DNA from: Bilabrum cf. latius
Lineage: Eukaryota
Direction: 5' to 3'
Assembly: GCA_965178125.1 (NCBI GenBank)
Contig: OZ237746.1
Span: forward strand, 434,001 to 498,000
DNA: 64,000 bases
Shown: positions 1 through 64,000 of the stretch, in pieces
Numbering within the stretch: the first letter of the stretch is position 1
How the letters are laid out: each line of letters begins with the position of its first letter
Notes under the pieces: model-generated
What the model saw: only the letters and a program-made list of their open reading frames with translations
Databases searched by the model: none
What the model was told of the DNA's origin: nothing
Position numbers and translations under genes: made by a program

Positions 1-494
1 TGGCCGTGCGTGTGTGTGCCATGCACAGCCAGTTTGTCTGTCTGATTGGAGAATGACGAATGCACTTGCCGCCCCAGTCCGAGAGCCAAGAGCTCGATGG
101 TGATACAGTGCGTGCCTCACTACCCCGAGGCTCGATGACTCCCTTTTGTGTCGATTGATTCGGCGTACTGTTTGTACTCATCATTGTCTTTTCCACATGA
201 GATGATGGTTTTGAAGACTTGCGCTGAGCTGCATCCACCAGTGTTGCTATGAACTAGACTTGCTATCCATTCACCGCAGCGGAACCACCCCACGTCACAC
301 GAGCACTACCTTCGTGGACCGAGCCAGTGCAACCGTCGCTGTCATGAAACGGCCTGGGTGGACTTCTCCACCTCGCACGATACCACATAATTTCAGAATA
401 TTGTCTGAACTGTGCCGTCAGAATCCGGGTCAACTCGATCCGCTAAGCTGTGCATGGCCCCGCCCCAGTTCTGATCGATGAGTCGGCCCACGAC

Positions 495-580
495 AACGAT
501 CGCAGCCTTCACGCGCACGGCCCGCATCATCTCGGACCAGGACATACGATACATGCAGGGGTCCACCCTCGTCACCAAGG
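495..580 (-). pseudogene. Highly degenerate remnant of the receiver-domain sequence
   Basis: cacgcgcacggcccgcatcatctcggaccaggacatacgatacatg resembles 6096-6140 and 9457-9500. It lies next to ankyrin copy A, as the 5914-6320 fragment lies next to copy B. Confidence 0.4.
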
Positions 581-626
581 CAACTTGGAATGCACATAGT
601 CTAGCGCATTTGCCTCTAGTCCAGTT

Positions 627-2362
627 TCACATACTCCCGGCCTCTGCAGCTGCTAGCTTCGCCCTCGCCGCAGCCAGCTCCCGCTCCAGGTCCCTCACAC
701 GATCCCGCAGCTCCTCCACAGTCTATCCCCCTGTCTTCCCACCAGCGCTAGCACTGCCCTACCCCTACCCATCCACACTCGCACCCCCGCACACCGCCTT
801 GCCGCCGACCCTGTCTCCTTCCTCGTTTCCCCTGTCCCCGCCCCACCACGCCCTCCCCTCCACCAACGCCCGGGCCACATGGTCCTCGTTCCCCTACACC
901 GGATTGCCATCCCCGCACACGCCCGCTTGCAGCCCGCTGCGCATCGCATCAAATATCCCGTCCATCATACCATCCCAGCCCTGCCGACCGCTCAACGCAC
1001 CGCCAACCTTCGCAGGTGATCCAAACACAACCCTCCCATGCCCCCACTTCCACGCCCCCAGCAGCACGCTCGCGCACTCCACATACCCCTGCTGCACCGC
1101 GCACGCAAGCGGACTCAGGCCCGCACCAGGCGACCCATTCCCACCGAGCAACCACGTCCCTCCCGCCCATCGACCCACCCGCAGCCGCTTCCCCAGCTCC
1201 AGTGGCCTGCCCTCCCTCGCCGCTCGATGCACCATCCGCGCGTCCCGCTGCGCCTCGTGCGCCCGCCGGAACCGTACCAGGTCATGCCCCCTGCCGTGCC
1301 ACGCGCACGCCCTAGCCAGGTGAGGGGGCAGCCGCTCCACCATGCGCCTCAGGCAGGCCATGGAGTCGTGCTTCACATCCTCCAGCATCTCCTTGAGCTC
1401 ATCGGAAGCGTGCTTCAACGGGGTGTACCCGAGGTCGTTCACAGCCGTGAGGTCTCCTCCTGACCGGAGAAGGAGAGCCATGCAGGCGAAGGCGTTGATC
1501 TGCCGCTGGCCATGGCACACATTGGTACGATACATCAACAAATGCAAGGGGGTGTCAGCTAAAGGGATAGCAGGGCACTGCGAGGGTTCTTTATAGCAAC
1601 CTCTAAGTATATCTGAAGTGCGACGATGATAGCTGTTCCCATTGTTGATCTTGGCTGCCTCGCTCGATTCCAGCCAGCGACGCAGCCGGTGGTACCCGAA
1701 CTCGCCTTTCCCCTCCAGCGGACTGCCCTGCTCCTTGTCGCACACGGACCCTGTGCGGTTGTTGTGTAGCAAGCCGATGCGCTGTAGAAGGCGCAGGAAT
1801 CCAAAGTGCCCTTCAAGGGCAGCACCGTGGACCACCGTCAGCCCGAGCTGCGTACGAAGCACCGAAAAGAAACTAGCAGGTAGAACTTGGCCATACGAGA
1901 TGATCAATGCTGCAGTTGGCGATGGGAGGGGTCCCAGCGGCCCGCTGTTGCTCACATCGCTGCGTGCCGACAACACTCTGTCCGGAACGATCCGTCGTAC
2001 CTAGTGAAGATTAGAACATTCCGATCCATACGTGAAAACGACGTATCCCAAAACCTGTGCTGATTAAAACACGAGTACGGCTCTACTTCATCAATTCGGT
2101 TCGTGTAGACTATTTGTAGCACACTAGGGCAGCAGCTCACATTCTCAACAGTCGCCGGCCTATCGTACAGTATCAATAATGGATCGGTACCGGGGAAACA
2201 TCTCGCGTATGGACATGGCAGCAATCTGCACGAATCGTACCGTTCCCAGAACCCACTGCTCTTAAACAGTGATACGGACTGGTGCATAAATCCATTCGGT
2301 GAATCCCTCAGGGTAGCGAGTTCATCCAAGAACACGCTGGCGTCAGTGGGAGGGCTGCTCAT
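627..2362 (-). CDS. Ankyrin-repeat-like protein with C-terminal coiled coil, copy A (~495 aa, TAG=Gln; predicted exons 2362-2141, 2000-1956, 1847-627)
   Basis: Ankyrin-like motifs SD|LGLTVVHGAA, ADTPLHLLM, VNDLGYTPLKHA and GLSPLACAVQQGHVECASVLL. GTGAGC donors and TAG/CAG acceptors are shared with paralogs. The frame reads through TAGs at 894, 765, 759 and 723 to TGA at 627-629. Confidence 0.7.
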
Positions 2363-2641
2363 TTCTAGCGCTGCTCAGAAGTGATGCAAATAGCGGCGCT
2401 CATCAGCACTGCTGGCAGGCTGCGCCGCCGGCGCCGGGCCCCGGGCCCTCTACGGAACCAACCACCTTGTGGAGAGCTGGCTCCATTAGAAATTTGGACT
2501 AGCAGGCTAATGTGTTTGATTGTGGTTGTACAACTTACCATTATTGGACTTTGTCAAGCTTCTGATTCCATGCTAAGCGTACAGAAGAACGCCAAAGCCG
2601 AATTTGCAGCCTCTGTTCGCTTGCGCCAAAGGGAGCGACAT

Positions 2642-5446
2642 ATGGCAGCCAACGGAGCGAACAGGCTGTCACATGCAAGCACTGGTCCGCTCTCTGATGC
2701 AACAAATCTACTAGCTGCATCCTTGGAGATCTTCTCAAGTGATATGAAGGACATCAAGGATGTCGCTGAGATAGAAAACCCGAAATTGCTCGGAAAGGTG
2801 ATCAGTGACAGTATCGAGCATCATTCAAGCATTCCAACTATACCTTTGAGGAATGACGATCTGTGCAAGGACTACCCTGAAGTGTGCGTCAACCTGATGT
2901 GTCAATGTCGCAGCCAGAACACCGGATCTGCCCTTGTGTACTAGTACGAGTAGGTCGCACCAGCTAGTACTACGCATGCGGTCGCAAGGTGCAAACTACC
3001 AGCCCTGTACATCCCGAATACACCTTGGGGCGGCCCTATTACTCAGGCTGGGATTAAGAAAGCTCTAGTGAGGCAGAGTGCCGGCGTCCGTGATGAAACC
3101 GCGCTAAGAGCTGTGGAAGACTACAGTGACCTCGCTACCATTCTCCAGGAGCATGCCATGTTTGGGTGGAAGAAGCCTAAGAAAGTCGACAGGGACGAAC
3201 AGCTGCCGAGGGCCTTCACGGAGCTCCCGCGCTTCCTCGAATCCGGCGATCTGAGTCCACAGACACAGGCTAGCGTCATGTACGTGTCTTCCTAGCAGAA
3301 TCGGAAGTTCAAGGATGGTTTTGACAACACCAAGATCAAGGAGGTCCAGGATAAACTTGAAAAGCGCGTTGATGACCGCGCCGCAAGCATGGCTTCCGGT
3401 GGCGAGGGGGGGTCATCTCCGTCTGACAGGGGGTCTGAACCACACAGTGGGGGGGGTCCAGGTGAACATGGCAGCGGGAAGTCACCAGTCTCTGGATCTA
3501 CCAGTAGCTCTGCCCGAACAGGTACAAGCGGGGAAACTGGATCTGAAGATGGAGGTCCAGATGAATCAGTCGGTGGACAGTCACTGCCAGGCATCCTTGG
3601 TTCTAGTGGTGAACATGTCTCTAGCAGTGAACATGGCCAAGCCGGTGAGGCTCTGGAAGAGTCGAGTAGCGAACAAGCACAAGCTAGTCTCGGAGGTGGT
3701 GAAGCATCGCAAGCCCATATCATGTCACCAGAACAGGCAGTGCAGCAACTCAAGAACACCGACCGGCTGGTTTTACTGACAGCAGACATGACAGTGAAAG
3801 GTGACCTAAACGGCCGCCTACTCGATTCCTACTCGGATGTCGTGGAGATGTTCGGCGTACAGCAGGAACCAACGCAGGGATACACGGACATTTGCCACCG
3901 CCAAGACGCTCGCAAGGTCAGTATGGCTCACAAGGCCCTCAAGATTCTGGCGAAGCTATTCCTCGCTGCATACGACGCCATTTGGGGTGTCCATCCGGAT
4001 ACAGGGCCCTTCGATGGCAAGTGGTGTGGGGCCCGGAACGTGCATACTGACTAGGCCATCGTCCACTGTTTGGAGGGTGTGTGGGGAGGCTCCGCTCGAG
4101 GAGCATCGAGATCTCTCACAGGCGGTCCGTGGGAAGCAAAGGAAGGCTCGATGCGAGCTCATGGTCTCGCCTGGGGAGTCGGGCTTCAACGGTGGTTCCG
4201 GCACCATCCTGACGGTGCAAACGAAGGTGGTGGCAGCCAAAACCAGGGTGGTAGTGAAGGTGGGACGACTGACAAAGTAGGTACCGGTGAAGATGGCGAA
4301 GGCGAGGACGGAGGCACCGGTGAAGATGGCGAAGGCGAGGACGGAGGCACCGGTGAAGATGGCGAAGGCGAGGACGGAGGCACCGGTGAAGATGGCGAAG
4401 GCGAGGACGGAGGCACCGGTGAAGATGGCGAAGGCGAGGACGGAGGCACCGGTGAAGATGGCGAAGGCGAGGACGGAGGCACCGGTGGAGATGGCGAAGG
4501 CGAGGACGGAGGCACCGGTGGAGATGGCGAAGGCGAGGACGGAGGCAACCCACCGCTTGCTATCCATTCGGACCGTAAGAATGCTGCTTCGGCCAAGCAG
4601 GAGTACACGCAGTGGATGCAAGATGCGTTCGGGCCCGCAATGACTTTGGAGCAGCTGCACAATATGAAGCGTGCTGCACAGCTCCTGGTGGGGAACAAGA
4701 GGGTGAAAGAAGCTCTGAAGGACAAGACAGTCGACACTGTGGTGGGCCATGCTATGCTCATTGCGTATGTGCCAGTGCTGATGGGCCTACGCGAATATCC
4801 CCGCGAAGGCGTGAAGGTCGCGCACAATGTCTACCGCATCCTGCAGAAGGAGCACCTGTGCACGTCGCAAGCGCAATGCAAGTGCTTCAGGAGCGACCAG
4901 GGCTGCTCCCGCCCGATCAGCCCTCCGCGCTTCGACCTGGAGCCCGCAGCTCCAAATCATCGGGGAACGCTTCCACCGGAAACCCAACGGGATCAAGAAC
5001 GGGAGTCTGACCTTGGTACACCATCGAAGGAATCTAGTGACAGAAACAGTGTCGTTGCCACAGCTGCACATCAAGGCAGGTCTACGGGCGGGAGTGCAGT
5101 TAGTCCAAGCCTGCAGAGGCTCTCGGCCTTGGTGGAATCTGCGGCAGAGACTGTGCCCCAGGCGGGTTAGCCACTGCAGCATCCGGATATTGCAGACTTG
5201 GCCATCGGTGCGTACGTCTCTGCCGCCATCGCGGTCACGAAGAAAGGGTCTAGACCCCGTGCAAAGCTCGCGGGCACTGGTGAAGGATTCAAGATCCCGT
5301 GCGCACCTCACTGGAAAATGCTCGATGATGCGTTCCTGCCGCTTGAGCAACCGAGCGGTAGCAGCGCCGCATCGGCTCGAGCCTCTGACCATCGCGAAGG
5401 GCAGCCAGCGCAATTCTGCCACTTCATGGGTATCGATGTAGAGTGA
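2642..5446 (+). CDS. Unknown protein 'X', copy 1 (~930 aa, TAG=Gln); Cys/His motifs and Gly/Ser/acidic low complexity
   Basis: ORFs 2381, 3068, 3389, 4070 and 5198 share one frame, are separated only by TAG, and end at TGA 5444-5446. A conserved paralog lies at 51756-54067. The start codon is uncertain (ATG 2570 or 2642). Confidence 0.7.
4283..4546 (+). repeat. Coding minisatellite, 8 x 33 bp (TG[E/G]DGEGEDGG)
   Basis: Unit accggtgaagatggcgaaggcgaggacggaggc; absent from the paralog X2. Confidence 0.95.
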
Positions 5447-5913
5447 GTCTTGAGTAATGCGTCGGACCATGGGGAAATATCGCAAACAGCAGGCAAAGCG
5501 CATGACAGAAGGGACACTCTAGGCCGCCACCTGCGTGGTGCAAGGGCCTCGGGTGCAAGACTCAGTTGTGCAGCTACTGGTCCCGCGCCGCGTTCGATCC
5601 AGTGCGACGCACGACCTAGATTCTATCAGCAACCGCTAGCTGCTTCTGCCTGACTGCCAGGCAGTGGCTGCTGGTGGCTCGAACGTCTTCTCCATCCAGA
5701 CCAGACTCGACCGAAAATTGCTGGTTGCTTCTTACAAAGGTGGAGGGCGATTGCAAAAGCCCGACTTGGGGCGCTAGATTATTTGCTAGCTTGGCTACAG
5801 TACCTGGATCGCAGAATTTTGCATACATCTAAGTGTAGGATCCGGGGTATCTGGATCAAGGCATGCAGACTCTTGTCACACTGCGGCTGCTTCACAGCTA
5901 CTTCACTGCCGAA

Positions 5914-6320
5914 TCAATGCAACGCCTTCTACAGGCGCCCCGCGCGCGTCAGCACCTCACCCACCTGTGCCCGCCGCACCGGCTTCAGTAGCACGTCCTG
6001 CGCCCCGCACCTCCGGAACAACGCCTGGTCCTCGGGCAGCGCGTTGCCCGTCACACCCACGATCGGCACCCTGTGGATCCGGTGGTCGCTGTCCTCACGC
6101 ACGGCCCGCGCCATCTCGGGCCCGGACATGCGAGGCATGGAGAAGTCCAGCAGCACCAGGTCGGCGGCCAGACCGTGGGCCTGATCTCCCATCTGCTGGG
6201 CTCTCTGCTTGAGCACATCCAGCCCCTCCTGCCCATCACTAGCCTGCAGCACCTGAATGGATCGATCGCCATATCGCACCATGCGAGACAGGAAGAGCCT
6301 ATTGGTGCAGTTGTCGTCCT
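5914..6320 (-). pseudogene. 5'-truncated duplicate of the histidine-kinase receiver domain
   Basis: Near-identical to 9275-9680 but cut at the (VV)DD motif and joined to the 3' flank of ankyrin copy B. Confidence 0.75.
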
Positions 6321-6338
6321 ATTGCCTCTTGTCCAGTT

Positions 6339-8065
6339 TCACATACTCCCGGCCTCTGCAGCTGCTAGCTTCTCCCTCGCCGCAGCCAGCTCCCGCTCCA
6401 GGTCCCTCACACGATCCCGCAGCTCCTCCACAGCCTACCCCCCTGTCTTCCCACCAGCGCTAGCACTGCCCTACCCCTACCCATCCACACTCGCACCCCC
6501 GCACACCGCCTTGCCGCCGACCCTGTCTCCTTCCTCCCTTTCCCTGTCGCCGCCCCACCACGCCCTCCCCTCCACCAACGCCCGGGCCACATAGTCCTCA
6601 TTCCCCTACACCGGATTGCCATCCCCGCACACGCCCGCTTGCAGCCCGCTGCGCATCGCATCAAATATCCCGTCCATCATACCATCCCAGCCCTGCCGAC
6701 CGCTCAACGCACCACCAACCTTCGCAGGTGATCCAAACACAACCCTCCCATGCCCCCACTTCCACGCCCCCAGCAGCACGCTCGCGCACTCCACATGCCC
6801 CTGCTGCACCGCGCACGCAAGCGGACTCAGGCCCGCACCTGGCGACCCATTCCCACCGAGCAACCACGCCCCTCCCGCCCACCGACCCACCCGCAGCCGC
6901 TTCCCCAGCTCCAGTGGCCTGCCCTCCATCGCCGCTCGATGCACCATCCGCGCGTCCCGCTGCGCCTCGTGCGCCCGCCGGAACCGTATCAGGTCATGCC
7001 CCCTGCCGTGCCACGCACACGCCCTAGCCAGATGAGGGGGCAGCCGCTCCACCATGCGCCTCAGGCAGGCCATGGAGTCGTGCTTCACATCCTCCAGCAT
7101 CTCCTTGAGCTCATCGGAAGCGTGCTTCAACGGCGTGTACCCGAGGTCGTTCACAGCCGTGAGGTCACCTCCTGACCGGATCAACAGAGCCATGCAGGCG
7201 AATGCGTTGATCTGCCGCTGGTCCTTGCACACTTTGGTACGATACATCAACAAATGCAAGGGGGTGTCAGCTAAAGGGATGCCAGGGCAATGCGAGGGTT
7301 CTCTAGAGCTGCTATAGAGATCCTCTGAAATGATCGTATCAAGCGTCTTGTTTCGTCTCAAGTTGGCTGCCTCGCTCGATTCCAGCCAGCGACGCAGCCG
7401 GTGGTACCCGAACTCGCCTTCCCCTTCCAGCGGACTGCCCTACTCCTTGTCGCACACGGACCCTGTGCGGTCGTTGTGCAGCAAGCCGATGCGCTGGAGA
7501 CCGCGCAGGAATACAAAGTACCCCCATCGAGCAGCCCCGTGGACCACCGTCAGCCCGAGCTGCGGACAGAGCACTGAAATATCGCTAGATCAGATGAGTA
7601 ATGCTGCTGTTTTCGATAGGAGGGGTCCCAGCGAGCCTCAAGTGCGTGCATTGCTTACGTCGCTGCGTGCTGGCAGCACCCTGTCTGGAACGATCCGTCG
7701 TAAATAGCGAAGATCGGGACATGCATCTCCAGACATAAACATAGCGTATCCCAAAACCTGTGCTGATTAACACACGAGTACCGCTCTACTTCATCAATTC
7801 GGTTCGCGTAGACTAGTTGAAGCAAACCTTGGCAGAGACTCACATTCTCAACAGTCGCCGGCCTATCGTACAGTATCAACAATGGCTCGGTGTCGGGGAA
7901 ACATCTCGCGTATGGACATGGCAGCAATCTGCACGAATCGTACCGTTGCCAGAACCCGCTGCTCTTACACAGTGTGAAAAAACGTTGCATAAACCCGTAC
8001 CTTGGGCCTCCCAGGGTAGCGAGTTCATCCAAGAACGCACTCAAATCAATTGAAGGCCTGCACAT
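6339..8065 (-). CDS. Ankyrin-repeat-like protein, copy B (possibly a pseudogene)
   Basis: Paralog of 627-2362; last exon 7559-6339 is open with TAG=Gln (TAG 7440-7442 aligns to CAG in the other copies). The intron-1 acceptor CTAG|G of the other copies reads CTAT|T here (about 7702-7706). Confidence 0.55.
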
Positions 8066-8149
8066 TTCTGGTAATGATCAGAGTGTACCGCAAATACGGG
8101 ATCAGGTGTTGGGGGTGGCGCCGCGCCAACAGCGGAACCTCCGGTGGCG

Positions 8150-8720
8150 AAACTGGCCCCAGACTACTAGGCTTATGTACTGCATACTGGTTCTACCACT
8201 TACCTTTTGTGGACTTTGTTGGGCTTCTGATGCCATGCTAAGCTCATAGACCAACGCCCCATCCGAGTTCGCAGCCTCTGTGCGCTTGCGCCACAAGTAC
8301 CCAGTGTGCACCTCACTGGAAAATGCTCGATGATGGGGCGCCCCACCTAAATGGACGGAACGCAAGGGGCATTAGTGGCGGTTCCGTCCATTTAGGTGGG
8401 GCGCCCTCGATGATGCGTTCCTGCCGCTTGTGCAACCGAGCGCTAGCAGGGATGCATCGGCTTGAGAGTCTGACCATCGCGAAGATCAGCCAGCGCAATT
8501 CTGCCACTTCATGGGTATCGACGTATAGTGAGTCGTTCCCAAGTAATGCGTCGGAGCATGGGGAAATATCGCAAACAGCAGGCAAAGCGCATGACAGAAG
8601 GGACACTCTAGGCCGCCACTTGCGTTCGATCCAGTGAGACGCACGACCTAGATTCTATCAGCAACCGCTAGCTGCTTCTGCCTGACTGCCAGGCAGTGGC
8701 TGCTGGTGGCTCACACGTCT
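8150..8720 (+). pseudogene. Internally deleted remnant of gene X
   Basis: 8150-8295 matches the 5' flank of X1 (about 2490-2627) and joins at about 8300 to sequence matching the X1 3' end and flank (5300-5700). About 2.7 kb is missing. Confidence 0.75.
8336..8406. mobile_element. 71-bp miniature inverted-repeat element (26-bp perfect TIRs, 9-bp TSD)
   Basis: TIR gggcgccccacctaaatggacggaac at 8336-8361 with its exact reverse complement at 8381-8406. TSD tcgatgatg at 8327-8335 and 8407-8415. The empty site with a single tcgatgatg is at 5322-5330. Confidence 0.9.
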
Positions 8721-9274
8721 TCTCCATCCGGTCTGCCAGCGATCGATATTGGTTGGACGCACCTTGAGCTGTAGCGCGCACCACAGGCGGCGCTGCTTGA
8801 GGCGGTGGCCCAAGCACGGGCGTCCAGCTAGTCCCAACTAACTTGGAGATACTTTGCTTTGCTTCAACGAGACCACCCACTGCAGCCTTTTGTAAGGAAG
8901 ATATGGTAAGACATGGAGAATTTGTTGTGTTGTCCGCTGGTGGACAAATCCACCGGTGGATGCAGGCACATGGCGACGGCTCTGTGTTCGATGCCATGTC
9001 TGGTAGTATCTGGGTGGTTGAGTCTGTAAAAGAAGCTTTCATGGAAGTCACGATGTCAAGACCAGATTCGACCGGAAATTGCTGGTTGCTTCTTACAAAG
9101 GTGGAGGGCGATTGCAAAAGCCCGACTTGGGGCGCTAGATTATTTGCTAGCTTGGCTACAGTACCTGGATTGCAGAATTTTGCATAGATCTAAGTATAGG
9201 ATCCGGGGTATCTGGATCAAGGCATGCAGACTCTTGTCACACTGCGGCTGCTTCACAGCTACTTCACTGCCGAA

Positions 9275-12200
9275 TCAATGCAACGCCTTCTACAGGCGCC
9301 CCGCGCGCGTCAGCACCTCACCCACCTGTGCCCGCCGCACCGGCTTCAGTAGCACGTCCTGCGCCCCGCACCTCCGGAACAACGCCTGGTCCTCGGGCAG
9401 CGCGTTGCCCGTCACACCCACGATCGGCACCCTGTGGATCCGGTGGTCGCTGTCCTCGCGCATGGCCCGCGCCATCTCGGGCCCGGACATGCGAGGCATG
9501 GAGAAGTCCAGCAGCACCAGGTCGGCGGCCAGACCGTGGGCCTGATCTCCCATCTGCTGGGCTCTCTGCTTGAGCACATCCAGCCCCTCCTGCCCATCGC
9601 TAGCCTGCAGCACCTGGGTGGATCGATCGGCAGATCGCACCATGCGTGATAGGAAGAGCCTGTTGGTGCGGCTGTCGTCCACTACAAGGACAACCATCTA
9701 GCGCAATGCCGATCCCTTATCTTCGACTGGTTGCTTAGTTGCGGAAGGTGAAGCGGACACTGCCATGCCATCACCGTCAAGCTGTTGCTGCCGCCTTTTG
9801 TTCTTCTTGACCACTCGTCGCTTCCTTCCTTTGGCATGGCCTGCATTTCCCGTCTGCTGTTGGATTGGCACCGTCACTACTGACGCTCCTTGCTCCTGTG
9901 CGGGGTCCGTATTAACCCCACCAACCAGCGGTGCCGCGTGCTACTCTACAGCTGATGTGCCTCGAGCGGGAGTCTAGCGTGCTGCCGACGATGCTGATGC
10001 TCTTGCGTCAACACTAGACGCCAGTTCACCAGTGGCCGAGGTCGCAGCACAATAAGCGCGCAAGGGATCTTTCCGGCCGCCGTTCGGCCCATCCAAGCAA
10101 AGGAGAGGTCCAGGGAGGGCACCCCCTTCCTTGGTGTGGCCCGGAGCCGGCTCGTCACAACTAGAGATACTATCGTGCGACAGAGAAAGCGACGGACTGG
10201 CCCAGCGATGGAGAGGGGGGGCCCTCCGTGGAGCGGACAGACGCTTGAGCTGTGAACTGTGGCTGGGCTACGTCGCGGATGAGATTGATGTCGTTCCAGT
10301 TCCCCAGCTGGCAGAGCTACGGTCCACTAACCCGCGCGAGGCCTTTGCCAGCACGGACATCCTAGTCCACAGGAAGAACACGCTGCCCACACCAGGCATG
10401 GAGCTAAACCCCACACAGCCCCCATGCATCTTCATCACCGTCGCAGTGATGGCCAGCCCCAGCCCGGACCCCTGCCCCTCCGCCGTGAGAATGCCCGAGT
10501 GCAGCGTCTCGAAGGACGTGAAGACCTGGCCCCAGGCAGACCGGTCGATGCCGGGGCCCTGGTCGAATACCCACAGGCACACTGGCACGTCTATTGATAA
10601 GGTGCTATCAGCAGAACTCGATGAGCTGCCATGAATGGATCCAGCGCTACCACCACCACTGGCACCTGGTCGCTCGGCCAACCTGGCCCTGCCCTCCCCC
10701 TGACCCGTTTCTTGGCCTGCAGATGAGCCTGGATGCACCTGCACAGACGCACTCGTCGGATCATGGAGAGCGGGGTGTTCCTGCGTCTCGTTCTGGAAGT
10801 TGCGACCGCTCTAGTCCTCATCGAGCAACGAGCGGTGCAGCTCTGTCGAAGCGGTAGACCTGTGTTCCTTGGCTGCCTTCAGCCAGGCTGACACTGCACT
10901 GATGTGTGACATGTCATCGCAGTCTGCTTCCAGCTGATCCCAAATGTCATCATACTGCCCTGTGGTGTCTGGGGCGACCTAGGACCGTGAACGTTGCAGT
11001 TGTTCTCCTTGAACCACTGAGAATGGCATGGACTCGGGTGCGAGCGGGCGCACGGCATCGTCAGCGGAGGCAAGCTACCTCACCCCACCATCGCCGTCCT
11101 GCTGGATCCCGGCGGCACTTAGCTGCGGCACTTGACCTGACCGCACGCTGGTCGCATGGCAACTGTTCGCCTATGTGCTGTCCATGGTGCTGTCAGCGTC
11201 ACCGGCACGTTTTGAGACCTGGGCTCCACGCTTCATCGTATCACCGATCAGCTCATTAGCATTCCTTGACGACGTGGATGTTCGGGCGGTGGCTCCACTA
11301 AGCTCTGCCCTGAGAGCACCCATGCTAATGGGCGCGTTTGGAAGCGGTGCAATGCGTGCAGCCGAGCGAGCGCTATCAGGTGTCGAACGATTTGAAGCGT
11401 CTGATGCTTGCCGCACGCTATATCTGTCGATGTTCGGAGCGCTTCCGGGGGCACCTTCACTTACTTCGCCTGATTGATGGCCAGATCTTGGCCCAGCCTT
11501 CCATTCTTGCGTGGTGACAATCGAGTGCAGTCTCCTGCACGGCTCGTCTCCTAGTACCTTTCCTGCAGCCAGCCAGTCGTCACCGTCCCACAGGTGCGGA
11601 GGCACCACTGAGCTGCCGATCACCACTGAGCCGCCACCTTCGTTGTTTGTATCGCTAGTGTCCGCATCGGTCCACCTCAGTGCATTCGACACGAAGTTTC
11701 CAAGAGCTCCTCTCACCCGCACCGGGTCACACTCCATCGGCATGCCGCTGGCTGGATGCAAGTCAGCCAGGACCAGCCCCGTGTGGTTGCGCTCTGCCTG
11801 GGCCTCAAAGGTCTTGCGTGTATCTAGCAGGCAGGAAGGCAGCAGCCTCGTGGCCTTCTTGCGGATCTTCAGACTGCCGGTCTCGATGTGCTGCAGGTCG
11901 AGCACGTCGTTGAGGGTGGTCTGCATTGCCTCTGTGGCTGCCTCAAGCGAGGGCAGCGTGTCGTCGAAGAGACCCACAGCCTCCTGCAGCAGGTCTTTCG
12001 CAGCTTGGGTGCTGGTTACAGGGTGATGCGCGGTACCGTCATCTAGCTCCTTGCTTGACTCAGCACTGCCTCCCATAACCATAACACCATCACTCCGACT
12101 GAGAGATTCGCGTGCAGGTCGTGCCGTGGTGCTTGTTGGGTTGTGATTGTCACCGCTGCTGCTGAGTCGGCCCCGATAGCTCCCCCTCCTCCGCATACCA

Positions 12201-14953
12201 GGGCTGCATGCACCCGTCTGCCCCGTCCGATGCATCGCCTCCAATGCACCTCGAGCTGCCTTGGCTCCCTCCTGGCAGAAATCTAGGCCCAGTACCACCG
12301 AGTTCAGAGGCACCCTGCACTCGTGCGACAGGAACCGCACCCTCGACTGCAGTGCGGCTTTCTGCTTCTCTGACATGTCCACGGCCCGCTCCAGATCGTT
12401 GGTCTGACGAGCATACACATACACGCAGTACACGAGCAACACTCGCAGCACAGCAAACACAAGCCGCGAAAGAACCTAGCGCAGAACACCTTGCATGATT
12501 GTGTCCGCCGCGTGTGTTGAAAGCAGCTCCCCTATGCTTGCCTCTTGTTGCCTCTGCGTACAACCGTCCCACAGACCATCCAGTCCAGAAATCCGGCTGT
12601 AGGCGCATGCACACAAGTCGTTGGAGCGCATTCGACCGAAGGATTTTACATAATCGCCTAAGACTGCCTCCAACACCACGAGCACGGAAAGTATCTTCAG
12701 GTACGCCGACAATGATGCGGCGCGATCCATGCTGGCTTTTACCAGCGGCGATGCCTGTCTCTGCGCACCCGCGGCACTGCCTGCTGCAGTGCTGCCTGAG
12801 CTGGCACTGCCCCTCTCACTCAAGAATCGACTGGCTTCCGTGCGAGTGCTGTCAGTGCAGCAGCAGCACACTGCATGCTTGGCCACCACCGACACTTCGT
12901 GAGCCGATGCGGTGAGCAGGAGAACATCCCGAGGCATGGAACGGAGCGGGGCAGATCGCCTTACTCTGTACTTGGCGCTGCTGCTGCTGCTGCTGCTGCT
13001 GCCGTCTCCTGCTACCGAAGTTCTTCTGGCACCTCGTTTGATCATGTGCTTGGTGGCACGGGCTGCTGGGAGCATGCAATTCTGAACAGCTCGGCTGCAG
13101 CAGCAGGGGAACGAGCAGAGCAAGCAAAGTGCGCACGCTGATTCTGTCTCTAAGCAGCAAAACCGTCTCGGTTGGGCACCTTGCATTGGTACTGCGCTCA
13201 AGCTCCGACCGCGTAGGGGTCTCGGAGGCCTCTCTCCCGCATCAGAGCGAATGTGCTTCGACAAGCTCGATGGGGACCCCCCTCGATACTAAGATTGTGC
13301 CGCCCTTGCCCATGCCCTGAACTCTTCGCTTGCCTCCCCGATGGCCTCGTCCATGCCCCGGCTTGGAGTCACCAGCATGCATGTCGCGAATGTGGCCCCG
13401 AATACAGCCGTCAGCGCGATGCAGACGACGGCAATGACTTGGCTCGCGCGAACCTGCCCTGTAACCGCAATGCTGCGGAATGCGCCCAAGTCCGGCGTGA
13501 TGAGGTTGCTGGCCCGCACAAGGCCGGAATCAGGCGTGCTGTCGTTCAATGCATATGTCGATCCGTTACCCCTGGCTAGTTGCACGGGCAGACTCCCATT
13601 CTGGGCCAGGTGGTCCCGCACGAGGACAGCCGCTGCTGCCTCAATCTCTGAGGCGTGGATGAGGCACCAGCCGGAATCATCTGTGGTCACAACGCGGTTG
13701 AGAAGAGGAGCTGTGAGGATCTCCGCCTATTCGTCTGTGTATCCGCGGGCTCGCAAGCTCGCCTTGCTTGCTTCAAGAACTGCTGGTGCACCCAGCTCGC
13801 CAGTGCCGAACCGCTGCAGCTGCCTCAGGTTGCCCGCCTGATTGAGCAGGGCGAGGTAGGCGAGGGGCCTGCCGTTGGATCCCTACATGTACCCAGCGTA
13901 CGAAAGCGCGTTCCAAATGTGGCTGGCATCGTGTGACGAAAGATTGAGGCTCCCCATTTCATCATGTGGTTGCGACCACGGCGGATCAGTGTGGTTGGTC
14001 GCTGCGACCAGAGTCCCGATGTCCCGCAGCGCCTCGACGCTCCTGTAGCTGGCATCCTGAAAGGCTTGTGATCGCCCGATGCCGATAACTCCGTTGGATG
14101 CAGTACTCAACATGCCAGTTCCGATGGCCGCCACGACCAGCCACATGGCTCGTGATCCTTTCAGCTGATATTCGACCTGTGGCCGTGAAGCCGTGGTGGA
14201 GCCGATGATGAGAGAGATTATCACCGATAGGGCGACCACCACAAACGTGGAGTAACCCAGTTCAAACGTTCCAAAATTGGAGCGGTCTAATTTGAAAACA
14301 TCCCCGAACGTGACACCTTGCTCCCTGCCCAAAGCAGCCAGCATAGCGAAGAAGTACGAGATTAGCTAGGGAATGCTCTGGACTGAAACGGAAGTGGCAC
14401 CGCTTCCAAATAGTCCGCCAGACCTGTCAGGCGGTTGATAAGCGTAGTAAGCCTCGCTTGCAATCGCCGCAGTGAGGAGCAGCAGCAGGATTGTCATCAC
14501 GGATTGGCGAGAGAGTGCGTTGGCCGACGTCGGGCACAGCTCGCCGGGCCTGCGTCTCCAATTCCGCTCCAAACATACCACTATAGTAATGCCTATCCCA
14601 AACGCAATACAGCAAGCTAAAATGGCGGTGGATACCGCCCCAGCGGAGTATTGAGAAGCCCGAACAGCTACGTCAAGACCGTCTCGGCCACTTGGCGACG
14701 ATGGCGGCCCAGGCGTATCACCAGTCCCAAACTATTGTGTAGGATATGTGTAGTCAATAGAGTATGCTCTGTCAGCTGCTCTGATTACAGAGTCCCCGAA
14801 GGACCTGGACGACAATACAGCAGTCACAACAGAAAACAGGACAGCGAAGACGACCGCAGCTACCACAAGCAAAGCAGCATTGGTGCACGTTGCAATTCGA
14901 ATCATGCGATCGATGGCTGCTGCTCGTGATTGCTTACGTACTTCTGTCCCCAT
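9275..14953 (-). CDS. Multi-transmembrane hybrid sensor histidine kinase HK1 (HisKA-HATPase-receiver; ~1,890 aa, TAG=Gln)
   Basis: Eight ORF fragments in one frame, broken only by TAG. H-box FLSHECRVPLN, N-box LGNFVSNALRWT, G1 VFDQGPGI, G2 GSGLGLAI; receiver VLVVDD / LLDFSMPRMSG / LLKPV. Ends at TGA 9275-9277. Confidence 0.88.
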
Positions 14954-15477
14954 ATCGACACGGCCAAGCTATGCAGACGCAGCCGTCATTGTGAACTGTG
15001 AACTGGACGGAGCACAGCAACGTGGAAAGTCCAGGTATTCAGTCAAATCACTTAGTCATCTTGGACTTTCTGTCGCACTTAGCGCCTCTTCAATGACGCA
15101 GCTGCACCTGTGGGCAATAAATAGATCCGGTTGCGCGGCACGACTCGGAACCACTGAAAGCTGGGACCGGGCCCCGGGGACCCCTGTCGACTGCTATCCA
15201 AGGCTGGGAGGGTACACGTGGAGTACAGCCCTATATTGAACACGAATATCTGGTATGCCTACGTGTAGATACTGCATCAGTGTAGCCTTTGCGACTCGGG
15301 TCTCAGCGCTAGTCTCATGCGATCCATCCGAACATAGCGCAATTTCTCAATGGAACTTAATTTGACAATATGCATACTTGTGGTATAAGTAAATTGATAC
15401 CGGCAGCAAATTGCGTGCAGCTCACCAAGCATCATGTTCCGTATTTTGCTCTCGTTTTCGATGGTCTCGTCAACGGC

Positions 15478-17765
15478 ATGCCTTCCACACAGTATCCCCG
15501 TTTGTCAACGCATGATCGCAATATCTCGGGGTAAGCTTCCTTCTACTTTAAAGTTTGTATTGAACGGCGTCGACGTCAGATTAAGGTTAGAACCCGACCG
15601 GAGGAAGCGCCCGACAGTTGTGGCGTCCGCACCATCTGCTTCCGGCCCATGATTTCCTTGGCAAATGTCGCAGATCCGTCGCAGGAAATGCCACAACTGT
15701 TGTATTTCCATCCAATGGACTTCGTCTTGTCGTTGATATAGGAATCTGTTTCGACCAAGCCGTCGCTCAACCCTTAGCATTCTTCACGCATTCCCATGTG
15801 GATCACGTCGCATCGCTTGCTGCCCATGCCAGCACGCGAAACATGGTTCAGTCCCCCGCACCCCTGTATGTAATGCCACCAAGCATGGCGCCAGGCGTAT
15901 AGGCGGTCTTGGATGCGTTTGGTTCGTTGGATGGAGGGGAAATCCCCGCTCGCATTTCGGGGACGAAACCTGGGGACATGTGGAGCATTCAGCCGGCACG
16001 GGGCGGCGCAGCACGAGCAACTAGAGCGACAAACGTACTGTGTGGATCTCAAAGGACCGCATCCGCACTCGAGGCTCTCGCATTACAGCAAGAGCTGCGC
16101 GATGATCCGGCTGCGGAGGGTTGCTGGAAGCAGCCATCCGAGCACCCAAAAGCGGCAGACATTGCAGAAGGCTCGGCTGCGGAAGGAAAAGCCATGGTTC
16201 CAAGCAAAACACGCATTCTCGAAGCTGAGGTGGCATGGGCAGGAGATAGTGCCGCTGCTGCTGGCTGTGCCACAGGGGCTGAACCAGGGCAAGCAGGCCA
16301 GCAGGAGCAGGAGCAGGAGGCCCGCGGTGGGCACGGCCCAGCAACTCCTCTGCCACCTGTATTCTCTTCCGCGGGAGTCACCGTGAAGCCCTTCCGCACT
16401 CATCACAGGGTGATCTCCCAGGGGTACATGGCCTTCCAGAGGAGCAGGAGGCTGAAAGAGGCGTACAAGAGCCTTCCAGGAAAGGAGATAGGCAGGATGG
16501 CAAAGGCAGGAGAGAATATATACGAGGGTGCAGAGGTGCCCATGCTCGCGATCACGGGGGACACCACGGTGGATGCTCTCCTGGCGCACCCCACGGTGAG
16601 AGGAGCGCCCCTCCTGATCACCGAGTGCACATGTCCAGACAGAAGGAGGCTGACTCCCCAGGTGACCCGTTCTCGGGGTCACCTCCACGTGGATGACGTC
16701 ACTGGCCTGTGGGCCAGCGGGCTTCTCAGTGGCACCGCTGGCCGCAGGCTGCACCCGTCTGACTCCTTGTATCGCGTGCCTGGCAGGCAGCCGGAGCCAG
16801 AGCTGCTGCTGCAGTAGGGACAAAAAGAAGCAGGGGAAAGTGAAGGAGCAGCGGGGGGTGAAGTAGCAGTGGATGATAAGACTAGTGCGCCGGCAAGCGC
16901 TGCGGATGGATCGCTGCTTGAGTCGGGGGCTGGGGCTGGGGCAGGGGCTGGCGGAGACGGATGCATTTCCGCTGGGGATGGTTCCGGGTCGGAGAGCCTG
17001 ATCGTGCCGGCTCTAGGCGGGAGTGCTGCTTCATCACCAGCGTCTGGGGGTACGGACGGGGCACCGAACGTTCCTTGGGGTTCGCTATGGGACGACGACG
17101 GGCTGGTGAGCGCGACGCAATCGAAGCCCAGGATGGCCAAATCCAAAAAGCAGCAGAGCAAGCAGCAGGCGAAGAAATATGAAGCAGCAGGACGGGCTGG
17201 CGGCGGCGAGATCGATGAAGGCGAAACACCCGCAGAACTGTTCCCGGATGAATATGACGGCTGTAAAGTGCTATTGCTAAGCCACATCTCGGCAGCGACA
17301 TCGCCGTTCGCTGCGGTGCGGGGCATCATGCAGGGGATGGAGCGGAGCCTGCGGATGGTGGGCGCGCGAGTCACTGGGTGGATCGATCCGCGGTGCGATG
17401 CAGTGCGTGATATCGCTCGCTGTGAAGACGCAGATGTGGATGAGGCGCATCGCCGGGCGGAAGCGGAGCGAGCAGCTGCTCCTCTCCGAGCAGCTGCTCC
17501 AGCGGAAGGCGAGCATCGATCTGGTGCAGCTGCCGCTGCCGAACCAGTCAGTTCATCAGACGAATTCGCTTCGATCGTCGCGTAGATGCTGCAGGATTGG
17601 ACGGAAGAAGACAAGAAAGCGGCGAAGGAAGCTGCTAGGCGTGGAGAGCCGTGGCCGGGGACCGGTGGCGGAAGCCCGCCGGGCCTGCCCATAGTACTGG
17701 CATGTGAGACGAGTGACAGGGTCCCGCGGCCCGTGATCGCCATCGCTGCCTTCACACCGCTGTGA
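15478..17765 (+). CDS. Short-form tRNase Z (metallo-beta-lactamase fold, plant TRZ1-like) with long insertions; predicted intron 15531-15673
   Basis: Motifs SVAGNATTVVFP, VVDIG, THSHVDH, FRTHHRVISQGY, ITGDTT, ITECT, GHLH and LLSHIS. Reads through TAGs at 15900, 16815 and 17583 to TGA 17763-17765. Intron GTAAGC...CGCAG is inferred from phase, so exon 1 is tentative. Confidence 0.8.
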
Positions 17766-18300
17766 CTGACACGTGGCAGACGAGCGCAAGAGTGGCAGTC
17801 AATGTGCGGCGGCAGACAGGAAGTCTGCATTCGGAGTCGCAAATGCCGCCATTGCCCAACACTAGACTAAGCATGAAACTCCAGGTGCAAGAACGGATCT
17901 GGGCAAGGGAACGGCAAGGCTAGCACGCTCCCGGATCTGGAGCAGGCAACAAGTCCTAGAGGCGGACTATGTGGCGGTTTGGTGGCGAGAGGCTTAATGC
18001 CTCACGCCTCGTCAGGCCTTCCTTGCGCATGCTGCTTCATTGCGTACGTTCGACAGCCTGAGGGTGTGCCTCCCAGAAGATCGCATCGCGATGCACTTGG
18101 GACACGGACCCTTGGCATGTTTCGGTCTATATCATGCCAACTCTTTCTTCAGAGGCCTTCTGATGTCCTGACTGGCTCCGCCAGTTGGATCCTCTGTGAC
18201 AGTCCTCGGATTGTCTCTGCCAGTGGTGGGGGTAGATCTAGGCCTGGAGCCTGTTGCGATCTATATTTTTGCTTCTCTCTCTCTTTTCTTCTTCCACACG

Positions 18301-19812
18301 ATGCCAAAAATGAAGTCGGTATCCTGCCTGGTGCTTTTGGGAACGTGCGTATTCGCGAGCCATGATTTAGATTCGGGGGTTTGGCAGCACAGGCTTGCAT
18401 CTATCAGCCGAGTGAAGAGTGGCGCCAACCTTCATGCGGCATGGACATCTCCGTCCACCGGAAACGCTTTGGTCTTTTCCCCAGCTCAGTTCGGCGGAGA
18501 TCCTACTGGAAAAGCAGACAGCCTGGACGCCGTGAACAAGGCGATTGCTGCGATGACCGAGGGCTGCACCCCTGCGGGTTTGCAGTCCACTGGACCACCC
18601 CAGGTATGCGACTTGCACTCTGCCACGCTTGACCTTTCGGGTGGAACTTGGTCCATTAGTAACACGGTTCAGTTTCCTAGCGGCTACGGCAACTACAACA
18701 TCCAGGGCGGCACTTTGGCTGCGATGTCGCATTTTCCATCGGGCGCCGCCGTGCTGAACGTGGGCAACGAATCGGACGCGAAGGGCTCTAGCGCCAAGAA
18801 CATAAACATCCAGCGCCTCACGATTGACGGCAACTACGGGCTGGCGGGGACGGGACTCAACGTGTGGAACGGACAGTACGTCAACGTCGGACCTGCCATG
18901 ATGGTGTACGGCTTCTCGTAGTACGGAATCCGGATGACTGGGACGGGCGGGGGATACATTCACAACTCTTGGCTGGGGGAAGAACCCCCCTACGGCCCGC
19001 TTCCAGGGTCAGTGACCCTGGATCCAGCCCCTCGAGCCGCTGGCAGCGGAGCGAACCTCACCGCGACGTGCATCTCCTTGGAGGGTGACGAGCACGACTG
19101 CTACGTCCAGGACGTCATCATATGGAGCGGCAGGATCGGGATTCGGAGCCAGAATGGCGCAAACAAGATCCAGGGGGTGCACACTTGGAACCTGCAGACG
19201 CTCGAAGGAGGCATCGGGATCTGGCTCGAGCAAGGGACTGCATCAGTCAAGGACTCGTACCTCGATTTCTGCCCACTCGTCATCACGGACCCCAAGACGG
19301 TCGTGGCATCTGGGAACCTCTTCCTCGCGCGAGGGAATCTCGTCCTTCAGGCGAACAAGACTACCGCCGTCGAGAACTTGGTGGTGACCAACAACCGGTG
19401 GTTCTCGGAGAACAAGCCAGAGTACAAGAATGCGACCATAGTGCTCGACGGCACCTTCACGGAGGTCAGCGGGGTGACGATTGAATCCAGCAGCATCGAC
19501 AAGGTGTGGGATGCCAAGAGCACTCGAGCTACCATCACAGCGCCGTTCCCCTCCTTGCAGTTGCAGCTCAATATCGATTTCTCTGACGCGCTGTTGTTCC
19601 CTCAGGTGGGCATCAAGGAGGTCCAGTGCCAGCTCGTGATGGGCCAACCCATCGAGTACGTTGTGGCTCCTCTGCCAAAGACGCCTCAAGAGGCGGCGGA
19701 GATGGGGGTGGGGCTGCACGAGGTGACGGTGCTGCTGTCTCGTGAGCTTGACTCGGCGGGTGAGGTGACGTGCACGGTGGATCAGAGCACGAGGATCCAC
19801 GCGGCGCATTGA
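18301..19812 (+). CDS. Secreted pectin-lyase-fold (beta-helix) protein, QRT3-like polygalacturonase family (~503 aa)
   Basis: Hydrophobic N-terminus; FGGDPTGKADSLDAV, TLDLSGGTWSIS, IQGGTLAA, YIHNSWLGE, ANKIQGVHTWN, DSYLDF and IDFSDALLFP recall plant QRT3. One internal TAG at 18919-18921; ends at TGA. Confidence 0.75.
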
Positions 19813-20665
19813 CTCAGGGGTGCATGATTGTGATGTGGTGGTGGGTGTGACTCTATCGATCGATCTACCTTTGGGCCATACTGTGCGGGGCATGTTGGTG
19901 CACTGCTGGAGCTGGGGCAGAAGATGTTTGGCCCTGTCAGTTGCTCCTATGTTTGGGTGGCGACAGAGTGGTGTGGGTTGTCAGTAGTCGGTCTCCAAGT
20001 GCTCCGTACTAGCATATCCTGAATGTAGGCTGCGTGCCTATCGCTGTTCACTCGTGGATATCCTTAAAATAGTTTAAAATGATCCTCCAACAAGCGGGCT
20101 GTTTGTGTGTAGTTGTATGGAAGTCTGGATCTGGAATCCGGATTCCGGTATGTACAGCACCCAGCCGTCTGCATCATGCCAACGCAACTTCCACCGCATG
20201 CTAGGTAGCCCTACCTCCTCCACTCGCACGAGATCTTGGCTGTCGAGCACCAGCAGAAGCATCTGGAGGAAGGTACTTAACCAGGCACTATGGGGAGCCT
20301 TTTCGGTTCAGCGCAGCCCCAACTGGCCCAGGGGGCGCCTCTCGAACGAAATCGGGAAGCACCTGCGCTACCCGACCGCGTGCGGGCAAAGGCACTATCC
20401 GATCATACACCGCTATACCTCCAGCACCCCGGCACCCATGCATCGTCTTGAGATCGGACAAGGCCCCAAGCCCCAAGGGCGGCGAGCCCTCGGTGCCAAC
20501 TGGCCTCAGGCTGCTACCCCTGCTCTGACCGGGCTACCTGGTGGAATATTCGATCGATTGCCCAGTGGATCGAGTGGCCGTGCCGATGCCCAGGACGCCG
20601 GCTCCGACTACACGTGGGGCATCGCGCGCTGTGTTACAACATGATATTGTCAATATCGATCGCAT

Positions 20666-23600
20666 TCAATCGTGCCCTCCAGACACCTCAGCAATACCAT
20701 CGTCAACATCCATTGGATCTCCCCGCAATAGCTCCTGTGCCCGCCTGTATGCCTCCCCGATCTCACCCTGCGCTCTCTGGCTCGCGGCACTGCCTACAGA
20801 TCCTGTTGAATGTGGTGACCGACTGCCCCCACTGGTTTGCACAGGTCCGGTCGGCCTCTTCTAGATACCGCCTTCCGCCTGCCTGGACGCGATAGGGGAT
20901 GAGGTGAAAATGATGGCACGGTCTGGCCGAGGATCCGGCGATAATGCTCGTCCTGGTGACTTGGCTGATTGCTGGTCGCCTGGGTTGAAGCCATTGTCTC
21001 CTGATAGGCCCATTCTCTAAGCATGCCTGCTGCTTGCCTCTCGCTTCATGGTATCCTTGGCCCGAGGGGACGCGTGCTTCTCTATGGCCGCCATTGCCGC
21101 ACCTAAAGCGATCGAGCTGGCCGTCTGGTCGTTCCTGGACACCCCTGCAGCGAGACCAGCACCTGCCAGGCTGCTGCCTTTCGTGAGCCCCTCCATCGCG
21201 CTCTGCGGCAGCGCTGATGCAGCGGATCGCTCCATGGACTGCCGCGCGTGAAGATCCGCCTGCTCCCGCGCACCCCTCGTGTGGGAAGTGACCGGGCGGC
21301 TACTGGATGTTCCTGGCATACTGCTGCTGACGGGCGCAGCTCCAACTCGGTCATCCTGACCTGGGGCAGTTTCCAGCTCTGGCCCGGGGTGAGTTGGGAA
21401 TGCATGCAGCCTCTGACTACCTCCGACAGAGGCGCTTCCACTCGATGCCACAGATGTGCTGCCCAGCTGCCTCGACTAGGTCGCCGGTGGCGTGCCCTGA
21501 AACGCGGAAGAGAGGCCTTGCGTGGCCCCCCTGGATGGAGGCCTGCTGCGTGGCTTCTAATCATTGTTACTGCTGCCACCTCCTGGCGGCGCCAGCGGAG
21601 CATCACCTGGAGCAGACGCAACAGATGGCATGGGCATCACCAGCTGAGCATCGCGCAGTGAACTCCCAGTATTTGTTGGGTTGCTCGCGCCGGATGGAAG
21701 GCGACCGCCCGGCGACATGGATTGGGATCCTGCCCCACCACGCAGGATATGCTCGGTGCTATTCCGCAGAGCTTGTGCTGCGCTCCTCTCCAGGGCTTGG
21801 AGCTGCGCCCGGCCCAGCCCGCTGCCTGGAGTACCTGCCGAGAATCCTACGCCGGTTCCGGAGGATGATGGCGCGGCGCCGGCTCGGCTTCCGGGGGAGG
21901 GCTGCATGCCGGTCGGCGACCCGCCAAGGGAGGCCCTGGAGGGCAAGCCGCCCGTCCTGGACAGACCCAAGGCGTCCATCTCGTCCCCGCTCTGCGACCC
22001 AACGGAGCTCTGGTACGTGCGGGAGTACACGTCTCGGAACTGCGCGCGGAAGTCAATGGCTGCGTCGCTTTGCATGCCCATGTCCTGGTCATGACCCACA
22101 CGACTGCCGGCGATCGACCCCGCCTGAGGATCGCGGCTGGCGTATGCACCCGCGGTGGACGCACCATGCCAGTACGCAGCCCCTTCAGAGGCCCTGGACC
22201 CGCCGTACCCGGACACAGCAGGGCCCCGCGAGAAATTGCCGCGGGCACCGTACCCTTGTCTCAATCCAGCGCCTTCAAATCGAGGCGTTTCAGACACCTG
22301 CGGCTACCTGCTACTTGCCCTCATGTCGCTGTAGCTGACATGGTGCACAAGGGTGTGGCTCTTGTACTGAAAAATGGTGCTTGATGCAGCGCGGCTCGCG
22401 TCAATGGGGGCTGTCATAGATCCTCTCCGGTGACCCGCTGCTGCCTGACGGCGCGGGTCTTTCTTAGCACCTTCTGTGGTCGCGTCCCACCTAGGTGGAG
22501 ACGTCTCCTGGATGGTACGGTGGAGTGTCTCGCCGATGGCCGCGCGGGAGGCATCTCGGCTCGCGCTCGCCCTGCTCATCTGCTGCCTCAGCTGATGAAT
22601 CGACCCGTACGACGGTATCCTCCTGTCAGCGTAGGACGGTCTATCAGTGTTCATTCGCGGCGGAGATATGCCCAGCGCTTCAGTCAGGGCCGAGGAGCGG
22701 CCAGTTGCCGGAGAGCCCTTGAAGTCTGGCTGCTGCGAGTCGAAGCGGCCTGCAGCCCTGGACAGAGGACCCCCGACCAGCGCCGCGCCGGTTGCAACCT
22801 GCTCCTGGTATGACACGCTCCGGGCGGGAGAGGCCCCTGGAAACCTTCCCTGCATGGGCACCATCGGTTCCTCACCGCCCTTGGACTCGGTGTGCCTGCT
22901 CATGCCCCTGCTGTCCCGGTGGGGGTGTCCCCCTCCAGGCTCCTGCCTGTCTCGCTCTGCTTTGCGGAACGCCTCCTCCTTTGCCCTATCTCGCTCTGCC
23001 TCCACAGCGGCATACTACGACTTGTACGCCTTCTTCTCCTGCATTTCTCTCTGGCTCGCCTTGCTCTCCCGCAGCGGTTTCATCAGCTGAGCCCTCACAG
23101 CTGCTCGTTTGCTGGTGCTGGTGCCCGACTTCCCGCCTAGCTGCTCCCGCATGTGCGCCTCGGGGGCCGCAGACAACGGAAGGACAAGCTCCACCGGAAG
23201 CGGAGCCAGCCTGACCGGCCGCCTCGCCCTGCGGTGGCGGTGCGAGTCACGGCGCTTTCTCATGCTCGAGTCATCATCGGATGCGTACTTGGTCGCCTAT
23301 GCAGCAGCGTGGGCGTGCGGTTGCATATCCGGGCCTCCCATCCGATATGGGGACGGCACGGGCTTATTGGCATACGCCTTGGCACGCGTCGGGGCGGCAC
23401 GAGCGGCAACCCGACCGTCGTGTTGTGAGTCCAGCTTGAGGTTCATTCCGAACTGGAACGGCCCGAGGTGTGGTGCACTTGCCACGTGGCTGCCTCTTTG
23501 CTTGGCTGCCGACTCCTGCGCATGCAGGAAGTGACGCTCCATCGTCTTCTGCCGTCTCTGCCTTCGCTTCGTGGACCGATTCTTGAGCTGTCGCAGCCGC

Positions 23601-26600
23601 TTCAGCCTGTCGCTCGCTCGCCTGGAGGCATCAGCATGCCTGCCCTGCCTGCCAACCTGCGGTGCGTGAACCACGCCGCTACCCTGTGCCTCGGAATCAC
23701 CATCGCCGGCGGTGCGGCGGCTGCCCCAAGCCATCTGTTCAGGCGGAAGGGCAGCTCCTGGACTCGGCCTCGGCACGCTTGCATCCGTGCGGATCCCGGG
23801 GACGCTCGGCTGCTGCAGCTGCAGCAGGGTAGCTGCATCGAAGCCTCGGGCGGCTGCTGCAGCCCTCTCGTCCTCGTCTGGGTGCATGGGGGACGGTGAG
23901 AACCTGTCCGGCACTTTCGGCCCGTCGACTGCGTTGCGCACAGATGCAGCCGATGCCTTGCCGGAGGATTTGTGCCTCGGGTACTGAGGTAAGCGCCCTG
24001 GACCCGGGGACAGCGACACCTCCCTTGCCCTCTGCCTCTCCCTGCTTGCCAGCCTGCGGAGGTCCTCGGCGTCCTTCACCAGCTGTTTCTCAAACATGGG
24101 CGGCAGGGAACCTGCAGAGGACTGCTCGAGCCCACCACCGGAAGGTCCCCGGAGATGATCTTCTCCATCCGCGGTAAGGTCCGTCAGATCCTCATCGCCG
24201 TCCTCTGCCCTGCGGCTCTGCCTCTGGCCAGATTCGGTTAGGGTGACGTGGGGAGCGATCCTGGCGCTACGCTAGCAAGCCGATAGGTCTGCCGGGTCTT
24301 CCCCCATTGCGAATCGAACGTGCGAATCAGCCTTCGATGCGACAGACGTCCGCCCATCGCCGGTCAAAAACGATCCATCGGGGCTCTCAGGCACCTCGGT
24401 CGGCATGGCAGGCCCAACCTCGGGACTGTGGCTGCTGCTCGTATCATTAGACCTGTGCTATGAACGTCTACCGCTGGCTACGGATGGGGACCGCAGCGCC
24501 GATCTAGAGGGTGACACGAGCCTGTGTCGGGGCAGGGCGCGGTCACTGGGCGAGACCAGCCCGGGTGCGGCGAGGGCCGCCACGGCGTCACCCGGGGAGG
24601 GATGGGTGTCGACCCCAGGGGGGGGACGCTGGGCCTATGGCTCCCCTGATGCTTGATTCTCATTGCTGGCATGCGCCGTGCGTTGGTTGGAAGCATGGCC
24701 ACCACCTGGCAAATATGAGGATGGATCATTGCCAGGCACCGCTGCCTACTGCGCCGATCCTATCTGCTAGTTGCGGGCAGATCGCCGCTGCTCTGCCTGA
24801 TTTCTCTGCCTCTGCTGCTCTCTCTACGTTTTTGATCGCCTGGTCACCTCGATCCCCAGCTGTGGTGTGGCCTCACCGGATGCCGCTCCCGGCCGGTTCG
24901 GTGTCTGCAATCCTTGGGACAGCACGCCACCGCGAGCACTTCCCGTTCTGGTCTTGATGCGAACGGGCGATGGCGAAAATTCCTTGCGAGAGTGCCCACC
25001 TTGTGCGAGCGCGGGCCGATTCTCTACGCCACTTGTCAGAACAGGTGCGCTGGGGTCCATGGCAAACTCGAGCATGCGCTGCCTGTCTGGATCGAGCTGG
25101 GTCAGCGACTCGATCACAGCCCCTGCTCTCTGCGAGATCGTGCCCCGCAGCACCGCGTCGTTCGCAAGCCTCCGGGCTCCTTTCGCGATCCTAGATTTCT
25201 TCTTGGTGGTTCGCCCTCTAGCACGCCCCGTAGCCCCCTCGTGGCTCTTGGCGGCCAGGGCTGGCGCAGCTCGGAGGTGGGTGCTCCCACCGGGCCTGCT
25301 ACCACCCGCCTGTAGTTGCTGTCGTTTTCGCCTGGCATCCCGGGCGCGCCTTCGCTGCCGTTCGCGAAGCACGTTTAGCTGCTTTTCATCATATCCAAAC
25401 AAACGCACGCTCCCGTCAGTCATGCTCGCCGGCAGGGGCTGGGAGGGCGAGGCAGCTCGTGATGGAATCACGGAAGAAGCCACGGATGACGGTTGAGAGC
25501 TGGCCCTGGACGCGGTATGGTTGCCGCGCGGGGATGAAGATTTGCGGTCATCTTCGGGCAGGTGCAATCTGCTGCCATCTGGCTGCATGTTCGGTACATT
25601 TGCATCGTCCTACTGAAATTGCTTCAAGCTCCCGGGGGACTTGTTATCGCCCCTCACCTCCGCCAGCTTCATTTGTGACTTCTTTCGCTTCTTTCTGGCT
25701 CCAGGTGGCGCTTTCTTGGCAGTTCGTTTGCCCCTGGCTGCCTTACTTGAAGCTGGGGATTGCCCGGCACGCACCACCCGCCGAATGGGCGTCTGTTCTT
25801 GCTTTGATATGCCGGCCTGGCGGTCACCAGACGATGCGCCGGTTTTGGTGGCCGCGGCTGCATCAATGTGCTCGTGGATCGACTCCCTGGCCAGAGATGC
25901 AACGGGTACAGCGGCGAAGACATCGCGAGGAGGACCATCCGTTGCAACTGATGTGCCTGCTTCAGCGCCAGCCGGCACGATCGGCGGAAGCTCGGCGCTG
26001 CCTTTTGCAGCCTTGCTCGTCTACTTCTTCTTCCTTCCGGCACCACGACTTTTGGTAGAGCGACTGCCTGGTCTGCGACGGCCCCGGCTTCCCTGCGAGG
26101 AGCCGGGATCCAGCGCTGCGGGTGATCCAGCCGGTCTAGAGCGGGGCCTCGACCCGCCCCTGCTTCGCCCTCGCTTCCCTATCCGTGTGCTGCTCTGGCT
26201 CCGTGGTCGGGCGCTTCCCGAGGTGCCAGGTCTAGAGGGGCTGGCCAGGCCGCGCGCGAAAAGTTCAGACTCTGTGCGGCGAGCAGCAAGGGATGGATCC
26301 AGGAGTGAGTCGGCTGCCTGGGCCACTCGGTGGGGCGTGTCGCCTTGCATGGCGAAAGGGTTGAACGGCGGGTCGTCACCGCGCCCGATGGATCGCAGTC
26401 GGAGCGCTTCGCAATCTGCCTGCAGGACAGCAGTTGCCTGCGAGACTCGTTTCTGCTCTAGAACCGTGATGACCTTGCTGTTGCCAAGTGCAGTCAGCAC
26501 GGCTGCTTTCTGAAGTCCCAGGGCGGCCGCACCAGTTGGGTCTGCGAGGTCAATGGCCAGCCCACGACTACCACGGACAGAGTTGCCTGGAGCCTGAGGA

Positions 26601-28799
26601 GAACGTCCAACAAGGGCATTGGACTGTGGCAAGCTACCGGACGAGTACTTCCCGGGCGAGTTGCTTGGTGACCTTGGCAGACTCGCTGGCAAATCGAAGG
26701 GCCGGGATACCAGCGCCCTCGCTGCCTTGCGATCCGCGATCGTGGCCATCTCTGCTCTTGGGGGCAGCGCGCCGCGCGCGTCAAACGCCCTAAGTTCTGC
26801 GAGCAATGTCGACTGCACTTGTTCCCTAGCTGATGCCTCCGCAGCTGATCCTCCCGAAGTACCAGCAGGTGGACCTGCTCGGTCGTTCGAGGCCAGGTTG
26901 GTGGGTGTTAGCAGCGGGTTGCAGACCATGTGGAAGGCAGCGATTCCGAAAGCTTCGCACAGCAAGGCGCTTCCAGCCACCGGGTCGAGGTCATGCAGCA
27001 TGGACTCGACGTAGTCCCTGCCCTACCACATGAACGGGAGGTATGACGGCAACAGGGAAGGCCGGCCCTTCCATGGCCTCTCCGGATCATTCATTGAAAT
27101 CGACCCTTTGCCAGCTGCTGCGCCAACTGCAGCCCATGGTTTGAGCTTGTCCACCGTAGAGACTAACACAGCCCCAACGCTCCTATCCCCACTACCATCG
27201 CCTTGGGTTTCACTGCTGATGCTCTCAGCTTCCTTCCAACTGGCATGAAGTGCGCCGCCAGGCTCCATATCTGCCAGCACCGCCTCTTTGCACCTGCAAG
27301 CCACCCGCCAGGCTGCAATTGACTCGATCAGCCGCACACCAGACATTCTGAGATCATACGCAAGCTTGGAAGCCTGCTTTCGGGCAGTTCCAGCCAGTGG
27401 CACAGTGGGATCCCTGTCCCTGAGCCCGCGCACCATGCCCATCATGCCTCGTTTCTGCTCTTCCCTAGTCATGATCCGGTCAAGCACTGCGATTTCCAGC
27501 GCAGCGACGGCGTCCGTCTAGCTGCAAGATAGAAGAAAAATAGTAAGAGGCGAAGTATCTTGTTTGTGTGTGTGACGCGGTCGATTGGGGAGTAAGCAGG
27601 TTTGGCCGAAGGTAGGAGCCTCCGCATCAACCGCAACTGCGCTCTAGTACTCACCCGCCGAGACTGGTCATCAGATGAGACACGCTCGCCGCTGCATCGA
27701 TAGCAGAACTATCCACTGATGGTGCGGTGGATTCAACCTGCTTCTCCTCTGCATCTGCCCCTGCACCTGCCCCAGCATCGGCTGGCTGCTCGTGCTTCTC
27801 CTCTGCATCTGCCCCTGCACCTGCCCCAGCATCGGCTGGCTGCTCGTGCTTCTCCTCTGCATCACTTGCCCCTGCACTTGCCCCTGCATCGGCTGGCTGC
27901 TCGTGCTTCTCCTCTGCATCTGCCCCTGCCCCTGCATCGGCTGGCTGCTCGTGCTTCTCCTCTGCATCTGCCCCTGCACCTGCCCCTGCATCGGCTGGCT
28001 GCTCGTGCTTCTCCTCTGCATCACTTGCCCCTGCATCGGCTGACTGCTCGTGCTTCTCCTCTGCATCTGCCCCTGCCCCTGCCCCTGCATCGGCTGGCTG
28101 CTCGTGCTTCTCCTCTGCATCTGCCCCTGCACCTGCCCCAGCATCGGCTGGCTGCTCGTGCTTCTCCTCTGCATCACTTGCCCCTGCATCGGCTGGCTGC
28201 TCGTGCTTCTCCTCTGCATCTGCCCCTGTCCCTGCCCCAGCATCGGCTGGCTGCTCGTGCTTCTCCTCTGCATCACTTGCCCCTGCATCGGCTGGCTGCT
28301 CGTGCTTCTCCTCTGCATCTGCCCCTGTCCCTGCCCCTGCATCGGCTGGCTGCTCGTGCTTCTCCTCTGCATCACTTGCCCCTGCATCGGCTGGCTGCTC
28401 GTGCTTCTCCTCTGCATCTGCCCCTGTCCCTGCCCCTGCATCGGCTGGCTGCTCGTGCTTCTCCTCTGCATCTGCCCCTGCCCCTGCCCCAGCATCGGCT
28501 GGCTGCTCGTGCTTCTTGGCATCTTCCTCGGAGTCTGCAACGGCTGGCTTCGTCTCGGCCGGATCTGTTCGCAATATTTGGCTTGCGGCACTACTCTTAA
28601 TCTCATCATAACTCTTTTGAGACTCTGAATCACCTGTTTCAATTGCACGACCCTAATTACTGTCCGCCTGGGATTGACCAGACTCCTATGGACTACCTGT
28701 TCCGATTGTCGCAGCACGCAGTTGCTGCACTATATTGGAACTTTCAGCGACAGTACCTGTACTGGCTTGGTCTACACAAATTGGCTATGATCGTTCCAT
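20666..28799 (-). CDS. Large low-complexity unknown protein (~2,670 aa, TAG=Gln; intron 27654-27522)
   Basis: Nine ORF fragments (21017-27487) share one frame with only TAG breaks and end at TGA 20666-20668. A phase-2 intron GTGAGT...TTGCAG links them to the repeat exon starting at ATG 28799. One globular-looking block LRMSGVRLIESIAAWR...PFMW(Q)GRDYVESMLHDLD. Confidence 0.7.
27738..28520 (-). repeat. Coding tandem repeat, about 15 units of 45-57 bp (EEKHEQPADAGA[GAGA/GTGA/S]DA)
   Basis: Directly visible; all unit lengths are multiples of 3. Confidence 0.95.
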
Positions 28800-29280
28800 G
28801 TTCGTGACAACGGCTAGGTGACTAGCCAGAGGGCCGCCTCTTCCTACGCCAGTGGCAAAGTATCCGACCTGAAACTGGTTTGATGAACGAAAACCCCCAG
28901 TACTAGATCAGAATATACAGGACTTGAAGACCATTTTCAAGAGATGTTGCAACAGGAAGCTCTGCATAGTCGTGCAAATATTTCGGACCAGAATAGCTCG
29001 TTACCCCAGTCCAACAAAAATCCGATATTCCAATTAGTTTGCATTAATTGTTTGCCCTCAACAAGCAATACCGCTCTATGTGAGACTGTGAAGCATCAAT
29101 GTCAATCATAGATCCATCTCGGACGAGCATCATGTGAAACTAGGGCATACCATTCATGTGCACCATGTTTTATCTGAACAGCTTCGGTTGTTGCCTTTCA
29201 TTTAGTCTTTCGCGGTAGATTAAGCTACAATACACCGATTTGGGCCGCCAATCTATTTCATGCAATACTAATCCTGAACT
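28800..29280. promoter_or_regulatory. AT-richer divergent intergenic region (probable bidirectional promoter)
   Basis: About 480 bp between head-to-head predicted ATGs at 28799 (-) and 29281 (+), visibly lower in GC. No specific motif identified. Confidence 0.35.
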
Positions 29281-32200
29281 ATGATCGCAGATTCTGATTT
29301 GGTGCAAAGGATGCAGTAGTGCGTCTCTTCGCCTCCTCCACAGCTCCTGTATGAAGCTGTTGGTCACAGAATTGACGTAAGGTATCACACTTGAACCGAA
29401 GTTTAGTATTAATGTATCCCCACAACAGAATTGGTTGCCCCTCTTATATTCCCACTGCTTCTGCAGTTTGCGCTTTGCGATCCTGAAGATGATGATTCAA
29501 ATCATGGATCGCCTGGTAGGAGTGCACCTCAATCTGGGCTGTAGCTTGCTGATGAGTTGCAGGACTGCTTAGTAACAGCCCAAATGCACAGTGAAGCTCT
29601 CCGCCGCCTTGAAAGCTCAGCTCCCCGCCGCAACCGTTCCGCGAAGCAGACGGACGCAGTTTGGGACTGGTCCTCTGGCAGGATTGTAGGCGTGCTACAG
29701 GGCCAGTGGGTCGTTCGAGTGCACGAGGAAGGGGAGGAATCCATTGCAAACGGTACAGGTGGTATGTCGGCCTCGCACTCGGTAGAGGAACCCGCCCTGC
29801 CGAGGGACCGACCTGAGGGCATGCTTGTTCTGCTTTCGCCGTAGAGGCACCTATGGGTTCTCTCCAGGTCGCTGGTGTGGGGCAGGGAACCGAACGTTCC
29901 TTGGCACCCGTGCTGTACCCTGGTATCTGCTCCTTGCAGATAGGTGAAAGGACGCAATCTGCCGCCTGCACGGCTTGATGTCCGTGGTGTTGCCTCCGCG
30001 CAAGATGCTACTGCACCTACTGCAGCCAGTGCTCCCTCGCCATAGGCAGCTGCTGGCGATAGGGGTACTGATCCATTGCGAGTATCAGCCAGCATTGGTA
30101 GATCATCACGAACCAGCTTTACCATGTTTAAGAGGCGTCTTAGTGTGCTGGAGCCAGCTCCAGTAGGCAGCGATGGCCAGCCCATCCGACCGGAGCCACA
30201 CGAATTGGTGCAGCCGGCCACTCGCAATTGGAGTAGGTCACGGGTAGAGCTCCGGTACCTCGTAACGGATGAAGTTGCTTTCGTTCCAGGCTCCAGTATC
30301 CGACCACTGACCCACACGCCGGCGGAGTGCACCAATCCGAGCGATCAGGTAAGGTACGCCCTGGATGTAGCACTGGCAGAGGCTGGTAGAATACGGAGGA
30401 CGAGGAGAAGGTGGCTCGGTAGCCTGCCACCAGCCTCACTGAAGGCGCCCAGTAGCGGAATGGCACACCTTCAAGCTTGGGATTACGCTGCGCGGGTGCA
30501 CGGAGGGGTGGAGCACTGTATTGGAGAGGGAATTCAAGCTCCATCTCACCCACCGAAGCCGAGCAGCAGTTCCTCTGAAACTACCCCAGCTATTGTTTCC
30601 GCTGCATCGTCGCCATCGACGACTGCTGCATAGACTGCACCCCCAAAGTCCTCTTTGCTAAGTCTGGCCAAGCCCACTTCGGCGCCTTTCTCGAGAGGGT
30701 CGGGGGCAGCATCTGGAGCATCGTCTGGGTCTGGGTCTGGGTCAGGGTCACCAGTTCGATAGTCAAGTGATTCGCCCAAACGAGGAGTGAAGCGACGGAG
30801 GAGCCAAGCTCTTGACAAGTCAACGGCTAAAGATGCGCTTGAATTCCCTCTGCCGCCGGCTTTTGGCGAATCTATGCAGCGGCGGACGGGCAGGTCTATG
30901 TGCGGGAGCTGGTGCTGGCTCGTGACTGACGGTGACTCGGGTGCTGGGCCTCTGTCACTGGAGCTGGCAGCGGTTCTACGCTTTCATGCCACCACCGGTC
31001 TGCACCTAGTCCGACTGCCAGGCGTATGCCTGACCCGCGTGGACGCGGACCGGAACACAGCGAACAATTCGGAGACTAACTGGAAGCTTGTGCTTGTGCG
31101 AAGAGCACCGAGGCATGGGATTCACGGCAGTGGTTCTCTGCAATAGCACAAGCAGGAGCTGGCATGGCTACCGCTGGCCTGCTTCGAGCCTAGACATTCA
31201 CAGGAAAGGTTGATCGCAAACGCACTGAGCTAGGCATGCTATGCATCTGTACTCGATCCCTGCGCTGAGGCAGTTGCCATATCGCTGTCCACGGTGCGGC
31301 TCCCGCGGCAGCTGCAGCCGGCGGAGAGCGTCGCATCCATAGTCTCTATGATTTCACTCCTTGGGCTAGGGGCACACACCGCTGGCCCGCTGTCACAGAG
31401 CAGGAGGTGGACGCCGTGGCTGCTGCCGTCCACTTGGAGACTGCCTACACCTGACCATCTGGCCCGTCTGAGATCGATTGTGAGTCCTGCTGTTTCTTAC
31501 GGTGGGTCGCGTAGCGATGATGTGCGTGATTTAGGGATCGGGGCTATTGTGGAGGTCGTGCTGGCTGGCTGCAATGGGAGTATGCAAATCATCAAGAACG
31601 AGTCAGGATCTAGCGCGTCGAATGTGGCGCCAGCAGACGATGCAACGGACAGTTCAATCCACAGCTGGCACACGGCCAGACAAGCAGCAGCAAAGTAGGC
31701 GTTGTCATCTGCCTGCCGAGCAGCCATGGACGGCTGGTGGCAGCCCCCTCCCGTGTCACAGGAGGAACACCAAAAGTCAGGCTCTGCGGGATTGAGCAGC
31801 CCGCAAGTCCCCCTTGCGCTACCCAAAGGCACCGCGCTTCCACGCATGCGTGTGGCAGTGGATGGGATCGGGAGCCTCTTTGGACCAGACATCCCCAGTA
31901 GTGCCTGCAACGTGAGTGGCGCTGTGCCTGCGTGGGCGGCAGGCGCAGCGCAAGACTCCTTCCATGCTGACGTTTTGCAGCGAATTGCGATCGCATACAG
32001 CGCCCCAGCTGCTGCGGCCACGCTGGTGGTGGAGGACCCTTGGTGGTACGTGCAGGCACCCGCCGATGAAATGTACAGCAGCGCCAAGGTGAAGGACAAG
32101 CGAGGGCTGGAAGAGCTGTATGGGGCGTATTCCGACACACCTGTGCCGGATCAGTTTCCCCTATACCATGCAGCGGATACCTCCAGCCACGCATCGACTG

Positions 32201-35200
32201 GGGCTGGTAGCAGAGCGAAAGCTAGGGGTAGATAGGACGATGTCCCGGCTTGGACAACTGCTGCTGCAGTCATCACCGAGCACGTCGCTTCAGAGGAATA
32301 GCAGCGCGTGCCAGCGCTGCCCCTTCGATGCGCCAGATGTTGCGTCTCTGTGTGGCCCGCAGTATTAGACGCGGGCGCAGAGGCGGTGTGGGTCAGCGAC
32401 ACCACAGACTGCCCTGGCGCGTCTCTGCAGCCTGTGTTTGTAGGGGCAGACTCCACCCCGCTACTTGCCAGGGAGAGGGAGGATGAGGAAACGGGTCGGA
32501 AAGATCCAACCGATGGCAGCCAAGTGGGCGATCACTCGAAGCACCCGGCAGGATGGCAGATCGGGGCTTCACTCTCAGCAGAAGTCTCAGCATGCCAAGC
32601 AGGTCCTCCTCAAGGCATGAGCTCAGGCCATGCCCGAGCCAGGGAACCGCCCATTGGAAGCGAATCTGCCGCGAGTGTCTTGCCAAACCTTGCTGCCGAT
32701 GAGTCGGAGCCAGGCCAACCGCCTAACAAGAAATCAAGGGTAGCAGCAACTGAGTCAAATGCTGTGCCAAGCCACCCTGACGTTTGGGACACCGAGAAGC
32801 CACCCGTCCCACCGGTTTGTACGCCCGCCATCGTCTCACCCTATGCCGCTGAGCTGCAGCTAAGGAGGGCAATGGCTCGCACAGGCCGGAAGAACTAGCT
32901 GTTGCGCCAAGCAGTCTCGGATGGAGGTGCTGGTGCAGCCTTTACAGCAGCAACGATCGAGTCTTAGCTTCCCGGTGTAGGGGAAGCTGCAGCGACGGCG
33001 CAACTCCTCTCCATGGGCAGGGCCAAAGAGGCCCTACGGTACATCACCAAGTCCCACAGCGTGCTCTCGGGTATCCCGCTTGGGATGTCCGCATCGGCCG
33101 CTGCTGCGCCAGATCCAGGTACTTCTGCTGGTGGTCTTTTCTCTCCTCTACGGCGGGCAATTCGGGCTGCAGTGAGCCAAAGCAACGCCGCCATATCATT
33201 GGATGGGTAGTCTGGAGCTGTGGCAGAATCAATCGGCAGCACGGGCACCGGCGCGTCATCCCCAGGAAACGTCGCCGATGCTACCGATCATATCGGCGAC
33301 CAGCTGTGCGAGGACAGGGTCTACGACCGCCACGATGACATTGCAGTCATGTAGAGCGTCTCGTAGTGGAGGTACTAGATGTCCTAGTACGCGGGGACGG
33401 GTGAACCGTCTGTCTCGGTCGAGCAGCACGCCGCCGCTGCCCTCACGTCCTCGAATCCATCGTCCTCGCCCATTGCGGCCGACTCACCCAAAGCCCGATC
33501 TGGCTCCGGCCCAAAGGCAGGCCCGCGTCTGTCTCAAGATAGTTCTGGGAGTTCCCAGTAGACTGGGTCGGGATCTGAGTTCCGGTCCAAGCCAGATCCT
33601 ATGGTCTAGCTCCACTAGCAGGCAGCTGCAGGGCTGCCCCCTGCACCCTTCTTGCCCGGTCCACAGGGCCAGGCAGCGCTGTAGTGGGCTTCGTGTGCCC
33701 TAGCAGAGCAGGCCAACGCCGTGCTATCGGGAAACCAGGCTTCAGGGTTAGTTGCCCGTGCAGGACATGGGCAAAGCGGTAAGTCAAAAGTCGCCCAGCC
33801 CGTCGGACTGCTTCCTCGCCTAGCCGCAGAGCGGGTGGTGAGCAGCAGCACGATACATGCTCATCATTTCGGCTCTGCTGTTCCTCATGACGCTGTTGCG
33901 AGTGCGTTTGAGGCCGCCCTCGGGTCACCTTCCATAGCCGGAGTGCTTCCCTCTGAAGGGGCCCTGCAGGCACCCCCTGTGAACAACGGCGACTCTATCG
34001 CTGCCAGGTCGGAGCACCACCGTTCAATGCGACTAGACACTTCATCTCCGCTGTTCCCTCGCCCGGGAAGCTGGTTTCTCGTGGCTCTGGAGGACGGCTC
34101 GCTGGTGTCACCAGGGTGGCGTGGTTGGGATCTGGGCGTGCCTTACCCGCCGCGCTCTTCGGGGCAGCCGGCGAGGGGCCCACGTGCCGTTGCTCTGGTT
34201 ACTGGTTGGATGTGCGACGCTTGCGTGCGATGTGGTGCGTGCGGTGGGCGTGTGAACGGCGAGGCCTAGGCCGAAGACTTTGAGATGGAAGAGGGGAGCG
34301 AGGACCGCGTGGGCGAACCGGGTATGGAGGACGTAGTTGAGCGTGAAGCGGTTTTGCACGCCGCTGATTCTACGGGAGTGTCGAGTACTACGAGTGCCAC
34401 GAGTGACGAAGATACGGACGGCGGCAAAATCATAGACATCTCATCATAGTTCGGCAGCCAGGACACCAGTGGCGTGGTTGGTGGCCGGGTGGCCAGCTCA
34501 GGTGCAGGGTCTGGAGGCTCGGCTGGTCCCCTCCCCGAGAGGCAGGGTCAAGATTTAGTGCGACGCTCAGGTTCGACAGCAAGTTCTGGCGCGGAGCCCA
34601 ACGGTGCGCTTGAATCAAGCCCTGCTGCTGCAGCAGATGCCAAGGTTGCGGGACACGCAGGACAGGTGCCAATGCAGGCAGACAGCAGTAGTGTCATTGA
34701 TTTGCTTACCCAGAGCTCCAGTGCTAGCTCTATGCTGGACGGCAGCACGGGAATGACAAACGCCCTGGGTGAATCAGGCATACAAGACGTCTCATCGCAG
34801 CAAAGCATGCAGCAAACAGGCCTCGAAGATGGCAGAGCTGCTGCAGCAGCGCAGAGCGATTTCGACTCCAAGGCAGCGGAAGAACGAAGACGGAAGGACC
34901 GAAAAGAGAAGTTTTTGCACGACAAAGTGAAGGCAGCAACCGCTATCAGCCGTGCCCAGCTTGGCGGAGCTCGCGCTTCTGTGCCCCTGTGGCAGTTCGC
35001 CATTCATTTCCCGCCGGTCACCCGAGCACCACCGACTGGAGCTGCAGACTCTGGCGAGGGGCAGGACTGGGGCTACGTGGACTTTGAAGAAGAGGAGGAG
35101 ACCCCTATCGACTTGACTGTAGCGCAGTCAGGGCACACATCAGTTACTCCGGAGGCGCTAAAATCGTCCCACATTGCTATGGTGCTAGCCTCGGCTGGCG

Positions 35201-38200
35201 GAAACCTCGGTCGACGCATGCGCTAGCTGCTGGCGAGTGGGGCGTCCCCCCGACTCGCAGGTGCCGCTGTGGTGTGGGCGGGCAAGCTGAGGCCTTCTGT
35301 GCAGGGTGGGGGCAGCGAGGCTGAGGCGGCTCTTAGGGCTTGCGCCCAGGTCTGGAACAGGACCATCATGCCGGACCCCAACGAATTCGAAAAGGCATCC
35401 GAAGCCATGGCGGCTTACTCCATTCAGCAGCTCACGCAAGCATGGGAGCTGCTGGTGCACCCGTTGTCTGCCGGGCAGGAACCGCTGCCTGACATGCGAG
35501 AGCTTGCGGCACGGGCCTGCCAGATCCTTGAAGTGGACCCAGGTGACAAGCTAGCGCTCGCTCCGTGGAAGATGCCGCCTCCGCCCAAGGGTAGGGCTGT
35601 GACGCAGTCCAAGGAGCTCACCGCAGAGATAGCGCTCAGCATTCTGAATACGGCTGCTGCTGGTCGGGCTGCAGGTGCGATGGTAATGGGGCTGCTGGCA
35701 GCGTGGAACCAGAGCCAGTCAAAGCACGACAGGGTTGTGCGCGCGGCAAGCCTGGTGGGATTTCTGCGGGGCGGAATACGAGGACTGTATCGTTTGGAGA
35801 AGGCGCACTCATCAGGCTTGCACGAACTGCTGGTTCCTAGCATACCACAAAAGACATCGGGCAGTGCCTCATCCAAATCCTCGAGCAAAGGCAAAAAGGG
35901 CAGCAACAGCAAGGGAAAGAAGGCCTCACTTAGCAGCGCAGCATCAGCGCTGCTTCAAGGCAATTTCGGAGAGAACACATGGTCAAGTAGGGCCCAAGAT
36001 GCTCGTAGGACGCATGTACTGAATGCCATTAGCTCATGTGTCCGCTCCCGGGAGGCACGCAAAGCTCACAAAATGGTCGAAACTGGAACTGTGGCGTCCG
36101 CGTACGTGCCGTCTGGTTACATGCTGTGGGCAAGGCGGTGCGGAGCGAGTGTAATAGGTGACAATCACGAACTGGGATCTCACTGCGCTGGGTCGTGGGC
36201 GGCCTCATGGGGAACAGCTAGCGCCCTCGAGACGGCTGACCTGAAGGACGCGCTGAAGGCACCCCACCGAAGCGTGGGAGAACAGCTTGCATTTGCTGCA
36301 AGGCTTGCTAGCTGTCAAGCATCCGTAGACGCAAAGAATCATGTAGCTCTAGTATCTGACGGCCAGGGATAGTCGACTTGCAGCTTTGGATCTCATGCAG
36401 AATCTGGGCTAGGGTCACGAGCCGACCCCGCCGGATTCCTGGCAGCAGCATCCACCGCGCCCACGCTAACACCTTGGTTGGCTGGAGGCAGTTCTCCACA
36501 GCCCATCGTGTGCGCGGTTGCTGGCAGTAGTGACAGCTCTGAACCGAGGGGGAGCGCATCGGCGTCCCCTGGTAAGGCCAAGCGTCGCGATTACCACCGG
36601 CGCGATGACGACTTGTCTTGGTGGGAGCCTTCGTTTGTGGTAGTCCTCGGCGCAGCGCAGTACGAGCCGGAGTCTGTGGCGCCACAAGTAACTGCAGCTG
36701 CAAAATCATCTGCAGATCCCGCAGTGCTGCAGTAGCTGGCTGGGGGCCAGTATCTATAGCCAATGTCTGCCCCAGCTGGCGTGCTGTCTACCCGCCCGCA
36801 CGCATCATCGATGCCTAGGTGTGTCGGTGCATGCGAGTCTTGCATGCCTAAATTAGCCAGCGGGGACTTCTGTCCCTTGTCTCTTTAGACGTTTGATGCC
36901 ACTACGATCGGGATGATCCAGTGCGACACGTGCGACAGCTGGTTGTACGCAGGCGCAAACGGCATGTCGGAGGAAGAGACTAGCTTGTTTCTCAAGGGAG
37001 TGCACCCTGCGTCCGGCTCTGCGTTCGTTTGCTCGCCATGCCGCGCCGCATTGATGGCCAAGAGCATTCAGCTTGTTCTAGCCGCCGATAAGGCCGGCGC
37101 CTTCCATCTTCCGATCGACGAGGACGTTGCGCCGGGCTACTTGCGGGTGGTCAGGCGCCCGATGGACCTGTCGACGATCGCCGCTGGGTTCGCATCTGGA
37201 TCGTATGTAGGGATTTGGGGCCCACAGCGGCTGAGGCAGGACGTTGAACAGGTGTTTGTGAACGCAATGGTGTTCAATGAAGCCGGTGACACGCTGTGGA
37301 AAGACGCTGCCAGACTGCTGGCTGCCTCAGCGCACGTGTTCGATCGCTGGCTTCCGTGGACGCACGTCAGCCGCGACACGTTGAAGCAGTGCTCGCCCAG
37401 GATAAACGCAGCAGTGCGCGGCAAGCTGTTCTCGCCGAACTATCCGCTGTCATCGCAAAGCAAGCGCAATTTACAACCGGCCAGCGCTGCCCAGGGGCTG
37501 GCGCAGGACCGTCGCGTGGGGCTGTACAAGCTCGCTAGCTGCCTACCCGGCGCCCAGTACATAGCTGGCAGGAGGTTAGCAGTGCTGTGGCAGCACGAGC
37601 CGCCCATGAGCATGTCAAAAGCGGAAGCAGATGCAGAAGAGGAGACGCTCCTGCTCATCAAGCAGAGAGAGGAGGAAGAGATGGAGGCGGAAGCGAAGCG
37701 GCTGGAAGCTGAGGCGCAGGCCGCCATGGTAGACGACGGCGATGACCTGGACGAATCTCTGCTTGGAGGTAGTGATACTGGGGGCACGAATGAGAAGGGC
37801 TCGGGCATGAGGCGTTCCGCTGCATCGAGTGGCTTGGCGGGCCACGATGCATACGACGATGAGGGCCCAGCAGGGGATGGTGTGGTCATGGTGGCCGGCG
37901 CAACTTCCGAAGCGGGTATTCGTGGTCAAGGCGCCCTGAAGAGCGGTGCCAGGCTGATATCAGTCCCAACCGTGTTCGGACAGCACGTGCGTGCGCGTGC
38001 AGAGGTTCTTGATTCTTGTACAAGCGTGGTGCCGGCCGCAGCAGCCCCGTGGCTGGCAGGCATCGACATGTGTGCGAGATGCGGATCTTTGGGCGACAGA
38101 CAGGATCTGGTGTGCTGTGCGCAATGCGGCCAGTCTGCCCATCTCGCCTGCCTCAAGGGCGATGAGGAGTCTTTTTTCCAAAGATTGAAGCGTACCAAGA

Positions 38201-41200
38201 GCCAATCCAGTGGGCGAACTGGAGCGGAGCTGGTAGTGTTTGACACCGTCTCGAAGCATGCATTAGGTGCCGAGCAGAAGGGCGTATTCGGTACAGCACA
38301 GCGCGAGGATGGTACGCTGGACGCGGAGGTGGACGAGGTTGAAGACGATAGTCGCGTGGATCAGGGACCCACGAAGCATCTGCTAGACGCTTCATGGAAT
38401 AGCTTCGCGCCGACCGGCCGTGCAAGCCCCGCTGGCGCCTGGCGTTGTGTTCTAGATGACGATTTCTACAGCGCACCGCCGTCGACCAAATCTGATGATG
38501 CTACTGGGGAGGACGAGGAACGTCCTGGCCCCGGCTATCCGCCTAGCTTTGACCAGCTCGCCAGCCCGCTGCTGGCTCCTGGCGCCCAGACCATGCTGGC
38601 TCAGACCGGTCTGTCGGCTGACGGCGCAGCTGCGAAAGGCAACCAGACTGGTGGCACTAGCGGTAGCGGTGGCCCGCCGACCCCTTTGGAATGGCCTTCC
38701 AAAGAAGACTGGCTGCACTGGGCATCTGTTCGGAAGCAGGCAGCATCGAGGTGCTGCATCGTCTGGACGTGCGGAGATTGCCGCAATCGAGAATGCGAGC
38801 CGTTGGCTGGTCTCTTGCGACGCGACGAGGCGCCCCCCTTGAGAATTGGCGAATCGGTGCTGCTGTACCCCCCGGCAAAGGCGCGAGAAAGCGCAATGAT
38901 CTGGGTGGACCAGGTCATCGCAGTGACATCGCCTACTAACGCAGTGTCAGGCTAGGAGGATTCTGCTGCACCCTCGCAGTCTTCACCGACAGAGCCGCAT
39001 TTCGGGTTTTTAGATGGCGTATTGCAGGGACCCAAAACAATGCAGATTGCAGCGCAGTAGTCTGCGGCTGCTCTTGTCCAGACGAGCGCATCAAGCGCAC
39101 CTCCAGTGCCGGTGCCGGCGGCCGAAGACGCAGACCGGTTCAAGGCGGAAGCGATGTGTTCCGCTGCGGCTCATTTTGTGTAGGGGATAGAACAAGGGGC
39201 ATTAGAAGTGCAACTGAGCGCCCAGGCGCACGAAGGCGCAGCTGCGGTAACATCTCCGGCCGTGCAGGCCGTTTGCCCGCTCACTCGGGAGCAGCGGGTG
39301 ATCGCTGTCCGATGGGCCGTGCAATGCGTGAGGGCCGTGGCATGGGTGCTGGGAACCTCCAGCCAGAGGAAGGGTCTATCGACAATCATACCGTATCCTA
39401 GTGGCGCCATAGCGGCGAACCAATCCACGATTGCAAGCGTGTCTTCTTCCTCCTCGTCAGCTTTAGCTGCCAACGGTGTGTCGGGCGCACAATCTCCTGC
39501 TGCTGCGGGCCACGTGCTGTCCATGGAAGTGTGGACTGGTACGCCCAGTCTCGCATTTCCCGCCATGCAGGCATGTGCGCCGGTCAATGCCCCGGCTCTC
39601 GGCACTCGACTGACCTTCACTCCTGCTTCCCTGCAGGGGTGGTCTCAGATCGAGCCTGCTGCGAGACGTATTGCCGGATCCTTCGTTCGAACTGTCCTGT
39701 CTCTGGACCACAAGTCGTCAACTGCGGCGGCGCTGTGGGCCACCAGTGCTCAAATGTCGGCTGGAGATGTGCCTGTTGATGTTGGCTCCATCCCCGCCGT
39801 TGTGGCTGGCCGACACGCTGAGCAGCTCTTTGCCGGTGGCGTGCCCTCGATGGAGACTGCCAGGCGGGCTGTCATATCCGCCTCTGTTCTCCGCCGGGCG
39901 GCTGCAGAGCAGATGGTGGGTGCGCTACGAAATGGGCAGCAGACGCGCAGGTAGTACATCGCCAGGCATGGGATCACCTTCGGGCAAGGTCACGTCGTTA
40001 ACCCTGACCTGGTGACAGTTGTGGACCAGGCGGCTGTGGCTGCGATACGGGGGGAATACCCCTTTCACAGTGACGTGCTGCAGCAAGCAGTCGCCTGGAA
40101 CGCAGATCTTGGGCATGCCACTGCACTCCAGATCGTAAGGACCCAGGCAGACCGATAGCTGGCCTCGGTTCCTACGGGACATCAGGCTGAACGGGCTTCT
40201 GGTCGCGACGATGCTTACTGGCGGGAACTGGCAGCCGCTGCGCGGAAAGCCAGGGCCAGCGCAGCAACTAGACCCCATGCCAACGCAAAGGCTGTGCGCA
40301 GCACCAACAAGCACGATATCGCGCAGGACGCGCTGAAGCTGCTGCCGTAGTTTGTCCCGGTGCCCCTGAGGCAGGTGGTGCAGGCACTCCCCGAGGGCGA
40401 CGAGATCGAGTCTCACGAGGCCCAGCCGTGGGATGCCGATTGCTCGCTAGCCGAAATGTGCGAGTCTGGGTGGCTAGCACAGCACCGGGATAATTCGCTG
40501 ACGGAGGGCCTGGACAAAGCCATTCCAATCACGGCATCCGGGCGGCTGGTGCAGAAAGGTCTCGGGGTGGCACAGCTGCCGAATCTTCTGCCTCCTGCAA
40601 GCCGTGCGGAGGAGACCGCGCTGGTGAACTGGTACTGCAACGTTATGGCGCAGCGGATGGGTTATGCCAAATCCATGCAACGGCCACCCCATGACGGATC
40701 CGATTCGCAGGCCGCCGTTGATGCTGCTGGACGAGACAACGACACCGGGTCACGTCAGGCCTCCCTGGTACTGCGGGGAGACCCCTGGCAGCACCCGCCG
40801 AAATACGTGCTAGAGAAAGCAATCCGCTGGCTGGGAAGAGCCAGCGATCTGGATGGATCTGACTCGAATGAGAGCGCAGTTTCGGCCAGTTTCACCGTAC
40901 GCATCGATAGCGATCGCGCTGCTGCTGTCGCGCATCACCTGGAGCGACGGATGGACAGCGCATGGCAAACACGAGGGGAGGAAGCCGACTCTGGAGCGGC
41001 ACAGTCAACCGGGTCCTCTGCGGGAATTGCGGGCTGCAGACTGCCTTCGGCTTGGGTGGGCGACATGGGGCCGCCACAGGCGCAGGCAGCCGACACGTCG
41101 GCCAGTGCGGCAGGGAGCAGGCCAAGGTCGGAGCGAGGGGGGAGGAAACGGGGCGCGGGGGCGTCAGCCAGCGCGTCTGTAAGTGGTCACAAGACTGATG

Positions 41201-43644
41201 ATACGGCTAGCTTATCCACCCTGATCCGCAGCGTGGCCCGCGCTGAATCCCAAGCGGAGGATGAGGTGGAGGTGGATCCTCGGTCGCAGTTTGAGACGTC
41301 TGCTTCGGACGCTGTTGTCAAGCTGCCAATGCTAGAAGACTTTGATTTTGGCTTGGGTGACGATTCAAGCGCTGCCACCGGCCATTCGGGTGACAACGGC
41401 GCGTGGTCCTCGGCGTCCGGCACGGGCGAGTCGCCGTCTTCAGCACCAGTGAGCCATGCAATGAGCGATGATGCCGAGGCAGAATCCCCATATGCAGGCA
41501 TCATGGGCGGTGCAGCAGCTGCGCTTGATGCAGCAGGCAGTGCAGAATTTGCAGCGGAGCCAGAGCTGCTGGCGAGCCGCGAATCGTGGGTGCGGACAGG
41601 CAACACCACGGTTGTCAACACCGGCGTCCCTACCCTGGCCCTCGTATCCCCGAGGCAAAACTTCACAGAGCGTAAGGACAGGTTCGCGTTCGTGCCTGAC
41701 GGATACCTCGCATTCGCCATATTTTGGTCGCATTTAGACGGTGGCAGGCGGGGACTGTACAGGATGACTGTGCGCACTGAGGCGGTGGGACACGCACGAG
41801 GTGCAGTGACCCCACGACGGGCAATCTTTGCCATAGACAGCGAATCCAGAGATGAATCCGACCACCCTATGATCAGCGTGCAGGCAGGCTGTCCCATAGG
41901 GGCGACCACGGAGCTTGTCCTCGCCCTGCGCCGCCTGAGCACAAAGCAGAGCGCAGTGCTGGGCGTGCCGCCACCGCCGTTGCCGTGGATGGCAGATGCA
42001 TCACTGCTTGCTATTGGCACGTATTTGGAGCCGATCTTGCTTCAAAATGCGCTGACGGATGACCCGGACAGCGGCAATGGCAAGTCGCCGCGCAGCCGCA
42101 GCCCAAGCAAGCGGCAGCGCAGCCCGAGCAAGCGTGCAGCGAGGCACGGAGGCGACGCGTCGCGGTCCTCGGAGTAGGGCTCCAATCCAGTCTTGGCTGC
42201 CGGGCTCTGGAACTTGGGGCAGGTGTCGGGCACGCTCCGGGCCACTGCGTGCCGGCTCCACCGGATGGCTGATGCTTCTGACTCCGAATGGTTCGCAGGG
42301 TTTGACCTGATGGGCCTTCTTCGCTCTGCCGCCCTTGCAGATTTCCGCAGGCACGCCAGATACATCATGGGTGCGCCGCAGGAGCAGGGACAGGAGGTGG
42401 CGGAACGGCCACCCCCCTGGAAGGTGGTCACAGCAGACGATGCGCATGCGGTAGGGCTCGACCACCTCGCCGCCGAGATCCGCATCTGTGAAGCCGGCCG
42501 TCTCGCCGCCACCATACCCTCCAGCAGAGGCACGAAGAAGAAGCGCAGACGATCGACAAAGCAGGAGGAAGTATCCAGCAGAACCAAGGCAGATCTCATT
42601 TCAAAGATTAGGGACATGAAGCGGGACTCTGCCATTCAAACGCTGTAGGACTTGGCAAGTGGAACGGGTGCATTCGCAAGGAGTGCTGCTTCAGGCCCGG
42701 CATCAGGCGCAGGAGCTTCGTTTTCATCGTCGGCCACATCCAAAAACGGACCGGCCACATCGCTGCAATTGTCCTCGTCGTCCTCAGCAGCGAGTGCATC
42801 TGCTGGCGAGCCTCCCACCCCTGGTGACGCCGGCCTGAAGCGCAAGGCCAACTCCCACACCGTCCGCGCCCTCTACCTCAAGATGCTGGCCGAGCCACTT
42901 GAGGACAGAGTCAGGGCGCTCAGATCTGCCATTCATGGGTACGGGCTCTTCGCAGCGCGCGACCTCCGGAAGGGCGAGTTTGTGTGCGAGTATACCGGCG
43001 AAGTGCTCCGCCAACCCCTTGCAGACGTGCGAGAGAGGCTGTACGAGCGTGCTTCACTGGGGGGAGACTGCTACCTGTTCCGTCTGGATGACGACTACAT
43101 CGTGGATGCAACCATGAGAGGCAGCGTGGCGCGGTTTATTAACCACAGCGGTGACCCGAACTGCGATAGCAGGATCGTGCAGCTGCCCACCCAGGTCCCG
43201 GTCTCTCTGTAGGGCGTGCTGCAAGTGCCGATCCGGGGGCCGGGAGCACAGGGACTGGCTGATGCTGGCGTGGGGGTTCTTGCGAAAGAGAGGGTTTCTC
43301 AGGATGAAGCTCTGCTGGGCAGTGCTGTCGATGTGAGCCGCGGGCGCGGGAAATCTGGGGGAGTGTCACCATCTTCGGAAGCGGCGGGAGGTGTGGTGGA
43401 GGGTGGCACAGCTGGTGCGTTGGGCAGCGCATTCGGCCCCGGGGACTCTGGCGGCGCGTTTCAGAGCAAAAAGATCGTGATCGTGGCGCTAAGGGACATC
43501 AAGAGGGGTGAGGAAGTAACGTACGATTACAAATTTCCGTTCTTTTTCACGAGGCAGGCCCAAGAGGCCGTGGCTGCGGTGGAGCAGGAAGTGGCAGAAA
43601 GGGCCATTGAGCGAAAGTTGCTGATTGATGAGGGGTGCACTTGA
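29281..43644 (+). CDS. Trithorax/MLL/SET1-like histone H3K4 methyltransferase (~4,760 aa, TAG=Gln; intron 29377-29466)
   Basis: A single frame over 29467-43644 with about 38 TAG and no TAA/TGA. PWWP-like LVWGREPNVPWHPC; PHD-like FCPL...MIQCDTCDSW...FVCSPC; bromodomain APGYLRVVRRPMDLSTI...NAMVFN; second PHD CARCGS...CAQCGQSAHLAC; FYR-like VPDGY..IFWS; SET SAIHGYGLFA / YLFRLDDDYIVDAT / RFINHS / EEVTYDYKF. Confidence 0.85.
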
Positions 43645-43804
43645 CTGATCGATCTAGGTATTTGCGAGTGGCTTTTTCCTGCCGGAAGATGCCGCTTGGA
43701 TGCTCCTGCTGCTTGTTGCCGATTTTAGGTAAGGTGCACAAAACGGTATCTGTGGTCCATGTGCAACCCTCGGCAGCTTCGCATATCTCGACGTTCAAGC
43801 AGCA

Positions 43805-45110
43805 ATGGCGGCCGTTGCAGGAGGAGGTTCTAAATCTACTGGTGTTGCTACGAGTGATAAGGAAATTGGCGAGGTTCCGAAGGAGATTCTCGATATGACA
43901 AGGTGGGCACTCCCGAATTGTTGTGCCTCCAGGTGCATTTGTATTGTCCTGATTTGTCCAAGCCGTTCCAGGCACCGTGCGCCTCGCACTTTCGAGAATA
44001 AAACTACTTCTGTATGCACACTCGCAGCGCATCATACTACCAAGACAGCTACTCGCACTTCGGGTGAGTTGAAGAAGAGACGAAAGTGCAAGTACCGCCT
44101 CGGCGCACCAATGGACGGGCGCACGATACTTCTGGTTCCGTTTTTATCTTAAAACCTATTTCAAGTGCAGTATTCACGAGGAGATGCTTAAGGATGAAGT
44201 CCGCACCAGAAGCTACATGGATTCGATCGTTAAGAACAAGCACTTGTTCAAAGATAAGATTGTCCTCGACGTAGGCTGCGGCACCGGCATTTTGAGCATG
44301 TTTTGCGCTAAGGCAGGCGCCAAAAAAGTGATTGGAGTGGACTTCAGTGCCATCATTGAGCAGGCCCGCGAGATCGTGAAGATCAACGGGCTCTCGGACG
44401 TAGTCACCCTTGTGCGCGGCAAGGTCGAGGAGATCGAGCTGCCCGACGGTATCGAAAAGGTTGATATTATTGTTAGCGAATGGATGGGCTACTGCCTGCT
44501 CTACGAATCCATGCTCGACACGGTGCTTGTGGCGAGAGACAAGTGGCTGGCAGAGGACGGGATGCTCTTCCCCGACAAGGCCACCATGCACGTAGAGGCA
44601 ATCGAGGACGCCGAGTACATGGCGGAGAAAATCGATTTCTGGAACTCGGTGTACGGCTTTGACATGTCACCGATCAGGAAGCTGGCCATGCTGGAGCCCC
44701 TGGTGGACACTGTGGACGAGGGCCAGGTCATCTCGGACACGTGCGACATCCTCGAGCTCGACATCGCCAAGGTGAAGAAGGAGGACCTGGCCTTCAAGGT
44801 GCCTTTCGAGGTGACCTTCAAGAGAGATGACTACTGCCACGCTGTGGTGTGCCACTTTGACATCGTGTTCGGGCACTGCCACAAGCCCGTTGTGTTCTCC
44901 ACCGGTCCCCACGCCGAGTACACACACTGGAAGCAGACGGTGTTCTACCTCAAGAAGAGCCTGGTGGTCAAGGCGGGGGAGAAGCTCAGGGGAACCTTCG
45001 ATTGCAGACCCAACGACAAGAACCACCGCGATCTTGACGTGACGATGACGTACGAGTTCAAGGGCGAGCTGGGAGAGGCCAGCTTCGAGCAGGAGTACCG
45101 CCTGCGTTGA
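43805..45110 (+). CDS. PRMT1: Protein arginine N-methyltransferase 1 (~357 aa; exons 43805-43902, 44028-44063, 44171-45110)
   Basis: The spliced N-terminus [23 protein letters not shown] restores the PRMT1 motif. Also VLDVGCGTGILS, SEWMGYCLLYESML and THWKQTVFYL; ends YRLR-TGA. Two phase-consistent GT-AG introns. Confidence 0.95.
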
Positions 45111-45439
45111 AGGTGTCTTACAGTTGCCAAACATTATTTTTCCGGTTGCGTGCTGCAGCCAAACTCATTTCAAATTGATGCATTGAATTTCGAGAGTGAG
45201 AAGCAAGATTGTGCCAGTGGTCGGCATTGCGGCGCGTGTCGTCGCAACTTGATGAATGCCGGCAAGCTCTTCGTCGGCAACACCAGCAGCATTCGCACAA
45301 CTTCGACAAATAGCACGAAAGGCGTTTCTTCAAAAGCACCAATTGCTCGTATCGTATCGTGCTCTGGCTGACACCTCGAGTGCACAGATCGAATTTTCGT
45401 GACTGCTCGAGTTCCTGAACGTAGTGCTTCAGGCTCTCC

Positions 45440-48400
45440 ATGGACGCTATACCTGTGGTTCAACGTCCAAGCGCACCTGCAATAGATCATGCCATCTCTG
45501 TTGATGAAATGGTTCGGGAGGCAACTTGCACGAATGGTGTCGTCGTGGTTTGTGGGGCGGTCGCTGTCATCGCGGTGCTTTCGACTGCCACCACGATAAT
45601 CACGAATAGGAGGTACGATGATAACATCATTCGAGGGGCTGACCGCGCATACTCTGTAGATTATATGATGCCTTATTTCGTAGGGCTCAATGATACGACA
45701 GAGTCGCCTCATGCGACCGAGGGCAGCCACGCATTCGGCCTGTTGGCATCGCAGTTTGCCATCGGCATTATTTCCACGGCAATTATGGCAAGCAGTCTCA
45801 CAGCATGTGTCATTTTTATTGCATTAGTAGCAGGAGAGTGCTCTAAAGACAGCCATGTGGGCTCTAAAGGCCGCCATGTGGCTGGCTGGAGGCCGTGCGA
45901 CCTGTCTGCCTGGAACCGTCACTCCATCGTCACTGTCCTCCTCGCACTGCTATCCGTCGCTATCACATGCGAGGCGTACTACCAGTACATTCCAGCTGAG
46001 GACCAGCCGGGCATCTTCGGCACTGGTCCCATCCCAGTGTCCGGCATGCACATCACCAACATCATTCCGTTCATCTGGAAGGTTGCGGCTGCCGCCATCT
46101 CCCCGGTTGGTGTGACGATTGGGCTCTCGATCTCGCTGGAGGACACGGACCAGATGCCATTGGAGGCGTTCTTGACGACGTGTGTGGTCGTCGCCCTCGC
46201 AACTGTCATTGCTGTCATCATCGGGGCCACCACGGCGGAAGATCCCAAGGTCGAGTATGGCCTTAAGCGCAGCAGGGTCTTCTGGATCGTCGTGTCGGTG
46301 CTGGGTGTCGGCCTATGCGCTGCGCTGACCAACGCTGCAATCTCCATCAGCAAGCTGGGACTGGCGTAGGGCACGGCATCTCTGGGCCTCTCCGCACTCA
46401 GCGACATCGGCCGGCTGGGGACAGGTGCGAGCAGCACCAGGTACGGCAGCAGCGGAGGGCTCCGGCTCCGGCTCAACAGCAGCGCTGCCACTGCCAGTGG
46501 AAGCACTGACTGGCTCTCTGGTGACAACGATAGCGTTGCACTTCTTAGTAGCGGTCTGGACGTATCTTCACAAATGTTAGGTACGAATGGCAGGCCACTT
46601 GCGAGCCTTGCTTTGCTGCGTCTGGCGAGCCTCACAGAGTAGTTGCGGCCCACTGGCATTCGCTCGTACGACCCCTTAGCAATCCTGCAACACCACGCGG
46701 ATCGTTTGGAGGCTGAGCAGGGACTCAATGCGCGCTAGGCCCTATATGCTCTATCGCCGCTGGCCAACGGAGTGGCGCTGACGGAGGACAACAACTGGTG
46801 CCTTTACTACGCTGCACAGATGGACACGCAAGCAGCGCTAGCCATGCGGAGCCACCTTCAGTCCAACGGATCTCTCCCAGTCAACCTGATGACCAGCCAA
46901 GGAAGAGAACTAACTCCAAGTGCATCCGGTTCATCGCAGCAAGTGGAGGTCCTGCGAGCGCTGCGGAATGCCAGTGTCAGCGCCAGTGACGCAAGCATGC
47001 GTCAGGCGTTCTACGGCGACATGCCCGCCCCGACCACGCACGTGTTCTGGGCGATCGCGTCGCTTCCGCTCGGAATGATGCTTCAGGTGAACCTCGCCGT
47101 GTTTGTTGTGCTGGTGCTGCTTACACCAAGTACGGGCATGGATGAAACTATCAAAACGTCCAGCAATGAGTTCCGGGCGTGGCTGCTCGAACGCACCAGA
47201 ACTCGATCCAAGCGGCATCTCGGGCGCGCGCGCACAGCGGAGCCATTGGCAGGCAATTGCGTGACGTGCGGAATGGCAGATGATAACTGTGTCGAGTTCA
47301 AGCACTGGCTGTGTTCTACATCAGCATGTTGTTGGATCTGCTAGTGTCAGTGCTGGAGCGGCTGCTCGGCGTGTAGTCCTTCGTCGGCACGGTCTAAGAA
47401 CCTGATAATGCGTTTGGAGCGAAAGCAGATGCGAAGGCGCTCAACATCTGGATCTTCACAGAAGCACAGCAGATCACTGCCTTCTCAAAACGGTGCTGCT
47501 GTCATTGATGCACCTGCCCTGTTGAGAACTGCCGCTTTTCATGAAGTATCATCCGTTGCAGCGAGCGCCGTAGGTTGTTGCCCGCGAGGCCACGGCTAGT
47601 CAAAAGCTGGAGCATTCGACGGCGCGTTTCCTTGCTGTGGCACGCAATAGGGAGAATCCAGTGATTGGTAGCGCAATCAACACGCAGCCGCATCTGCCCT
47701 GGTGCAGGCCAGTATGCGTCGTGCTGCCACAGTCGCCATGTATTTGAAAGGGCTGGCCGTACTAATATTCTTTGAGATGCTGGCTGGTGGACGGATCAAA
47801 TCGAGGGTTAGGATGGAGCCACCAAGACTGTGTGCTTGCGCCTACAGCCGTATCGCTGGCATGGATGGGCTCTGGGATCAGTGCACGGAGGAGCAGCAGT
47901 CTGCTAGCATTGATGATCTCTTGGGCTCGTTTGCGATGGGAGCGATTTCGACAGGGATCACCCGTCACTTGTCTACCCGAATCATATTTGTCGTGCTTCG
48001 TATCATGCTCGTGTATTGTGTGTTCGTGTATGCCCGCTAGATGCGGGATCTAGAGCGGGCCGTGGACATGTCTGAGATGTAGAAAGCCGCGCTGCAGTCG
48101 AGGGTGCGGTTCCTGTCGCACGAGTGCAGGGTGCCTCTGAACTCGGTGGTACTGGGTCTGGATTTCTGCCAGGAGGGAGCCAAGGCGGCTCGACAAGCAT
48201 TGGAGGCGATGCATCGGACGGGCGCGTCCCCAAACTCTGGCAGTCCTGGCTCGCTGGATTAGGACGGTGGAGACAGCAGCGCACTCAAGAAGCGACGGTA
48301 GTCTGTGCCTCGCCGATAGGCCTCCTTTCAGGTAACTTCACGTTCCAAACGACGAGGGTCGTTCGTTGAAATGCAGAGGTGTGGCAGTGAGAAAAACATC

Positions 48401-51241
48401 GTGGACGGAAAGACAAAAGCGATCTTGTCTAGTACATCTCGAGAGAGCTTACCGCTCGAACGTCGGAGACGGTAGTCTGGAATTGGCAGTACTGTGTGCA
48501 GCTTGAAAGCAATGAAGCTGCTGCAGGAGGCTGTGGGTCTCTTCGACGACACGCTGCCCTCGCTCGAGGCAGCCACAGAGGCAATGCAGACCACCTTCAA
48601 CGACGTGCTCGACCTGCAGCACATCGAGACCGGTAGTCTGAAGATCCGCAAGAAGGCCACGAGGCTGCTGCCTTCCTGCCTGCTAGATACACGTAAGACC
48701 TTTGAGGCCCAGGCAGAGCGCAACCACACGGGGCTAGTCCTGGCTGACTTGCATCCAGCCAGCGGCATGCCGATGGAGTGTGACCCAGTGCGGGTGAGAG
48801 GAGCTCTTGGAAACTTCGTGTCGAATGCACTGAGGTGGACCGATGCGGACACTAGCGATACGAACAACGAAGGTGGCGGCTCAGTGGTGATCGGCAGCTC
48901 AGTGGTGCCTCCGCACCTGTGGGACGAAACAGACTGGCAAAAGGCTGTGTCCACTGTTGGCAAAAAGCTTTGCAGCCGCATGCAGGCAATCTTAGTGACA
49001 GACAGGACACATTCCATGGCAGATGCACCGCAGGATAGCCACACGCAAGCTGGATCGAAAAATGGAGATGGCTGCCAATCCAGTGGTCGCAGTCTCCCAG
49101 ATGACTCCGACAGCAGCGGCGACAACGCGAGCAGCAGTGGTCAGAGCAGCTGGACCGGGACTACGTCTTCGCAGGGCAAATGTGTGAAAGCTTCGCGTGT
49201 CATGCCTCTGCCGTCCGCGCCCATTAGCTTCGGCGCACTGTCTACGCGTAGGCTGCGAGCGTCTGGTGATTCCAGCGGAGCAGGGTCAACCGATGTTGAT
49301 ACCTCCATTGCAGATCCACGCTGTACGCGTCGCAGCACGTCTCACCAGGACCCGCCTCCGCAGTCGGACTCCATAGATCTCCCAGCCGCCCACTGCATCC
49401 GCTTGGGTACTTCTCCCCCGTCGCTTGGTAGTCCAGGCACACCACACAAGGGTCGACAGTGCGATGTGACTGACACGTGCTCTGTCGCGCAGATCGCCCC
49501 AGACACTGTCAGCAACTATGATGACATGGTCGAGATGTACGAGGCGTAGAATCAGTCAGGTTCCACTGTATATGGTGACTCAGGTGCCCTGGATTCAGGT
49601 GTCAGACATAGCACCGCGATAAAGCCCAGTTCTCAGGCAAGGACAAGCGCGAATGTAGGCGCTAATCATCCCTTGAAAAAGCACGACAGCGATCCGTTCA
49701 GCGGTGCAGGCACCTGCACCGAGAGGCCTGAGATTCAGCTCGTCTCTGCCGATGCGCCCGGCGGGGACGACGACCGCCGGCCCTCCGCTCCATCTGGCTC
49801 TGACACAAATGATGTAGCGGCTCCTGTTGCTGAGCTCTCCCAAAGTGGCACTGGTAGAACCGCGAAGAGCGGGAGCCGTAGTGGATCTGGTTCTGTAGCT
49901 GCTACAGATATGCCAGTGTGCCTGTGGGTGTTCGACCAGGGCCCCGGCATCGACCGGTCTGCCTGGGGCCAGGTCTTCACGTCCTTCGAGACGCTGCACT
50001 CGGGCATCCTCACGGCGGAGGGGCAGGGGTCCGGGCTGGGGCTGGCCATCACTGCGACCGTGATGAAGATGCACGGGGGCTGTGTGGGCTTCAGCTCCAT
50101 GCCTGGTGTGGGCAGCGTTTTCTTCCTGTGGACAACCATGGACGTGATCAGCGGCACCCATTATCGCAGCCAAGGGAGTGCGTCGAGCCAGACGAGTCGA
50201 ATCAGTGGTCGAGGTGGAGGGGACGGGCAGATTCCCCAGGAGCTGCTAGAGCCGAGCCAAGCTGAGCCCAATCACGACGATCATCATCATCGTGCCCTTG
50301 GCAGCTTCTTGGACGACAACGCTACCGTGTCGAGTTGCGCCGGGGGTAACGTTCTCAATCGTGAGTTGGCGAGGCCAGATTCGTCTGGCTCGCTGCTAGA
50401 GGCGGCTGGCGGCCTAGCTGCTGGCCGAGGCAAGGAACGTACAGGTGACGTGAAGCTGTTGGGAGCAGGTACTGACAAACCAGAAAGTCTTGCTGGCAAT
50501 TTAGAACCTAGACTTGCTGCTGAGCCCGATGTGAGCACATTTGCTGGGATAGGTGCTCTGTGTGCTGCCGAGCCCTAGGTTGAAAGCTTGAGCAAGCGGT
50601 CTTTTCGCAAGCCAGAACGTGGCGCTGTTTTCAGAGCAGATGTACCGGAGTATCCGGCCAGTGCAGGAGTGGCGCAGGCAACAAGCATGGGCTCTAGCTC
50701 CGGACCGAAACAGGCATCCAAAAAGCGTAGAGTGGTGCGGAGGAAAGCCAAGAACAATCAGTTAACTGCGCCTAGCACAGCAACATCAGCCCAAGCTCGA
50801 CCGAGATAGATGGTTGTCCTTGTAGTGGACGACAGCCGCACCAACAGGCTCTTCCTATCACGCATGGTGCGATCTGCCGATCGATCCATTCAGGTGCTGC
50901 AGGCTAGCGATGGGCAGGAGGGGCTGGATGTGCTCAAGCAGAGAGCCCAGCAGATGGGAGATCAGGCCCACGGTCTTGCTGCCGACCTGGTGCTGCTGGA
51001 CTTCTCCATGCCTCGCATGTCCGGGCCCGAGATGGCGCGGGCCATGCGGGAGGACAGCGACAGCCGTATCAGCGGGGTGCCGATCGTGGGTGTGACGGGC
51101 AACGCGCTGCCCGAGGACCAGGCGTTGTTCCGGAGGTGCGGGGCGCAGGACGTGCTGCTGAAGCCGGTGCGGCGGGCACAGGTGGGTGAGGCGCTGGAGC
51201 GAGTGGAAAGGCTGCAGCGGGCACTTCGTGCATTGCGATGA
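45440..51241 (+). CDS. Multi-transmembrane hybrid sensor histidine kinase HK2 (~1,930 aa, TAG=Gln)
   Basis: Paralog of HK1. ORFs 45440, 46772, 47408, 47702, 48494, 49673 and 50810 share one frame with TAG-only breaks. Same H/N/G1/G2 boxes and receiver; ends at TGA 51239-51241. Confidence 0.88.
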
Positions 51242-51755
51242 GTAATGAGATCCCTAGATTCCGAATTTCGGATTCCCGATGCTTGGACTGAATGCAATTT
51301 AAGCGCTAAGGACTAGCGTAACGAAATCCAAAATATGGATGCATTAGCATGTTGGCCCTAGTAGCAAGCAATTCATGGTCGATCCGAATTTCGGGGAGAT
51401 TCCGAACTGGATCTATAGGGTCCCAAAGGACTGCCAGACGAACTGATGCTTTAAACGTTGTCCGTTTGGATCAGAAAGCACTGCAGCACCGAGTCGTGCC
51501 AACGATGCAACCTCGTCAGTGTGTACCCGTGAAGCAAAATCCAGCAGCCGTGTAGCAACATTCAGCATCCATGAAGCAAAACTAACCCACACAGTGGGCA
51601 GCTCAAGTCATGCAGTCGCGCTCATAAGAGTCTTGAACCCGAGGCGCTTGTACCTCGCAGGTACTGGCCTAGAGTGTCTCTCACGAAAATCGTACCCTGC
51701 ATGCCATTGAAGAGAATGGACGCGATACCACTCTGTCCAAGGTAGATGATCACAT

Positions 51756-54067
51756 TTAGGGCTCCTGGAAACTGATGCCCTTCAAATGGCAGAAGCCTGG
51801 CAGCTCATCGGCACCCCTTGGTTGCACAGCCTTGCTCAGCGCTTCCCAATGCGGTGGGCACGGGATATCGTTCCCATCACCTGCTTGCACGAACGTCGCA
51901 GTCGGTGTCTTCTCTGGTGGGGTGACTGCAATCGCAGCGGTGATGTAGGCGTGAATGGCCAGGTCCGCCATATCAGGTGATCCAATCAGTGCCACAGACT
52001 CTCCAAATTTATTCGCACACCCTTCCAGAGTGACCTGCCGCGCGGCGGGAGGGCTAAGAGGGAAGGTACTACCTCTTAGGCTACTCAAAGCTGCTTTACC
52101 CGATGCTGCTCCGCCTGCAGAGAGTGTTGTTTGGAAGCGAGGACGAGACACGCTGGCATGAACCTCGTTGCATTTCCCATAGCACTTGCATTGCGCTTGC
52201 GACGTGCACAGGTGCTCCTTCTGCAGGACGCGGTAGACGTTGTGCGCGACCTGCACGCCTTTGTCGGGGTACGTGCGTAGGCCCATCAGCACTGGCACGA
52301 AAGCAATGAGCATGCCTTGCCCGGCCACGTGGTCAATGTGGTGGTGATTGGACACACGCTTGGCTTCCTTGCCACCCACCAGCAGTCTCGCGGCACCAAG
52401 CATGTTTGCGAAACGATCGGAGTTCATCTCAGCACCGAGTGCGTTATACATCCACTGCATGTACTGAGCTTTCGCGGAGTTGGTTGCGTCTTGCTCTTCT
52501 GCAGGTGTCTACGCCCCTGCACCACTACTTGGACCTCCGTCCTAGCCTAGGACGGCAGATTCTTGATCCTTGCGAACCCATCGCTGTATGTCAACTCCCC
52601 AGACGAGACCGTTGGCCCTGTAGTTGTTGGTCAAGGCACTCGTATCCCAAGGGCTGCCTCCTCTTGTCTACGCACTCGGCTTCTCTGGCTTTTGTTGCTT
52701 AGGCTCTGCCTAGGACGGACCCAGCGCGTACACCCCTTTGAGACAGTCAACGATGGCCTGATCGCTATCTGCATTGGAATCTCCGCACCACCGACCGTCG
52801 AACGCCCCACCATCCATCCTGCTCTGCAAGACAGCCTAGTAGGCAGCGAGAAACAGTTTTGCCAAAATCGTGAGGGCCTTGGAGCCATGCTGATCTTGCG
52901 AGCGTCTTGGCGGTGGCAAATGTCCGTGTATCCCGGCGTTAGTTCCTGCCGCACCCCGAACATCTCCACGACATCCGAGTAGGAATCGAGTAGGCGGCCA
53001 TTTAGGTCTCCTTTTACTGTCATATCTGCTGTTAGAACGACCAGTCGGTCGGTTTTCCGGAGTGTCTGCACCGCTTCTACTGGTGACATGGAGTGGGTAT
53101 CCCCTTGCTTTGGTTTTGATGATCCACCACCTGCGACCTCAGGAGCTTCTTGGCCACTCTTGTCGTCTCCAGATCCAGTTTCTCCGCTTGTGTCTGCTCG
53201 GGCAGAGCTACTGGTAGATCCAGAGACTGGTGACTTCCCGCTGCCTGGTCCACCTGGACCCCCCCCACCTTGTGGTTCAGACCCCCTGTCAGACGGAGAT
53301 GATCCCCCCTCGCCACCGGAAACCATGCTTTTGACGCGGTCATCAACGCGCTTTCGAAGTTTCTCCTGGATCTCCTTGATCTTGGTGTTGTCAAAACCAT
53401 CCTTGAACTTCCGATTCTGCTAGGAAGACACGTACATGACGCTGGCCTGCGTCTGTGGACTCAGATCGCCGGATTCGAGGAAGCGCGGGAGCTCCGTAAA
53501 GGCCCTCGGCAGCTGCTCGTCCCTGTCGACTTTCTTAGGCTTCTCCCACCCAAACATGGCATGCTCCTGGAGAATGGCAGCGAGGTCACTGTAGTCTTCC
53601 ACAGCTCTTAGCGCGGTTTCGTCACGGACGCCGGCACTCTGCCTCACTAGAGCTTTCTGAATCCCAGCTTGAGTAATAGGGCCACCCCAAGGCGTATTCG
53701 GGATGTACAGGGCTGGTAGTTCGCACGTTGCGACCGCATGCGTAGTATCTCTAGCTGTTGCGACCTAGTACACAAGGGCAAATCGGTTGTTCTGGCTGCG
53801 ACATTGACACATCAGGTTGACGCACACTTCAGGGTAGTCCTTGCAGAGATCGTCTTTCCTCAAAGGTATAGTCGGAACGCTTGAATCATGCTTGATACTC
53901 TCCTTGATGACCTCTCCGCGCAATTCCAGGCTATTTACCTCAGCGACACCCTTGATGTCGTTCATATCACTTACAAAGATCTCCAAGGATGCAGTTAGTA
54001 CACCAGTTGCATCAGAAAGCGGGCCAGTGCTTGTATGCGACAGCCTGTACGCTCCGTTGGCTGCCAA
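51756..54067 (-). pseudogene. Unknown protein 'X', copy 2, with a 1-nt frameshift near 52881 (pseudogene or sequencing error)
   Basis: atggctc-caaggcc versus X1 atggctcacaaggcc. Homology resumes in the shifted frame and ends FCHLKGISFQEP-TAA at 51756-51758. Confidence 0.65.
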
Positions 54068-54342
54068 AAGTCGCTACACTTTGCGCTCCCTTTGGCGCAA
54101 GCGAACAGAGGCTGCAAATTCGCCTCCGGCGTTCTGCTATACGCTTAGCATGCCGTCAGAAGCTTGACACAGTCCAATAAATATAAGTTGTACCACCACA
54201 ATCAAACACATTAGCTTAGCAGTCCGGGTTTGTAGTGGAGCCAGTTCGCCACATGATGGTTCCGTCGAACGTCGCCGCCGGCGGCGCGGCGCCGCCACAT
54301 AGGCCATACTCCACTATTTGCATCTTTTGAGCAACGCCAGCA

Positions 54343-56104
54343 ATGAGCAGCCCTCCGACTGACGCCAGCGTGTTTTTGGATGAACTCGCTACCCTGAGGG
54401 GGCCAAGGAATGGATTTATGAAACGGTACATATCACTGTTTAAGAGCAGTGGGTTCTGGCAACGATACGATGCGTGCAGATTGCTGCCATGTCCATACGC
54501 GAGATGTTTTCCCGATACCGAGCCATTATCGATCCTGTACGATAGGCCGGCGACTGTTGAGAATGTGAGCTGGTGCCCAGGTGTGCTGGACTGACTATTT
54601 GTTTGCACGAATCGTATGCCATCAGTAGTGTGGTACTTGTGTTTTAATCAGCACAGGTTTTGGGATACGTCTTTTTCACGAATGGCTACGAATGTCCAAA
54701 TCTTCACTAGGTACGACAGGTCGTTCCGGACAGAGTGTTGTCGGCACGCAGCGATGTGAGAAACGCGGTTGCGGCTCGCTGGGACCCCTTGTATCGCCAA
54801 CTGCAGCATTGATCATCTCGTTTGGCTTCGTTCCACCTTCGAGTTGCTTGTCGGTGCTCGGCACGCAGCTCGGGCTGACGGTGGTCCACGGTGCTGCCTA
54901 CCAAGGGTACTTCAGATCCCTGCGCGGTCTCCAGCGCATCGGCTTGCTGCACAACGACCGCACAGGATCCGTGTGCGACAAGGAGCAGGGCAGTCCGCTG
55001 GAGGGGAAAGGCGAGTTCGGGCGGCATCGGCTGCGTCGTTGGCTGGAATCGAGCGAGGCAGCCAAGCTAAATGAAAGGTTGGAAACGAGGGTTTCAGAGT
55101 ATCTCAATCGCAGCTATAGAGAACCCTCGCATTGCCCTGGCATCCCTCTAGCTGATACCCCCTTGCATTTGGTGATGTATCGTACCAACTTGTGCAGTGG
55201 CCAGCAGTAGATCAACGCCTTCGCCTGCATGGCTCTCCTTCTCCGATCAGGAGGTGACCTCACGGCTGTGAACGACCTCGGGTACACGCCGTTGAAGCAC
55301 GCTTCCGCTGAGCTCAAGGAGATGCTGGAGGACGTGAAGCACGACTCCATGGCCTGCCTGAGGCGCATGCTGGAGCGGCTGCCCCCTCACATGGCTAGGG
55401 CGTGCGCGTGGCACGGCAGGGGGCATGACGTGATACGGTTCCGGCGGGCGCACGAGGCGCAGCGGGACGCTCGGATGGTGCATCGAGCGGCGAGGGAGGG
55501 CAGGCCACTGGAGCTGGGGAAGCGGCTGCGGGTGGGTTGGTGGGCGGGAGGGGCGTGGTTGCTTGGTGGGAATGGGTCGCCAGGTGCGGGCCTGAGTCCG
55601 CTTGCGTGCGCGGTGCAGCAGGGGCATGTGGAGTGCGCGAGCGTGCTGCTGGGGGCGTGGAAGCGGGGGCATGGGAGGGTTGTGTTTGGATCACCTGCGA
55701 AGGTTGGCGGTGCGTTGATCGGTCGGCGGGGCTGGGATGGTATGATGGACGGGATACTTGACGCGATCCGCAGCGGGGTACAAGCGGGTGTGTGCTAGGG
55801 TGGTGGCCGGGTCGAAGGTAAGGAGGACGAGGGCCGTGTGGCCCATGCGTTGGTGGAGGGGAGGGCGTGGTGGGGCGGGGACAGGGAAAGGGAGGAAGGA
55901 GACAAGGTCGGCGGCAAGGCGGTGTGCGGGGGTGTGAGTGTGACTAGCAGTGGGAATGCAAGTGAGGATGACACGGGGAATGGCCGTGGCAGCAGTGATC
56001 GCCTAGTATACTTGAATGGGCGAGCAGCGCAGCTCGAGCGGGAGCTCGCCGAGGTCCGGTCGGAAATAGCACTTGCTAAGGCTGGATTAAGTCGAGACAG
56101 CTGA
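54343..56104 (+). CDS. Ankyrin-repeat-like protein, copy C (~500 aa; exons 54343-54564, 54711-54755, 54869-56104)
   Basis: Same splice sites as copies A and D. The TGA at 54592-54594 falls inside predicted intron 1. Reads through TAGs at 55208 and 55796 and ends at TGA. Confidence 0.72.
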
Positions 56105-56850
56105 GGTACATGGTGCAGCGTCTGCAGGTGTCTGGAAGTTTTGTTTGTCAATCGAGCTTTGGTGGCTTTGAGTATGGCGCCGCGCAGCGATTGCTTCAGT
56201 TGGTTCCGTTTCGCCGAGGAAACAGAGCGCTGATGGAGGGCGAGGAACGCAGCCTCTGTCCGCACGGATCTCCAGCACCCTGTCCAAGCCTGGCCCTGCA
56301 TGCTCGCTTGCAGTGCCATGCATCGCATTGGGTCGACCAGGTGCTTCCCGTATGCTTGTTGCAGCAACACCTTCCCCGGCCAATGCCACCGACTGCCAGT
56401 GTGCCGAAAAGCCGGAAGCAGCTGCAAGCATCTCTTGAGATTGCATGCCCTAGAAATACAGCGCAGTGAAGAGGCAATCTTCGCATGTCAACCGTGTCCT
56501 ACGAACGAGTCGCATGTGCCGATCGAAGCGATCGCTCTGCTGGCTCTGATCTGGGCCGCCGAGCAAGGCTCGAGGGGCGCTCATCGGAGGACTCAGGCTC
56601 AGGCTGCGAGCGCCCTTTTGCCTCGACGACTGTCCCACCGGCCCGGCGAAGTTTGATGGGTGGCGATCAATCGAGACTGGGCATCGGCCGGTCCAGCGAG
56701 GACTCGGCAGATGTTCAAGAGGGGGGGGGGGCGGTCTCACCGGATACGAGGCTCGTCCGGAGTCGCGCGCGGGCGTTTGGCCACTGGCACGCTGCAAGGC
56801 TGGGCATCCTGCCCCTCCACTATTTGCATCACTTCAGAGCAACGCTAGCA

Positions 56851-58606
56851 ATGAGCAGCTCTCCGACGGACGCCAGCGTGTTTTTGGATGAACTCGCTAC
56901 CCTGAGGGGCCCAAGGAATGGATTTATGCAACGGTACATATCACTGTTTAAGAGCAGTGGGTTCTGGCAACGATACGATTCGTGCAGATTGCTGCCATGT
57001 CCATACACGAGATGTTTCCCCGATACCGAGCCATTATCGATACTGTACGATAGGCCGGCGACTGTTGAGAATGTGAGCTGGTGCCCAGGTTTGCTTCAAC
57101 TAGTCTACGCGAACCGAATTGATGAAGTAGTGTGGTACTTGTGTTTTAATCAGCACAGGTTTTGGGATACGTCTTTTTCACGTATGGCTACGAATGTCCA
57201 AATCTTCACTAGGTACGCCAGGTCGTTCCGGACAGAGTGTTGTCGGCACGCAGCGATGTGAGAAACGCGGTTGCGGCTCGCTGGGACCCCTTGTATTGCC
57301 GACTGCAGCATTGATCATCTCGTTTGGCCAAGTTCCACCTTCGACTTTCTTTTTGGTGTTCGGCACGCAGCTCGGGCTGACGGTGGTCCATGGTGCTGCC
57401 CTTCGAGGGTACTTCAGATTCCTGCGCCTTCTGCAGCGCATCGGCTTGCTGCACAACAACCGCACAGGGTCCGTGTGCGACAAGGAGCAGGGCAGTCCGC
57501 TGGAGGGGAAAGGCGAGTTCGGGCGGCATCGGCTGCGTCGTTGGCTGGAATCGAGCGAGGCAGCCAAGCTGAATGAAAGGTTGGAAACGAGGGTTTCAGA
57601 GTTCCTCGATTGCAGCTATAAAGAACCCTCGCATTTTCCTGGCATCCCTCTAGCTGACACCCCCTTGCATCTGGTGATGTATCGTACCAAAGTGTGCAGT
57701 GGCTAGCGGCAGATCAACGCCTTCGCCTGCATGGCTCTGTTGATCCGATCAGGAGGAGACCTCACGACTGTGAACGACCTCGGGTACACGCCGTTGCAGC
57801 ACGCTTCTGCTGAGCTCAAGGAGATGCTGGAGGACGTGAAGCACGACTCCATGGCCTGCCTGAGGCGCATGCTGGAGCGGCTGCCCCCTCACATGGCTAG
57901 GGCGTGCGCGTGGCACGGCAGGGTGCATGACCTGATACGGTTCCGGCGGGCGCACGAGGCGCAGCGGGACGCACGGATGGTGCATCGAGCGGCGAGGGAG
58001 GGCAGGCCACTGGAGCTGGGGAAGCGGCTGCGGGTGGGTCGATGGGCGGGAGGGGCGTGGTTGCTTGGTGGGAATGGGTCGCCAGGTGCGGGCTTGAGTC
58101 CGCTTGCGTGCGCGGTGCAGCAGGGGCATGTGGAGTGCGCGAGCGTGCTGCTGGGGGCGTGGAAGCGGGGGCATGGGAGGGTTGTGTTTGGATCACCTGC
58201 GAAGGTTGGTGGTGCGTTGAGCGGTCGGCGGGGCTGGGATGGTATGATGGACGGGATACTTGATGCGATCCGCAGCGGGGTACAAGCGGGCGTGTGCTAG
58301 GGTGGTGGCCGGGTCGAAGGTAAGGAGGACGAGGGCCGTGTGGCCCATGCGTTGGTGGAGGGGAGGGCGTGGTGGGGCGGGGACAGGGGAAGGGAGGAAG
58401 GAGACAAGGATTGTGGGAAGGCGGTGTGCGGGGGTGTGAGTGTGACTAGCAGTGGGAATGCAAGTGGGGATGACACGGGGAATGGCCATGGCAGCAGTCA
58501 GCGCCTAGCATACTTGAATGGGCGAGCAGCGCAGCTGGAGCGGGAGCTCGCCGAGGTCCGGTCGGAATTAGCACTTGCTAAGGCTGGATTAAGTCGAGAC
58601 AGCTGA
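56851..58606 (+). CDS. Ankyrin-repeat-like protein, copy D (~500 aa; exons 56851-57072, 57213-57257, 57371-58606)
   Basis: Tandem duplicate of copy C. Reads through TAGs at 57704 and 58298 and ends at TGA. Confidence 0.72.
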
Positions 58607-58726
58607 GGTACATGATGCAGCGTCTGCAGGTGTCTGGAAGTTTGGTTTGACAATCGAGCTTTGGATTTGAGTATGGCGCCGCGCAGCGATTGCTTCAAGT
58701 TGGTTCCGCTTCGCCGCTTGATCGAA

Positions 58727-60126
58727 ATGGTAGAACCTTCCGCCGGGTTGTGTTGCCGTGAAATGCCAAAGCAGACGCAAGGACGTGATCTAGTAGATGG
58801 CATTTCTGTTAGCGCTGTTGTTGGTTTGCTTGAAGACTCTAACAATGTGCTCTTATCACAAGCAAACCAGCATGATTCAGGTGAGCAGTATTGAAACGCA
58901 TTGCTACGGTCCGAAACTAAAGAAAAATGCCTGCAATATATCTAAAATGAATTGAATAAACCGCAGGGTCCGACGTTGATCCTGCTGATGCCCGAACATT
59001 TGCAAGAGTACGCGGGGGTATTTGGAAGCGCGGCGAGGCCGGTCCGCTGCAGCGTCTCGGGACACATCCGAGGTATTTCCTAAGAGATCCTGCTGGGATA
59101 CCAGCTGGAATTGCGAACCTTGGAGCTACCTGCTTCCTGAATGTTTGCTAGTAGGTGCTTGTCCGTGACGAAGCGGTTCGGGCGAGCGTGCTCGCCGCAG
59201 GGGATGCGATTGACGATCTTCTCCAAAAGACTGGAAACGATTACATCAAAGCCGCAGAGCTGGTACTCAGTGAACCCTTACAAAGCATCCCGCCGGGACG
59301 AAGGAGCTTGTTCACAGGCTCAAAAGAATCGCTGCCTTCGATGAAGGTGCCGAAGCTTGCCAAGCAGCTAGCGACAGTGCGAGCAGTCGCGGCGGCATGG
59401 ACCCATATGACCTTCGGCCGCAGGGCCTTCTTCAAGCCGGAGGCCATCGTTCACCTTCTGAGCATTGCACCTCAGGTACAGCAGGACGCTGCGGAGTACC
59501 TCACTCTCTTCCTCAACTTCATCACGGAGATGACTGCGCTGGTGCTGCGGGGGCGCGAGGCAGCTTCGGTGAAGATTCTGCACGGGCACTATCGCGTGAC
59601 CGAAATCAACTCACGCAAGTGCTTGATTTGCAAGTATGAGTCCACAAGAGAGGAGGAGCACAGGCTGCTGGTGAGTTGCTAGCGCTTTTTGAATCATCCC
59701 ATGCAAGAGGCTTGCTCACTCACTTGTTTGCTTGGCCTTCGTGCTGCTGACCGTATTTGCGAGTGAAGCTCTCGACCTGTGTGCTAACGATGTAGCTGAT
59801 TATTCCACTAGGTTGCTCATGGGCGCCTTGATGACATTGCTCGTGCTTGTGTCAATCCCCAATTGAAGCGAGCTCACCCAGCGCACGACTTCCCCATTCC
59901 GCTAATTCGAACAACCTACTGGTCGCAGGGGCTCTCGCTAGCAGGAGACTGCCGAGATTTCCAGTCCATCGTGCGCGCATCCTTCCAGTCAGAGCTCATG
60001 TACGGCCAGAATGGCTACGCTTGCCAGCGCTGCATCGAGAAGAGAGAGGCCGATATTCTCTCTGGCAAGATTCCCTTAGACTCAGATGCAGGGGCTGCAA
60101 AGAGCAGCGGCAGTGGCACCCGTACT

Positions 60127-60169
<43 letters not shown>

Positions 60170-63100
60170 GTGGTGGTGCCGATAGTGCTAGTGATAGGCC
60201 CACCAGAGAACAAGCAAGGGCTCAAGCAAAGCATCACAGGGTGCCCATGGTTCGGACGATAAAGCCACACAGGCTGCCACCCAAGTTGTGCGTCCAGATC
60301 AACCGCTTCCTGTACGACCCCAGATCAATGCAGACGAAGAAGAGCCACAAGGCCCTGTGCCCGCCGACTCTCCTGAACCTGTCACGGCTAGCTCAGGAGG
60401 GCCAGGGATCTCTTCAGAACCCGACGCCGAACAAGTCTGACAGGGACTACGAAGCCTACAGAGAGGCTGTGGCCCTGCTGAAAGAGGACTAGGAAGAGGA
60501 GAAGGAAGCAGCGAGGACGGTGAGTGCTGCGCGGGTACATCGCAGAGGAAGCAGACGTAAAGGTGGCGCCGCCGCCGCTTCAGCATCGGCCTCTACCTTT
60601 GCCTCTGGCTCAGTCTCAGTCTCACATGAAGCAGTGAGATAGGCACAAGCTGCGACAGGCTTCGGCGAGCCGGACACGGACATCTTGCAGGGAGAAGCAG
60701 TTCGGCACCTTATAGGAGGTCATGAAGAGATGGATGATGAGGGCAACCCGCTGCCTGTACTGTACGAGCTTGAAGCCGTCATCTACCATCAGGGGAGCAC
60801 TGCCACGAGCGGGCACTACACGTGCGACGTATGGGACCACGAGAGGTGCATGTGGCTGCGCTGTGACGACAACGAGGTATATCCGTTCGGGCCTGATGGC
60901 AAAAAGATTCAAGAGCAGAAGTCAGCGGGCTCCGTGGGATCGTTATCTATTGATCTCACCGACGACGCATGCGCTGCAGCTCCAGCTTCAGCCCCAGCCC
61001 CGGCCCCTGCCGCAGCCGCAGCTCCAGCTCCAGCTCCGGCCCAAGCCCCGGCCCCAGCTCCAGCTCCGGCCCCAGCTCCAGCTCCAGCCCAAGCCCCGGC
61101 CCAAGCTCAAGCCGCAGCCCAAGCTTCAGCCCCGGCCCCGGCCCCAGCCCAAGCCCAAGCCCAAGCTCAAGCTCAAGCTCAAGCCCAAGCCCAAGCCGCA
61201 TCCCCAGCCCCGGCCCCTGTACTGCCCCCAGCTCTGGAACCATCGGCTGGCAAACAGGGAGCCATGGGTGGCAGGAGAGGCAAGACCAGACCGTGGCCTG
61301 TGAAAGATGAAGGCCAATCTGCTCGTTCAACCAAGACGGGCTCTCGTCCAACCCTTAACCCGACAACACACGGTGGGTACGGTTTCGACTCACAGGCATC
61401 AGCTGGGCCAAAATTCTAGGTCCGGCCAGTCCAAAGTAAAAGAGGCAGGCAGCCTGTGGAGGTCTGCCCCGCTTCACAGAAGGGCCTCGGGCCTGATCGG
61501 ACCCCTGCAGAGTTGCAGACTGCAGAAGTCCAAGCCAGTCTGTCAGCTGAAAGGCAACCCGCATCTCGCAATGACGTGCCTACCAGTGTGCTCCCAAACT
61601 AGGCCTTGGCACCAACAAAAGCTGAAGCCCCATCATCTGCATATCATCCTACGCTCGAAGGCCAGCGAGCAGACCTGTAGCCGATGGCGTATGTGAACCC
61701 ACGCTCAGTCATAGCACAGTCGATATTGCAGCCTAGACGTCAGGCTGCCATGATGCATGGTATGGAGCTGCATAGCAGTCCCTAGATGGAGGGCTAGGGC
61801 CGTCCCAGTGTGTTTGGGAATGATGGTGATGTCGCTCCCACTGGTGCATTAGGTCTAAGCAGCGTTTCCAGCATATCTGACCACGGTGGATCACCGCAGT
61901 CTAGAGTGGGCTAGGCATTCAGATTTGATCCAAGTCGATTGCAGAACCCCCATGCGGGTCAAGCTGTGCTTCATCAGAGCGCGGCCATGGCCTTCCAGCC
62001 TCAGCCTCAGCCTCAGCAGCAGTTGCAGTTGCACGCCGAGCAGCAGCTTCAAATCGTGCAGGGGTAGCATGCCGCGCAGCAGTTGTACATCGCGTAGCAT
62101 ACTCCGATGCAAGGCAACTCGCAGGCACAGGGGAGTGCCACTACAGTTCTGTTGGATGGTAATGCACCCGTCACTCACTACCTGCCCAGAGACCAAGTCA
62201 CAGAGGCGATGGTACATGCGCACCAGGCGACTGGAGTGAACAGCGTCCCGTCTGGACGGGATGCGCAGGGCCGGCACAAGGCAGGCCCGGGCGGGTCCGG
62301 CGGGGCAAAGCGCTCCTCTGCTCGACGCAGCAAAAGGCAACAAAAGAAGCAAGAAGCTGCAGCTGAACAGTAGAGTGATGCCATCATCAAAGAGCAGGCG
62401 GCGGCTTCAGGTGATACAGGCATGCCCGCTACTGAGTCTGAAGGTGGTGCAGCTGGCCGTAAGCGAGCTAGGCCTCGAAGCAGAACCAGATCACTGGGCT
62501 CTGCGCCTGGTGCTCCAACAGCCCGAGATGCCCCTTCCAAGCATCAGGAGTGTGCCGACGTGCCTGGAACTCTAGCCAGCGGGGCGGTGCCCTCCAGCAA
62601 GAAGCGACGCACCGGGACTGGAACAAGTGCTGGTGGCGGAAGCGCTGCAAAGACTGCGGGGTCGAGCGCACCAGCAGTCGAGGCTGCCGAGCAGGATGAT
62701 GATGACGCAGATGATGATGACGCAGACGACAAGGAGATCGAGTACGTAGAAGCGGTGCAATCGATGAGCTAGGAGGACAGGGACAGACAAGAAGCGCGTC
62801 GGCTGCAAGATGAGGAAGAGAGGCGGGTGTCGCCGCGGCGAAGGGGGGCGAGGTGGAAGTAGTCCCCGCAGGGGGATGCGTCAGGAGCAAAGCCTCATGC
62901 TGCATCCAACACCCCCAGCCGCGCCTCTGTGGGCAATAATTCCGAGTTCCTGCCGGACGACTCTGACTTTCAAAGCGGCTCAGAACGTACCTCCGCCCGG
63001 TAGAGGGAAGAACCCACGCATCCTCACAAACGCCGAGCATCCCGCGCAGCCGCTGCCACAGCGCGAGCTGCTCTTTAGCAGATCTAGGAATAGTCTGGTG

Positions 63101-64000
63101 AGCGCAGCTCCAAATCGGACGCAGACGCTGATTCGAACTCAGGTGCGGATACTGATTTTCAGCAGGATGAAGATACCAGCGAGGCCGATTCACATGATGG
63201 CAGTGGCCAAGCGCCTGGACGGCGGCGGCCTGGCATCACACTGGCGCACACACGCGCTGAGTCTTCGACTTCGTCCTAGGCATCCTTTCCTTCTATGGCC
63301 CTGCCAGATCCTGCTTCATTGCAGTCTTCGATACCTGCAAATTCTGCATCCGTAGACTCTGGGTCTGTACCTGTGCCTGCAACTGCCCGAGGTACGACGT
63401 AGCCGAAGGAGATGCCAGCACGATAGCCCGCCCGCAAACGCGCCTCTTCAAAACAGGCAAGCCACGATTCAGTCCTTGTAAATGGCCGCTACAAGTCGAC
63501 AGGGCACGATTCAAAGATGTCTGCTTCACGTGGAGGAGTGAATGGAACAGCTGAGAATCGTGAGCCAGACATGGCGACAGCAACGGGCAGCAAGTCTCGC
63601 GGGAACCATCCGGCCACATCGGGGAAGACGAAGCCATTCAGGCTGCCTCGGCCTGCGTAGGGTGCCGCTGCTTCTACAGGTAAGGAAAGTTCGGCCCTCG
63701 ACAGCGTGAGGTTGGTGGCTCTCAAGCGTTCCTCTAGACAGCGGGTTGGCAAGCGCGGGCACATGAATGCTGTTCATGTACCCTCGCTAGAAACCTAGCC
63801 AGCTGCTATCGATCTCACTAGCGGGGAGACTGGCTCCAGTGCAGCTCAGCCAGCATCCTCCTCATCCTCGTCGTCCTCCTCATCATCAATGTCAATGGAG
63901 GTCTCTACACGGAGAGCCAGGTCTCGGTCTTCCTCCGTAGTGCCAGTCTCAGATCCCGCCATGGATGTCGTATCCCGCCTTCAACTTGTCAGGACCGGTG
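58727..64000 (+). CDS. Ubiquitin-specific protease, USP48/UBP26-like, 3'-partial (predicted introns 58881-58966, 59671-59811)
   Basis: Cys-box PAGIANLGATCFLNVC(TAG)(TAG)VL, QQDAAEY, NGYACQRC, LPPKLCVQINRF, His-box YELEAVIYHQGS..SGHY..W..CDD. The frame stays open to the window end with TAG-only breaks. Start at ATG 58727 or 58763. Confidence 0.85.
60128..60168 (+). repeat. (AGC)n microsatellite encoding poly-Ser within the USP gene
   Basis: Perfect cagcagc run. Confidence 0.9.
60975..61218 (+). repeat. Hexamer-based low-complexity repeat encoding (AP)n/(AQ)n
   Basis: Units gctcca, gcccca, gcccaa and gctcaa. Confidence 0.85.

Follow-up and report, generated by a model that had tools for sequence, protein, structure and literature searches.

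UAG as a very probable glutamine codon in a 64,000-nucleotide stretch of eukaryotic nuclear DNA

The stretch of 64,000 nucleotides analysed here (the window) is eukaryotic nuclear DNA, across the whole of which TAG is a sense codon and TAA is not. The code proposed for it is very probably the correct one: UAG specifies glutamine, UAA has no sense meaning, and genes are seen to terminate at UGA. An earlier sequence-only reading had described TAG and CAG as interchangeable between paralogs. The swaps are real and the two codons do behave as synonymous, but the phenomenon is a matter of the genetic code of the whole window and not of the paralogs.

In-frame TAG codons across the window

The window has a GC content of 0.59, short GT-AG introns and very short intergenic spacers. 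Reading through TAG alone extends its longest stop-to-stop frame from 689 to 4,744 codons; reading through TAA alone leaves the longest frame unchanged, and reading through TGA alone gives at most 772 codons. Eight long frames, comprising 14,661 codons, contain 123 TAG, no TAA and no TGA in frame, while frames 2 and 3 over these stretches contain 137 and 132 TAG, 47 and 48 TAA, and 217 and 359 TGA, respectively. That the long frames are real genes is indicated by their SET and bromodomain, HisKA/HATPase/receiver, UCH and PRMT domains.

TAG is common in single-copy conserved genes as well, and there too it occurs without TAA or TGA. On the forward strand, a frame 4,743 codons long (29413-43644) encodes both a bromodomain and a SET domain and contains 38 TAG, no TAA and no TGA before its TGA stop, and a low-complexity frame of 2,333 codons on the reverse strand (20666-27667), which matches no Pfam family, contains 18 TAG and neither of the other two. 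The first part of a ubiquitin-specific protease (58960-59766, forward) covers positions 2-140 of the UCH profile (Pfam UCH match 2.2e-06) and has two adjacent TAG codons in its Cys box, at 59149-59151 and 59152-59154. The remainder (59800-63999, forward) covers profile positions 130-241, followed by a long low-complexity tail; this frame has 23 in-frame TAG and continues past the window edge. TAG also occurs in two further forward-strand genes. A frame of 726 codons (15585-17765; four TAG) is related to proteins of about 280 residues and has no Pfam match, although a metallo-beta-lactamase-like HxHxDH motif can be read by eye, and a secreted right-handed beta-helix protein (18301-19812), with 19 homologues, has a single in-frame TAG.

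Exchange of TAG and CAG between duplicated genes

If UAG specifies glutamine, CAG and TAG can interchange by a C/T transition at their first base without altering the protein, and such transitions build up at the synonymous rate, in either copy, between segmental duplicates in inverted orientation. The window holds three families in which this can be followed. The hybrid histidine kinases, with HisKA, HATPase_c and receiver domains, comprise C1 (9275-15055, reverse; 16 in-frame TAG) and C2 (45419-51241, forward; 17 in-frame TAG), both with TGA stops. Paralog B1 (2303-5446, forward; 1047 codons) matches no Pfam family; its partner B2 (51756-54415, reverse) consists of two overlapping frames, 52631-54415 and 51756-53138, and lacks about 97 nt relative to B1 across the frame shift. 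The ankyrin-repeat family has four copies: A1 (627-2063) and A2 (6339-7589) on the reverse strand, A3 (54569-56104) and A4 (57077-58606) on the forward strand.

Codon alignments were guided by protein, with TAG masked as X so that the aligner could not favour glutamine. All eight TAG codons for which a CAG partner had been claimed were found at their positions, and the masked alignments return all eight pairs. Between the kinases, TAG at 48038 and 48080 in C2 faces CAG at 12404 and 12362 in C1, and TAG at 9290 and 10979 in C1 faces CAG at 51215 and 49490 in C2. B1 has TAG at 4052 where B2 has CAG at 52758. Among the ankyrin-repeat genes, TAG at 7440 in A2 corresponds to CAG in the other three copies (including 1728 in A1 and 54986), as does TAG at 55208 in A3 and at 57704 in A4, where the A1 partners are CAG at 1500 and 1506. 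In coding sense, 48038, 48080, 55208, 57704 and 4052 are read on the forward strand and 9290, 10979 and 7440 on the reverse. Two of the swaps are poorly aligned: flank identity is 0.40 for 9290/51215 and 0.31 for 10979/49490, the latter with a shared APDT directly after it. A ninth swap, CAG 2582 in B1 against TAG 54137 in B2, can be added, and it was correctly stated that either paralog may carry the TAG. At eight places TAG is found in both copies (9698/50807, 13727/46736, 3293/53420, 894/6606, 765/6477, 759/6471, 723/6435 and 55796/58298).

The sequence-only reading had listed one exception, TAG 52836 in B2 opposite GAC 3974 in B1, which is borne out, and there are two further partners that are not glutamine codons: TTA 46577 opposite TAG 13883, and GGG 912/6624 opposite TAG 55796/58298. 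Hence three reliably aligned TAGs stand opposite Leu, Asp and Gly codons. A glutamine codon (CAG, CAA or TAG) lies opposite TAG in 13 of 15 occurrences, an excess to which mutational closeness adds, TAG and CAG being one transition apart; the corresponding figures are 103/125 opposite CAG and 22/32 opposite CAA. Within the glutamine codon family, TAG is thus conserved as well as CAG is.

Rates of exchange were counted only where flank identity reached 50% or more, with the pairs C1-C2, B1-B2, A1-A2 and A3-A4 added together. CAG/TAG sites differ between paralogs in 7 of 56 cases, which is indistinguishable from four-fold C/T sites (31/347; Fisher p = 0.46); synonymous CTG/TTG sites differ in 7 of 102. 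This comparison with synonymous rates was the check proposed by the sequence-only reading. By contrast, non-synonymous first-position C/T sites (CGG/TGG, CGC/TGC and CAC/TAC) differ in only 2 of 172 cases (p = 0.0009), so that CAG/TAG exchange proceeds at about ten times the amino-acid-changing rate. The accompanying control was the supposed lack of CAA-to-TAA and CGA-to-TGA changes, and none is seen at reliably aligned sites (0/9 and 0/7, respectively), nor is any TGG/TGA difference (0/29). The neutral transition rate predicts about 3.7 differences for the three classes together, and the probability of observing zero is 0.025. The outcome of the CAA/CGA control is thus as predicted, but its 16 sites in the paralogs give it too little power by itself, and it is the window-wide in-frame counts that decide in favour of a sense reading. 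Synonymous-rate exchange, conservation within the glutamine family and the in-frame counts agree in showing TAG and CAG behaving as synonymous codons and not as products of decay.

Gene ends, homologues and alternative readings of TAG

Gene ends could be verified, by homology or by the end of a domain, in about six cases, and all are TGA. These are the PRMT1 genes of the window, of a related metagenome contig (L001) and of L002; the beta-helix protein, whose C-terminus matches its homologues exactly and so verifies the TGA at 19810-19812; and both histidine kinases, which end just past the receiver domain. No TAG was found among these ends. No TAA was found among them either, which is not significant given the ratio of TGA to TAA trinucleotides in the window (862:185). 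An ambiguous code, in which TAG is mostly glutamine and ends some genes according to context, as in Condylostoma or the karyorelict ciliates, is unlikely. With only about six verified ends a minority of TAG terminators could escape notice, and PRMT1, which the RNA-like runs cover most deeply of all genes, is free of TAG over 345 codons, possibly a sign that TAG is decoded with lower efficiency. However, every verified end is TGA, and the similar abundance of TAG in the coding and non-coding frames of the long genes implies that there is no general avoidance of it.

That TAG is sense but specifies another residue (Glu, Lys, Leu, Tyr, Trp, Ser or pyrrolysine) is quite unlikely, although codes with UAG as Leu, Ser or Glu are described from other eukaryotes (PMC11687900). 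Most TAGs fall in low-complexity sequence that is poorly conserved, so that the evidence for glutamine from distant homologues is thin: among conserved-domain columns only two are readable for TAG, each of them variable when distant homologues are compared. In the 15585-17765 frame, codon 106 has Gln as its counterpart in P0147, the closest homologue at 63% identity, yet across 150 homologues this column has E (29) and R (29) above Q (12), along with other residues. The TAG column of the beta-helix protein has Q, G and E at similar frequencies across its 19 homologues (Q 5, G 5, E 4, K 2, and one each of A, D and S). The second Cys-box TAG of the ubiquitin-specific protease aligns with the Gln of 'NSVLQAL' in USP46/USP12, in a USP46 alignment with a weak E-value (0.08); it is also TAG in L001, so that this position is TAG in two species, while the first Cys-box TAG is CAG in L001. 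One L001 TAG lies opposite GAA (Glu) in the window. Against another residue stand the synonymous rate of TAG/CAG exchange, the predominance of glutamine codons opposite TAG, and the lack of any TAG/TTG, TAG/CTG, TAG/GAG or TAG/AAG pair in reliable paralog columns. Twelve independent paralog events have as partners 9 Gln, 1 Leu, 1 Asp and 1 Gly; by BLOSUM62 conditional probabilities, Gln accounts for these about 10^4 times better than Glu, the runner-up.

The organism represented by L001, whose PRMT1 is 94% identical to that of the window in protein and 83% in DNA, has the same TAG usage: a frame of 1,699 codons contains 12 TAG, 0 TAA and 0 TGA, and its other frames contain 3 and 7 TAA and 35 and 33 TGA. 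These counts also bear on the reading of both UAA and UAG as glutamine (NCBI table 6), with TAA merely rare through GC-richness, which is very unlikely. The two codons usually change together (PMC11687900), and TAA is indeed rare across the window, with 185 trinucleotides against 535 TAG. However, the ratio of CAA to CAG (203:485) leads to an expectation of about 51 in-frame TAA beside the 123 TAG if TAA were glutamine, and neither the long frames of the window nor that of L001 contain any. Furthermore, TAA readthrough does not lengthen real genes, the frame of 4,743 codons growing only to 4,749 and those of 2,333, 1,926 and 1,940 codons remaining as before.

U-to-C editing of TAG to CAG in the mRNA, with a standard code, is highly improbable; no result favours it, and it was considered only from the precedent of stop-removing editing in plant organelles (PMC12548569). 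The PRMT1 gene (43828-45110, forward), at whose first position RNA-like contigs begin, has introns at 43901-44025 and 44063-44169 (GT..AG) and a last exon at 44170-45110, its TAG-free frame spanning 44073-45110 and ending in TGA. Runs X5, X7 and X8 splice both introns, which the DNA run X1 retains, and cover 18, 3 and 2 in-frame TAG codons, respectively, with zero letters differing from the DNA. As X5 is classed as 'probably DNA', RNA is a guess for X7 and X8, and contaminating DNA is possible in the contigs, this constitutes moderate evidence that the TAGs are not edited. Finally, the view that the duplicates are decaying pseudogenes whose TAGs are C-to-T nonsense mutations, to which the frame shift in B2 and the CAG-to-TAG direction of all three polarisable ankyrin-family swaps (7440, 55208 and 57704) might seem to lend support, is hardly credible and is refuted by the window-wide in-frame counts, TAG being equally common in single-copy conserved genes, no copy's frame having TGA or TAA where such transitions were expected, TAG being kept in both copies at eight places, the C of CAG lying outside any CpG, and dN/dS between paralogs being 0.24-0.58 (in better-aligned columns only, which lowers dN).

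For UAG to be read as glutamine, a UAG-specific tRNA-Gln with a CUA anticodon, one base from the normal CUG, would be expected, along with an eRF1 blind to UAG that would still recognise UGA and probably UAA. Neither the window nor L001 or L002 yielded a tRNA gene, and none of the frames of the window that were scanned showed an eRF1 domain.

Relation to known genetic codes

The best named match to PRMT1 is only 65% identical, and early fungi are frequent among the named matches. In a PRMT1 tree of 20 rows, which included one stramenopile, no ciliate and no metamonad, the window and its metagenome relative form their own long branch outside Fungi, with further placement lacking resolution.

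Both UAA and UAG specify glutamine (table 6) in many ciliates, hexamitin diplomonads, ulvophycean green algae, the oxymonad Streblomastix and the aphelid Amoeboaphelidium protococcarum. The window resembles these in the change of a stop codon to glutamine and in the interchangeability of TAG with CAG, but differs in that TAA is not sense. Amoeboaphelidium came into question as a source of the window on account of the early fungi among the named PRMT1 matches, but its genomes have 40% GC (PMC10608142), against 59% here, and the best named match reaches only the 65% identity given above.

Closer parallels are the codes with UAG as glutamine and UAA kept as a stop that are described from the fornicate Iotanema spirale and the ciliates Hartmannula sinica, Trochilia petrani and Protocruzia tuzeti (PMC5304391, PMC11687900). 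The window shares with those organisms a reassignment to glutamine that is confined to UAG, with UAA not sense; UAA is kept as a stop there, and here each of the few verified ends is TGA and none is TAA. The GC content of the window also contrasts with the 27-54% given for Phyllopharyngea (PMC11687900). UAG is likewise uncoupled from UAA in the nuclear codes that assign it to Leu in the rhizarian exLh and uncultivated phyllopharyngean ciliates, to Ser in Scotinosphaera and to Glu in Oligohymenophorea sp. PL0344 (PMC5304391, PMC11687900). In the window, however, TAG exchanges with CAG and not with TTG/CTG, TCG or GAG.

Outside eukaryotes, TAG is recoded to glutamine (code 15) in crAss-like and other gut phages (PMC9523058), the codon and its meaning both being identical. 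The window differs in being eukaryotic nuclear DNA with spliced GT-AG introns and eukaryotic domain architectures. In the gut phages the switch of code takes place in late genes and depends on a phage-encoded suppressor tRNA. Codes in which only UAG is reassigned to glutamine are rare but known, and that proposed for the window is of this already known kind, formally NCBI table 15.

Reading frames, terminators and genome type

The GC content is 0.59 across the window, and the longest stop-to-stop frame under the standard code is 689 codons. Reading through TAG alone produces frames of 4,744, 2,334, 1,941, 1,927 and 1,400 codons. Reading through TAA leaves frame lengths unaltered, real genes not being lengthened, and reading through TGA gives a maximum of 772 codons. 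Eight long frames (14,661 codons) contain 123 in-frame TAG codons and not one TAA or TGA; in the other two frames over this DNA there are 137 and 132 TAG, 47 and 48 TAA, and 217 and 359 TGA. Thus TAG is neither avoided nor enriched in these frames, whereas TAA and TGA are strictly excluded. The decisive support comes from these window-wide counts, outside the paralogs, and it is close to certain that TAG is a sense codon. In the counted frames it accounts for 137 of 825 putative glutamine codons, a figure that includes one mis-framed PRMT1 row, which is set aside.

If TAA also encoded glutamine, the CAA:CAG ratio of 203:485 would predict about 51 in-frame TAA codons, of which none is observed. 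All gene ends fixed by homology or by domains are TGA. This codon ends PRMT1 in the window and in two related metagenome contigs (L001 and L002); it ends the secreted beta-helix protein, the last residues of which agree with its homologues, and both histidine kinases a few residues past their receiver domains. No TAA terminator was found among the verified gene ends, which is not significant given that TGA outnumbers TAA 4.7-fold as a trinucleotide. TAA could be an infrequently used stop or have no assignment.

The long frames are recognisable as genes of eukaryotes. They include one for a bromodomain and SET-domain protein (29413-43644), two for hybrid histidine kinases with receiver domains (9275-15055, minus strand; 45419-51241, plus strand), a ubiquitin-specific protease gene (58960-59766 and 59800-63999), PRMT1 with its last exon at 44170-45110, a four-copy ankyrin-repeat family, and the beta-helix protein, which has 19 homologues among choanoflagellates, Bigelowiella and metagenome proteins. 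The two GT..AG introns of PRMT1 (43901-44025 and 44063-44169) are spliced in contigs from three RNA-like sequencing runs (X5, X7 and X8) and kept in a DNA run (X1). As the PRMT1 transcript starts at about 43828, judging from an adapter-flanked contig end, and a contig of the SET gene upstream stops at 43745, the spacer between them appears to be only about 80 nt. The eukaryotic genes, spliced introns and short spacer therefore indicate a compact eukaryotic nuclear genome. The 3' UTRs are apparently about 35-100 nt long.

U-to-C editing of TAG would provide another explanation for its presence in frame. The listed pieces of the X5, X7 and X8 contigs lying on the SET and kinase genes show zero differing letters over 18, 3 and 2 in-frame TAG codons respectively. 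X5 is RNA-like in appearance, its word depth being 269-fold on PRMT1 against about 6 on the SET gene. However, none of the listed runs containing window DNA is recorded as RNA; X5 is marked as probably DNA and X7 and X8 are guessed to be RNA, the other indication being the spliced PRMT1 contigs. Because the RNA status of these runs is guessed, the evidence against editing is moderate. PRMT1 (44073-45110), which the RNA-like runs cover far more deeply than any other gene, lacks TAG throughout its 345 codons, and TAG forms about 0.8% of codons in the long low-complexity genes; it may be avoided in highly expressed genes.

Exchange of TAG and CAG between paralogs

The ends of the window form a large inverted segmental duplication (627-15055 and 45419-58606), the arms of which are 83-98% alike in DNA. 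The left arm carries, in order, the ankyrin-repeat gene A1, the B1 gene, a kinase 3' fragment, A2 and the kinase gene C1; the right arm, read in reverse, carries A4, A3, B2 and C2. A sequence-only reading had proposed that these paralogs swap TAG and CAG like synonymous codons at eight positions, and at every coordinate it gave the codon is as it had reported. The paralogs were aligned at the protein level, each TAG being replaced by X so that the aligner had no bias towards glutamine, and the codons were then threaded back; a second alignment was made at the nucleotide level. All eight pairs were reproduced in the masked alignments, the kinase paralogs being poorly alike around two of them (9290/51215, flank identity 0.40; 10979/49490, flank identity 0.31). 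A ninth swap can be added (CAG at 2582, TAG at 54137), and TAG is retained by both copies at eight places. The one exception that had been noticed, TAG at 52836 opposite GAC at 3974, is present, and there are two more partners that are not glutamine codons: TTA at 46577 opposite TAG at 13883, and GGG at 912/6624 opposite TAG at 55796/58298. Three swaps can be polarised within the four-copy ankyrin family, and all are CAG to TAG, in A2, A3 and A4 respectively.

Rates of exchange were counted in columns with at least 50% flank identity and summed over the independent pairs C1-C2, B1-B2, A1-A2 and A3-A4. CAG/TAG sites differ at 7/56 (12.5%), as compared with 31/347 (8.9%) four-fold degenerate C/T sites (Fisher p = 0.46) and 7/102 synonymous CTG/TTG sites. 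Among non-synonymous first-position C/T sites (CGG/TGG, CGC/TGC and CAC/TAC), by contrast, only 2/172 differ (p = 0.0009 against CAG/TAG). These counts imply that the exchange of TAG and CAG is indistinguishable from synonymous change, and roughly ten times faster than comparable replacements. The codon-aligned rates, together with the exclusion of TAA and TGA from the long frames, thus bear out the treatment of TAG and CAG as synonymous codons.

The absence of CAA to TAA and CGA to TGA changes, which had also been remarked upon, holds as far as it goes (0/9 and 0/7 sites differing), but CGA and CAA are used too rarely here for it to be more than a weak control on its own. When CGA/TGA and CAA/TAA sites are pooled with TGG/TGA sites, of which 0/29 differ, approximately 3.7 differences would be expected at neutral transition rates, and the probability of observing zero is 0.025. 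The dN/dS between copies is 0.24-0.58; this estimate, in which dN is lowered by the column filter, indicates no more than that the copies do not decay freely.

Several irregularities are found within the arms. B2 (51756-54415) falls into two overlapping frames, and across the shift its length is about 97 nt less than that of B1. It could be a pseudogene or could differ from B1 in exon structure; the TAG opposite GAC sits just past this shift. A stray histidine kinase 3' end with the receiver-domain region (5590-6320), between B1 and A2, matches 9056-9355 at 98% identity and 50827-51222 at 92%. The joints 48182/48525 and 48222/48518 were rejected as introns, both being present in the DNA run too, and are read as cross-laid contigs of C1. 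At least nine tandem 33-nt units within B1 (4213-4608) encode a GEDGEGEDGGT repeat. Elsewhere, 12/18-nt repeats at 60961-61248 encode an Ala-Pro/Ala-Gln tract inside the ubiquitin protease, and an array of 45/54-nt repeats (27615-28669; 16 copies found) lies between the divergent 20666-27667 gene and the SET gene, with several frames open on both strands.

The amino acid read at TAG

Given that TAG is a sense codon, it very probably encodes glutamine. The aligned partner belongs to the glutamine codon family for 13/15 occurrences of TAG, 103/125 of CAG and 22/32 of CAA. The partners in 12 independent paralog events are nine glutamines, one leucine, one aspartate and one glycine, making glutamine about 10^4 times likelier than the runner-up, glutamate, by BLOSUM62 conditional probabilities, with mutational closeness accounting for part of the excess of glutamine partners.

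Deep homology yields few informative sites, because most TAG codons lie in low-complexity, unconserved stretches. The first exon of the ubiquitin protease matches the Pfam UCH family (E = 2.2e-06, profile positions 2-140), and its Cys box reads G-A-T-C-F-L-N-V-C-TAG-TAG-V-L. In a two-sequence profile built from this exon and the ortholog in L001, the second TAG aligns with the glutamine of 'NSVLQAL' in USP46/USP12; the motif is clear and the E-values weak (0.08-0.4), and these matches were used for the Cys-box column only. A phmmer search of the exon against solved structures gave no match at E <= 0.01. L001 has TAG at the second of the two Cys-box positions as well, and CAG at the first. In the 15585-17765 frame, codon 106 is a TAG where the closest homologue, the protein P0147 (63% identical), has glutamine, in a column that is variable across 150 homologues. 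The TAG column of the beta-helix protein is variable too (Q 5, G 5 and E 4 among the 19 homologues).

A variant nuclear code and its distribution

The cause of the swaps is a variant nuclear genetic code of a kind already known, with UAG read as glutamine. Variant nuclear codes are rare outside ciliates. Those in which UAG changes without UAA are rarer still, with four glutamine cases named in the cited accounts (PMC5304391, PMC11687900). Such decoupled codes were first described in 2017, for the rhizarian exLh (UAG=Leu) and for Iotanema spirale (UAG=Gln), the primary terminator of which is UAA (PMC5304391). The later UAG=Gln cases are Hartmannula sinica, Trochilia petrani and Protocruzia tuzeti; the same source describes UAG=Leu in uncultivated phyllopharyngeans, UAG=Ser in Scotinosphaera and an oligohymenophorean that reads UAA as Lys and UAG as Glu, and gives UAA as ending 86.9-98.3% of phyllopharyngean genes (PMC11687900). 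The codon change in the window is like that of the known UAG=Gln-only codes, but the window differs in its GC content of 0.59, in the TGA terminator seen and, as far as one gene tree shows, in lineage. A literature search that covered a minority of subscription journals found no published account of UAG=Gln alone in a non-ciliate eukaryote of high GC content. Amoeboaphelidium protococcarum, given as the sole fungus-related organism with both TAG and TAA as glutamine (PMC5304391, PMC6299283), is ruled out as the source by a genome of 40% GC (PMC10608142).

In other UAG-only codes, a tRNA with anticodon CUA is described as reading UAG and not UAA (PMC11687900). A single anticodon change in a copy of tRNA-Gln(CUG), giving CUA, together with loss of UAG recognition by eRF1, would hence suffice. 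An ARAGORN scan of the window, L001 and L002 gave no tRNA, and Rfam gave nothing at gathering scores.

L001 (10,134 nt), the PRMT1 of which is 94% identical to that of the window in protein and 83% in DNA, contains a RING/PHD frame with a weak OTU match (1976-7075; 1,699 codons) that has 12 TAG, no TAA and no TGA and ends in TGA, while the other frames have 3 and 7 TAA and 35 and 33 TGA; L002 is shorter and of the same kind. The code is therefore common to at least two related organisms, and would be a lineage trait rather than that of a single strain. It is possible, though slightly more open to doubt than to belief, that a nuclear code with UAG=Gln only arose independently here, in a GC-rich lineage with a compact genome, UGA being the terminator and UAA, neither sense nor a demonstrable stop, possibly unassigned. 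The known UAG=Gln-only codes, of which this one would be a mirror image, occupy AT-richer genomes terminating mainly at UAA. Such a case would provide an independent data point on how UAG and UAA become uncoupled and on whether the stop codon that is captured depends on base composition.

Annotation under the standard code would fragment most long genes in this genome and its metagenomic relatives; the SET protein (4,743 codons) would break at 38 places. For the 15585-17765 gene, the homologue in the relative is present as two protein fragments, P0147 and P0148, possibly because of a TAG.

On the upstream side of PRMT1, L001 carries the RING/PHD gene and the window the SET gene, so that synteny is kept only on the downstream side. 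As no counterpart of this frame was found in the window, the comparison of orthologs is limited to PRMT1 and the first exon of the ubiquitin protease. In L001 the protease gene directly follows PRMT1, which implies that the right arm (approximately 45.4-58.9 kb) is an insertion in the lineage of the window or a loss in that of L001.

The best named homologues of PRMT1 are 61-65% identical and come from a bicosoecid, Palpitomonas, Hemimastix, early fungi and an oomycete, while named homologues overall (a bicosoecid, Palpitomonas, Hemimastix, choanoflagellates and Bigelowiella) are 44-65% identical and assign the window to none of these groups. A PRMT1 tree of 20 rows places the window and the organism of L001 on a long branch outside a supported fungal clade, and gives them no firm position beyond that. 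DNA of 36000-45999 is present, at 12-100% of sampled words, in runs under four different organism labels from four studies. The organism may live inside, on or alongside other organisms, or be widespread in mixed samples.

What the first reader, a model, noticed from the sequence alone, without database searches (positions are those of the whole stretch)
29467..43644. Nuclear genetic code with TAG reassigned to a sense codon: a 14.2-kb exon with about 38 TAG and no TAA/TGA
Seen: 17 ORF-track fragments lie in the same frame. Reading the gaps by hand I count about 38 in-frame TAG and no TAA or TGA until the terminal TGA. The joined product has an ordered PHD-bromo-PHD-FYR-SET architecture, with TAGs inside the PHD (36886) and SET (43210) regions. 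HK1, HK2, X1, tRNase Z, the QRT3-like gene, the 20.7-28.8 kb gene and the USP gene behave the same way. Random decay would give all three stops plus frameshifts. Inference: UAG is decoded as an amino acid genome-wide, and standard-code annotation shatters these genes.
Basis: partly seen in the sequence, partly recalled or inferred. Interest (0 to 1): 0.97.

Follow-up and report, generated by a model that had tools for sequence, protein, structure and literature searches.

The report
Eukaryote that reads TAG as glutamine
This stretch comes from an unnamed, GC-rich eukaryote that reads the stop codon TAG as an amino acid (almost certainly glutamine) while TAA stays out of genes and TGA ends them, a rare kind of genetic-code change known from only a few other lineages.

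Summary
In frame, 29467-43644 holds 4726 codons with 38 TAG, no TAA and one TGA, the last codon.

The pattern is window-wide. In 13 gene segments (16,721 codons) TAG is as common in frame (138) as out of frame (about 147). TAA is 0 in frame against about 56, and TGA 0 against about 337. All 11 gene ends are TGA.

TAG most likely means glutamine:
- In well-conserved paralog/ortholog contexts it pairs with Q in 7 of 9 cases, always CAG.
- It sits at the Gln of the ubiquitin-hydrolase Cys box, in the window and in a related species.
- Protein fragments of relatives in a large protein library end exactly on window TAG or Gln codons in 4 of 5 cases.

TAA is not a sense codon, so this is not the common TAA+TAG=Gln code.

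Contigs from three studies carry the TAGs unchanged. At least two relatives known only from metagenome or run assemblies show the same signature.

The kind is known (Iotanema, some ciliates), but those end genes mostly with UAA. The lineage is unplaced. The tRNA and release factor could not be examined because no genome is held. This scan's earlier TAG=Gln notes concern phages only.

The parts
29413..43644 (+). One open frame of 4744 codons encoding a giant bromodomain/SET chromatin protein. First ATG at 29584, 38 in-frame TAG, no TAA, terminal TGA at 43642-43644.
36814..36960 (+). Approximate extent of a Cys-rich PHD-type finger just before the bromodomain. It holds the TAG at 36886; the closest full-length homolog, P0126, has Q at that position.
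   Evidence: Pfam does not call it
37081..37311 (+). Bromodomain (residues 2557-2633 of P0001).
   Evidence: PF00439 E 1e-12
38953..38955 (+). TAG at which fragment P0122 from a close relative (88% identical) ends. This suggests the relative also has an in-frame stop codon here.
39181..39183 (+). TAG aligned to Q in the more distant relative P0140 (HFVXG against HLLQG).
42937..43182 (+). First stretch of the SET domain (residues 4509-4590). An insertion holding the TAG at 43210 follows, then the second SET stretch before the TGA.
43828..45175 (+). PRMT1-type arginine methyltransferase gene. Two GT..AG introns (43903-44027 and 44064-44170) are seen as joints in runs X5 and X7. CDS of 327 aa, no TAG, stop TGA at 45108-45110.
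9275..15055 (-). Hybrid histidine kinase HK1: 16 in-frame TAG, no TAA, ends in TGA.
45419..51241 (+). Hybrid histidine kinase HK2, a paralog of HK1: 17 in-frame TAG, ends in TGA. TAG in one copy faces CAG in the other in the best-conserved blocks.
20666..27667 (-). ORF of 2334 codons with no Pfam family: 18 TAG, no TAA, ends in TGA.
58960..59670 (+). First part of a ubiquitin hydrolase (USP) gene. TAGTAG at 59149-59154 lies in the Cys box, and the second TAG aligns to the family's Gln.
59671..59811 (+). Predicted intron of the USP gene (GTGAGT..CACTAG, 141 nt). In the gene's frame it holds 2 TGA, 1 TAA and 2 TAG, unlike the exons.
   Evidence: prediction only, no read support
59812..64000 (+). 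Rest of the USP gene, running off the end of the window: 23 TAG (counted from 59800), no TAA or TGA.
627..2063 (-). Ankyrin-repeat gene, copy 1 of 3. The other copies are at 54569-56104 and 57077-58606 on the + strand. TAG/CAG exchanges occur between the copies.

Best explanation
The window is nuclear DNA of a GC-rich, intron-poor eukaryote that has no named relative in the collections I searched. Its cytoplasmic translation reads UAG as a sense codon, most likely glutamine. UAA is kept out of reading frames, so it is a stop or unassigned. UGA ends every gene seen.

Shown here:
- TAG occurs in frame at the frequency of an ordinary codon, about 0.8% of codons, which would be 16% of Gln codons.
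- TAG stands at Gln positions.
- TAG interchanges with CAG.
- TAG is shared with related species.
- TAG is unchanged in independent sequencing data.

Inferred from what is established for other UAG-only codes: a tRNA-Gln with anticodon CUA, one base away from the normal CUG anticodon, reads UAG but cannot read UAA. The release factor eRF1 has lost its grip on UAG while keeping UGA and probably UAA. New TAG codons then arise freely from CAG by C-to-T transitions.
For: 1. Frame statistics. In 13 gene segments and 16,721 codons, TAG is 138 in frame against a mean of 146.5 in the other frames. TAA is 0 against 56 and TGA 0 against 336.5; the longest ORF is 689 aa if TAG is a stop and 4744 aa if it is not.

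2. TAA is not sense. CAA is common (204 against 499 CAG), so GC bias cannot explain 0 TAA beside 138 TAG.

3. Meaning of TAG.
(a) Paralogs and orthologs: among all partners of TAG, Q is the commonest (13, all CAG; then S 7, gap 5, N 4). Where at least 9 of 16 flanking residues are identical, the partners are Q 7, G 1, L 1. The other transition neighbours, TGG and TAA, never appear.
(b) USP Cys box: the window reads NLGATCFLNVC-TAG-TAG-VLV and the relative L001 reads ...NVW-CAG-TAG-ILF. In the three distinct chains aligned, the second TAG faces Q (UBP6, TssM, USP9X). Pfam UCH scores E 2e-6 on this segment.
(c) Fragments of relatives in the representative library: the window codon just after the fragment's last residue is TAG (P0122), CAG (P0123, P0129), CAA (P0138, and its cluster member P0275 from another source ends at the same place) or TCT (P0140). 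That is 4 of 5 on Gln or TAG, with chance about 5e-5.
(d) P0140 has Q opposite the TAG at 39181.

4. Termination. 11 of 11 window genes end in TGA. In L001 the 1700-codon ORF (12 TAG, 0 TAA) and PRMT1 also end in TGA.

5. Not an artefact. Contigs of X1, X5, X6 and X7 (3 studies) show no differing letters, no indels and no joints in the gene. The listed X5 pieces cover 18 of the 38 TAGs and the listed X6 pieces 28 of 38. X5 and X7 also hold the GT..AG-spliced form of the neighbouring PRMT1 gene.

6. Mechanism by analogy. The CUA-anticodon argument and the eRF1 GTS change in Iotanema come from PMC5304391 section 9 and passages of PMC9161772.
Against: - No tRNA gene was found in the window or in L001/L002, and no whole genome is held. 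The suppressor tRNA and eRF1 are therefore unseen.
- There is no peptide evidence.
- Only one strongly conserved external column (the USP Gln) carries a TAG, and the PDB matches behind it are weak as whole-sequence hits (E 0.17-0.78).
- Some TAG partners are not Q. L (TTA) and G occur in conserved contexts. E and S face TAG in P0140, though in poorly aligned stretches. At the PHD-like TAG the column is variable: of 18 homologs, G 4, Q 3, V 2, E 2, A 1, P 1, N 1, gap 1, and 3 do not cover it.
- All Q partners are CAG, one transition from TAG, so mutational proximity contributes to that signal.
- I assume that the library fragments were called with the standard code and end at stop codons. I could not see their DNA.
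- Thirteen gene ends are too few to say that TAA is never used as a stop or that TAG never terminates.
- HK1 has a TAG only 5 codons before its TGA. That TAG could equally be a real end.
Confidence: 0.88

Rival explanations
1. The organism uses the common UAR code (NCBI table 6), in which both TAA and TAG mean Gln. TAA is simply too rare to show up in a GC-rich genome.
For: TGA is the only terminator seen (11 of 11 genes), as in table-6 organisms. TAA is the rarest of the three triplets in the window (370 against 1077 TAG and 1735 TGA on both strands).
Against: TAA is 0 in frame against about 56 in each other frame of the same 16,721 codons. A-ending codons are not avoided: CAA 204 against CAG 499, GAA 296, AAA 150. 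With the CAA:CAG ratio, 138 TAG would predict about 56 TAA. L001's 1700-codon ORF has 12 TAG and 0 TAA.
Confidence: 0.03
2. TAG has a dual, context-dependent meaning, as in Condylostoma, karyorelicts or Blastocrithidia. It is sense inside genes but also a terminator near mRNA 3' ends.
For: HK1 has a TAG 5 codons before its TGA, where its paralog HK2 has CAG. With 13 gene ends I cannot exclude that a minority of genes end at TAG.
Against: None of 11 window genes, and neither of the 2 L001 genes, needs TAG as its end; each runs on to a TGA. TAG is not depleted in frame. In Iotanema and the ciliates with this code, UAG was not found as a terminator (PMC5304391 section 7; PMC11687900 abstract).
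Confidence: 0.06
3. TAG is sense but encodes another amino acid. Leu (rhizarian exLh and TARA ciliates), Ser (Scotinosphaera) and Glu are known precedents.
For: The first TAG of the USP pair faces L, L and I in the PDB chains. One conserved-context partner is Leu (TTA), and Ser is the second commonest partner overall (7).
Against: Q is the partner in 7 of 9 conserved contexts and 13 times overall. No TTG, CTG, TCG or GAG partner occurs. Ser is the commonest residue of these low-complexity proteins, and its pairings lie in poorly aligned stretches. Read as Leu, the USP Cys box would have no Gln in the window and a shifted one in L001. Relatives' fragments end on Gln codons of the window.
Confidence: 0.05
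4. The TAGs are not translated. The genes are decaying pseudogenes, the TAGs lie in unrecognised introns or are edited in the mRNA, or they are assembly errors.
For: Nothing positive. The sequencing runs are held only as contigs, which drop rare variants.
Against: Decay would give all three stops and frameshifts. Instead 16,721 codons hold 138 TAG, 0 TAA and 0 TGA. The real and predicted introns do hold TAA and TGA. No joint and no differing letter is seen in any of 4 runs from 3 studies. The pattern recurs in related species.
Confidence: 0.01

Closest known systems
Iotanema spirale (Metamonada, Fornicata): UAG = Gln, UAA and UGA remain stops (Panek et al. 2017, PMC5304391; abstract and sections 7 and 9 read)
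   Same: Only UAG is reassigned, and to glutamine. UAA stays out of coding sequence. UAG is not seen as a terminator.
   Different: Iotanema ends genes mostly with UAA (104 UAA against 15 UGA of 119 scored). Here 11 of 11 window genes and 2 of 2 L001 genes end in UGA. Iotanema is known from a transcriptome only. Nothing places this window among fornicates: the best named PRMT1 hits are 63-66% identical and taxonomically scattered.
Phyllopharyngean ciliates Hartmannula sinica and Trochilia petrani (UAG = Gln), also Protocruzia tuzeti (McGowan et al. 2024, PMC11687900; abstract, introduction, section 10 and discussion passages read)
   Same: UAG-only reassignment to Gln. UAG makes up a similar share of Gln codons (18.5% and 31.8% there; 16% here). 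Most genes contain it.
   Different: In those ciliates UAA is the preferred stop; the paper gives 91.9% for H. sinica and UGA at 8.1% and 13.1% for the two species. This window is about 60% GC, lies on a contig of about 212 kb in run X1, and has long intron-poor genes.
UAR = Gln code (NCBI table 6): many ciliates, hexamitin diplomonads, oxymonads, some Ulvophyceae, and the aphelid Amoeboaphelidium protococcarum
   Same: TAG means Gln and UGA is the terminator.
   Different: TAA is also Gln there. Here TAA is absent from 16,721 in-frame codons. Amoeboaphelidium was considered as the source and rejected. Its genomes are about 40% GC (Table 1 of PMC10608142) against about 60% here, and I saw no Amoeboaphelidium name among the 120 listed PRMT1 hits, whose named entries are at most 66% identical.
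UAG-only reassignments to other residues: rhizarian exLh and three TARA ciliate genomes (Leu), Scotinosphaera (Ser) (PMC5304391; PMC11687900 discussion)
   Same: The meanings of UAG and UAA are decoupled.
   Different: A different amino acid. The evidence here favours Gln.
Phage 'genetic code 15' (TAG = Gln in crAss-like, Lak and other phages)
   Same: The same codon takes the same meaning, through a suppressor tRNA.
   Different: There it is a viral, late-gene-specific recoding inside a standard-code bacterial host. Here the genes are cellular and eukaryotic with spliceosomal introns. This scan's earlier TAG=Gln notes all concern phages.

Membership tests
Nuclear code 'UAG = Gln, UAA not reassigned' (Iotanema type; the former NCBI table 15) | In-frame UAG in many genes, at a frequency like a sense codon | tested here: met
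   138 TAG in 16,721 codons, against 146.5 out of frame. 12 of 13 gene segments hold at least one.
Nuclear code 'UAG = Gln, UAA not reassigned' (Iotanema type; the former NCBI table 15) | UAG stands at positions where homologs have glutamine | tested here: met
   Q in 7 of 9 conserved paralog/ortholog contexts. The USP Cys-box Gln in 3 distinct PDB chains. 4 of 5 relatives' fragment ends fall on window Gln or TAG codons. Only one deeply conserved external column was available.
Nuclear code 'UAG = Gln, UAA not reassigned' (Iotanema type; the former NCBI table 15) | UAA and UGA absent from reading frames | tested here: met
   0 TAA (56 expected from the other frames) and 0 TGA (336.5 expected).
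Nuclear code 'UAG = Gln, UAA not reassigned' (Iotanema type; the former NCBI table 15) | UAG not used as a terminator; UAA and/or UGA end genes | tested here: inconclusive
   11 of 11 window genes and 2 of 2 L001 genes end in TGA. No TAA end was seen, and the sample is too small to rule out rare TAG or TAA ends.
Nuclear code 'UAG = Gln, UAA not reassigned' (Iotanema type; the former NCBI table 15) | A cognate tRNA-Gln with anticodon CUA | not testable with these tools
   No tRNA in the window, L001 or L002. No genome is held.
Nuclear code 'UAG = Gln, UAA not reassigned' (Iotanema type; the former NCBI table 15) | eRF1 changed in its stop-codon recognition motifs (for example GTS in Iotanema) | not testable with these tools
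   eRF1 is not in the window, and no genome is held.
UAR = Gln code (NCBI table 6) | TAA used in frame as a Gln codon alongside TAG | tested here: not met
   0 in-frame TAA beside 138 TAG, although CAA:CAG is 204:499.
Ambiguous stop/sense codes (Condylostoma, karyorelicts, Blastocrithidia) | The same codon is sense internally and a terminator at gene ends | tested here: inconclusive
   No gene needs a TAG end, but only 13 ends were examined.
MLL/Trithorax-type SET methyltransferase (the gene itself) | SET domain at the C-terminus | tested here: met
   PF00856, E 4e-22, in two stretches split by an insertion.
MLL/Trithorax-type SET methyltransferase (the gene itself) | PHD fingers and a bromodomain | tested here: met
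   Bromodomain E 1e-12. One weak PHD (E 0.0015). A second finger is seen only through alignment to PHD-bromodomain homologs.
MLL/Trithorax-type SET methyltransferase (the gene itself) | FYRN and FYRC domains | tested here: inconclusive
   FYRN at E 0.17 and 12 bits, below the cut-off of 24. FYRC was not found.

The most novel reading that the evidence does not exclude
This is an independent origin of the UAG-only-to-Gln code, in a so far unnamed clade of GC-rich eukaryotes. I saw at least three related taxa, and none of their proteins that I looked up carries a name. In this clade UGA rather than UAA is the working terminator, and UAA may be essentially unused or unassigned. That would be the first UAG-only code built on a UGA-terminating background, the reverse of Iotanema and the ciliates, where UAA dominance was thought to go with this change.
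Probability: 0.3. Interest if true: 0.8.

Novelty: new member of a known kind. Interest (0 to 1): 0.66.

Why it matters
Nuclear codes in which UAG and UAA have different meanings were unknown before 2017 and are still counted on two hands. Each new case tests the idea that the two codons are mechanistically coupled.

This case differs from the published UAG=Gln lineages in two ways. The genome is GC-rich, and every gene end seen is UGA rather than UAA. It therefore bears on which stop-codon usage has to precede the loss of UAG.

There is also a practical consequence. Any standard-code annotation of this genome and its relatives will cut nearly every long gene into pieces. The 14-kb gene becomes 17 ORFs of 60 aa or more. 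Relatives' orthologs already sit in a public protein collection as fragments ending at window TAG or Gln positions, so proteomes, orthology tables and contamination screens built on them will be wrong.

Tried and rejected
- Whole genome: none is held. There could be no genome-wide codon census, tRNA scan or eRF1 look-up.
- tRNA and RNA genes: ARAGORN found none in the window or in L001/L002. Rfam at gathering thresholds gave 0 matches in all three.
- Sequencing runs: no RNA holder is listed. The kinds of X5 and X7 are guesses.
- Coverage observations that I give no weight. On the laid stretch, X5 has no cover at 29001-29567. One X5 contig ends at 43745, about 100 nt after the TGA, and the next begins at 43828. 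These are contigs from a single study.
- Strain variation: all laid contigs were identical, so they gave no TAG/CAG polymorphism.
- Synteny in L001: its PRMT1 is 83% identical at DNA level, but the upstream gene is a different one with RING and PHD domains. No ortholog of the big gene was available there.
- Neighbour-composition test for the identity of TAG: uninformative. The best correlations were with F, I and P, at r below 0.4.
- The column of the PHD-like TAG in distant homologs: variable, so not decisive. My first attempt, a regular expression, matched nothing because the pattern was badly designed.
I dropped the step.
- Lineage. PRMT1 gave one close hit (94%), then 68% or less, with scattered names. 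An exact look-up of 10 homologs returned no organism names, only 'hypothetical protein' or nothing. Amoeboaphelidium was rejected on GC content and for lack of a close named hit. The lineage stays open.
- Literature. Searches (PMC open-access subset plus bioRxiv) found no GC-rich or UGA-terminating eukaryote with UAG=Gln. Subscription papers and supplementary files were not seen. These include Karpov et al. 2013 on the aphelid code and the Amoeboaphelidium genome paper, and they might bear on this.
- Earlier notes of this scan: none on this genome. The word search returned one note on a TGA-sense giant gene and six on TAG-recoded phages.

Full report
**The observation.** The stretch 29467-43644 is 4726 codons in one frame, with 38 TAG, no TAA and a single TGA as the last codon. 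The frame is open from 29413 (4744 codons). The first in-frame ATG is at 29584, so the first TAG (29542) may lie upstream of the start (noted). Chance cannot produce this. The two other frames of the same DNA hold 16 and 13 TAA and 65 and 108 TGA.

**The whole window behaves the same way.** With only TAA and TGA as stops, ORFs of 4744, 2334, 1941, 1927, more than 1400 and 1048 codons appear. With TAG as a stop the longest is 689. Over 13 gene segments (16,721 codons) the counts are as follows:

| Codon | In frame | Mean of the other two frames |
|---|---|---|
| TAG | 138 | 146.5 |
| TAA | 0 | 56 |
| TGA | 0 | 336.5 |

Twelve of the 13 segments hold at least one TAG. The exception is the PRMT1 exon, which has the highest GC3 (0.82) and the deepest contigs in runs X5 and X7. 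One of the 138 TAGs, at 59680, probably lies in a predicted intron.

**What the DNA is.** It is eukaryotic nuclear DNA of about 60% GC.
- The gene next to the big one is a PRMT1-type arginine methyltransferase. It has two GT..AG introns, seen as joints in contigs of runs X5 and X7 and absent from X1 and X6. With them the CDS is 327 aa, from an ATG to a TGA.
- The big gene encodes a bromodomain and a split SET domain, with one weak PHD and a sub-threshold FYRN hit.
- The other genes are two hybrid histidine kinases, three ankyrin-repeat paralogs, a ubiquitin hydrolase and several ORFs with no Pfam family.

**TAA is not reassigned.** If TAA were a Gln codon like TAG, the CAA:CAG ratio of 204:499 would predict roughly 56 TAA beside 138 TAG. 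There are none. A-ending codons are in ordinary use (GAA 296, AAA 150). This rules out the common TAA+TAG=Gln code.

**What TAG encodes.** Four lines of evidence point to glutamine.

1. *Paralogs and an ortholog pair.* Across the two kinases, the three ankyrin genes and the USP exon of the window against L001, the residues opposite TAG are Q 13 (all CAG), S 7, gap 5, N 4, and others 3 or fewer. Where at least 9 of 16 flanking residues are identical, they are Q 7, G 1, L 1. TAG's other transition neighbours, TGG and TAA, never appear, so this is not plain mutational noise.

2. *The USP Cys box.* The window has TAG-TAG at 59149-59154 (NLGATCFLNVC-X-X-VLV) and the related species has CAG-TAG (NVW-Q-X-ILF). 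In HMMER alignments to three different solved chains (UBP6, TssM, USP9X), the second TAG faces the Gln of those chains. Those whole-sequence E-values are weak (0.17-0.78), but Pfam UCH scores E 2e-6 on the same segment.

3. *Fragments of relatives.* I searched 1200 residues of the big gene, with TAG written as X, against 1.84 billion representative proteins. The close hits are short fragments. The window codon that follows each fragment's last residue is shown below.

| Fragment | Identity to the window | Window codon after its last residue |
|---|---|---|
| P0122 | 88% | TAG (38953) |
| P0123 | 89% | CAG (39940) |
| P0129 | 79% | CAG (37225) |
| P0138 | 46% | CAA (38122) |
| P0140 | 41% | TCT (39253; the alignment is poor at this end) |

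P0275, a cluster member of P0138 from another source, ends at the same place as P0138. Four of five ends on Gln or TAG has a chance probability of about 5e-5. I assume that these fragments were called with the standard code and end at stop codons; I could not see their DNA.

4. *A fragment that spans TAGs.* P0140 spans three window TAGs. It has Q opposite the one in a well-aligned block (39181), and E and S opposite the two in poorly aligned stretches.

The column of the TAG in the PHD-like finger (36886) is variable in distant homologs. Of 18 homologs: G 4, Q 3, V 2, E 2, A 1, P 1, N 1, gap 1, and 3 do not cover it. The closest full-length homolog has Q there. A neighbour-composition test said nothing useful.

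**Termination.** All 11 genes with a visible end in the window stop at TGA. So do the 1700-codon ORF and PRMT1 of L001. The ORFs that end in TAA are antisense to larger ORFs or lie in the 27.6-28.9 kb stretch where several frames are open; I take none of them as a gene. Thirteen ends are too few to say that TAA is never a stop. The RNA-verified PRMT1 introns and the predicted USP intron do hold TAA and TGA, so non-coding DNA of this genome is not free of them.

**Not an artefact or a private oddity.** Contigs of four runs from three studies match the stretch with no differing letters, indels or joints inside the gene. The listed pieces of X5 cover 18 of the 38 TAGs and those of X6 cover 28. 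X1 may be the source assembly. All runs are held as contigs, which can hide rare variants, and whether the X5 and X7 contigs on the big gene come from RNA cannot be told.

Related organisms share the signature:
- L001, a metagenome contig whose PRMT1 is 94% identical, has a 1700-codon ORF with 12 TAG and no TAA.
- A closer relative has PRMT1 305 of 308 identical. Its fragments of the big gene and its PRMT1 are each listed on a 9506-nt contig.
- The more distant P0138/P0275 also breaks at a window Gln codon.

**Lineage.** This remains open. Beyond those relatives the best PRMT1 hits are 68% or less, with names scattered over fungi, an oomycete, an animal and transcriptome or gene-model entries whose names are cut off in the listing. 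None of the 10 homologs I looked up carries an organism name. I considered Amoeboaphelidium, an aphelid reported to read TAG and TAA as Gln (passages of PMC5304391 and PMC6299283). I rejected it because its genomes are about 40% GC (Table 1 of PMC10608142), and because I saw no Amoeboaphelidium name among the 120 listed hits.

**Mechanism.** The shown steps are listed above. The rest is inference from what is established for other UAG-only codes (PMC5304391 section 9; PMC9161772 passages).
- A tRNA-Gln with anticodon CUA, one base from CUG, reads UAG and not UAA.
- eRF1 has weakened UAG recognition, as with the GTS-motif change in Iotanema.
- Neither could be looked for, since no genome is held and no tRNA lies in the window or the relatives' contigs.

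**Comparison with what is known.** UAG=Gln with UAA not reassigned is published for four lineages:
- Iotanema spirale (PMC5304391).
- Hartmannula sinica and Trochilia petrani (PMC11687900).
- Protocruzia tuzeti, cited in the PMC11687900 discussion.

UAA is the main terminator in the lineages for which I read figures: 104 of 119 scored ends in Iotanema, 91.9% in H. sinica, and the preferred stop in all the ciliates studied. Here every end seen is UGA and the genome is GC-rich.

Eight literature searches of the open-access library found no such case. Subscription papers and supplements were not seen. I therefore file this as a new member of a known kind. There is a fair chance that a full analysis would make it a distinct variant (UGA-terminating, UAA unused) and an independent origin in an undescribed clade.

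**Verdict.** The amino acid is most likely Gln. My confidence is about 0.97 that TAG is sense, about 0.9 that it is Gln, and about 0.95 that TAA is not sense.

Noticed in passing
window 9311-12615 (-) and 47829-51196 (+): The two histidine-kinase paralogs are about 42% identical as proteins overall. They nevertheless share three DNA blocks of 236-409 bases at 95-98% identity (kinase core, ATPase and receiver parts), with no detectable DNA similarity elsewhere. This looks like recent gene conversion of the catalytic blocks between inverted copies 30 kb apart.
   Followed up: partly
window 627-2063 (-), 54569-56104 (+), 57077-58606 (+): There are three copies of an ankyrin-repeat gene, 89-94% identical at DNA level. 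Two are in tandem and one is inverted at the other end of the window.
   Followed up: partly
window 43183-43560 (+), approximate: The SET domain is split by an insertion of about 110 residues rich in Gly, Ala and Ser. The protein ends without the Cys-rich post-SET motif that I recall from MLL-type enzymes. A listed piece of an X5 contig covers this stretch without a joint.
   Followed up: no
window 44028-44063 (+): PRMT1 has a very small internal exon of 36 bases between its two introns. It is supported by contig joints in two runs.
   Followed up: partly
window 4300-4700 (+), approximate: The 1048-codon ORF with no Pfam family (2303-5446) contains a tandem peptide repeat of the form GTGEDGEGEDG, about eight times in a row.
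   Followed up: no
window 60900-61300 (+), approximate: The USP gene carries long Ala-Pro and Ala-Gln dipeptide runs. Further on it has a Gln-rich stretch in which TAG codons are interspersed with CAG and CAA.
   Followed up: no
L001:1976-7075 (+): In the related metagenome contig, the gene upstream of PRMT1 is a 1700-codon RING plus PHD protein, not the SET gene. A closer relative appears to keep the SET-PRMT1 order. Gene order has therefore changed within this group.
   Followed up: partly
window 27596-28936, both strands: Between the 5' ends of the 20.7-kb gene and the big gene, ORFs of 311-422 codons are open in several frames on both strands. The minus-strand ones may be a further 5' part of the 20.7-kb gene in another frame, which would imply an intron or a frame change near 27667.
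   Followed up: no

Follow-up and report, generated by a model that had tools for sequence, protein, structure and literature searches.

The 64 kb stretch of DNA analysed here (the window) probably comes from an unplaced, GC-rich and probably flagellated eukaryote that reads UAG as an ordinary glutamine codon, terminates mainly at UGA and does not use UAA as sense. The assignment of UAG to Gln, with UAA kept out of the reading frames, is well supported, and a putative role of UAA as a working terminator is plausible and, in our judgement, likely. An earlier sequence-only reading of this DNA had described UAG and UAA as decoupled, and the counts bear this out. TAG occurs in frame at its background rate and exchanges with CAG, and in-frame TAA is found 0 times where about 43 occurrences are expected.

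Gene content and origin of the window

GC content is about 59% throughout the 64 kb, and the introns are few, of the GT-AG type and 86–258 nt in length. Under the standard code the longest open reading frame in the window is 688 aa. If TAG is instead translated, the frames obtained are 4743, 2333, 1940, 1926 and >1400 aa long, with 38, 18, 17, 16 and 23 in-frame TAG codons, respectively. Gene prediction under the standard code would fragment nearly every long gene of this organism. The genes on which the argument draws are the following:

2303 to 5446, plus strand: X1, the intact paralogue of X2; a 1047-codon frame with 6 TAG, ending in TGA
9275 to 15055, minus strand: hybrid histidine kinase HK1; 1926 codons with 16 TAG, ending in TGA
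20666 to 27667, minus strand: low-complexity gene g20666; 2333 codons with 18 TAG, ending in TGA
29413 to 43644, plus strand: SET/bromodomain gene (Pfam SET and Bromodomain); 4743 codons with 38 TAG, ending in TGA
44170 to 45110, plus strand: last exon of PRMT1, a gene complete in the window; 0 TAG, ending in TGA
45419 to 51241, plus strand: hybrid histidine kinase HK2, a paralogue of HK1; 1940 codons with 17 TAG, ending in TGA

Both histidine kinases match Pfam HisKA, HATPase_c and Response_reg, PRMT1 matches PRMT_C (E=8.7e-64), and a USP-type deubiquitinase in frames 58960–59766 and 59800–63999 matches UCH (E=1.1e-07). Ankyrin repeats (Pfam Ank) are present in four paralogues, ank1 to ank4, which together with HK1/HK2 and X1/X2 make up the paralogue sets of the window. 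A search of the protein collection with the ank family returned no match of near length, and the homologues of another gene, g18172, are patchy in distribution (Monosiga 45%, Bigelowiella 45%).

The window is eukaryotic nuclear DNA, as follows from its SET, Bromodomain, UCH, PRMT_C, Ank and kinase Pfam matches and from the GT..AG joints found in RNA-like contigs. A bacteriophage using code 15 (TAG=Gln) was also considered as a source and is ruled out by the chromatin, USP and PRMT1 genes and by the spliced GT..AG introns. In our own judgement the window does not look like a ciliate macronuclear chromosome either, since it is contiguous over 64 kb, GC-rich, and has 14-kb genes and introns of 86–258 nt.

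Spliced transcripts carry UAG

Four public sequencing runs were compared with positions 43001–63000 of the window. One of them (run X2, not to be confused with gene X2) yielded one contig that is colinear with the window over 43001–48110 and has no GT..AG skips. Runs X6–X8 are taken as RNA-derived solely because they hold GT..AG-spliced contigs that are missing from this DNA run, as no record labels them as RNA. A run labelled 'algae metagenome' shares a small part of the window's sequence words. The introns concerned are:

43900>44026 and 44062>44170 (joints), plus strand: 5′ introns of PRMT1, removed in RNA contigs
57073 to 57158, plus strand: 5′-terminal GT..AG intron of ank4, absent from the RNA-derived contigs
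59670 to 59927, plus strand: GT..AG intron within the USP gene, likewise absent from RNA-derived contigs; the exons on either side match in codon phase

The spliced contig that joins 59105–59669 to 59928–60118 shows 0 differences from the window and carries the TAG codons at 59149 and 59152. Thus, neither of these codons is intronic or edited. In-frame UAG is present in the mature mRNA of Pfam-supported genes.

UAG is a sense codon and most likely encodes glutamine

Across the nine long frames, TAG was counted 123 times in 14,973 codons, or 8.21 per 1000; its rate in the five alternative frames is 7.98 per 1000. No avoidance of TAG in genes is detectable, and TAG behaves as an unconstrained sense codon. 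Most TAG codons lie in low-complexity sequence, and sites that are informative about Gln are therefore few.

TAG positions in paralogues were scored if at least 6 of 10 flanking residues were identical. Counted pairwise, the partner codons at these conserved sites are TAG (14), CAG (13), GGG (4) and GAC (1). Once collapsed by hand, CAG stands opposite TAG at 7 of the 9 distinct conserved sites with a non-TAG partner, although the common origin of the genes in one segmental duplication makes such sites only partly independent. The other one-step neighbours of TAG (GAG, AAG, TTG, TCG, TGG and TAY) stand opposite it at 0 sites. A TAG also lies four codons ahead of the TGA in HK1, at a site where HK2 has CAG.

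A further comparison is offered by the Cys box of the USP gene, which contains:

59149 to 59154, plus strand: two adjacent TAG codons, unchanged in the spliced RNA contig

The window reads GATCFLNVC-TAG-TAG-VL at this place, and a related metagenome contig (L001, described below) reads NVW-CAG-TAG-IL. The first TAG thus pairs with CAG in L001 and the second is TAG in both species. The second aligns with a conserved Gln of USP9X (5wch) and of yeast Ubp6 (1vjv), in alignments whose whole-sequence E-values are weak (0.29 and 0.91), and the assignment to the USP family is based on the Pfam UCH match rather than on these PDB alignments. Judged from these sequence comparisons, TAG is most likely decoded as Gln.

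TAA is absent from the reading frames

In the same nine long frames, in-frame TAA occurs 0 times in 14,973 codons, in agreement with the earlier statement that the reconstructed coding sequence holds none. About 43 would be expected from the TAA rate of this DNA in its five remaining frames (2.87 per 1000), and about 52 if the 195 CAA codons are scaled by the TAG/CAG ratio (123/458). As had been claimed, Gln is commonly encoded by CAA here, with 195 CAA against 458 CAG, so that CAA makes up 30% of CAR.

Two analyses bear on whether this absence depends on how the frames were chosen. When TAA is read as sense, the frames at 9275–15055, 20666–27667 and 45419–51241 gain nothing and four other gene frames gain 2–8 codons each. 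The N-terminal frame of X2 gains 96 codons upstream, which are taken to be a 5′ leader. In a scan made without regard to gene boundaries, 41 TAA sites are flanked on either side by 60 codons free of stops; 3 of these sites have coding-like flanks, and all 3 are antisense inside the SET gene. The corresponding figure for TAG is 88 of 247 sites. By both analyses, the absence of TAA is no artefact of frame choice. UAA is not a sense codon, and the earlier observation of a difference in behaviour between UAG and UAA is sound and lies far beyond chance. In-frame TAA at Gln positions, singled out earlier as the sign of an ordinary UAR=Gln code, is found neither in the window nor in L001.

Gene ends and the TAA of X2

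TGA ends twelve genes in the window (ank1, X1, ank2, HK1, g15585, g18172, g20666, SET, PRMT1, HK2, ank3 and ank4), the same number as in the sequence-only reading, and in PRMT1 it lies at the conserved C-terminus in both the window and L001. The thirteenth gene end is found in X2, which is organised as follows:

51750 to 51752, minus strand: TGA two codons past the TAA and in frame with it (TAA-ATG-TGA)
51756 to 51758, minus strand: TAA closing the C-terminal frame of X2, the sole TAA end among the 13 gene ends of the window
51756 to 52880, minus strand: X2 frame B, C-terminal and homologous to X1, of 375 codons with the TAA counted; contains 5 TAG and is free of TGA
52631 to 54415, minus strand: X2 frame A, N-terminal and 79% identical to X1; out of register after the deletion, ending in TGA at 52631–52633
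about 52881 to 52882, minus strand: deletion of 1 nt relative to X1 (CAC in X1, C-C in X2)

It had been proposed that X2 ends in TAA almost exactly where X1 ends in TGA. The position stands, as the TAA lies two codons beyond the X1 TGA relative to a shared FCH motif. The statement that TAA ends a gene is weaker, as the copy is frameshifted and a TGA follows two codons on. The deletion lies approximately 375 codons upstream of the TAA, and the frame that holds the TAA is therefore different from the frame entered at the N-terminus of X2. RNA-derived contigs from two runs cross the site over 52199–52924 with 0 differences and 0 gaps, which shows that the deletion is real. Other RNA contigs extend from 52210 to about 51282–51354, thus X2 is transcribed past the TAA. 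The caveat attached to the earlier claim, that TAA as a stop rests on one possibly pseudogenic copy, was well placed: X2 is frameshifted, yet transcribed. Were TAA no terminator, the X2 protein would be only two residues longer, because of the TGA after the ATG. Frame B contains neither TGA nor TAA over 374 codons, and its end lies no more than two codons from the X1 terminus. This suggests a former stop: before a recent 1-nt deletion disabled it, the TAA at 51756 probably served X2 as its original stop.

No clean TAA-terminated gene is present among the 13 window and 3 L001 gene ends. The share of TAA among TAA and TGA stops that is expected from composition is approximately 15%. At this share the probability of finding no TAA at 13 ends is 0.12 and that of finding at most one is 0.39; with the three L001 genes added, the probability of at most one in 16 is 0.28. 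The observation of no or one TAA end is therefore unremarkable. Tandem TAA codons within 25 codons after each TGA were also searched for, and none was found in the window genes; one follows the TGA of L001 PRMT1, at codon 20, and gives no signal.

A relative with the same pattern, and the placement of the lineage

When metagenome contigs were scanned for PRMT1, 80 loci were obtained, among which L001 (10,134 nt) and L002 (2,712 nt) are the sole close ones. PRMT1 identity to the close loci is 94% at the amino-acid level and 83% at the nucleotide level, and the next best locus is at 65%. PRMT1 scans of viral_contigs and genome_contigs returned nothing from this lineage, the single match, at 59% identity, being a fragment from a bacterial assembly. 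On L001 lie PRMT1, a homologue of CFAP97, the first exon of the USP gene and a RING/PHD gene, whose 1699 codons include 12 TAG. Its 2,566 codons contain 17 TAG, 0 TAA (8.4 expected) and 0 TGA, and TGA is found at the ends of all three complete genes. Because L001 has the same stop-codon pattern, the UAG/UAA trait is common to a clade. The CFAP97 homologue belongs to a family that is cilia- and flagella-associated by its Pfam name, which suggests that the organism is flagellated.

The USP gene directly follows PRMT1 in L001. Given this adjacency, the HK2-X2-ank-ank block of the window (about 45.4–58.6 kb) appears to have been inserted; its arrangement mirrors that of the ank-X1-ank-HK1 block at 0.6–15 kb.

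Among the PRMT1 matches listed, the best named ones are Bicosoecida sp. ms1 (65%) and Palpitomonas (64%), and the next, at 62–64%, are Mucoromycota, a chytrid, Hemimastix and Saprolegnia. The protein is not unusually divergent, sharing 65–68% identity with many eukaryotes. A PRMT1 phylogeny had been put forward as a means to place the organism. In a tree of 21 rows hand-picked from the best matches, the window and L001 are joined with a support of 100/99 and fall into a polytomy that lies outside the Fungi sampled.

Proposed code and alternative readings

Under the proposed code, a tRNA-Gln with anticodon CUA would read UAG and would be unable to pair with UAA. eRF1 would have lost the recognition of UAG while retaining that of UGA and, most likely, of UAA. 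If so, UAA would seldom be used as a terminator for no other reason than the rarity of the TAA triplet at this composition. tRNA and Rfam scans found no tRNA gene or Rfam family in the window, L001 or L002, and the window holds no eRF1 gene.

The scarcity of TAA at gene ends can also be taken to mean that UAA is unassigned, with an eRF1 that recognizes UGA only, a tRNA-Gln(CUA) as the sole new decoder and UAA purged from both frames and gene ends. All unambiguous ends are TGA (12 in the window and 3 in L001), in-frame TAA is absent, and the lone TAA belongs to a frameshifted copy and is backed by a TGA after two more codons, all of which such a state would produce. However, composition predicts only about 15% TAA, so that the deficit is not significant (P(≤1)=0.39 for 13 genes and 0.28 for 16), and the UAG-only lineages described in PMC5304391 keep UAA as a terminator. 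In addition, frame B of X2 runs free of TGA for 374 codons and then meets TAA near the X1 terminus, as fits a former working stop. We consider an unassigned UAA unlikely; if it were true, a flagellate clade not sampled before would represent an intermediate on the way from the standard code to UAR=Gln.

UAA as a rare terminator must also be weighed against the ordinary UAR=Gln code (NCBI table 6) of hexamitids, many ciliates and Amoeboaphelidium, in which TAA would be rare through GC-richness and UGA would be the only stop, as it is at the unambiguous gene ends here. This reading is already contradicted within the window, where 0 in-frame TAA codons stand against the 43–52 expected although CAA makes up 30% of CAR, and L001 repeats the pattern (0 versus 8.4). 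Reading TAA as sense extends genes by no more than 8 codons, except for the 96 upstream of X2, and we hold the ordinary code to be extremely improbable. It is also conceivable that UAG is ambiguous, encoding Gln inside genes and acting by context as a stop at some ends, as in codes of the Condylostoma or Blastocrithidia type. A sample of only 13 gene ends is compatible with this, as is the TAG that HK1 has four codons before its TGA. That near-terminal TAG faces CAG in HK2, though, in-frame TAG occurs at the background rate, and none of the window genes needs TAG as its end (0 of 13 ends), which makes an ambiguous UAG very unlikely. The code proposed above, with UAG as Gln and UAA retained as a rare stop, is the one we prefer.

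Comparison with known UAG-only codes

UAA and UAG are described as almost always changing together, a rule broken by a handful of nuclear lineages in the accounts given in PMC5304391 and PMC11687900. The code type proposed here, the pattern of NCBI table 15, is therefore already known and has evolved repeatedly. The novelty may lie in the lineage, a GC-rich one that is apparently no ciliate, and in its near-exclusive termination at UGA. In open-access papers and bioRxiv we found no description of a GC-rich non-ciliate lineage with UAG=Gln, though an earlier publication is possible.

The sequence-only reading had called UAG-only Gln rare and named Iotanema as an example. The rarity holds, and further cases exist in Protocruzia tuzeti and two phyllopharyngean ciliate lineages, in which UAG and not UAA is reported to encode Gln (McGowan et al., 2024, PMC11687900). 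These share the same codon change, which has arisen repeatedly, and differ from the present lineage in being ciliates. In the fornicate Iotanema spirale, UAG encodes Gln and both UAA and UGA are stops, with UAA predominant (Panek et al., 2017, PMC5304391). The likeness is that UAG alone is reassigned, to Gln, and that in-frame UAA and UGA are absent. In contrast to the predominance of UAA in Iotanema, TGA closes 12 of the 13 window genes and no end is a clean TAA; the genome here is also GC-rich (about 59%) and encodes a PRMT1 of no unusual divergence.

UAG is also decoupled from UAA in two non-ciliate nuclear genomes that are cited with other amino acids, the rhizarian exLh (UAG=Leu) and Scotinosphaera (UAG=Ser; PMC5304391, PMC11687900), whereas TAG in the window swaps with CAG and never with TTG or TCG. 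Amoeboaphelidium protococcarum is a non-ciliate with a reported reassignment of stop codons to Gln, in its case UAR=Gln (PMC5304391, PMC6299283). TAA is not sense in the window, and the GC content of Amoeboaphelidium, given as about 40% in Table 1 of PMC10608142, compared with about 59% here, excludes it as the lineage concerned. An Amoeboaphelidium protein (NCBI) is absent among the 120 PRMT1 matches listed, and the clade of the window and L001 lies outside the Fungi included in the PRMT1 tree.

A further UAG-only lineage would help to separate two constraints on reassignment, recognition by the release factor and pairing of the tRNA. The present one has useful features for this purpose, as it is GC-rich and apparently not a ciliate, with long contigs, RNA data and at least one relative that has the trait. 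Its near-exclusive use of UGA makes it testable whether a UAG-only code is a stable end state or a step toward UAR=Gln.

Inverted segmental duplication

A large inverted segmental duplication lies within the window, in which ankyrin-repeat paralogues (ank) and hybrid histidine kinases (HK1, HK2) flank X1 (2303-5446, +), an intact paralogue, and X2 (51756-54415, -), its copy:

627-15055, block 1: ank-X1-ank-HK1
45419-58606, block 2: HK2-X2-ank-ank, the mirror image of block 1

Identity among the ank copies is 76-90% and that between the N-termini of X1 and X2 is 79%. HK1 and HK2 are 48% identical overall with near-identical receiver domains. In a metagenome contig from a relative, the USP gene directly follows PRMT1, and judging from this gene order the block at 45419-58606 looks like an insertion in the lineage of the window.

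X2 is frameshifted by a 1-nt deletion at ~52881/52882. Its transcription persists despite the frameshift, with RNA-derived contigs spanning both the deletion site and the closing TAA without change. A stretch of ~9 GEDGEGEDGGT repeat units is present in X1 but not in X2. Pfam gives no match to the X family.

Distribution of TAG and the PRMT1 gene

No TAG occurs in the 345-codon PRMT1 frame (44073-45110, +), compared with ~2.6 expected from the window's rate for its 312 exon codons (44170-45110, +). TAGs outside PRMT1 sit mostly in low-complexity sequence. A tendency of conserved or highly expressed genes to avoid the codon may explain its absence, as may chance.

Separately, a eukaryotic-type PRMT1 fragment (59% identical) occurs on a 1-kb contig (QNUV01000063.1, 1-1015) of a Microbacterium arborescens genome assembly, of which it is probably a contaminant.

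Other coding features

27651-28936, -: a pair of overlapping open frames spanning a long tandem repeat
18301-19812, +: 503-aa, secreted-looking protein

One of these frames reads as a series of ~20 acidic EEKHEQPADAGAG-type units. It adjoins the 5′ end of the 2333-codon low-complexity gene in a different frame and could therefore be part of that gene, via an intron or a frameshift.

The 503-aa protein belongs to no Pfam family and its homologues are patchily distributed. It is 45% identical to homologues in Monosiga brevicollis (UniRef name 'right handed beta helix') and Bigelowiella natans, and the few others are unnamed metagenome proteins at 48-54%.

Follow-up and report, generated by a model that had tools for sequence, protein, structure and literature searches.

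To our knowledge, UAA and UAG are nearly always reassigned as a pair, and only a handful of lineages treat the two differently. The table in which UAG encodes Gln and UAA and UGA are stops is known from Iotanema spirale, a member of the Fornicata (Panek et al. 2017, PMC5304391), and, in the sections of the other reports drawn on here, from Hartmannula sinica and Trochilia petrani (Phyllopharyngea) and Protocruzia tuzeti (McGowan et al. 2024, PMC11687900; PMC10089648). UAG and UAA are both read as Gln in Tetrahymena, Paramecium, hexamitin diplomonads, ulvophytes and Amoeboaphelidium (PMC5304391 and PMC11687900, in part). UAG encodes a different amino acid in rhizarian exLh and the TARA phyllopharyngean ciliates (Leu) and in Scotinosphaera (Ser, according to the portion of PMC11687900 used here); in these three, as here, UAG is reassigned alone via a CUA anticodon. 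According to the same sources, the main stop is UAA in Iotanema and exLh as well as in the phyllopharyngean cases (PMC5304391, PMC11687900, PMC10089648).

Here we describe a window of 64,000 nucleotides, the whole stretch of DNA that was analysed, together with the genome to which it belongs (G000). Sequence comparison makes it very likely that UAG is an ordinary Gln codon of this nuclear genome and that UGA, for the most part, and UAA are its stops. The code table itself is known; new here are the lineage, the dominance of UGA among stops and the Tyr-like body of the tRNA that would read UAG.

Results

Two in-frame TAG codons in the Cys-box of a USP gene

The USP Cys-box lies on the plus strand at 59107–59160, as placed by frame, Pfam UCH and PDB alignments. 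The frame from 59101 reads PAGIANLGATCFLNVC-TAG-TAG-VL, as the earlier note had claimed, and the codon TGC at 59131–59133 is presumably that of the catalytic Cys of the USP family. The two in-frame TAGs at 59149–59154 are read as Gln-Gln on the basis of reading frame, UCH score, PDB and paralogue alignments and a spliced contig. The second (59152–59154) falls on the near-invariant Gln of the box (Q in 19/19 paralogues and Q/Q/Q in PDB alignments), and the first (59149–59151) on a usually hydrophobic position (paralogues L13/V4/M1/I1 with no Q; PDB L/L/I), both as had been described. The paralogues are 19 of the 20 Cys-boxes obtained from 30 of the genome's 53 UCH matches, and the three PDB alignments are distinct, with weak E-values of 0.16–0.85. 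Since L, V, M or I stands in all 19 paralogues, the first TAG would be a real, unusual substitution if UAG is Gln.

In the Pfam UCH alignment that the earlier note had proposed, Gln was the best-scoring residue for both TAGs. With the two read alike, the match scored 32.8 bits for Q, 30.7 for L, 29.8 for K, 28.6 for S and for X, 27.8 for Y, 27.3 for E and 27.2 for W. Leu is only 2.1 bits behind Gln, so this site alone does not exclude Leu, a caution that had accompanied the original observation. The view that paralogue alignments favour Gln held among pairs from the window, where TAG stands opposite Gln at 9 and opposite Leu at 1 of 15 differing positions; these include three ankyrin-repeat paralogues, which are not independent of one another. 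The three copies are at 627–2063 (−), 54569–56104 (+) and 57077–58606 (+), two of them in tandem immediately upstream of the USP gene, and they exchange TAG and CAG at adjacent Gln-Gln positions.

The USP gene has three exons on the plus strand. Exon 1 (58727–58880) starts at an inferred ATG, the spliced contig beginning at 58752. It is followed by an 86-nt GT..AG intron (58881–58966) whose joint is present in run X1 and whose ends were verified. Exon 2 (58967–59670), supported by Pfam and a spliced contig, carries the Cys-box and the first half of the UCH domain. A second GT..AG intron of 258 nt (59671–59928) has its joints in runs X1 and X2, which come from different studies; a TAG at 59680–59682 is inside this intron and hence non-coding. 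Exon 3 (59929–64000) reaches the end of the window, beyond which its frame is closed by a TGA at G000:C12:506679. X1 and X2 are contigs from public runs whose RNA origin is a guess; we treat them as RNA because of their GT..AG joints, and such contigs mask minority variants. Both Cys-box TAGs are covered by X1 record 3, which is spliced at intron 2 and shows no other letters there.

Each half of the gene is matched by Pfam UCH (PF00443; E 2.2e-6 and 1.1e-17), and Cys-box and His-box share one frame of the spliced model. The motif HQGSTATSGHY, which we take to be the USP His-box, is at 60787–60819 on the plus strand, within the UCH match and downstream of the in-frame TAGs. From the ATG at 58727 the model has 4536 codons, among them 55 TAG, 156 CAG and 66 CAA, further introns being assumed absent; only two were seen. 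Its last 2,892 codons match no Pfam family. The gene is very long (window 58727–64000 plus L159:1–8681) and contains an Ala/Pro/Gln repeat.

Other genes of the window opened by TAG as sense

When TAG was read as sense, the closed ORFs of the window, which has a GC content of about 60%, rose from a maximum of 688 codons to 4743, 2333, 1940, 1926 and 1047 codons. Reading TAA as sense opened or changed none of its ORFs, which argues that the in-frame TAGs are not due to chance. The five ORFs all end in TGA: a 4743-codon ORF with a bromodomain and a C-terminal SET domain (29413–43644, +, 38 TAG), a 2333-codon ORF with no Pfam family (20666–27667, −, 18 TAG), hybrid histidine kinases of 1940 codons (45419–51241, +, 17 TAG) and 1926 codons (9275–15055, −, 16 TAG), and a 1047-codon ORF with no Pfam family (2303–5446, +, 6 TAG). 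The two histidine kinases are paralogous; their kinase and receiver domains are near-identical and their N-termini have diverged, a pattern that suggests recent conversion or duplication. The paralogue of the 1047-codon ORF (51756–54415, −) changes frame near 52880, through either a frameshift or an assembly error.

TAG falls on conserved Gln columns across the genome

The earlier note had proposed looking for enrichment of Leu, Glu, Tyr or Trp among TAG columns of BUSCO genes; we used dyneins instead, in which Gln, and none of those four residues, is enriched at conserved TAG columns. With TAG as sense, 18 of 19 dynein stretches (10 kb each, cut by coordinate) are open throughout, and the 19 hold 280 in-frame TAGs, no TAA and a single TGA, which is terminal. 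The tally was made against 269 of 270 external homologues (P0266, at 99% identity to the query, had been removed) and counted the 199 of 280 TAGs with at least 20 aligned homologues each, leaving out the 81 below that number. The consensus at TAG is Gln in 15/17 columns at ≥90% conservation and in 22/36 at ≥70%, as compared to 20/25 and 32/51 for CAA and 141/167 and 272/357 for CAG. The column profile of TAG has a cosine of 0.99 to those of CAG and CAA, the next highest value being 0.74. Summed log-odds at TAG were +185 bits for Q, −177 for E, −279 for K, −298 for S, −521 for L, −684 for Y and −869 for W, a sum that treats columns as independent and is drawn mainly from one gene family. In the same tally, 61 of 61 control codons decoded to their standard residue. 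The 14 non-Gln columns of the 36 at 70% (E7, L2, and one each of N, H, R, S and Y) give a rate close to the 19/51 of CAA, with Glu somewhat frequent.

TAG is the only stop within 28 dynein AAA_6 matches (20 occurrences) and within the 53 UCH matches, save for the match that spans the USP gene's own intron. Of the 79 ORFs with at least 500 codons in 38 evenly spaced 10-kb stretches, 75 contain TAG after the first Met, and TAG makes up 13.4% of Gln-family codons. In-frame TAGs are also found in eRF1, Prp8, dyneins and GluRS. The genome-wide columns thus favour Gln and support the earlier note's reading of UAG, and the Cys-box TAGs of the USP gene are two of many Gln-coding TAGs in the genome. 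UAG stands on conserved Gln columns in Iotanema as well, where no UAG terminator was found (PMC5304391, in part); in ciliates with UAG as Gln, UAG is present in 78–91% of genes (PMC11687900, in part), as compared to the 75/79 long ORFs here.

The number of TAGs differs among genes. Cytosolic HSP90 (L205) has none after the first Met, nor does the analysed part of GlnRS (L238) contain any; there are two in eRF1 and 50 in 3,333 codons of dynein-2. Highly expressed genes may avoid TAG.

UGA is the main stop codon

The same 38 stretches yielded 119 non-overlapping ORFs of at least 300 codons, of which 79 end in TGA, 17 in TAA and 23 are open, so that TGA closes 79 of 96; these ORFs are raw, some being false and some ending in introns. 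Outside long ORFs the TAA:TGA ratio is 1440:2388, and the excess of TGA at ORF ends over this background (p 3e-5) indicates that TGA is favoured as a stop. Among eight recognisable C-termini, those of eRF1 and YchF/OLA1 end in TAA and those of HSP90, GRP94, GlnRS, GluRS, Prp8 and galactokinase in TGA. Iotanema belongs to another supergroup and has UAA as its main stop (PMC5304391, in part), whereas here it is UGA. Likewise, UAA ends 86.9–98.3% of genes in five ciliate genomes (according to the part of PMC11687900 consulted), as compared to 17/96 long ORFs here. The UAR codes share UAG as Gln with this genome but also read UAA as Gln. UAA is not so read here: it ends eRF1 and YchF/OLA1, interrupts no domain, and DNA and pattern searches, which were non-exhaustive, gave no nuclear tRNA-UUA.

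In context-dependent codes such as those of Condylostoma and Blastocrithidia, genes also end at the reassigned codon, which is depleted just upstream of their ends. It is improbable that UAG has such a dual role here, as Gln inside genes and as a stop near mRNA ends or in some genes. The last 30 codons of the 96 closed ORFs contain 20 TAGs in 2,880 codons against about 19 expected, neither an excess nor a depletion in a test of low power, which by an estimate from the counts would let stop use of TAG in roughly 10–20% of genes escape. TAG is the end of none of the eight recognisable C-termini. On the other side, one EML-like gene (L171) terminates TAG-TGA, the last 10 codons contain 9/960 TAGs as compared to 137/19,200 at 101–300 codons from the end, and a single tRNA-CUA gene was found. 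We keep UAG as Gln with UGA and UAA as stops as the preferred reading.

A nuclear tRNA with anticodon CUA and Tyr-like stems

A nuclear tRNA with anticodon CUA is encoded at G000:C23:907607–907679. It scores 69.8 bits, the second best of 48 Rfam matches from a search in which 63 of 780 candidates were scored; the non-exhaustive DNA and pattern searches gave no second copy. C34 of this tRNA should be unable to pair with UAA, and UAG would thereby be uncoupled from UAA. For H. sinica and T. petrani no suppressor tRNA was detected, according to the portion of PMC11687900 used here.

The acceptor and anticodon stems of tRNA-CUA are identical at 20/24 positions to those of the genome's tRNA-Tyr(GUA) (acceptor stem 12/14, anticodon stem 8/10) and at 12/24 to those of tRNA-Gln(CUG), and 416 unrelated tRNA pairs reach at most 17/24. 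The comparison set was called by ARAGORN at default threshold and comprised tRNA-CUA and 30 other distinct nuclear tRNAs (31 in all), His and Leu not being among them. Overall, tRNA-CUA resembles tRNA-Tyr more than it does either tRNA-Gln, and it shares with tRNA-Gln(UUG) the D-stem (8/8) and the discriminator G73. Of the eukaryotic TyrRS determinants C1-G72, A73 and G34 given in the relevant table of PMC9976931, it retains C1-G72 and lacks A73 and G34. It carries G73, G2-C71, U35 and A37, which are listed as bacterial Gln identity elements in that table, where the set for eukaryotic Gln is absent (PMC9976931, in part). From these four elements and the Gln-type D-stem, and because a long variable arm, A73 and G34 are absent, we infer that tRNA-CUA would be charged with Gln by glutaminyl-tRNA synthetase. 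The GlnRS of the genome (L238), set against solved structures, has G in the anticodon-binding stretch where the human and bacterial enzymes, neither of them a close standard-code control, have R.

The match of the stems suggests that tRNA-CUA arose from tRNA-Tyr(GUA) by G34C followed by an identity switch, an origin to which we give an even chance, rather than from tRNA-Gln(CUG). Convergence of a Gln-derived tRNA and gene conversion are alternative origins of the Tyr-like stems. Yeast amber variants of tRNA-Tyr take traces of Gln from E. coli GlnRS (PMC1483225, in part), a result that makes a Tyr-to-Gln switch chemically plausible. Suppressor tRNAs elsewhere have their closest matches among the tRNAs for the same amino acid, in the portion of PMC10553269 drawn on here. 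For Iotanema, the part of the report used (PMC5304391) does no more than predict a tRNA-CUA, one derived from tRNA-Gln(CUG), whereas here the tRNA was found and its stems point away from that origin.

The Tyr-type acceptor stem raises the possibility that UAG is ambiguous, mostly Gln and partly Tyr. The identities of both stems and the retained C1-G72 speak for such mixed charging, which is nevertheless very improbable given that the other Tyr determinants, A73 and G34, are replaced (PMC9976931, in part) and that Tyr, at −684 bits, is the consensus in 1/36 conserved TAG columns. Gln as the single meaning of UAG is the reading carried forward.

eRF1 is changed at conserved positions

The eRF1 gene (G000:C35) contains two in-frame TAGs and ends in TAA. 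The column of the first TAG has Q in 89/94 homologues; the second is at position 69, where 92/98 homologues have L and 6/98 have Q. The N-domain motifs that read stop codons are altered: in human numbering, the changes are G29A, N30D, I35V, S60V, L69Q, F117P and N129S. In all, 21 of 101 conserved columns are changed, as compared to one for the median homologue, and one of the 21 is a TAG read as X. The eRF1 of Cafeteria is canonical, with GNGTS, TASNIKS and L69 kept. L69 has been linked to UAG readthrough in the part of PMC5304391 used here. This eRF1 may have lost most of its affinity for UAG, with G29A, N30D, S60V, L69Q, F117P and N129S as candidate changes; they remain candidate causes because the proteins of this organism are divergent throughout and Q69 is also present in PDB 8ip8. 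Iotanema eRF1 has T32G within GTS (PMC5304391, in part), whereas here the changes are in residues next to GTS, which is itself intact. Position 69 is changed in exLh as well, as L69A.

The two TAGs on Leu columns, the first of the Cys-box and that at position 69 of eRF1, together with the 2.1-bit margin at the Cys-box, are what would speak for UAG as Leu, as in rhizarian exLh and some phyllopharyngean ciliates, and Glu at 7/36 dynein columns is the corresponding point for Glu. The dynein log-odds refute these readings, and Ser and Trp with them, unless dyneins are unrepresentative, and we regard them as exceedingly improbable. In addition, the variable loop of tRNA-CUA has 5 nt and no long arm, so the tRNA is not of the Leu or Ser type, unlike the ciliate tRNA for UAG as Leu, which has a long variable arm; with Leu at −521 bits, the code of exLh is not that of this genome. 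The last alternative, that the USP gene is a pseudogene, that its TAGs result from misassembly or that splicing or RNA editing takes them out of the transcript, could appeal to the frameshifted paralogue at 51756–54415 and to the masking of minority variants by contigs, but has next to no probability and is refuted at the genome level by TAGs in conserved genes (eRF1, Prp8, dyneins, GluRS), by domains interrupted by TAG alone and never by TAA or TGA, and by spliced contigs of two studies that match the stretch, with TAG-TAG covered unchanged.

Inserted elements and repeats

Virophage/Polinton-like elements are known from Cafeteria. AT-rich regions (30–42% GC) with genes of this kind occur in 3 of the 38 sampled stretches, at L165:2031–3725, L186:1828–6056 and L191:1910–6676 (contigs C1, C11 and C16 of G000). 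They encode a protein-primed PolB, a DUF5906 primase-helicase, an rve integrase with a chromodomain, a Sputnik minor capsid protein and an AAA ATPase. Seven virophage-like ORFs contain 69 TAG, 29 CAG and 73 CAA codons and end in TGA (5) or TAA (2); these in-frame TAGs and ends indicate that the inserts follow the host code. TAG accounts for 40% of Gln codons in the inserts and for 13% across the sample as a whole.

Stretches of ~34% GC contain a group of near-identical tRNA-Met(CAT)-like genes, six or more in number, together with a related tRNA-Pro(TGG) (loci L022, L041, L049, L050, L051 and L053); all of these are apparently carried by AT-rich inserted elements. A dispersed 28-nt repeat is identical at 12 places on 10 contigs (C9, C17, C22, C23, C27, C28, C35, C38, C39 and C43).

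Lineage and relatives

The organism, a single-celled marine flagellate, is likely to be a long-branched bicosoecid stramenopile (Bigyra) related to Cafeteria. Cafeteria roenbergensis is the best match among species-named sequences (eRF1 69%, dynein-2 36%). In a dynein-2 tree in which two long branches join, the organism falls with the Cafeteria clade with support 100/98; in a tree rebuilt from 20 of 31 rows without the long-branch P0127, it is sister to the Cafeteria clade with 99/95, on a long branch. The tree of the eRF1 M/C domains disagrees, with G000, L079 and P0001 joining the long, ciliate-like L135 branch and not Cafeteria; we treat this discordant placement as probable long-branch attraction. 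An HSP90 search, with one relative at 91% and stramenopile matches near 65%, was uninformative for lineage. The dynein-2 of Cafeteria roenbergensis/burkhardae is deposited as one protein of 4,414 residues, which, together with the canonical eRF1, is consistent with the standard code there.

A metagenome relative (L079:2–709) has an eRF1 that is 92% identical, with an in-frame TAG opposite a CAG of G000 and a TGA end, which indicates that the code extends beyond this genome. An in-frame TAG within the matched stretch was found in 4 of 80 metagenome eRF1 loci, namely L079, L121, L135 and L139, of which L135 and L139 have in-frame TAA as well. The eRF1 of L121 (L121:1–1310, 65% GC) has two TAGs, one of them opposite a Gln of its relative L115, and a TGA end; its N-domain is strongly changed, and it groups near Cafeteria with low support, apart from G000. 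From this one gene, L121 is possibly a second reassignment of UAG.

Contig C12, which contains the window, carries 18S rDNA of 1,700 nt. A second 18S of 1,802 nt (L034, G000:C95:6099–7900), on a 17.9-kb contig, is 77–83% identical to the C12 rDNA and is probably from another eukaryote in the assembly. On the mitochondrial contig C111 (L054–L057, 38.4 kb), all listed ORFs have in-frame TGA and a TAA end, and there is a tRNA-UCA.

Discussion

In the literature searched, which took in parts of PMC11412368 and PMC13768787 and had most subscription journals and supplements outside its scope, we found no report of a nuclear code change in a stramenopile; an earlier report elsewhere is possible. Taken together, the results permit a broader reading that we put forward as tentative and less likely than not. 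This would be the first stramenopile nuclear code change, in which an amber-suppressor tRNA-Tyr was rebuilt as a Gln tRNA (G34C, A73G, G2-C71 and the Gln-type D-stem) and UAG and UAA were uncoupled in a GC-rich genome with UGA stops; resident virophage-like elements would have adopted the code, and L121 may be a second reassigned lineage. Within this broader reading, a genome that is GC-rich and has UGA as its main stop would make the explanation that UAA is too common to lose inapplicable, and the route from Tyr to Gln tRNA would be one that the papers drawn on here do not describe.

The finding adds a case of the UAG/UAA split in a supergroup for which no report was found, and a contiguous 48.6-Mb genome shows tRNA-CUA, eRF1 and GlnRS together. 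Three questions are now testable: to which residues of eRF1 the distinction between UAG and UAA is due, whether the amino-acid identity of a suppressor tRNA can change en route to fixation, and whether a change in the host code constrains the viruses of that host. Annotation with the standard code truncates most long genes of this lineage, both in genomes and in marine metagenomes.
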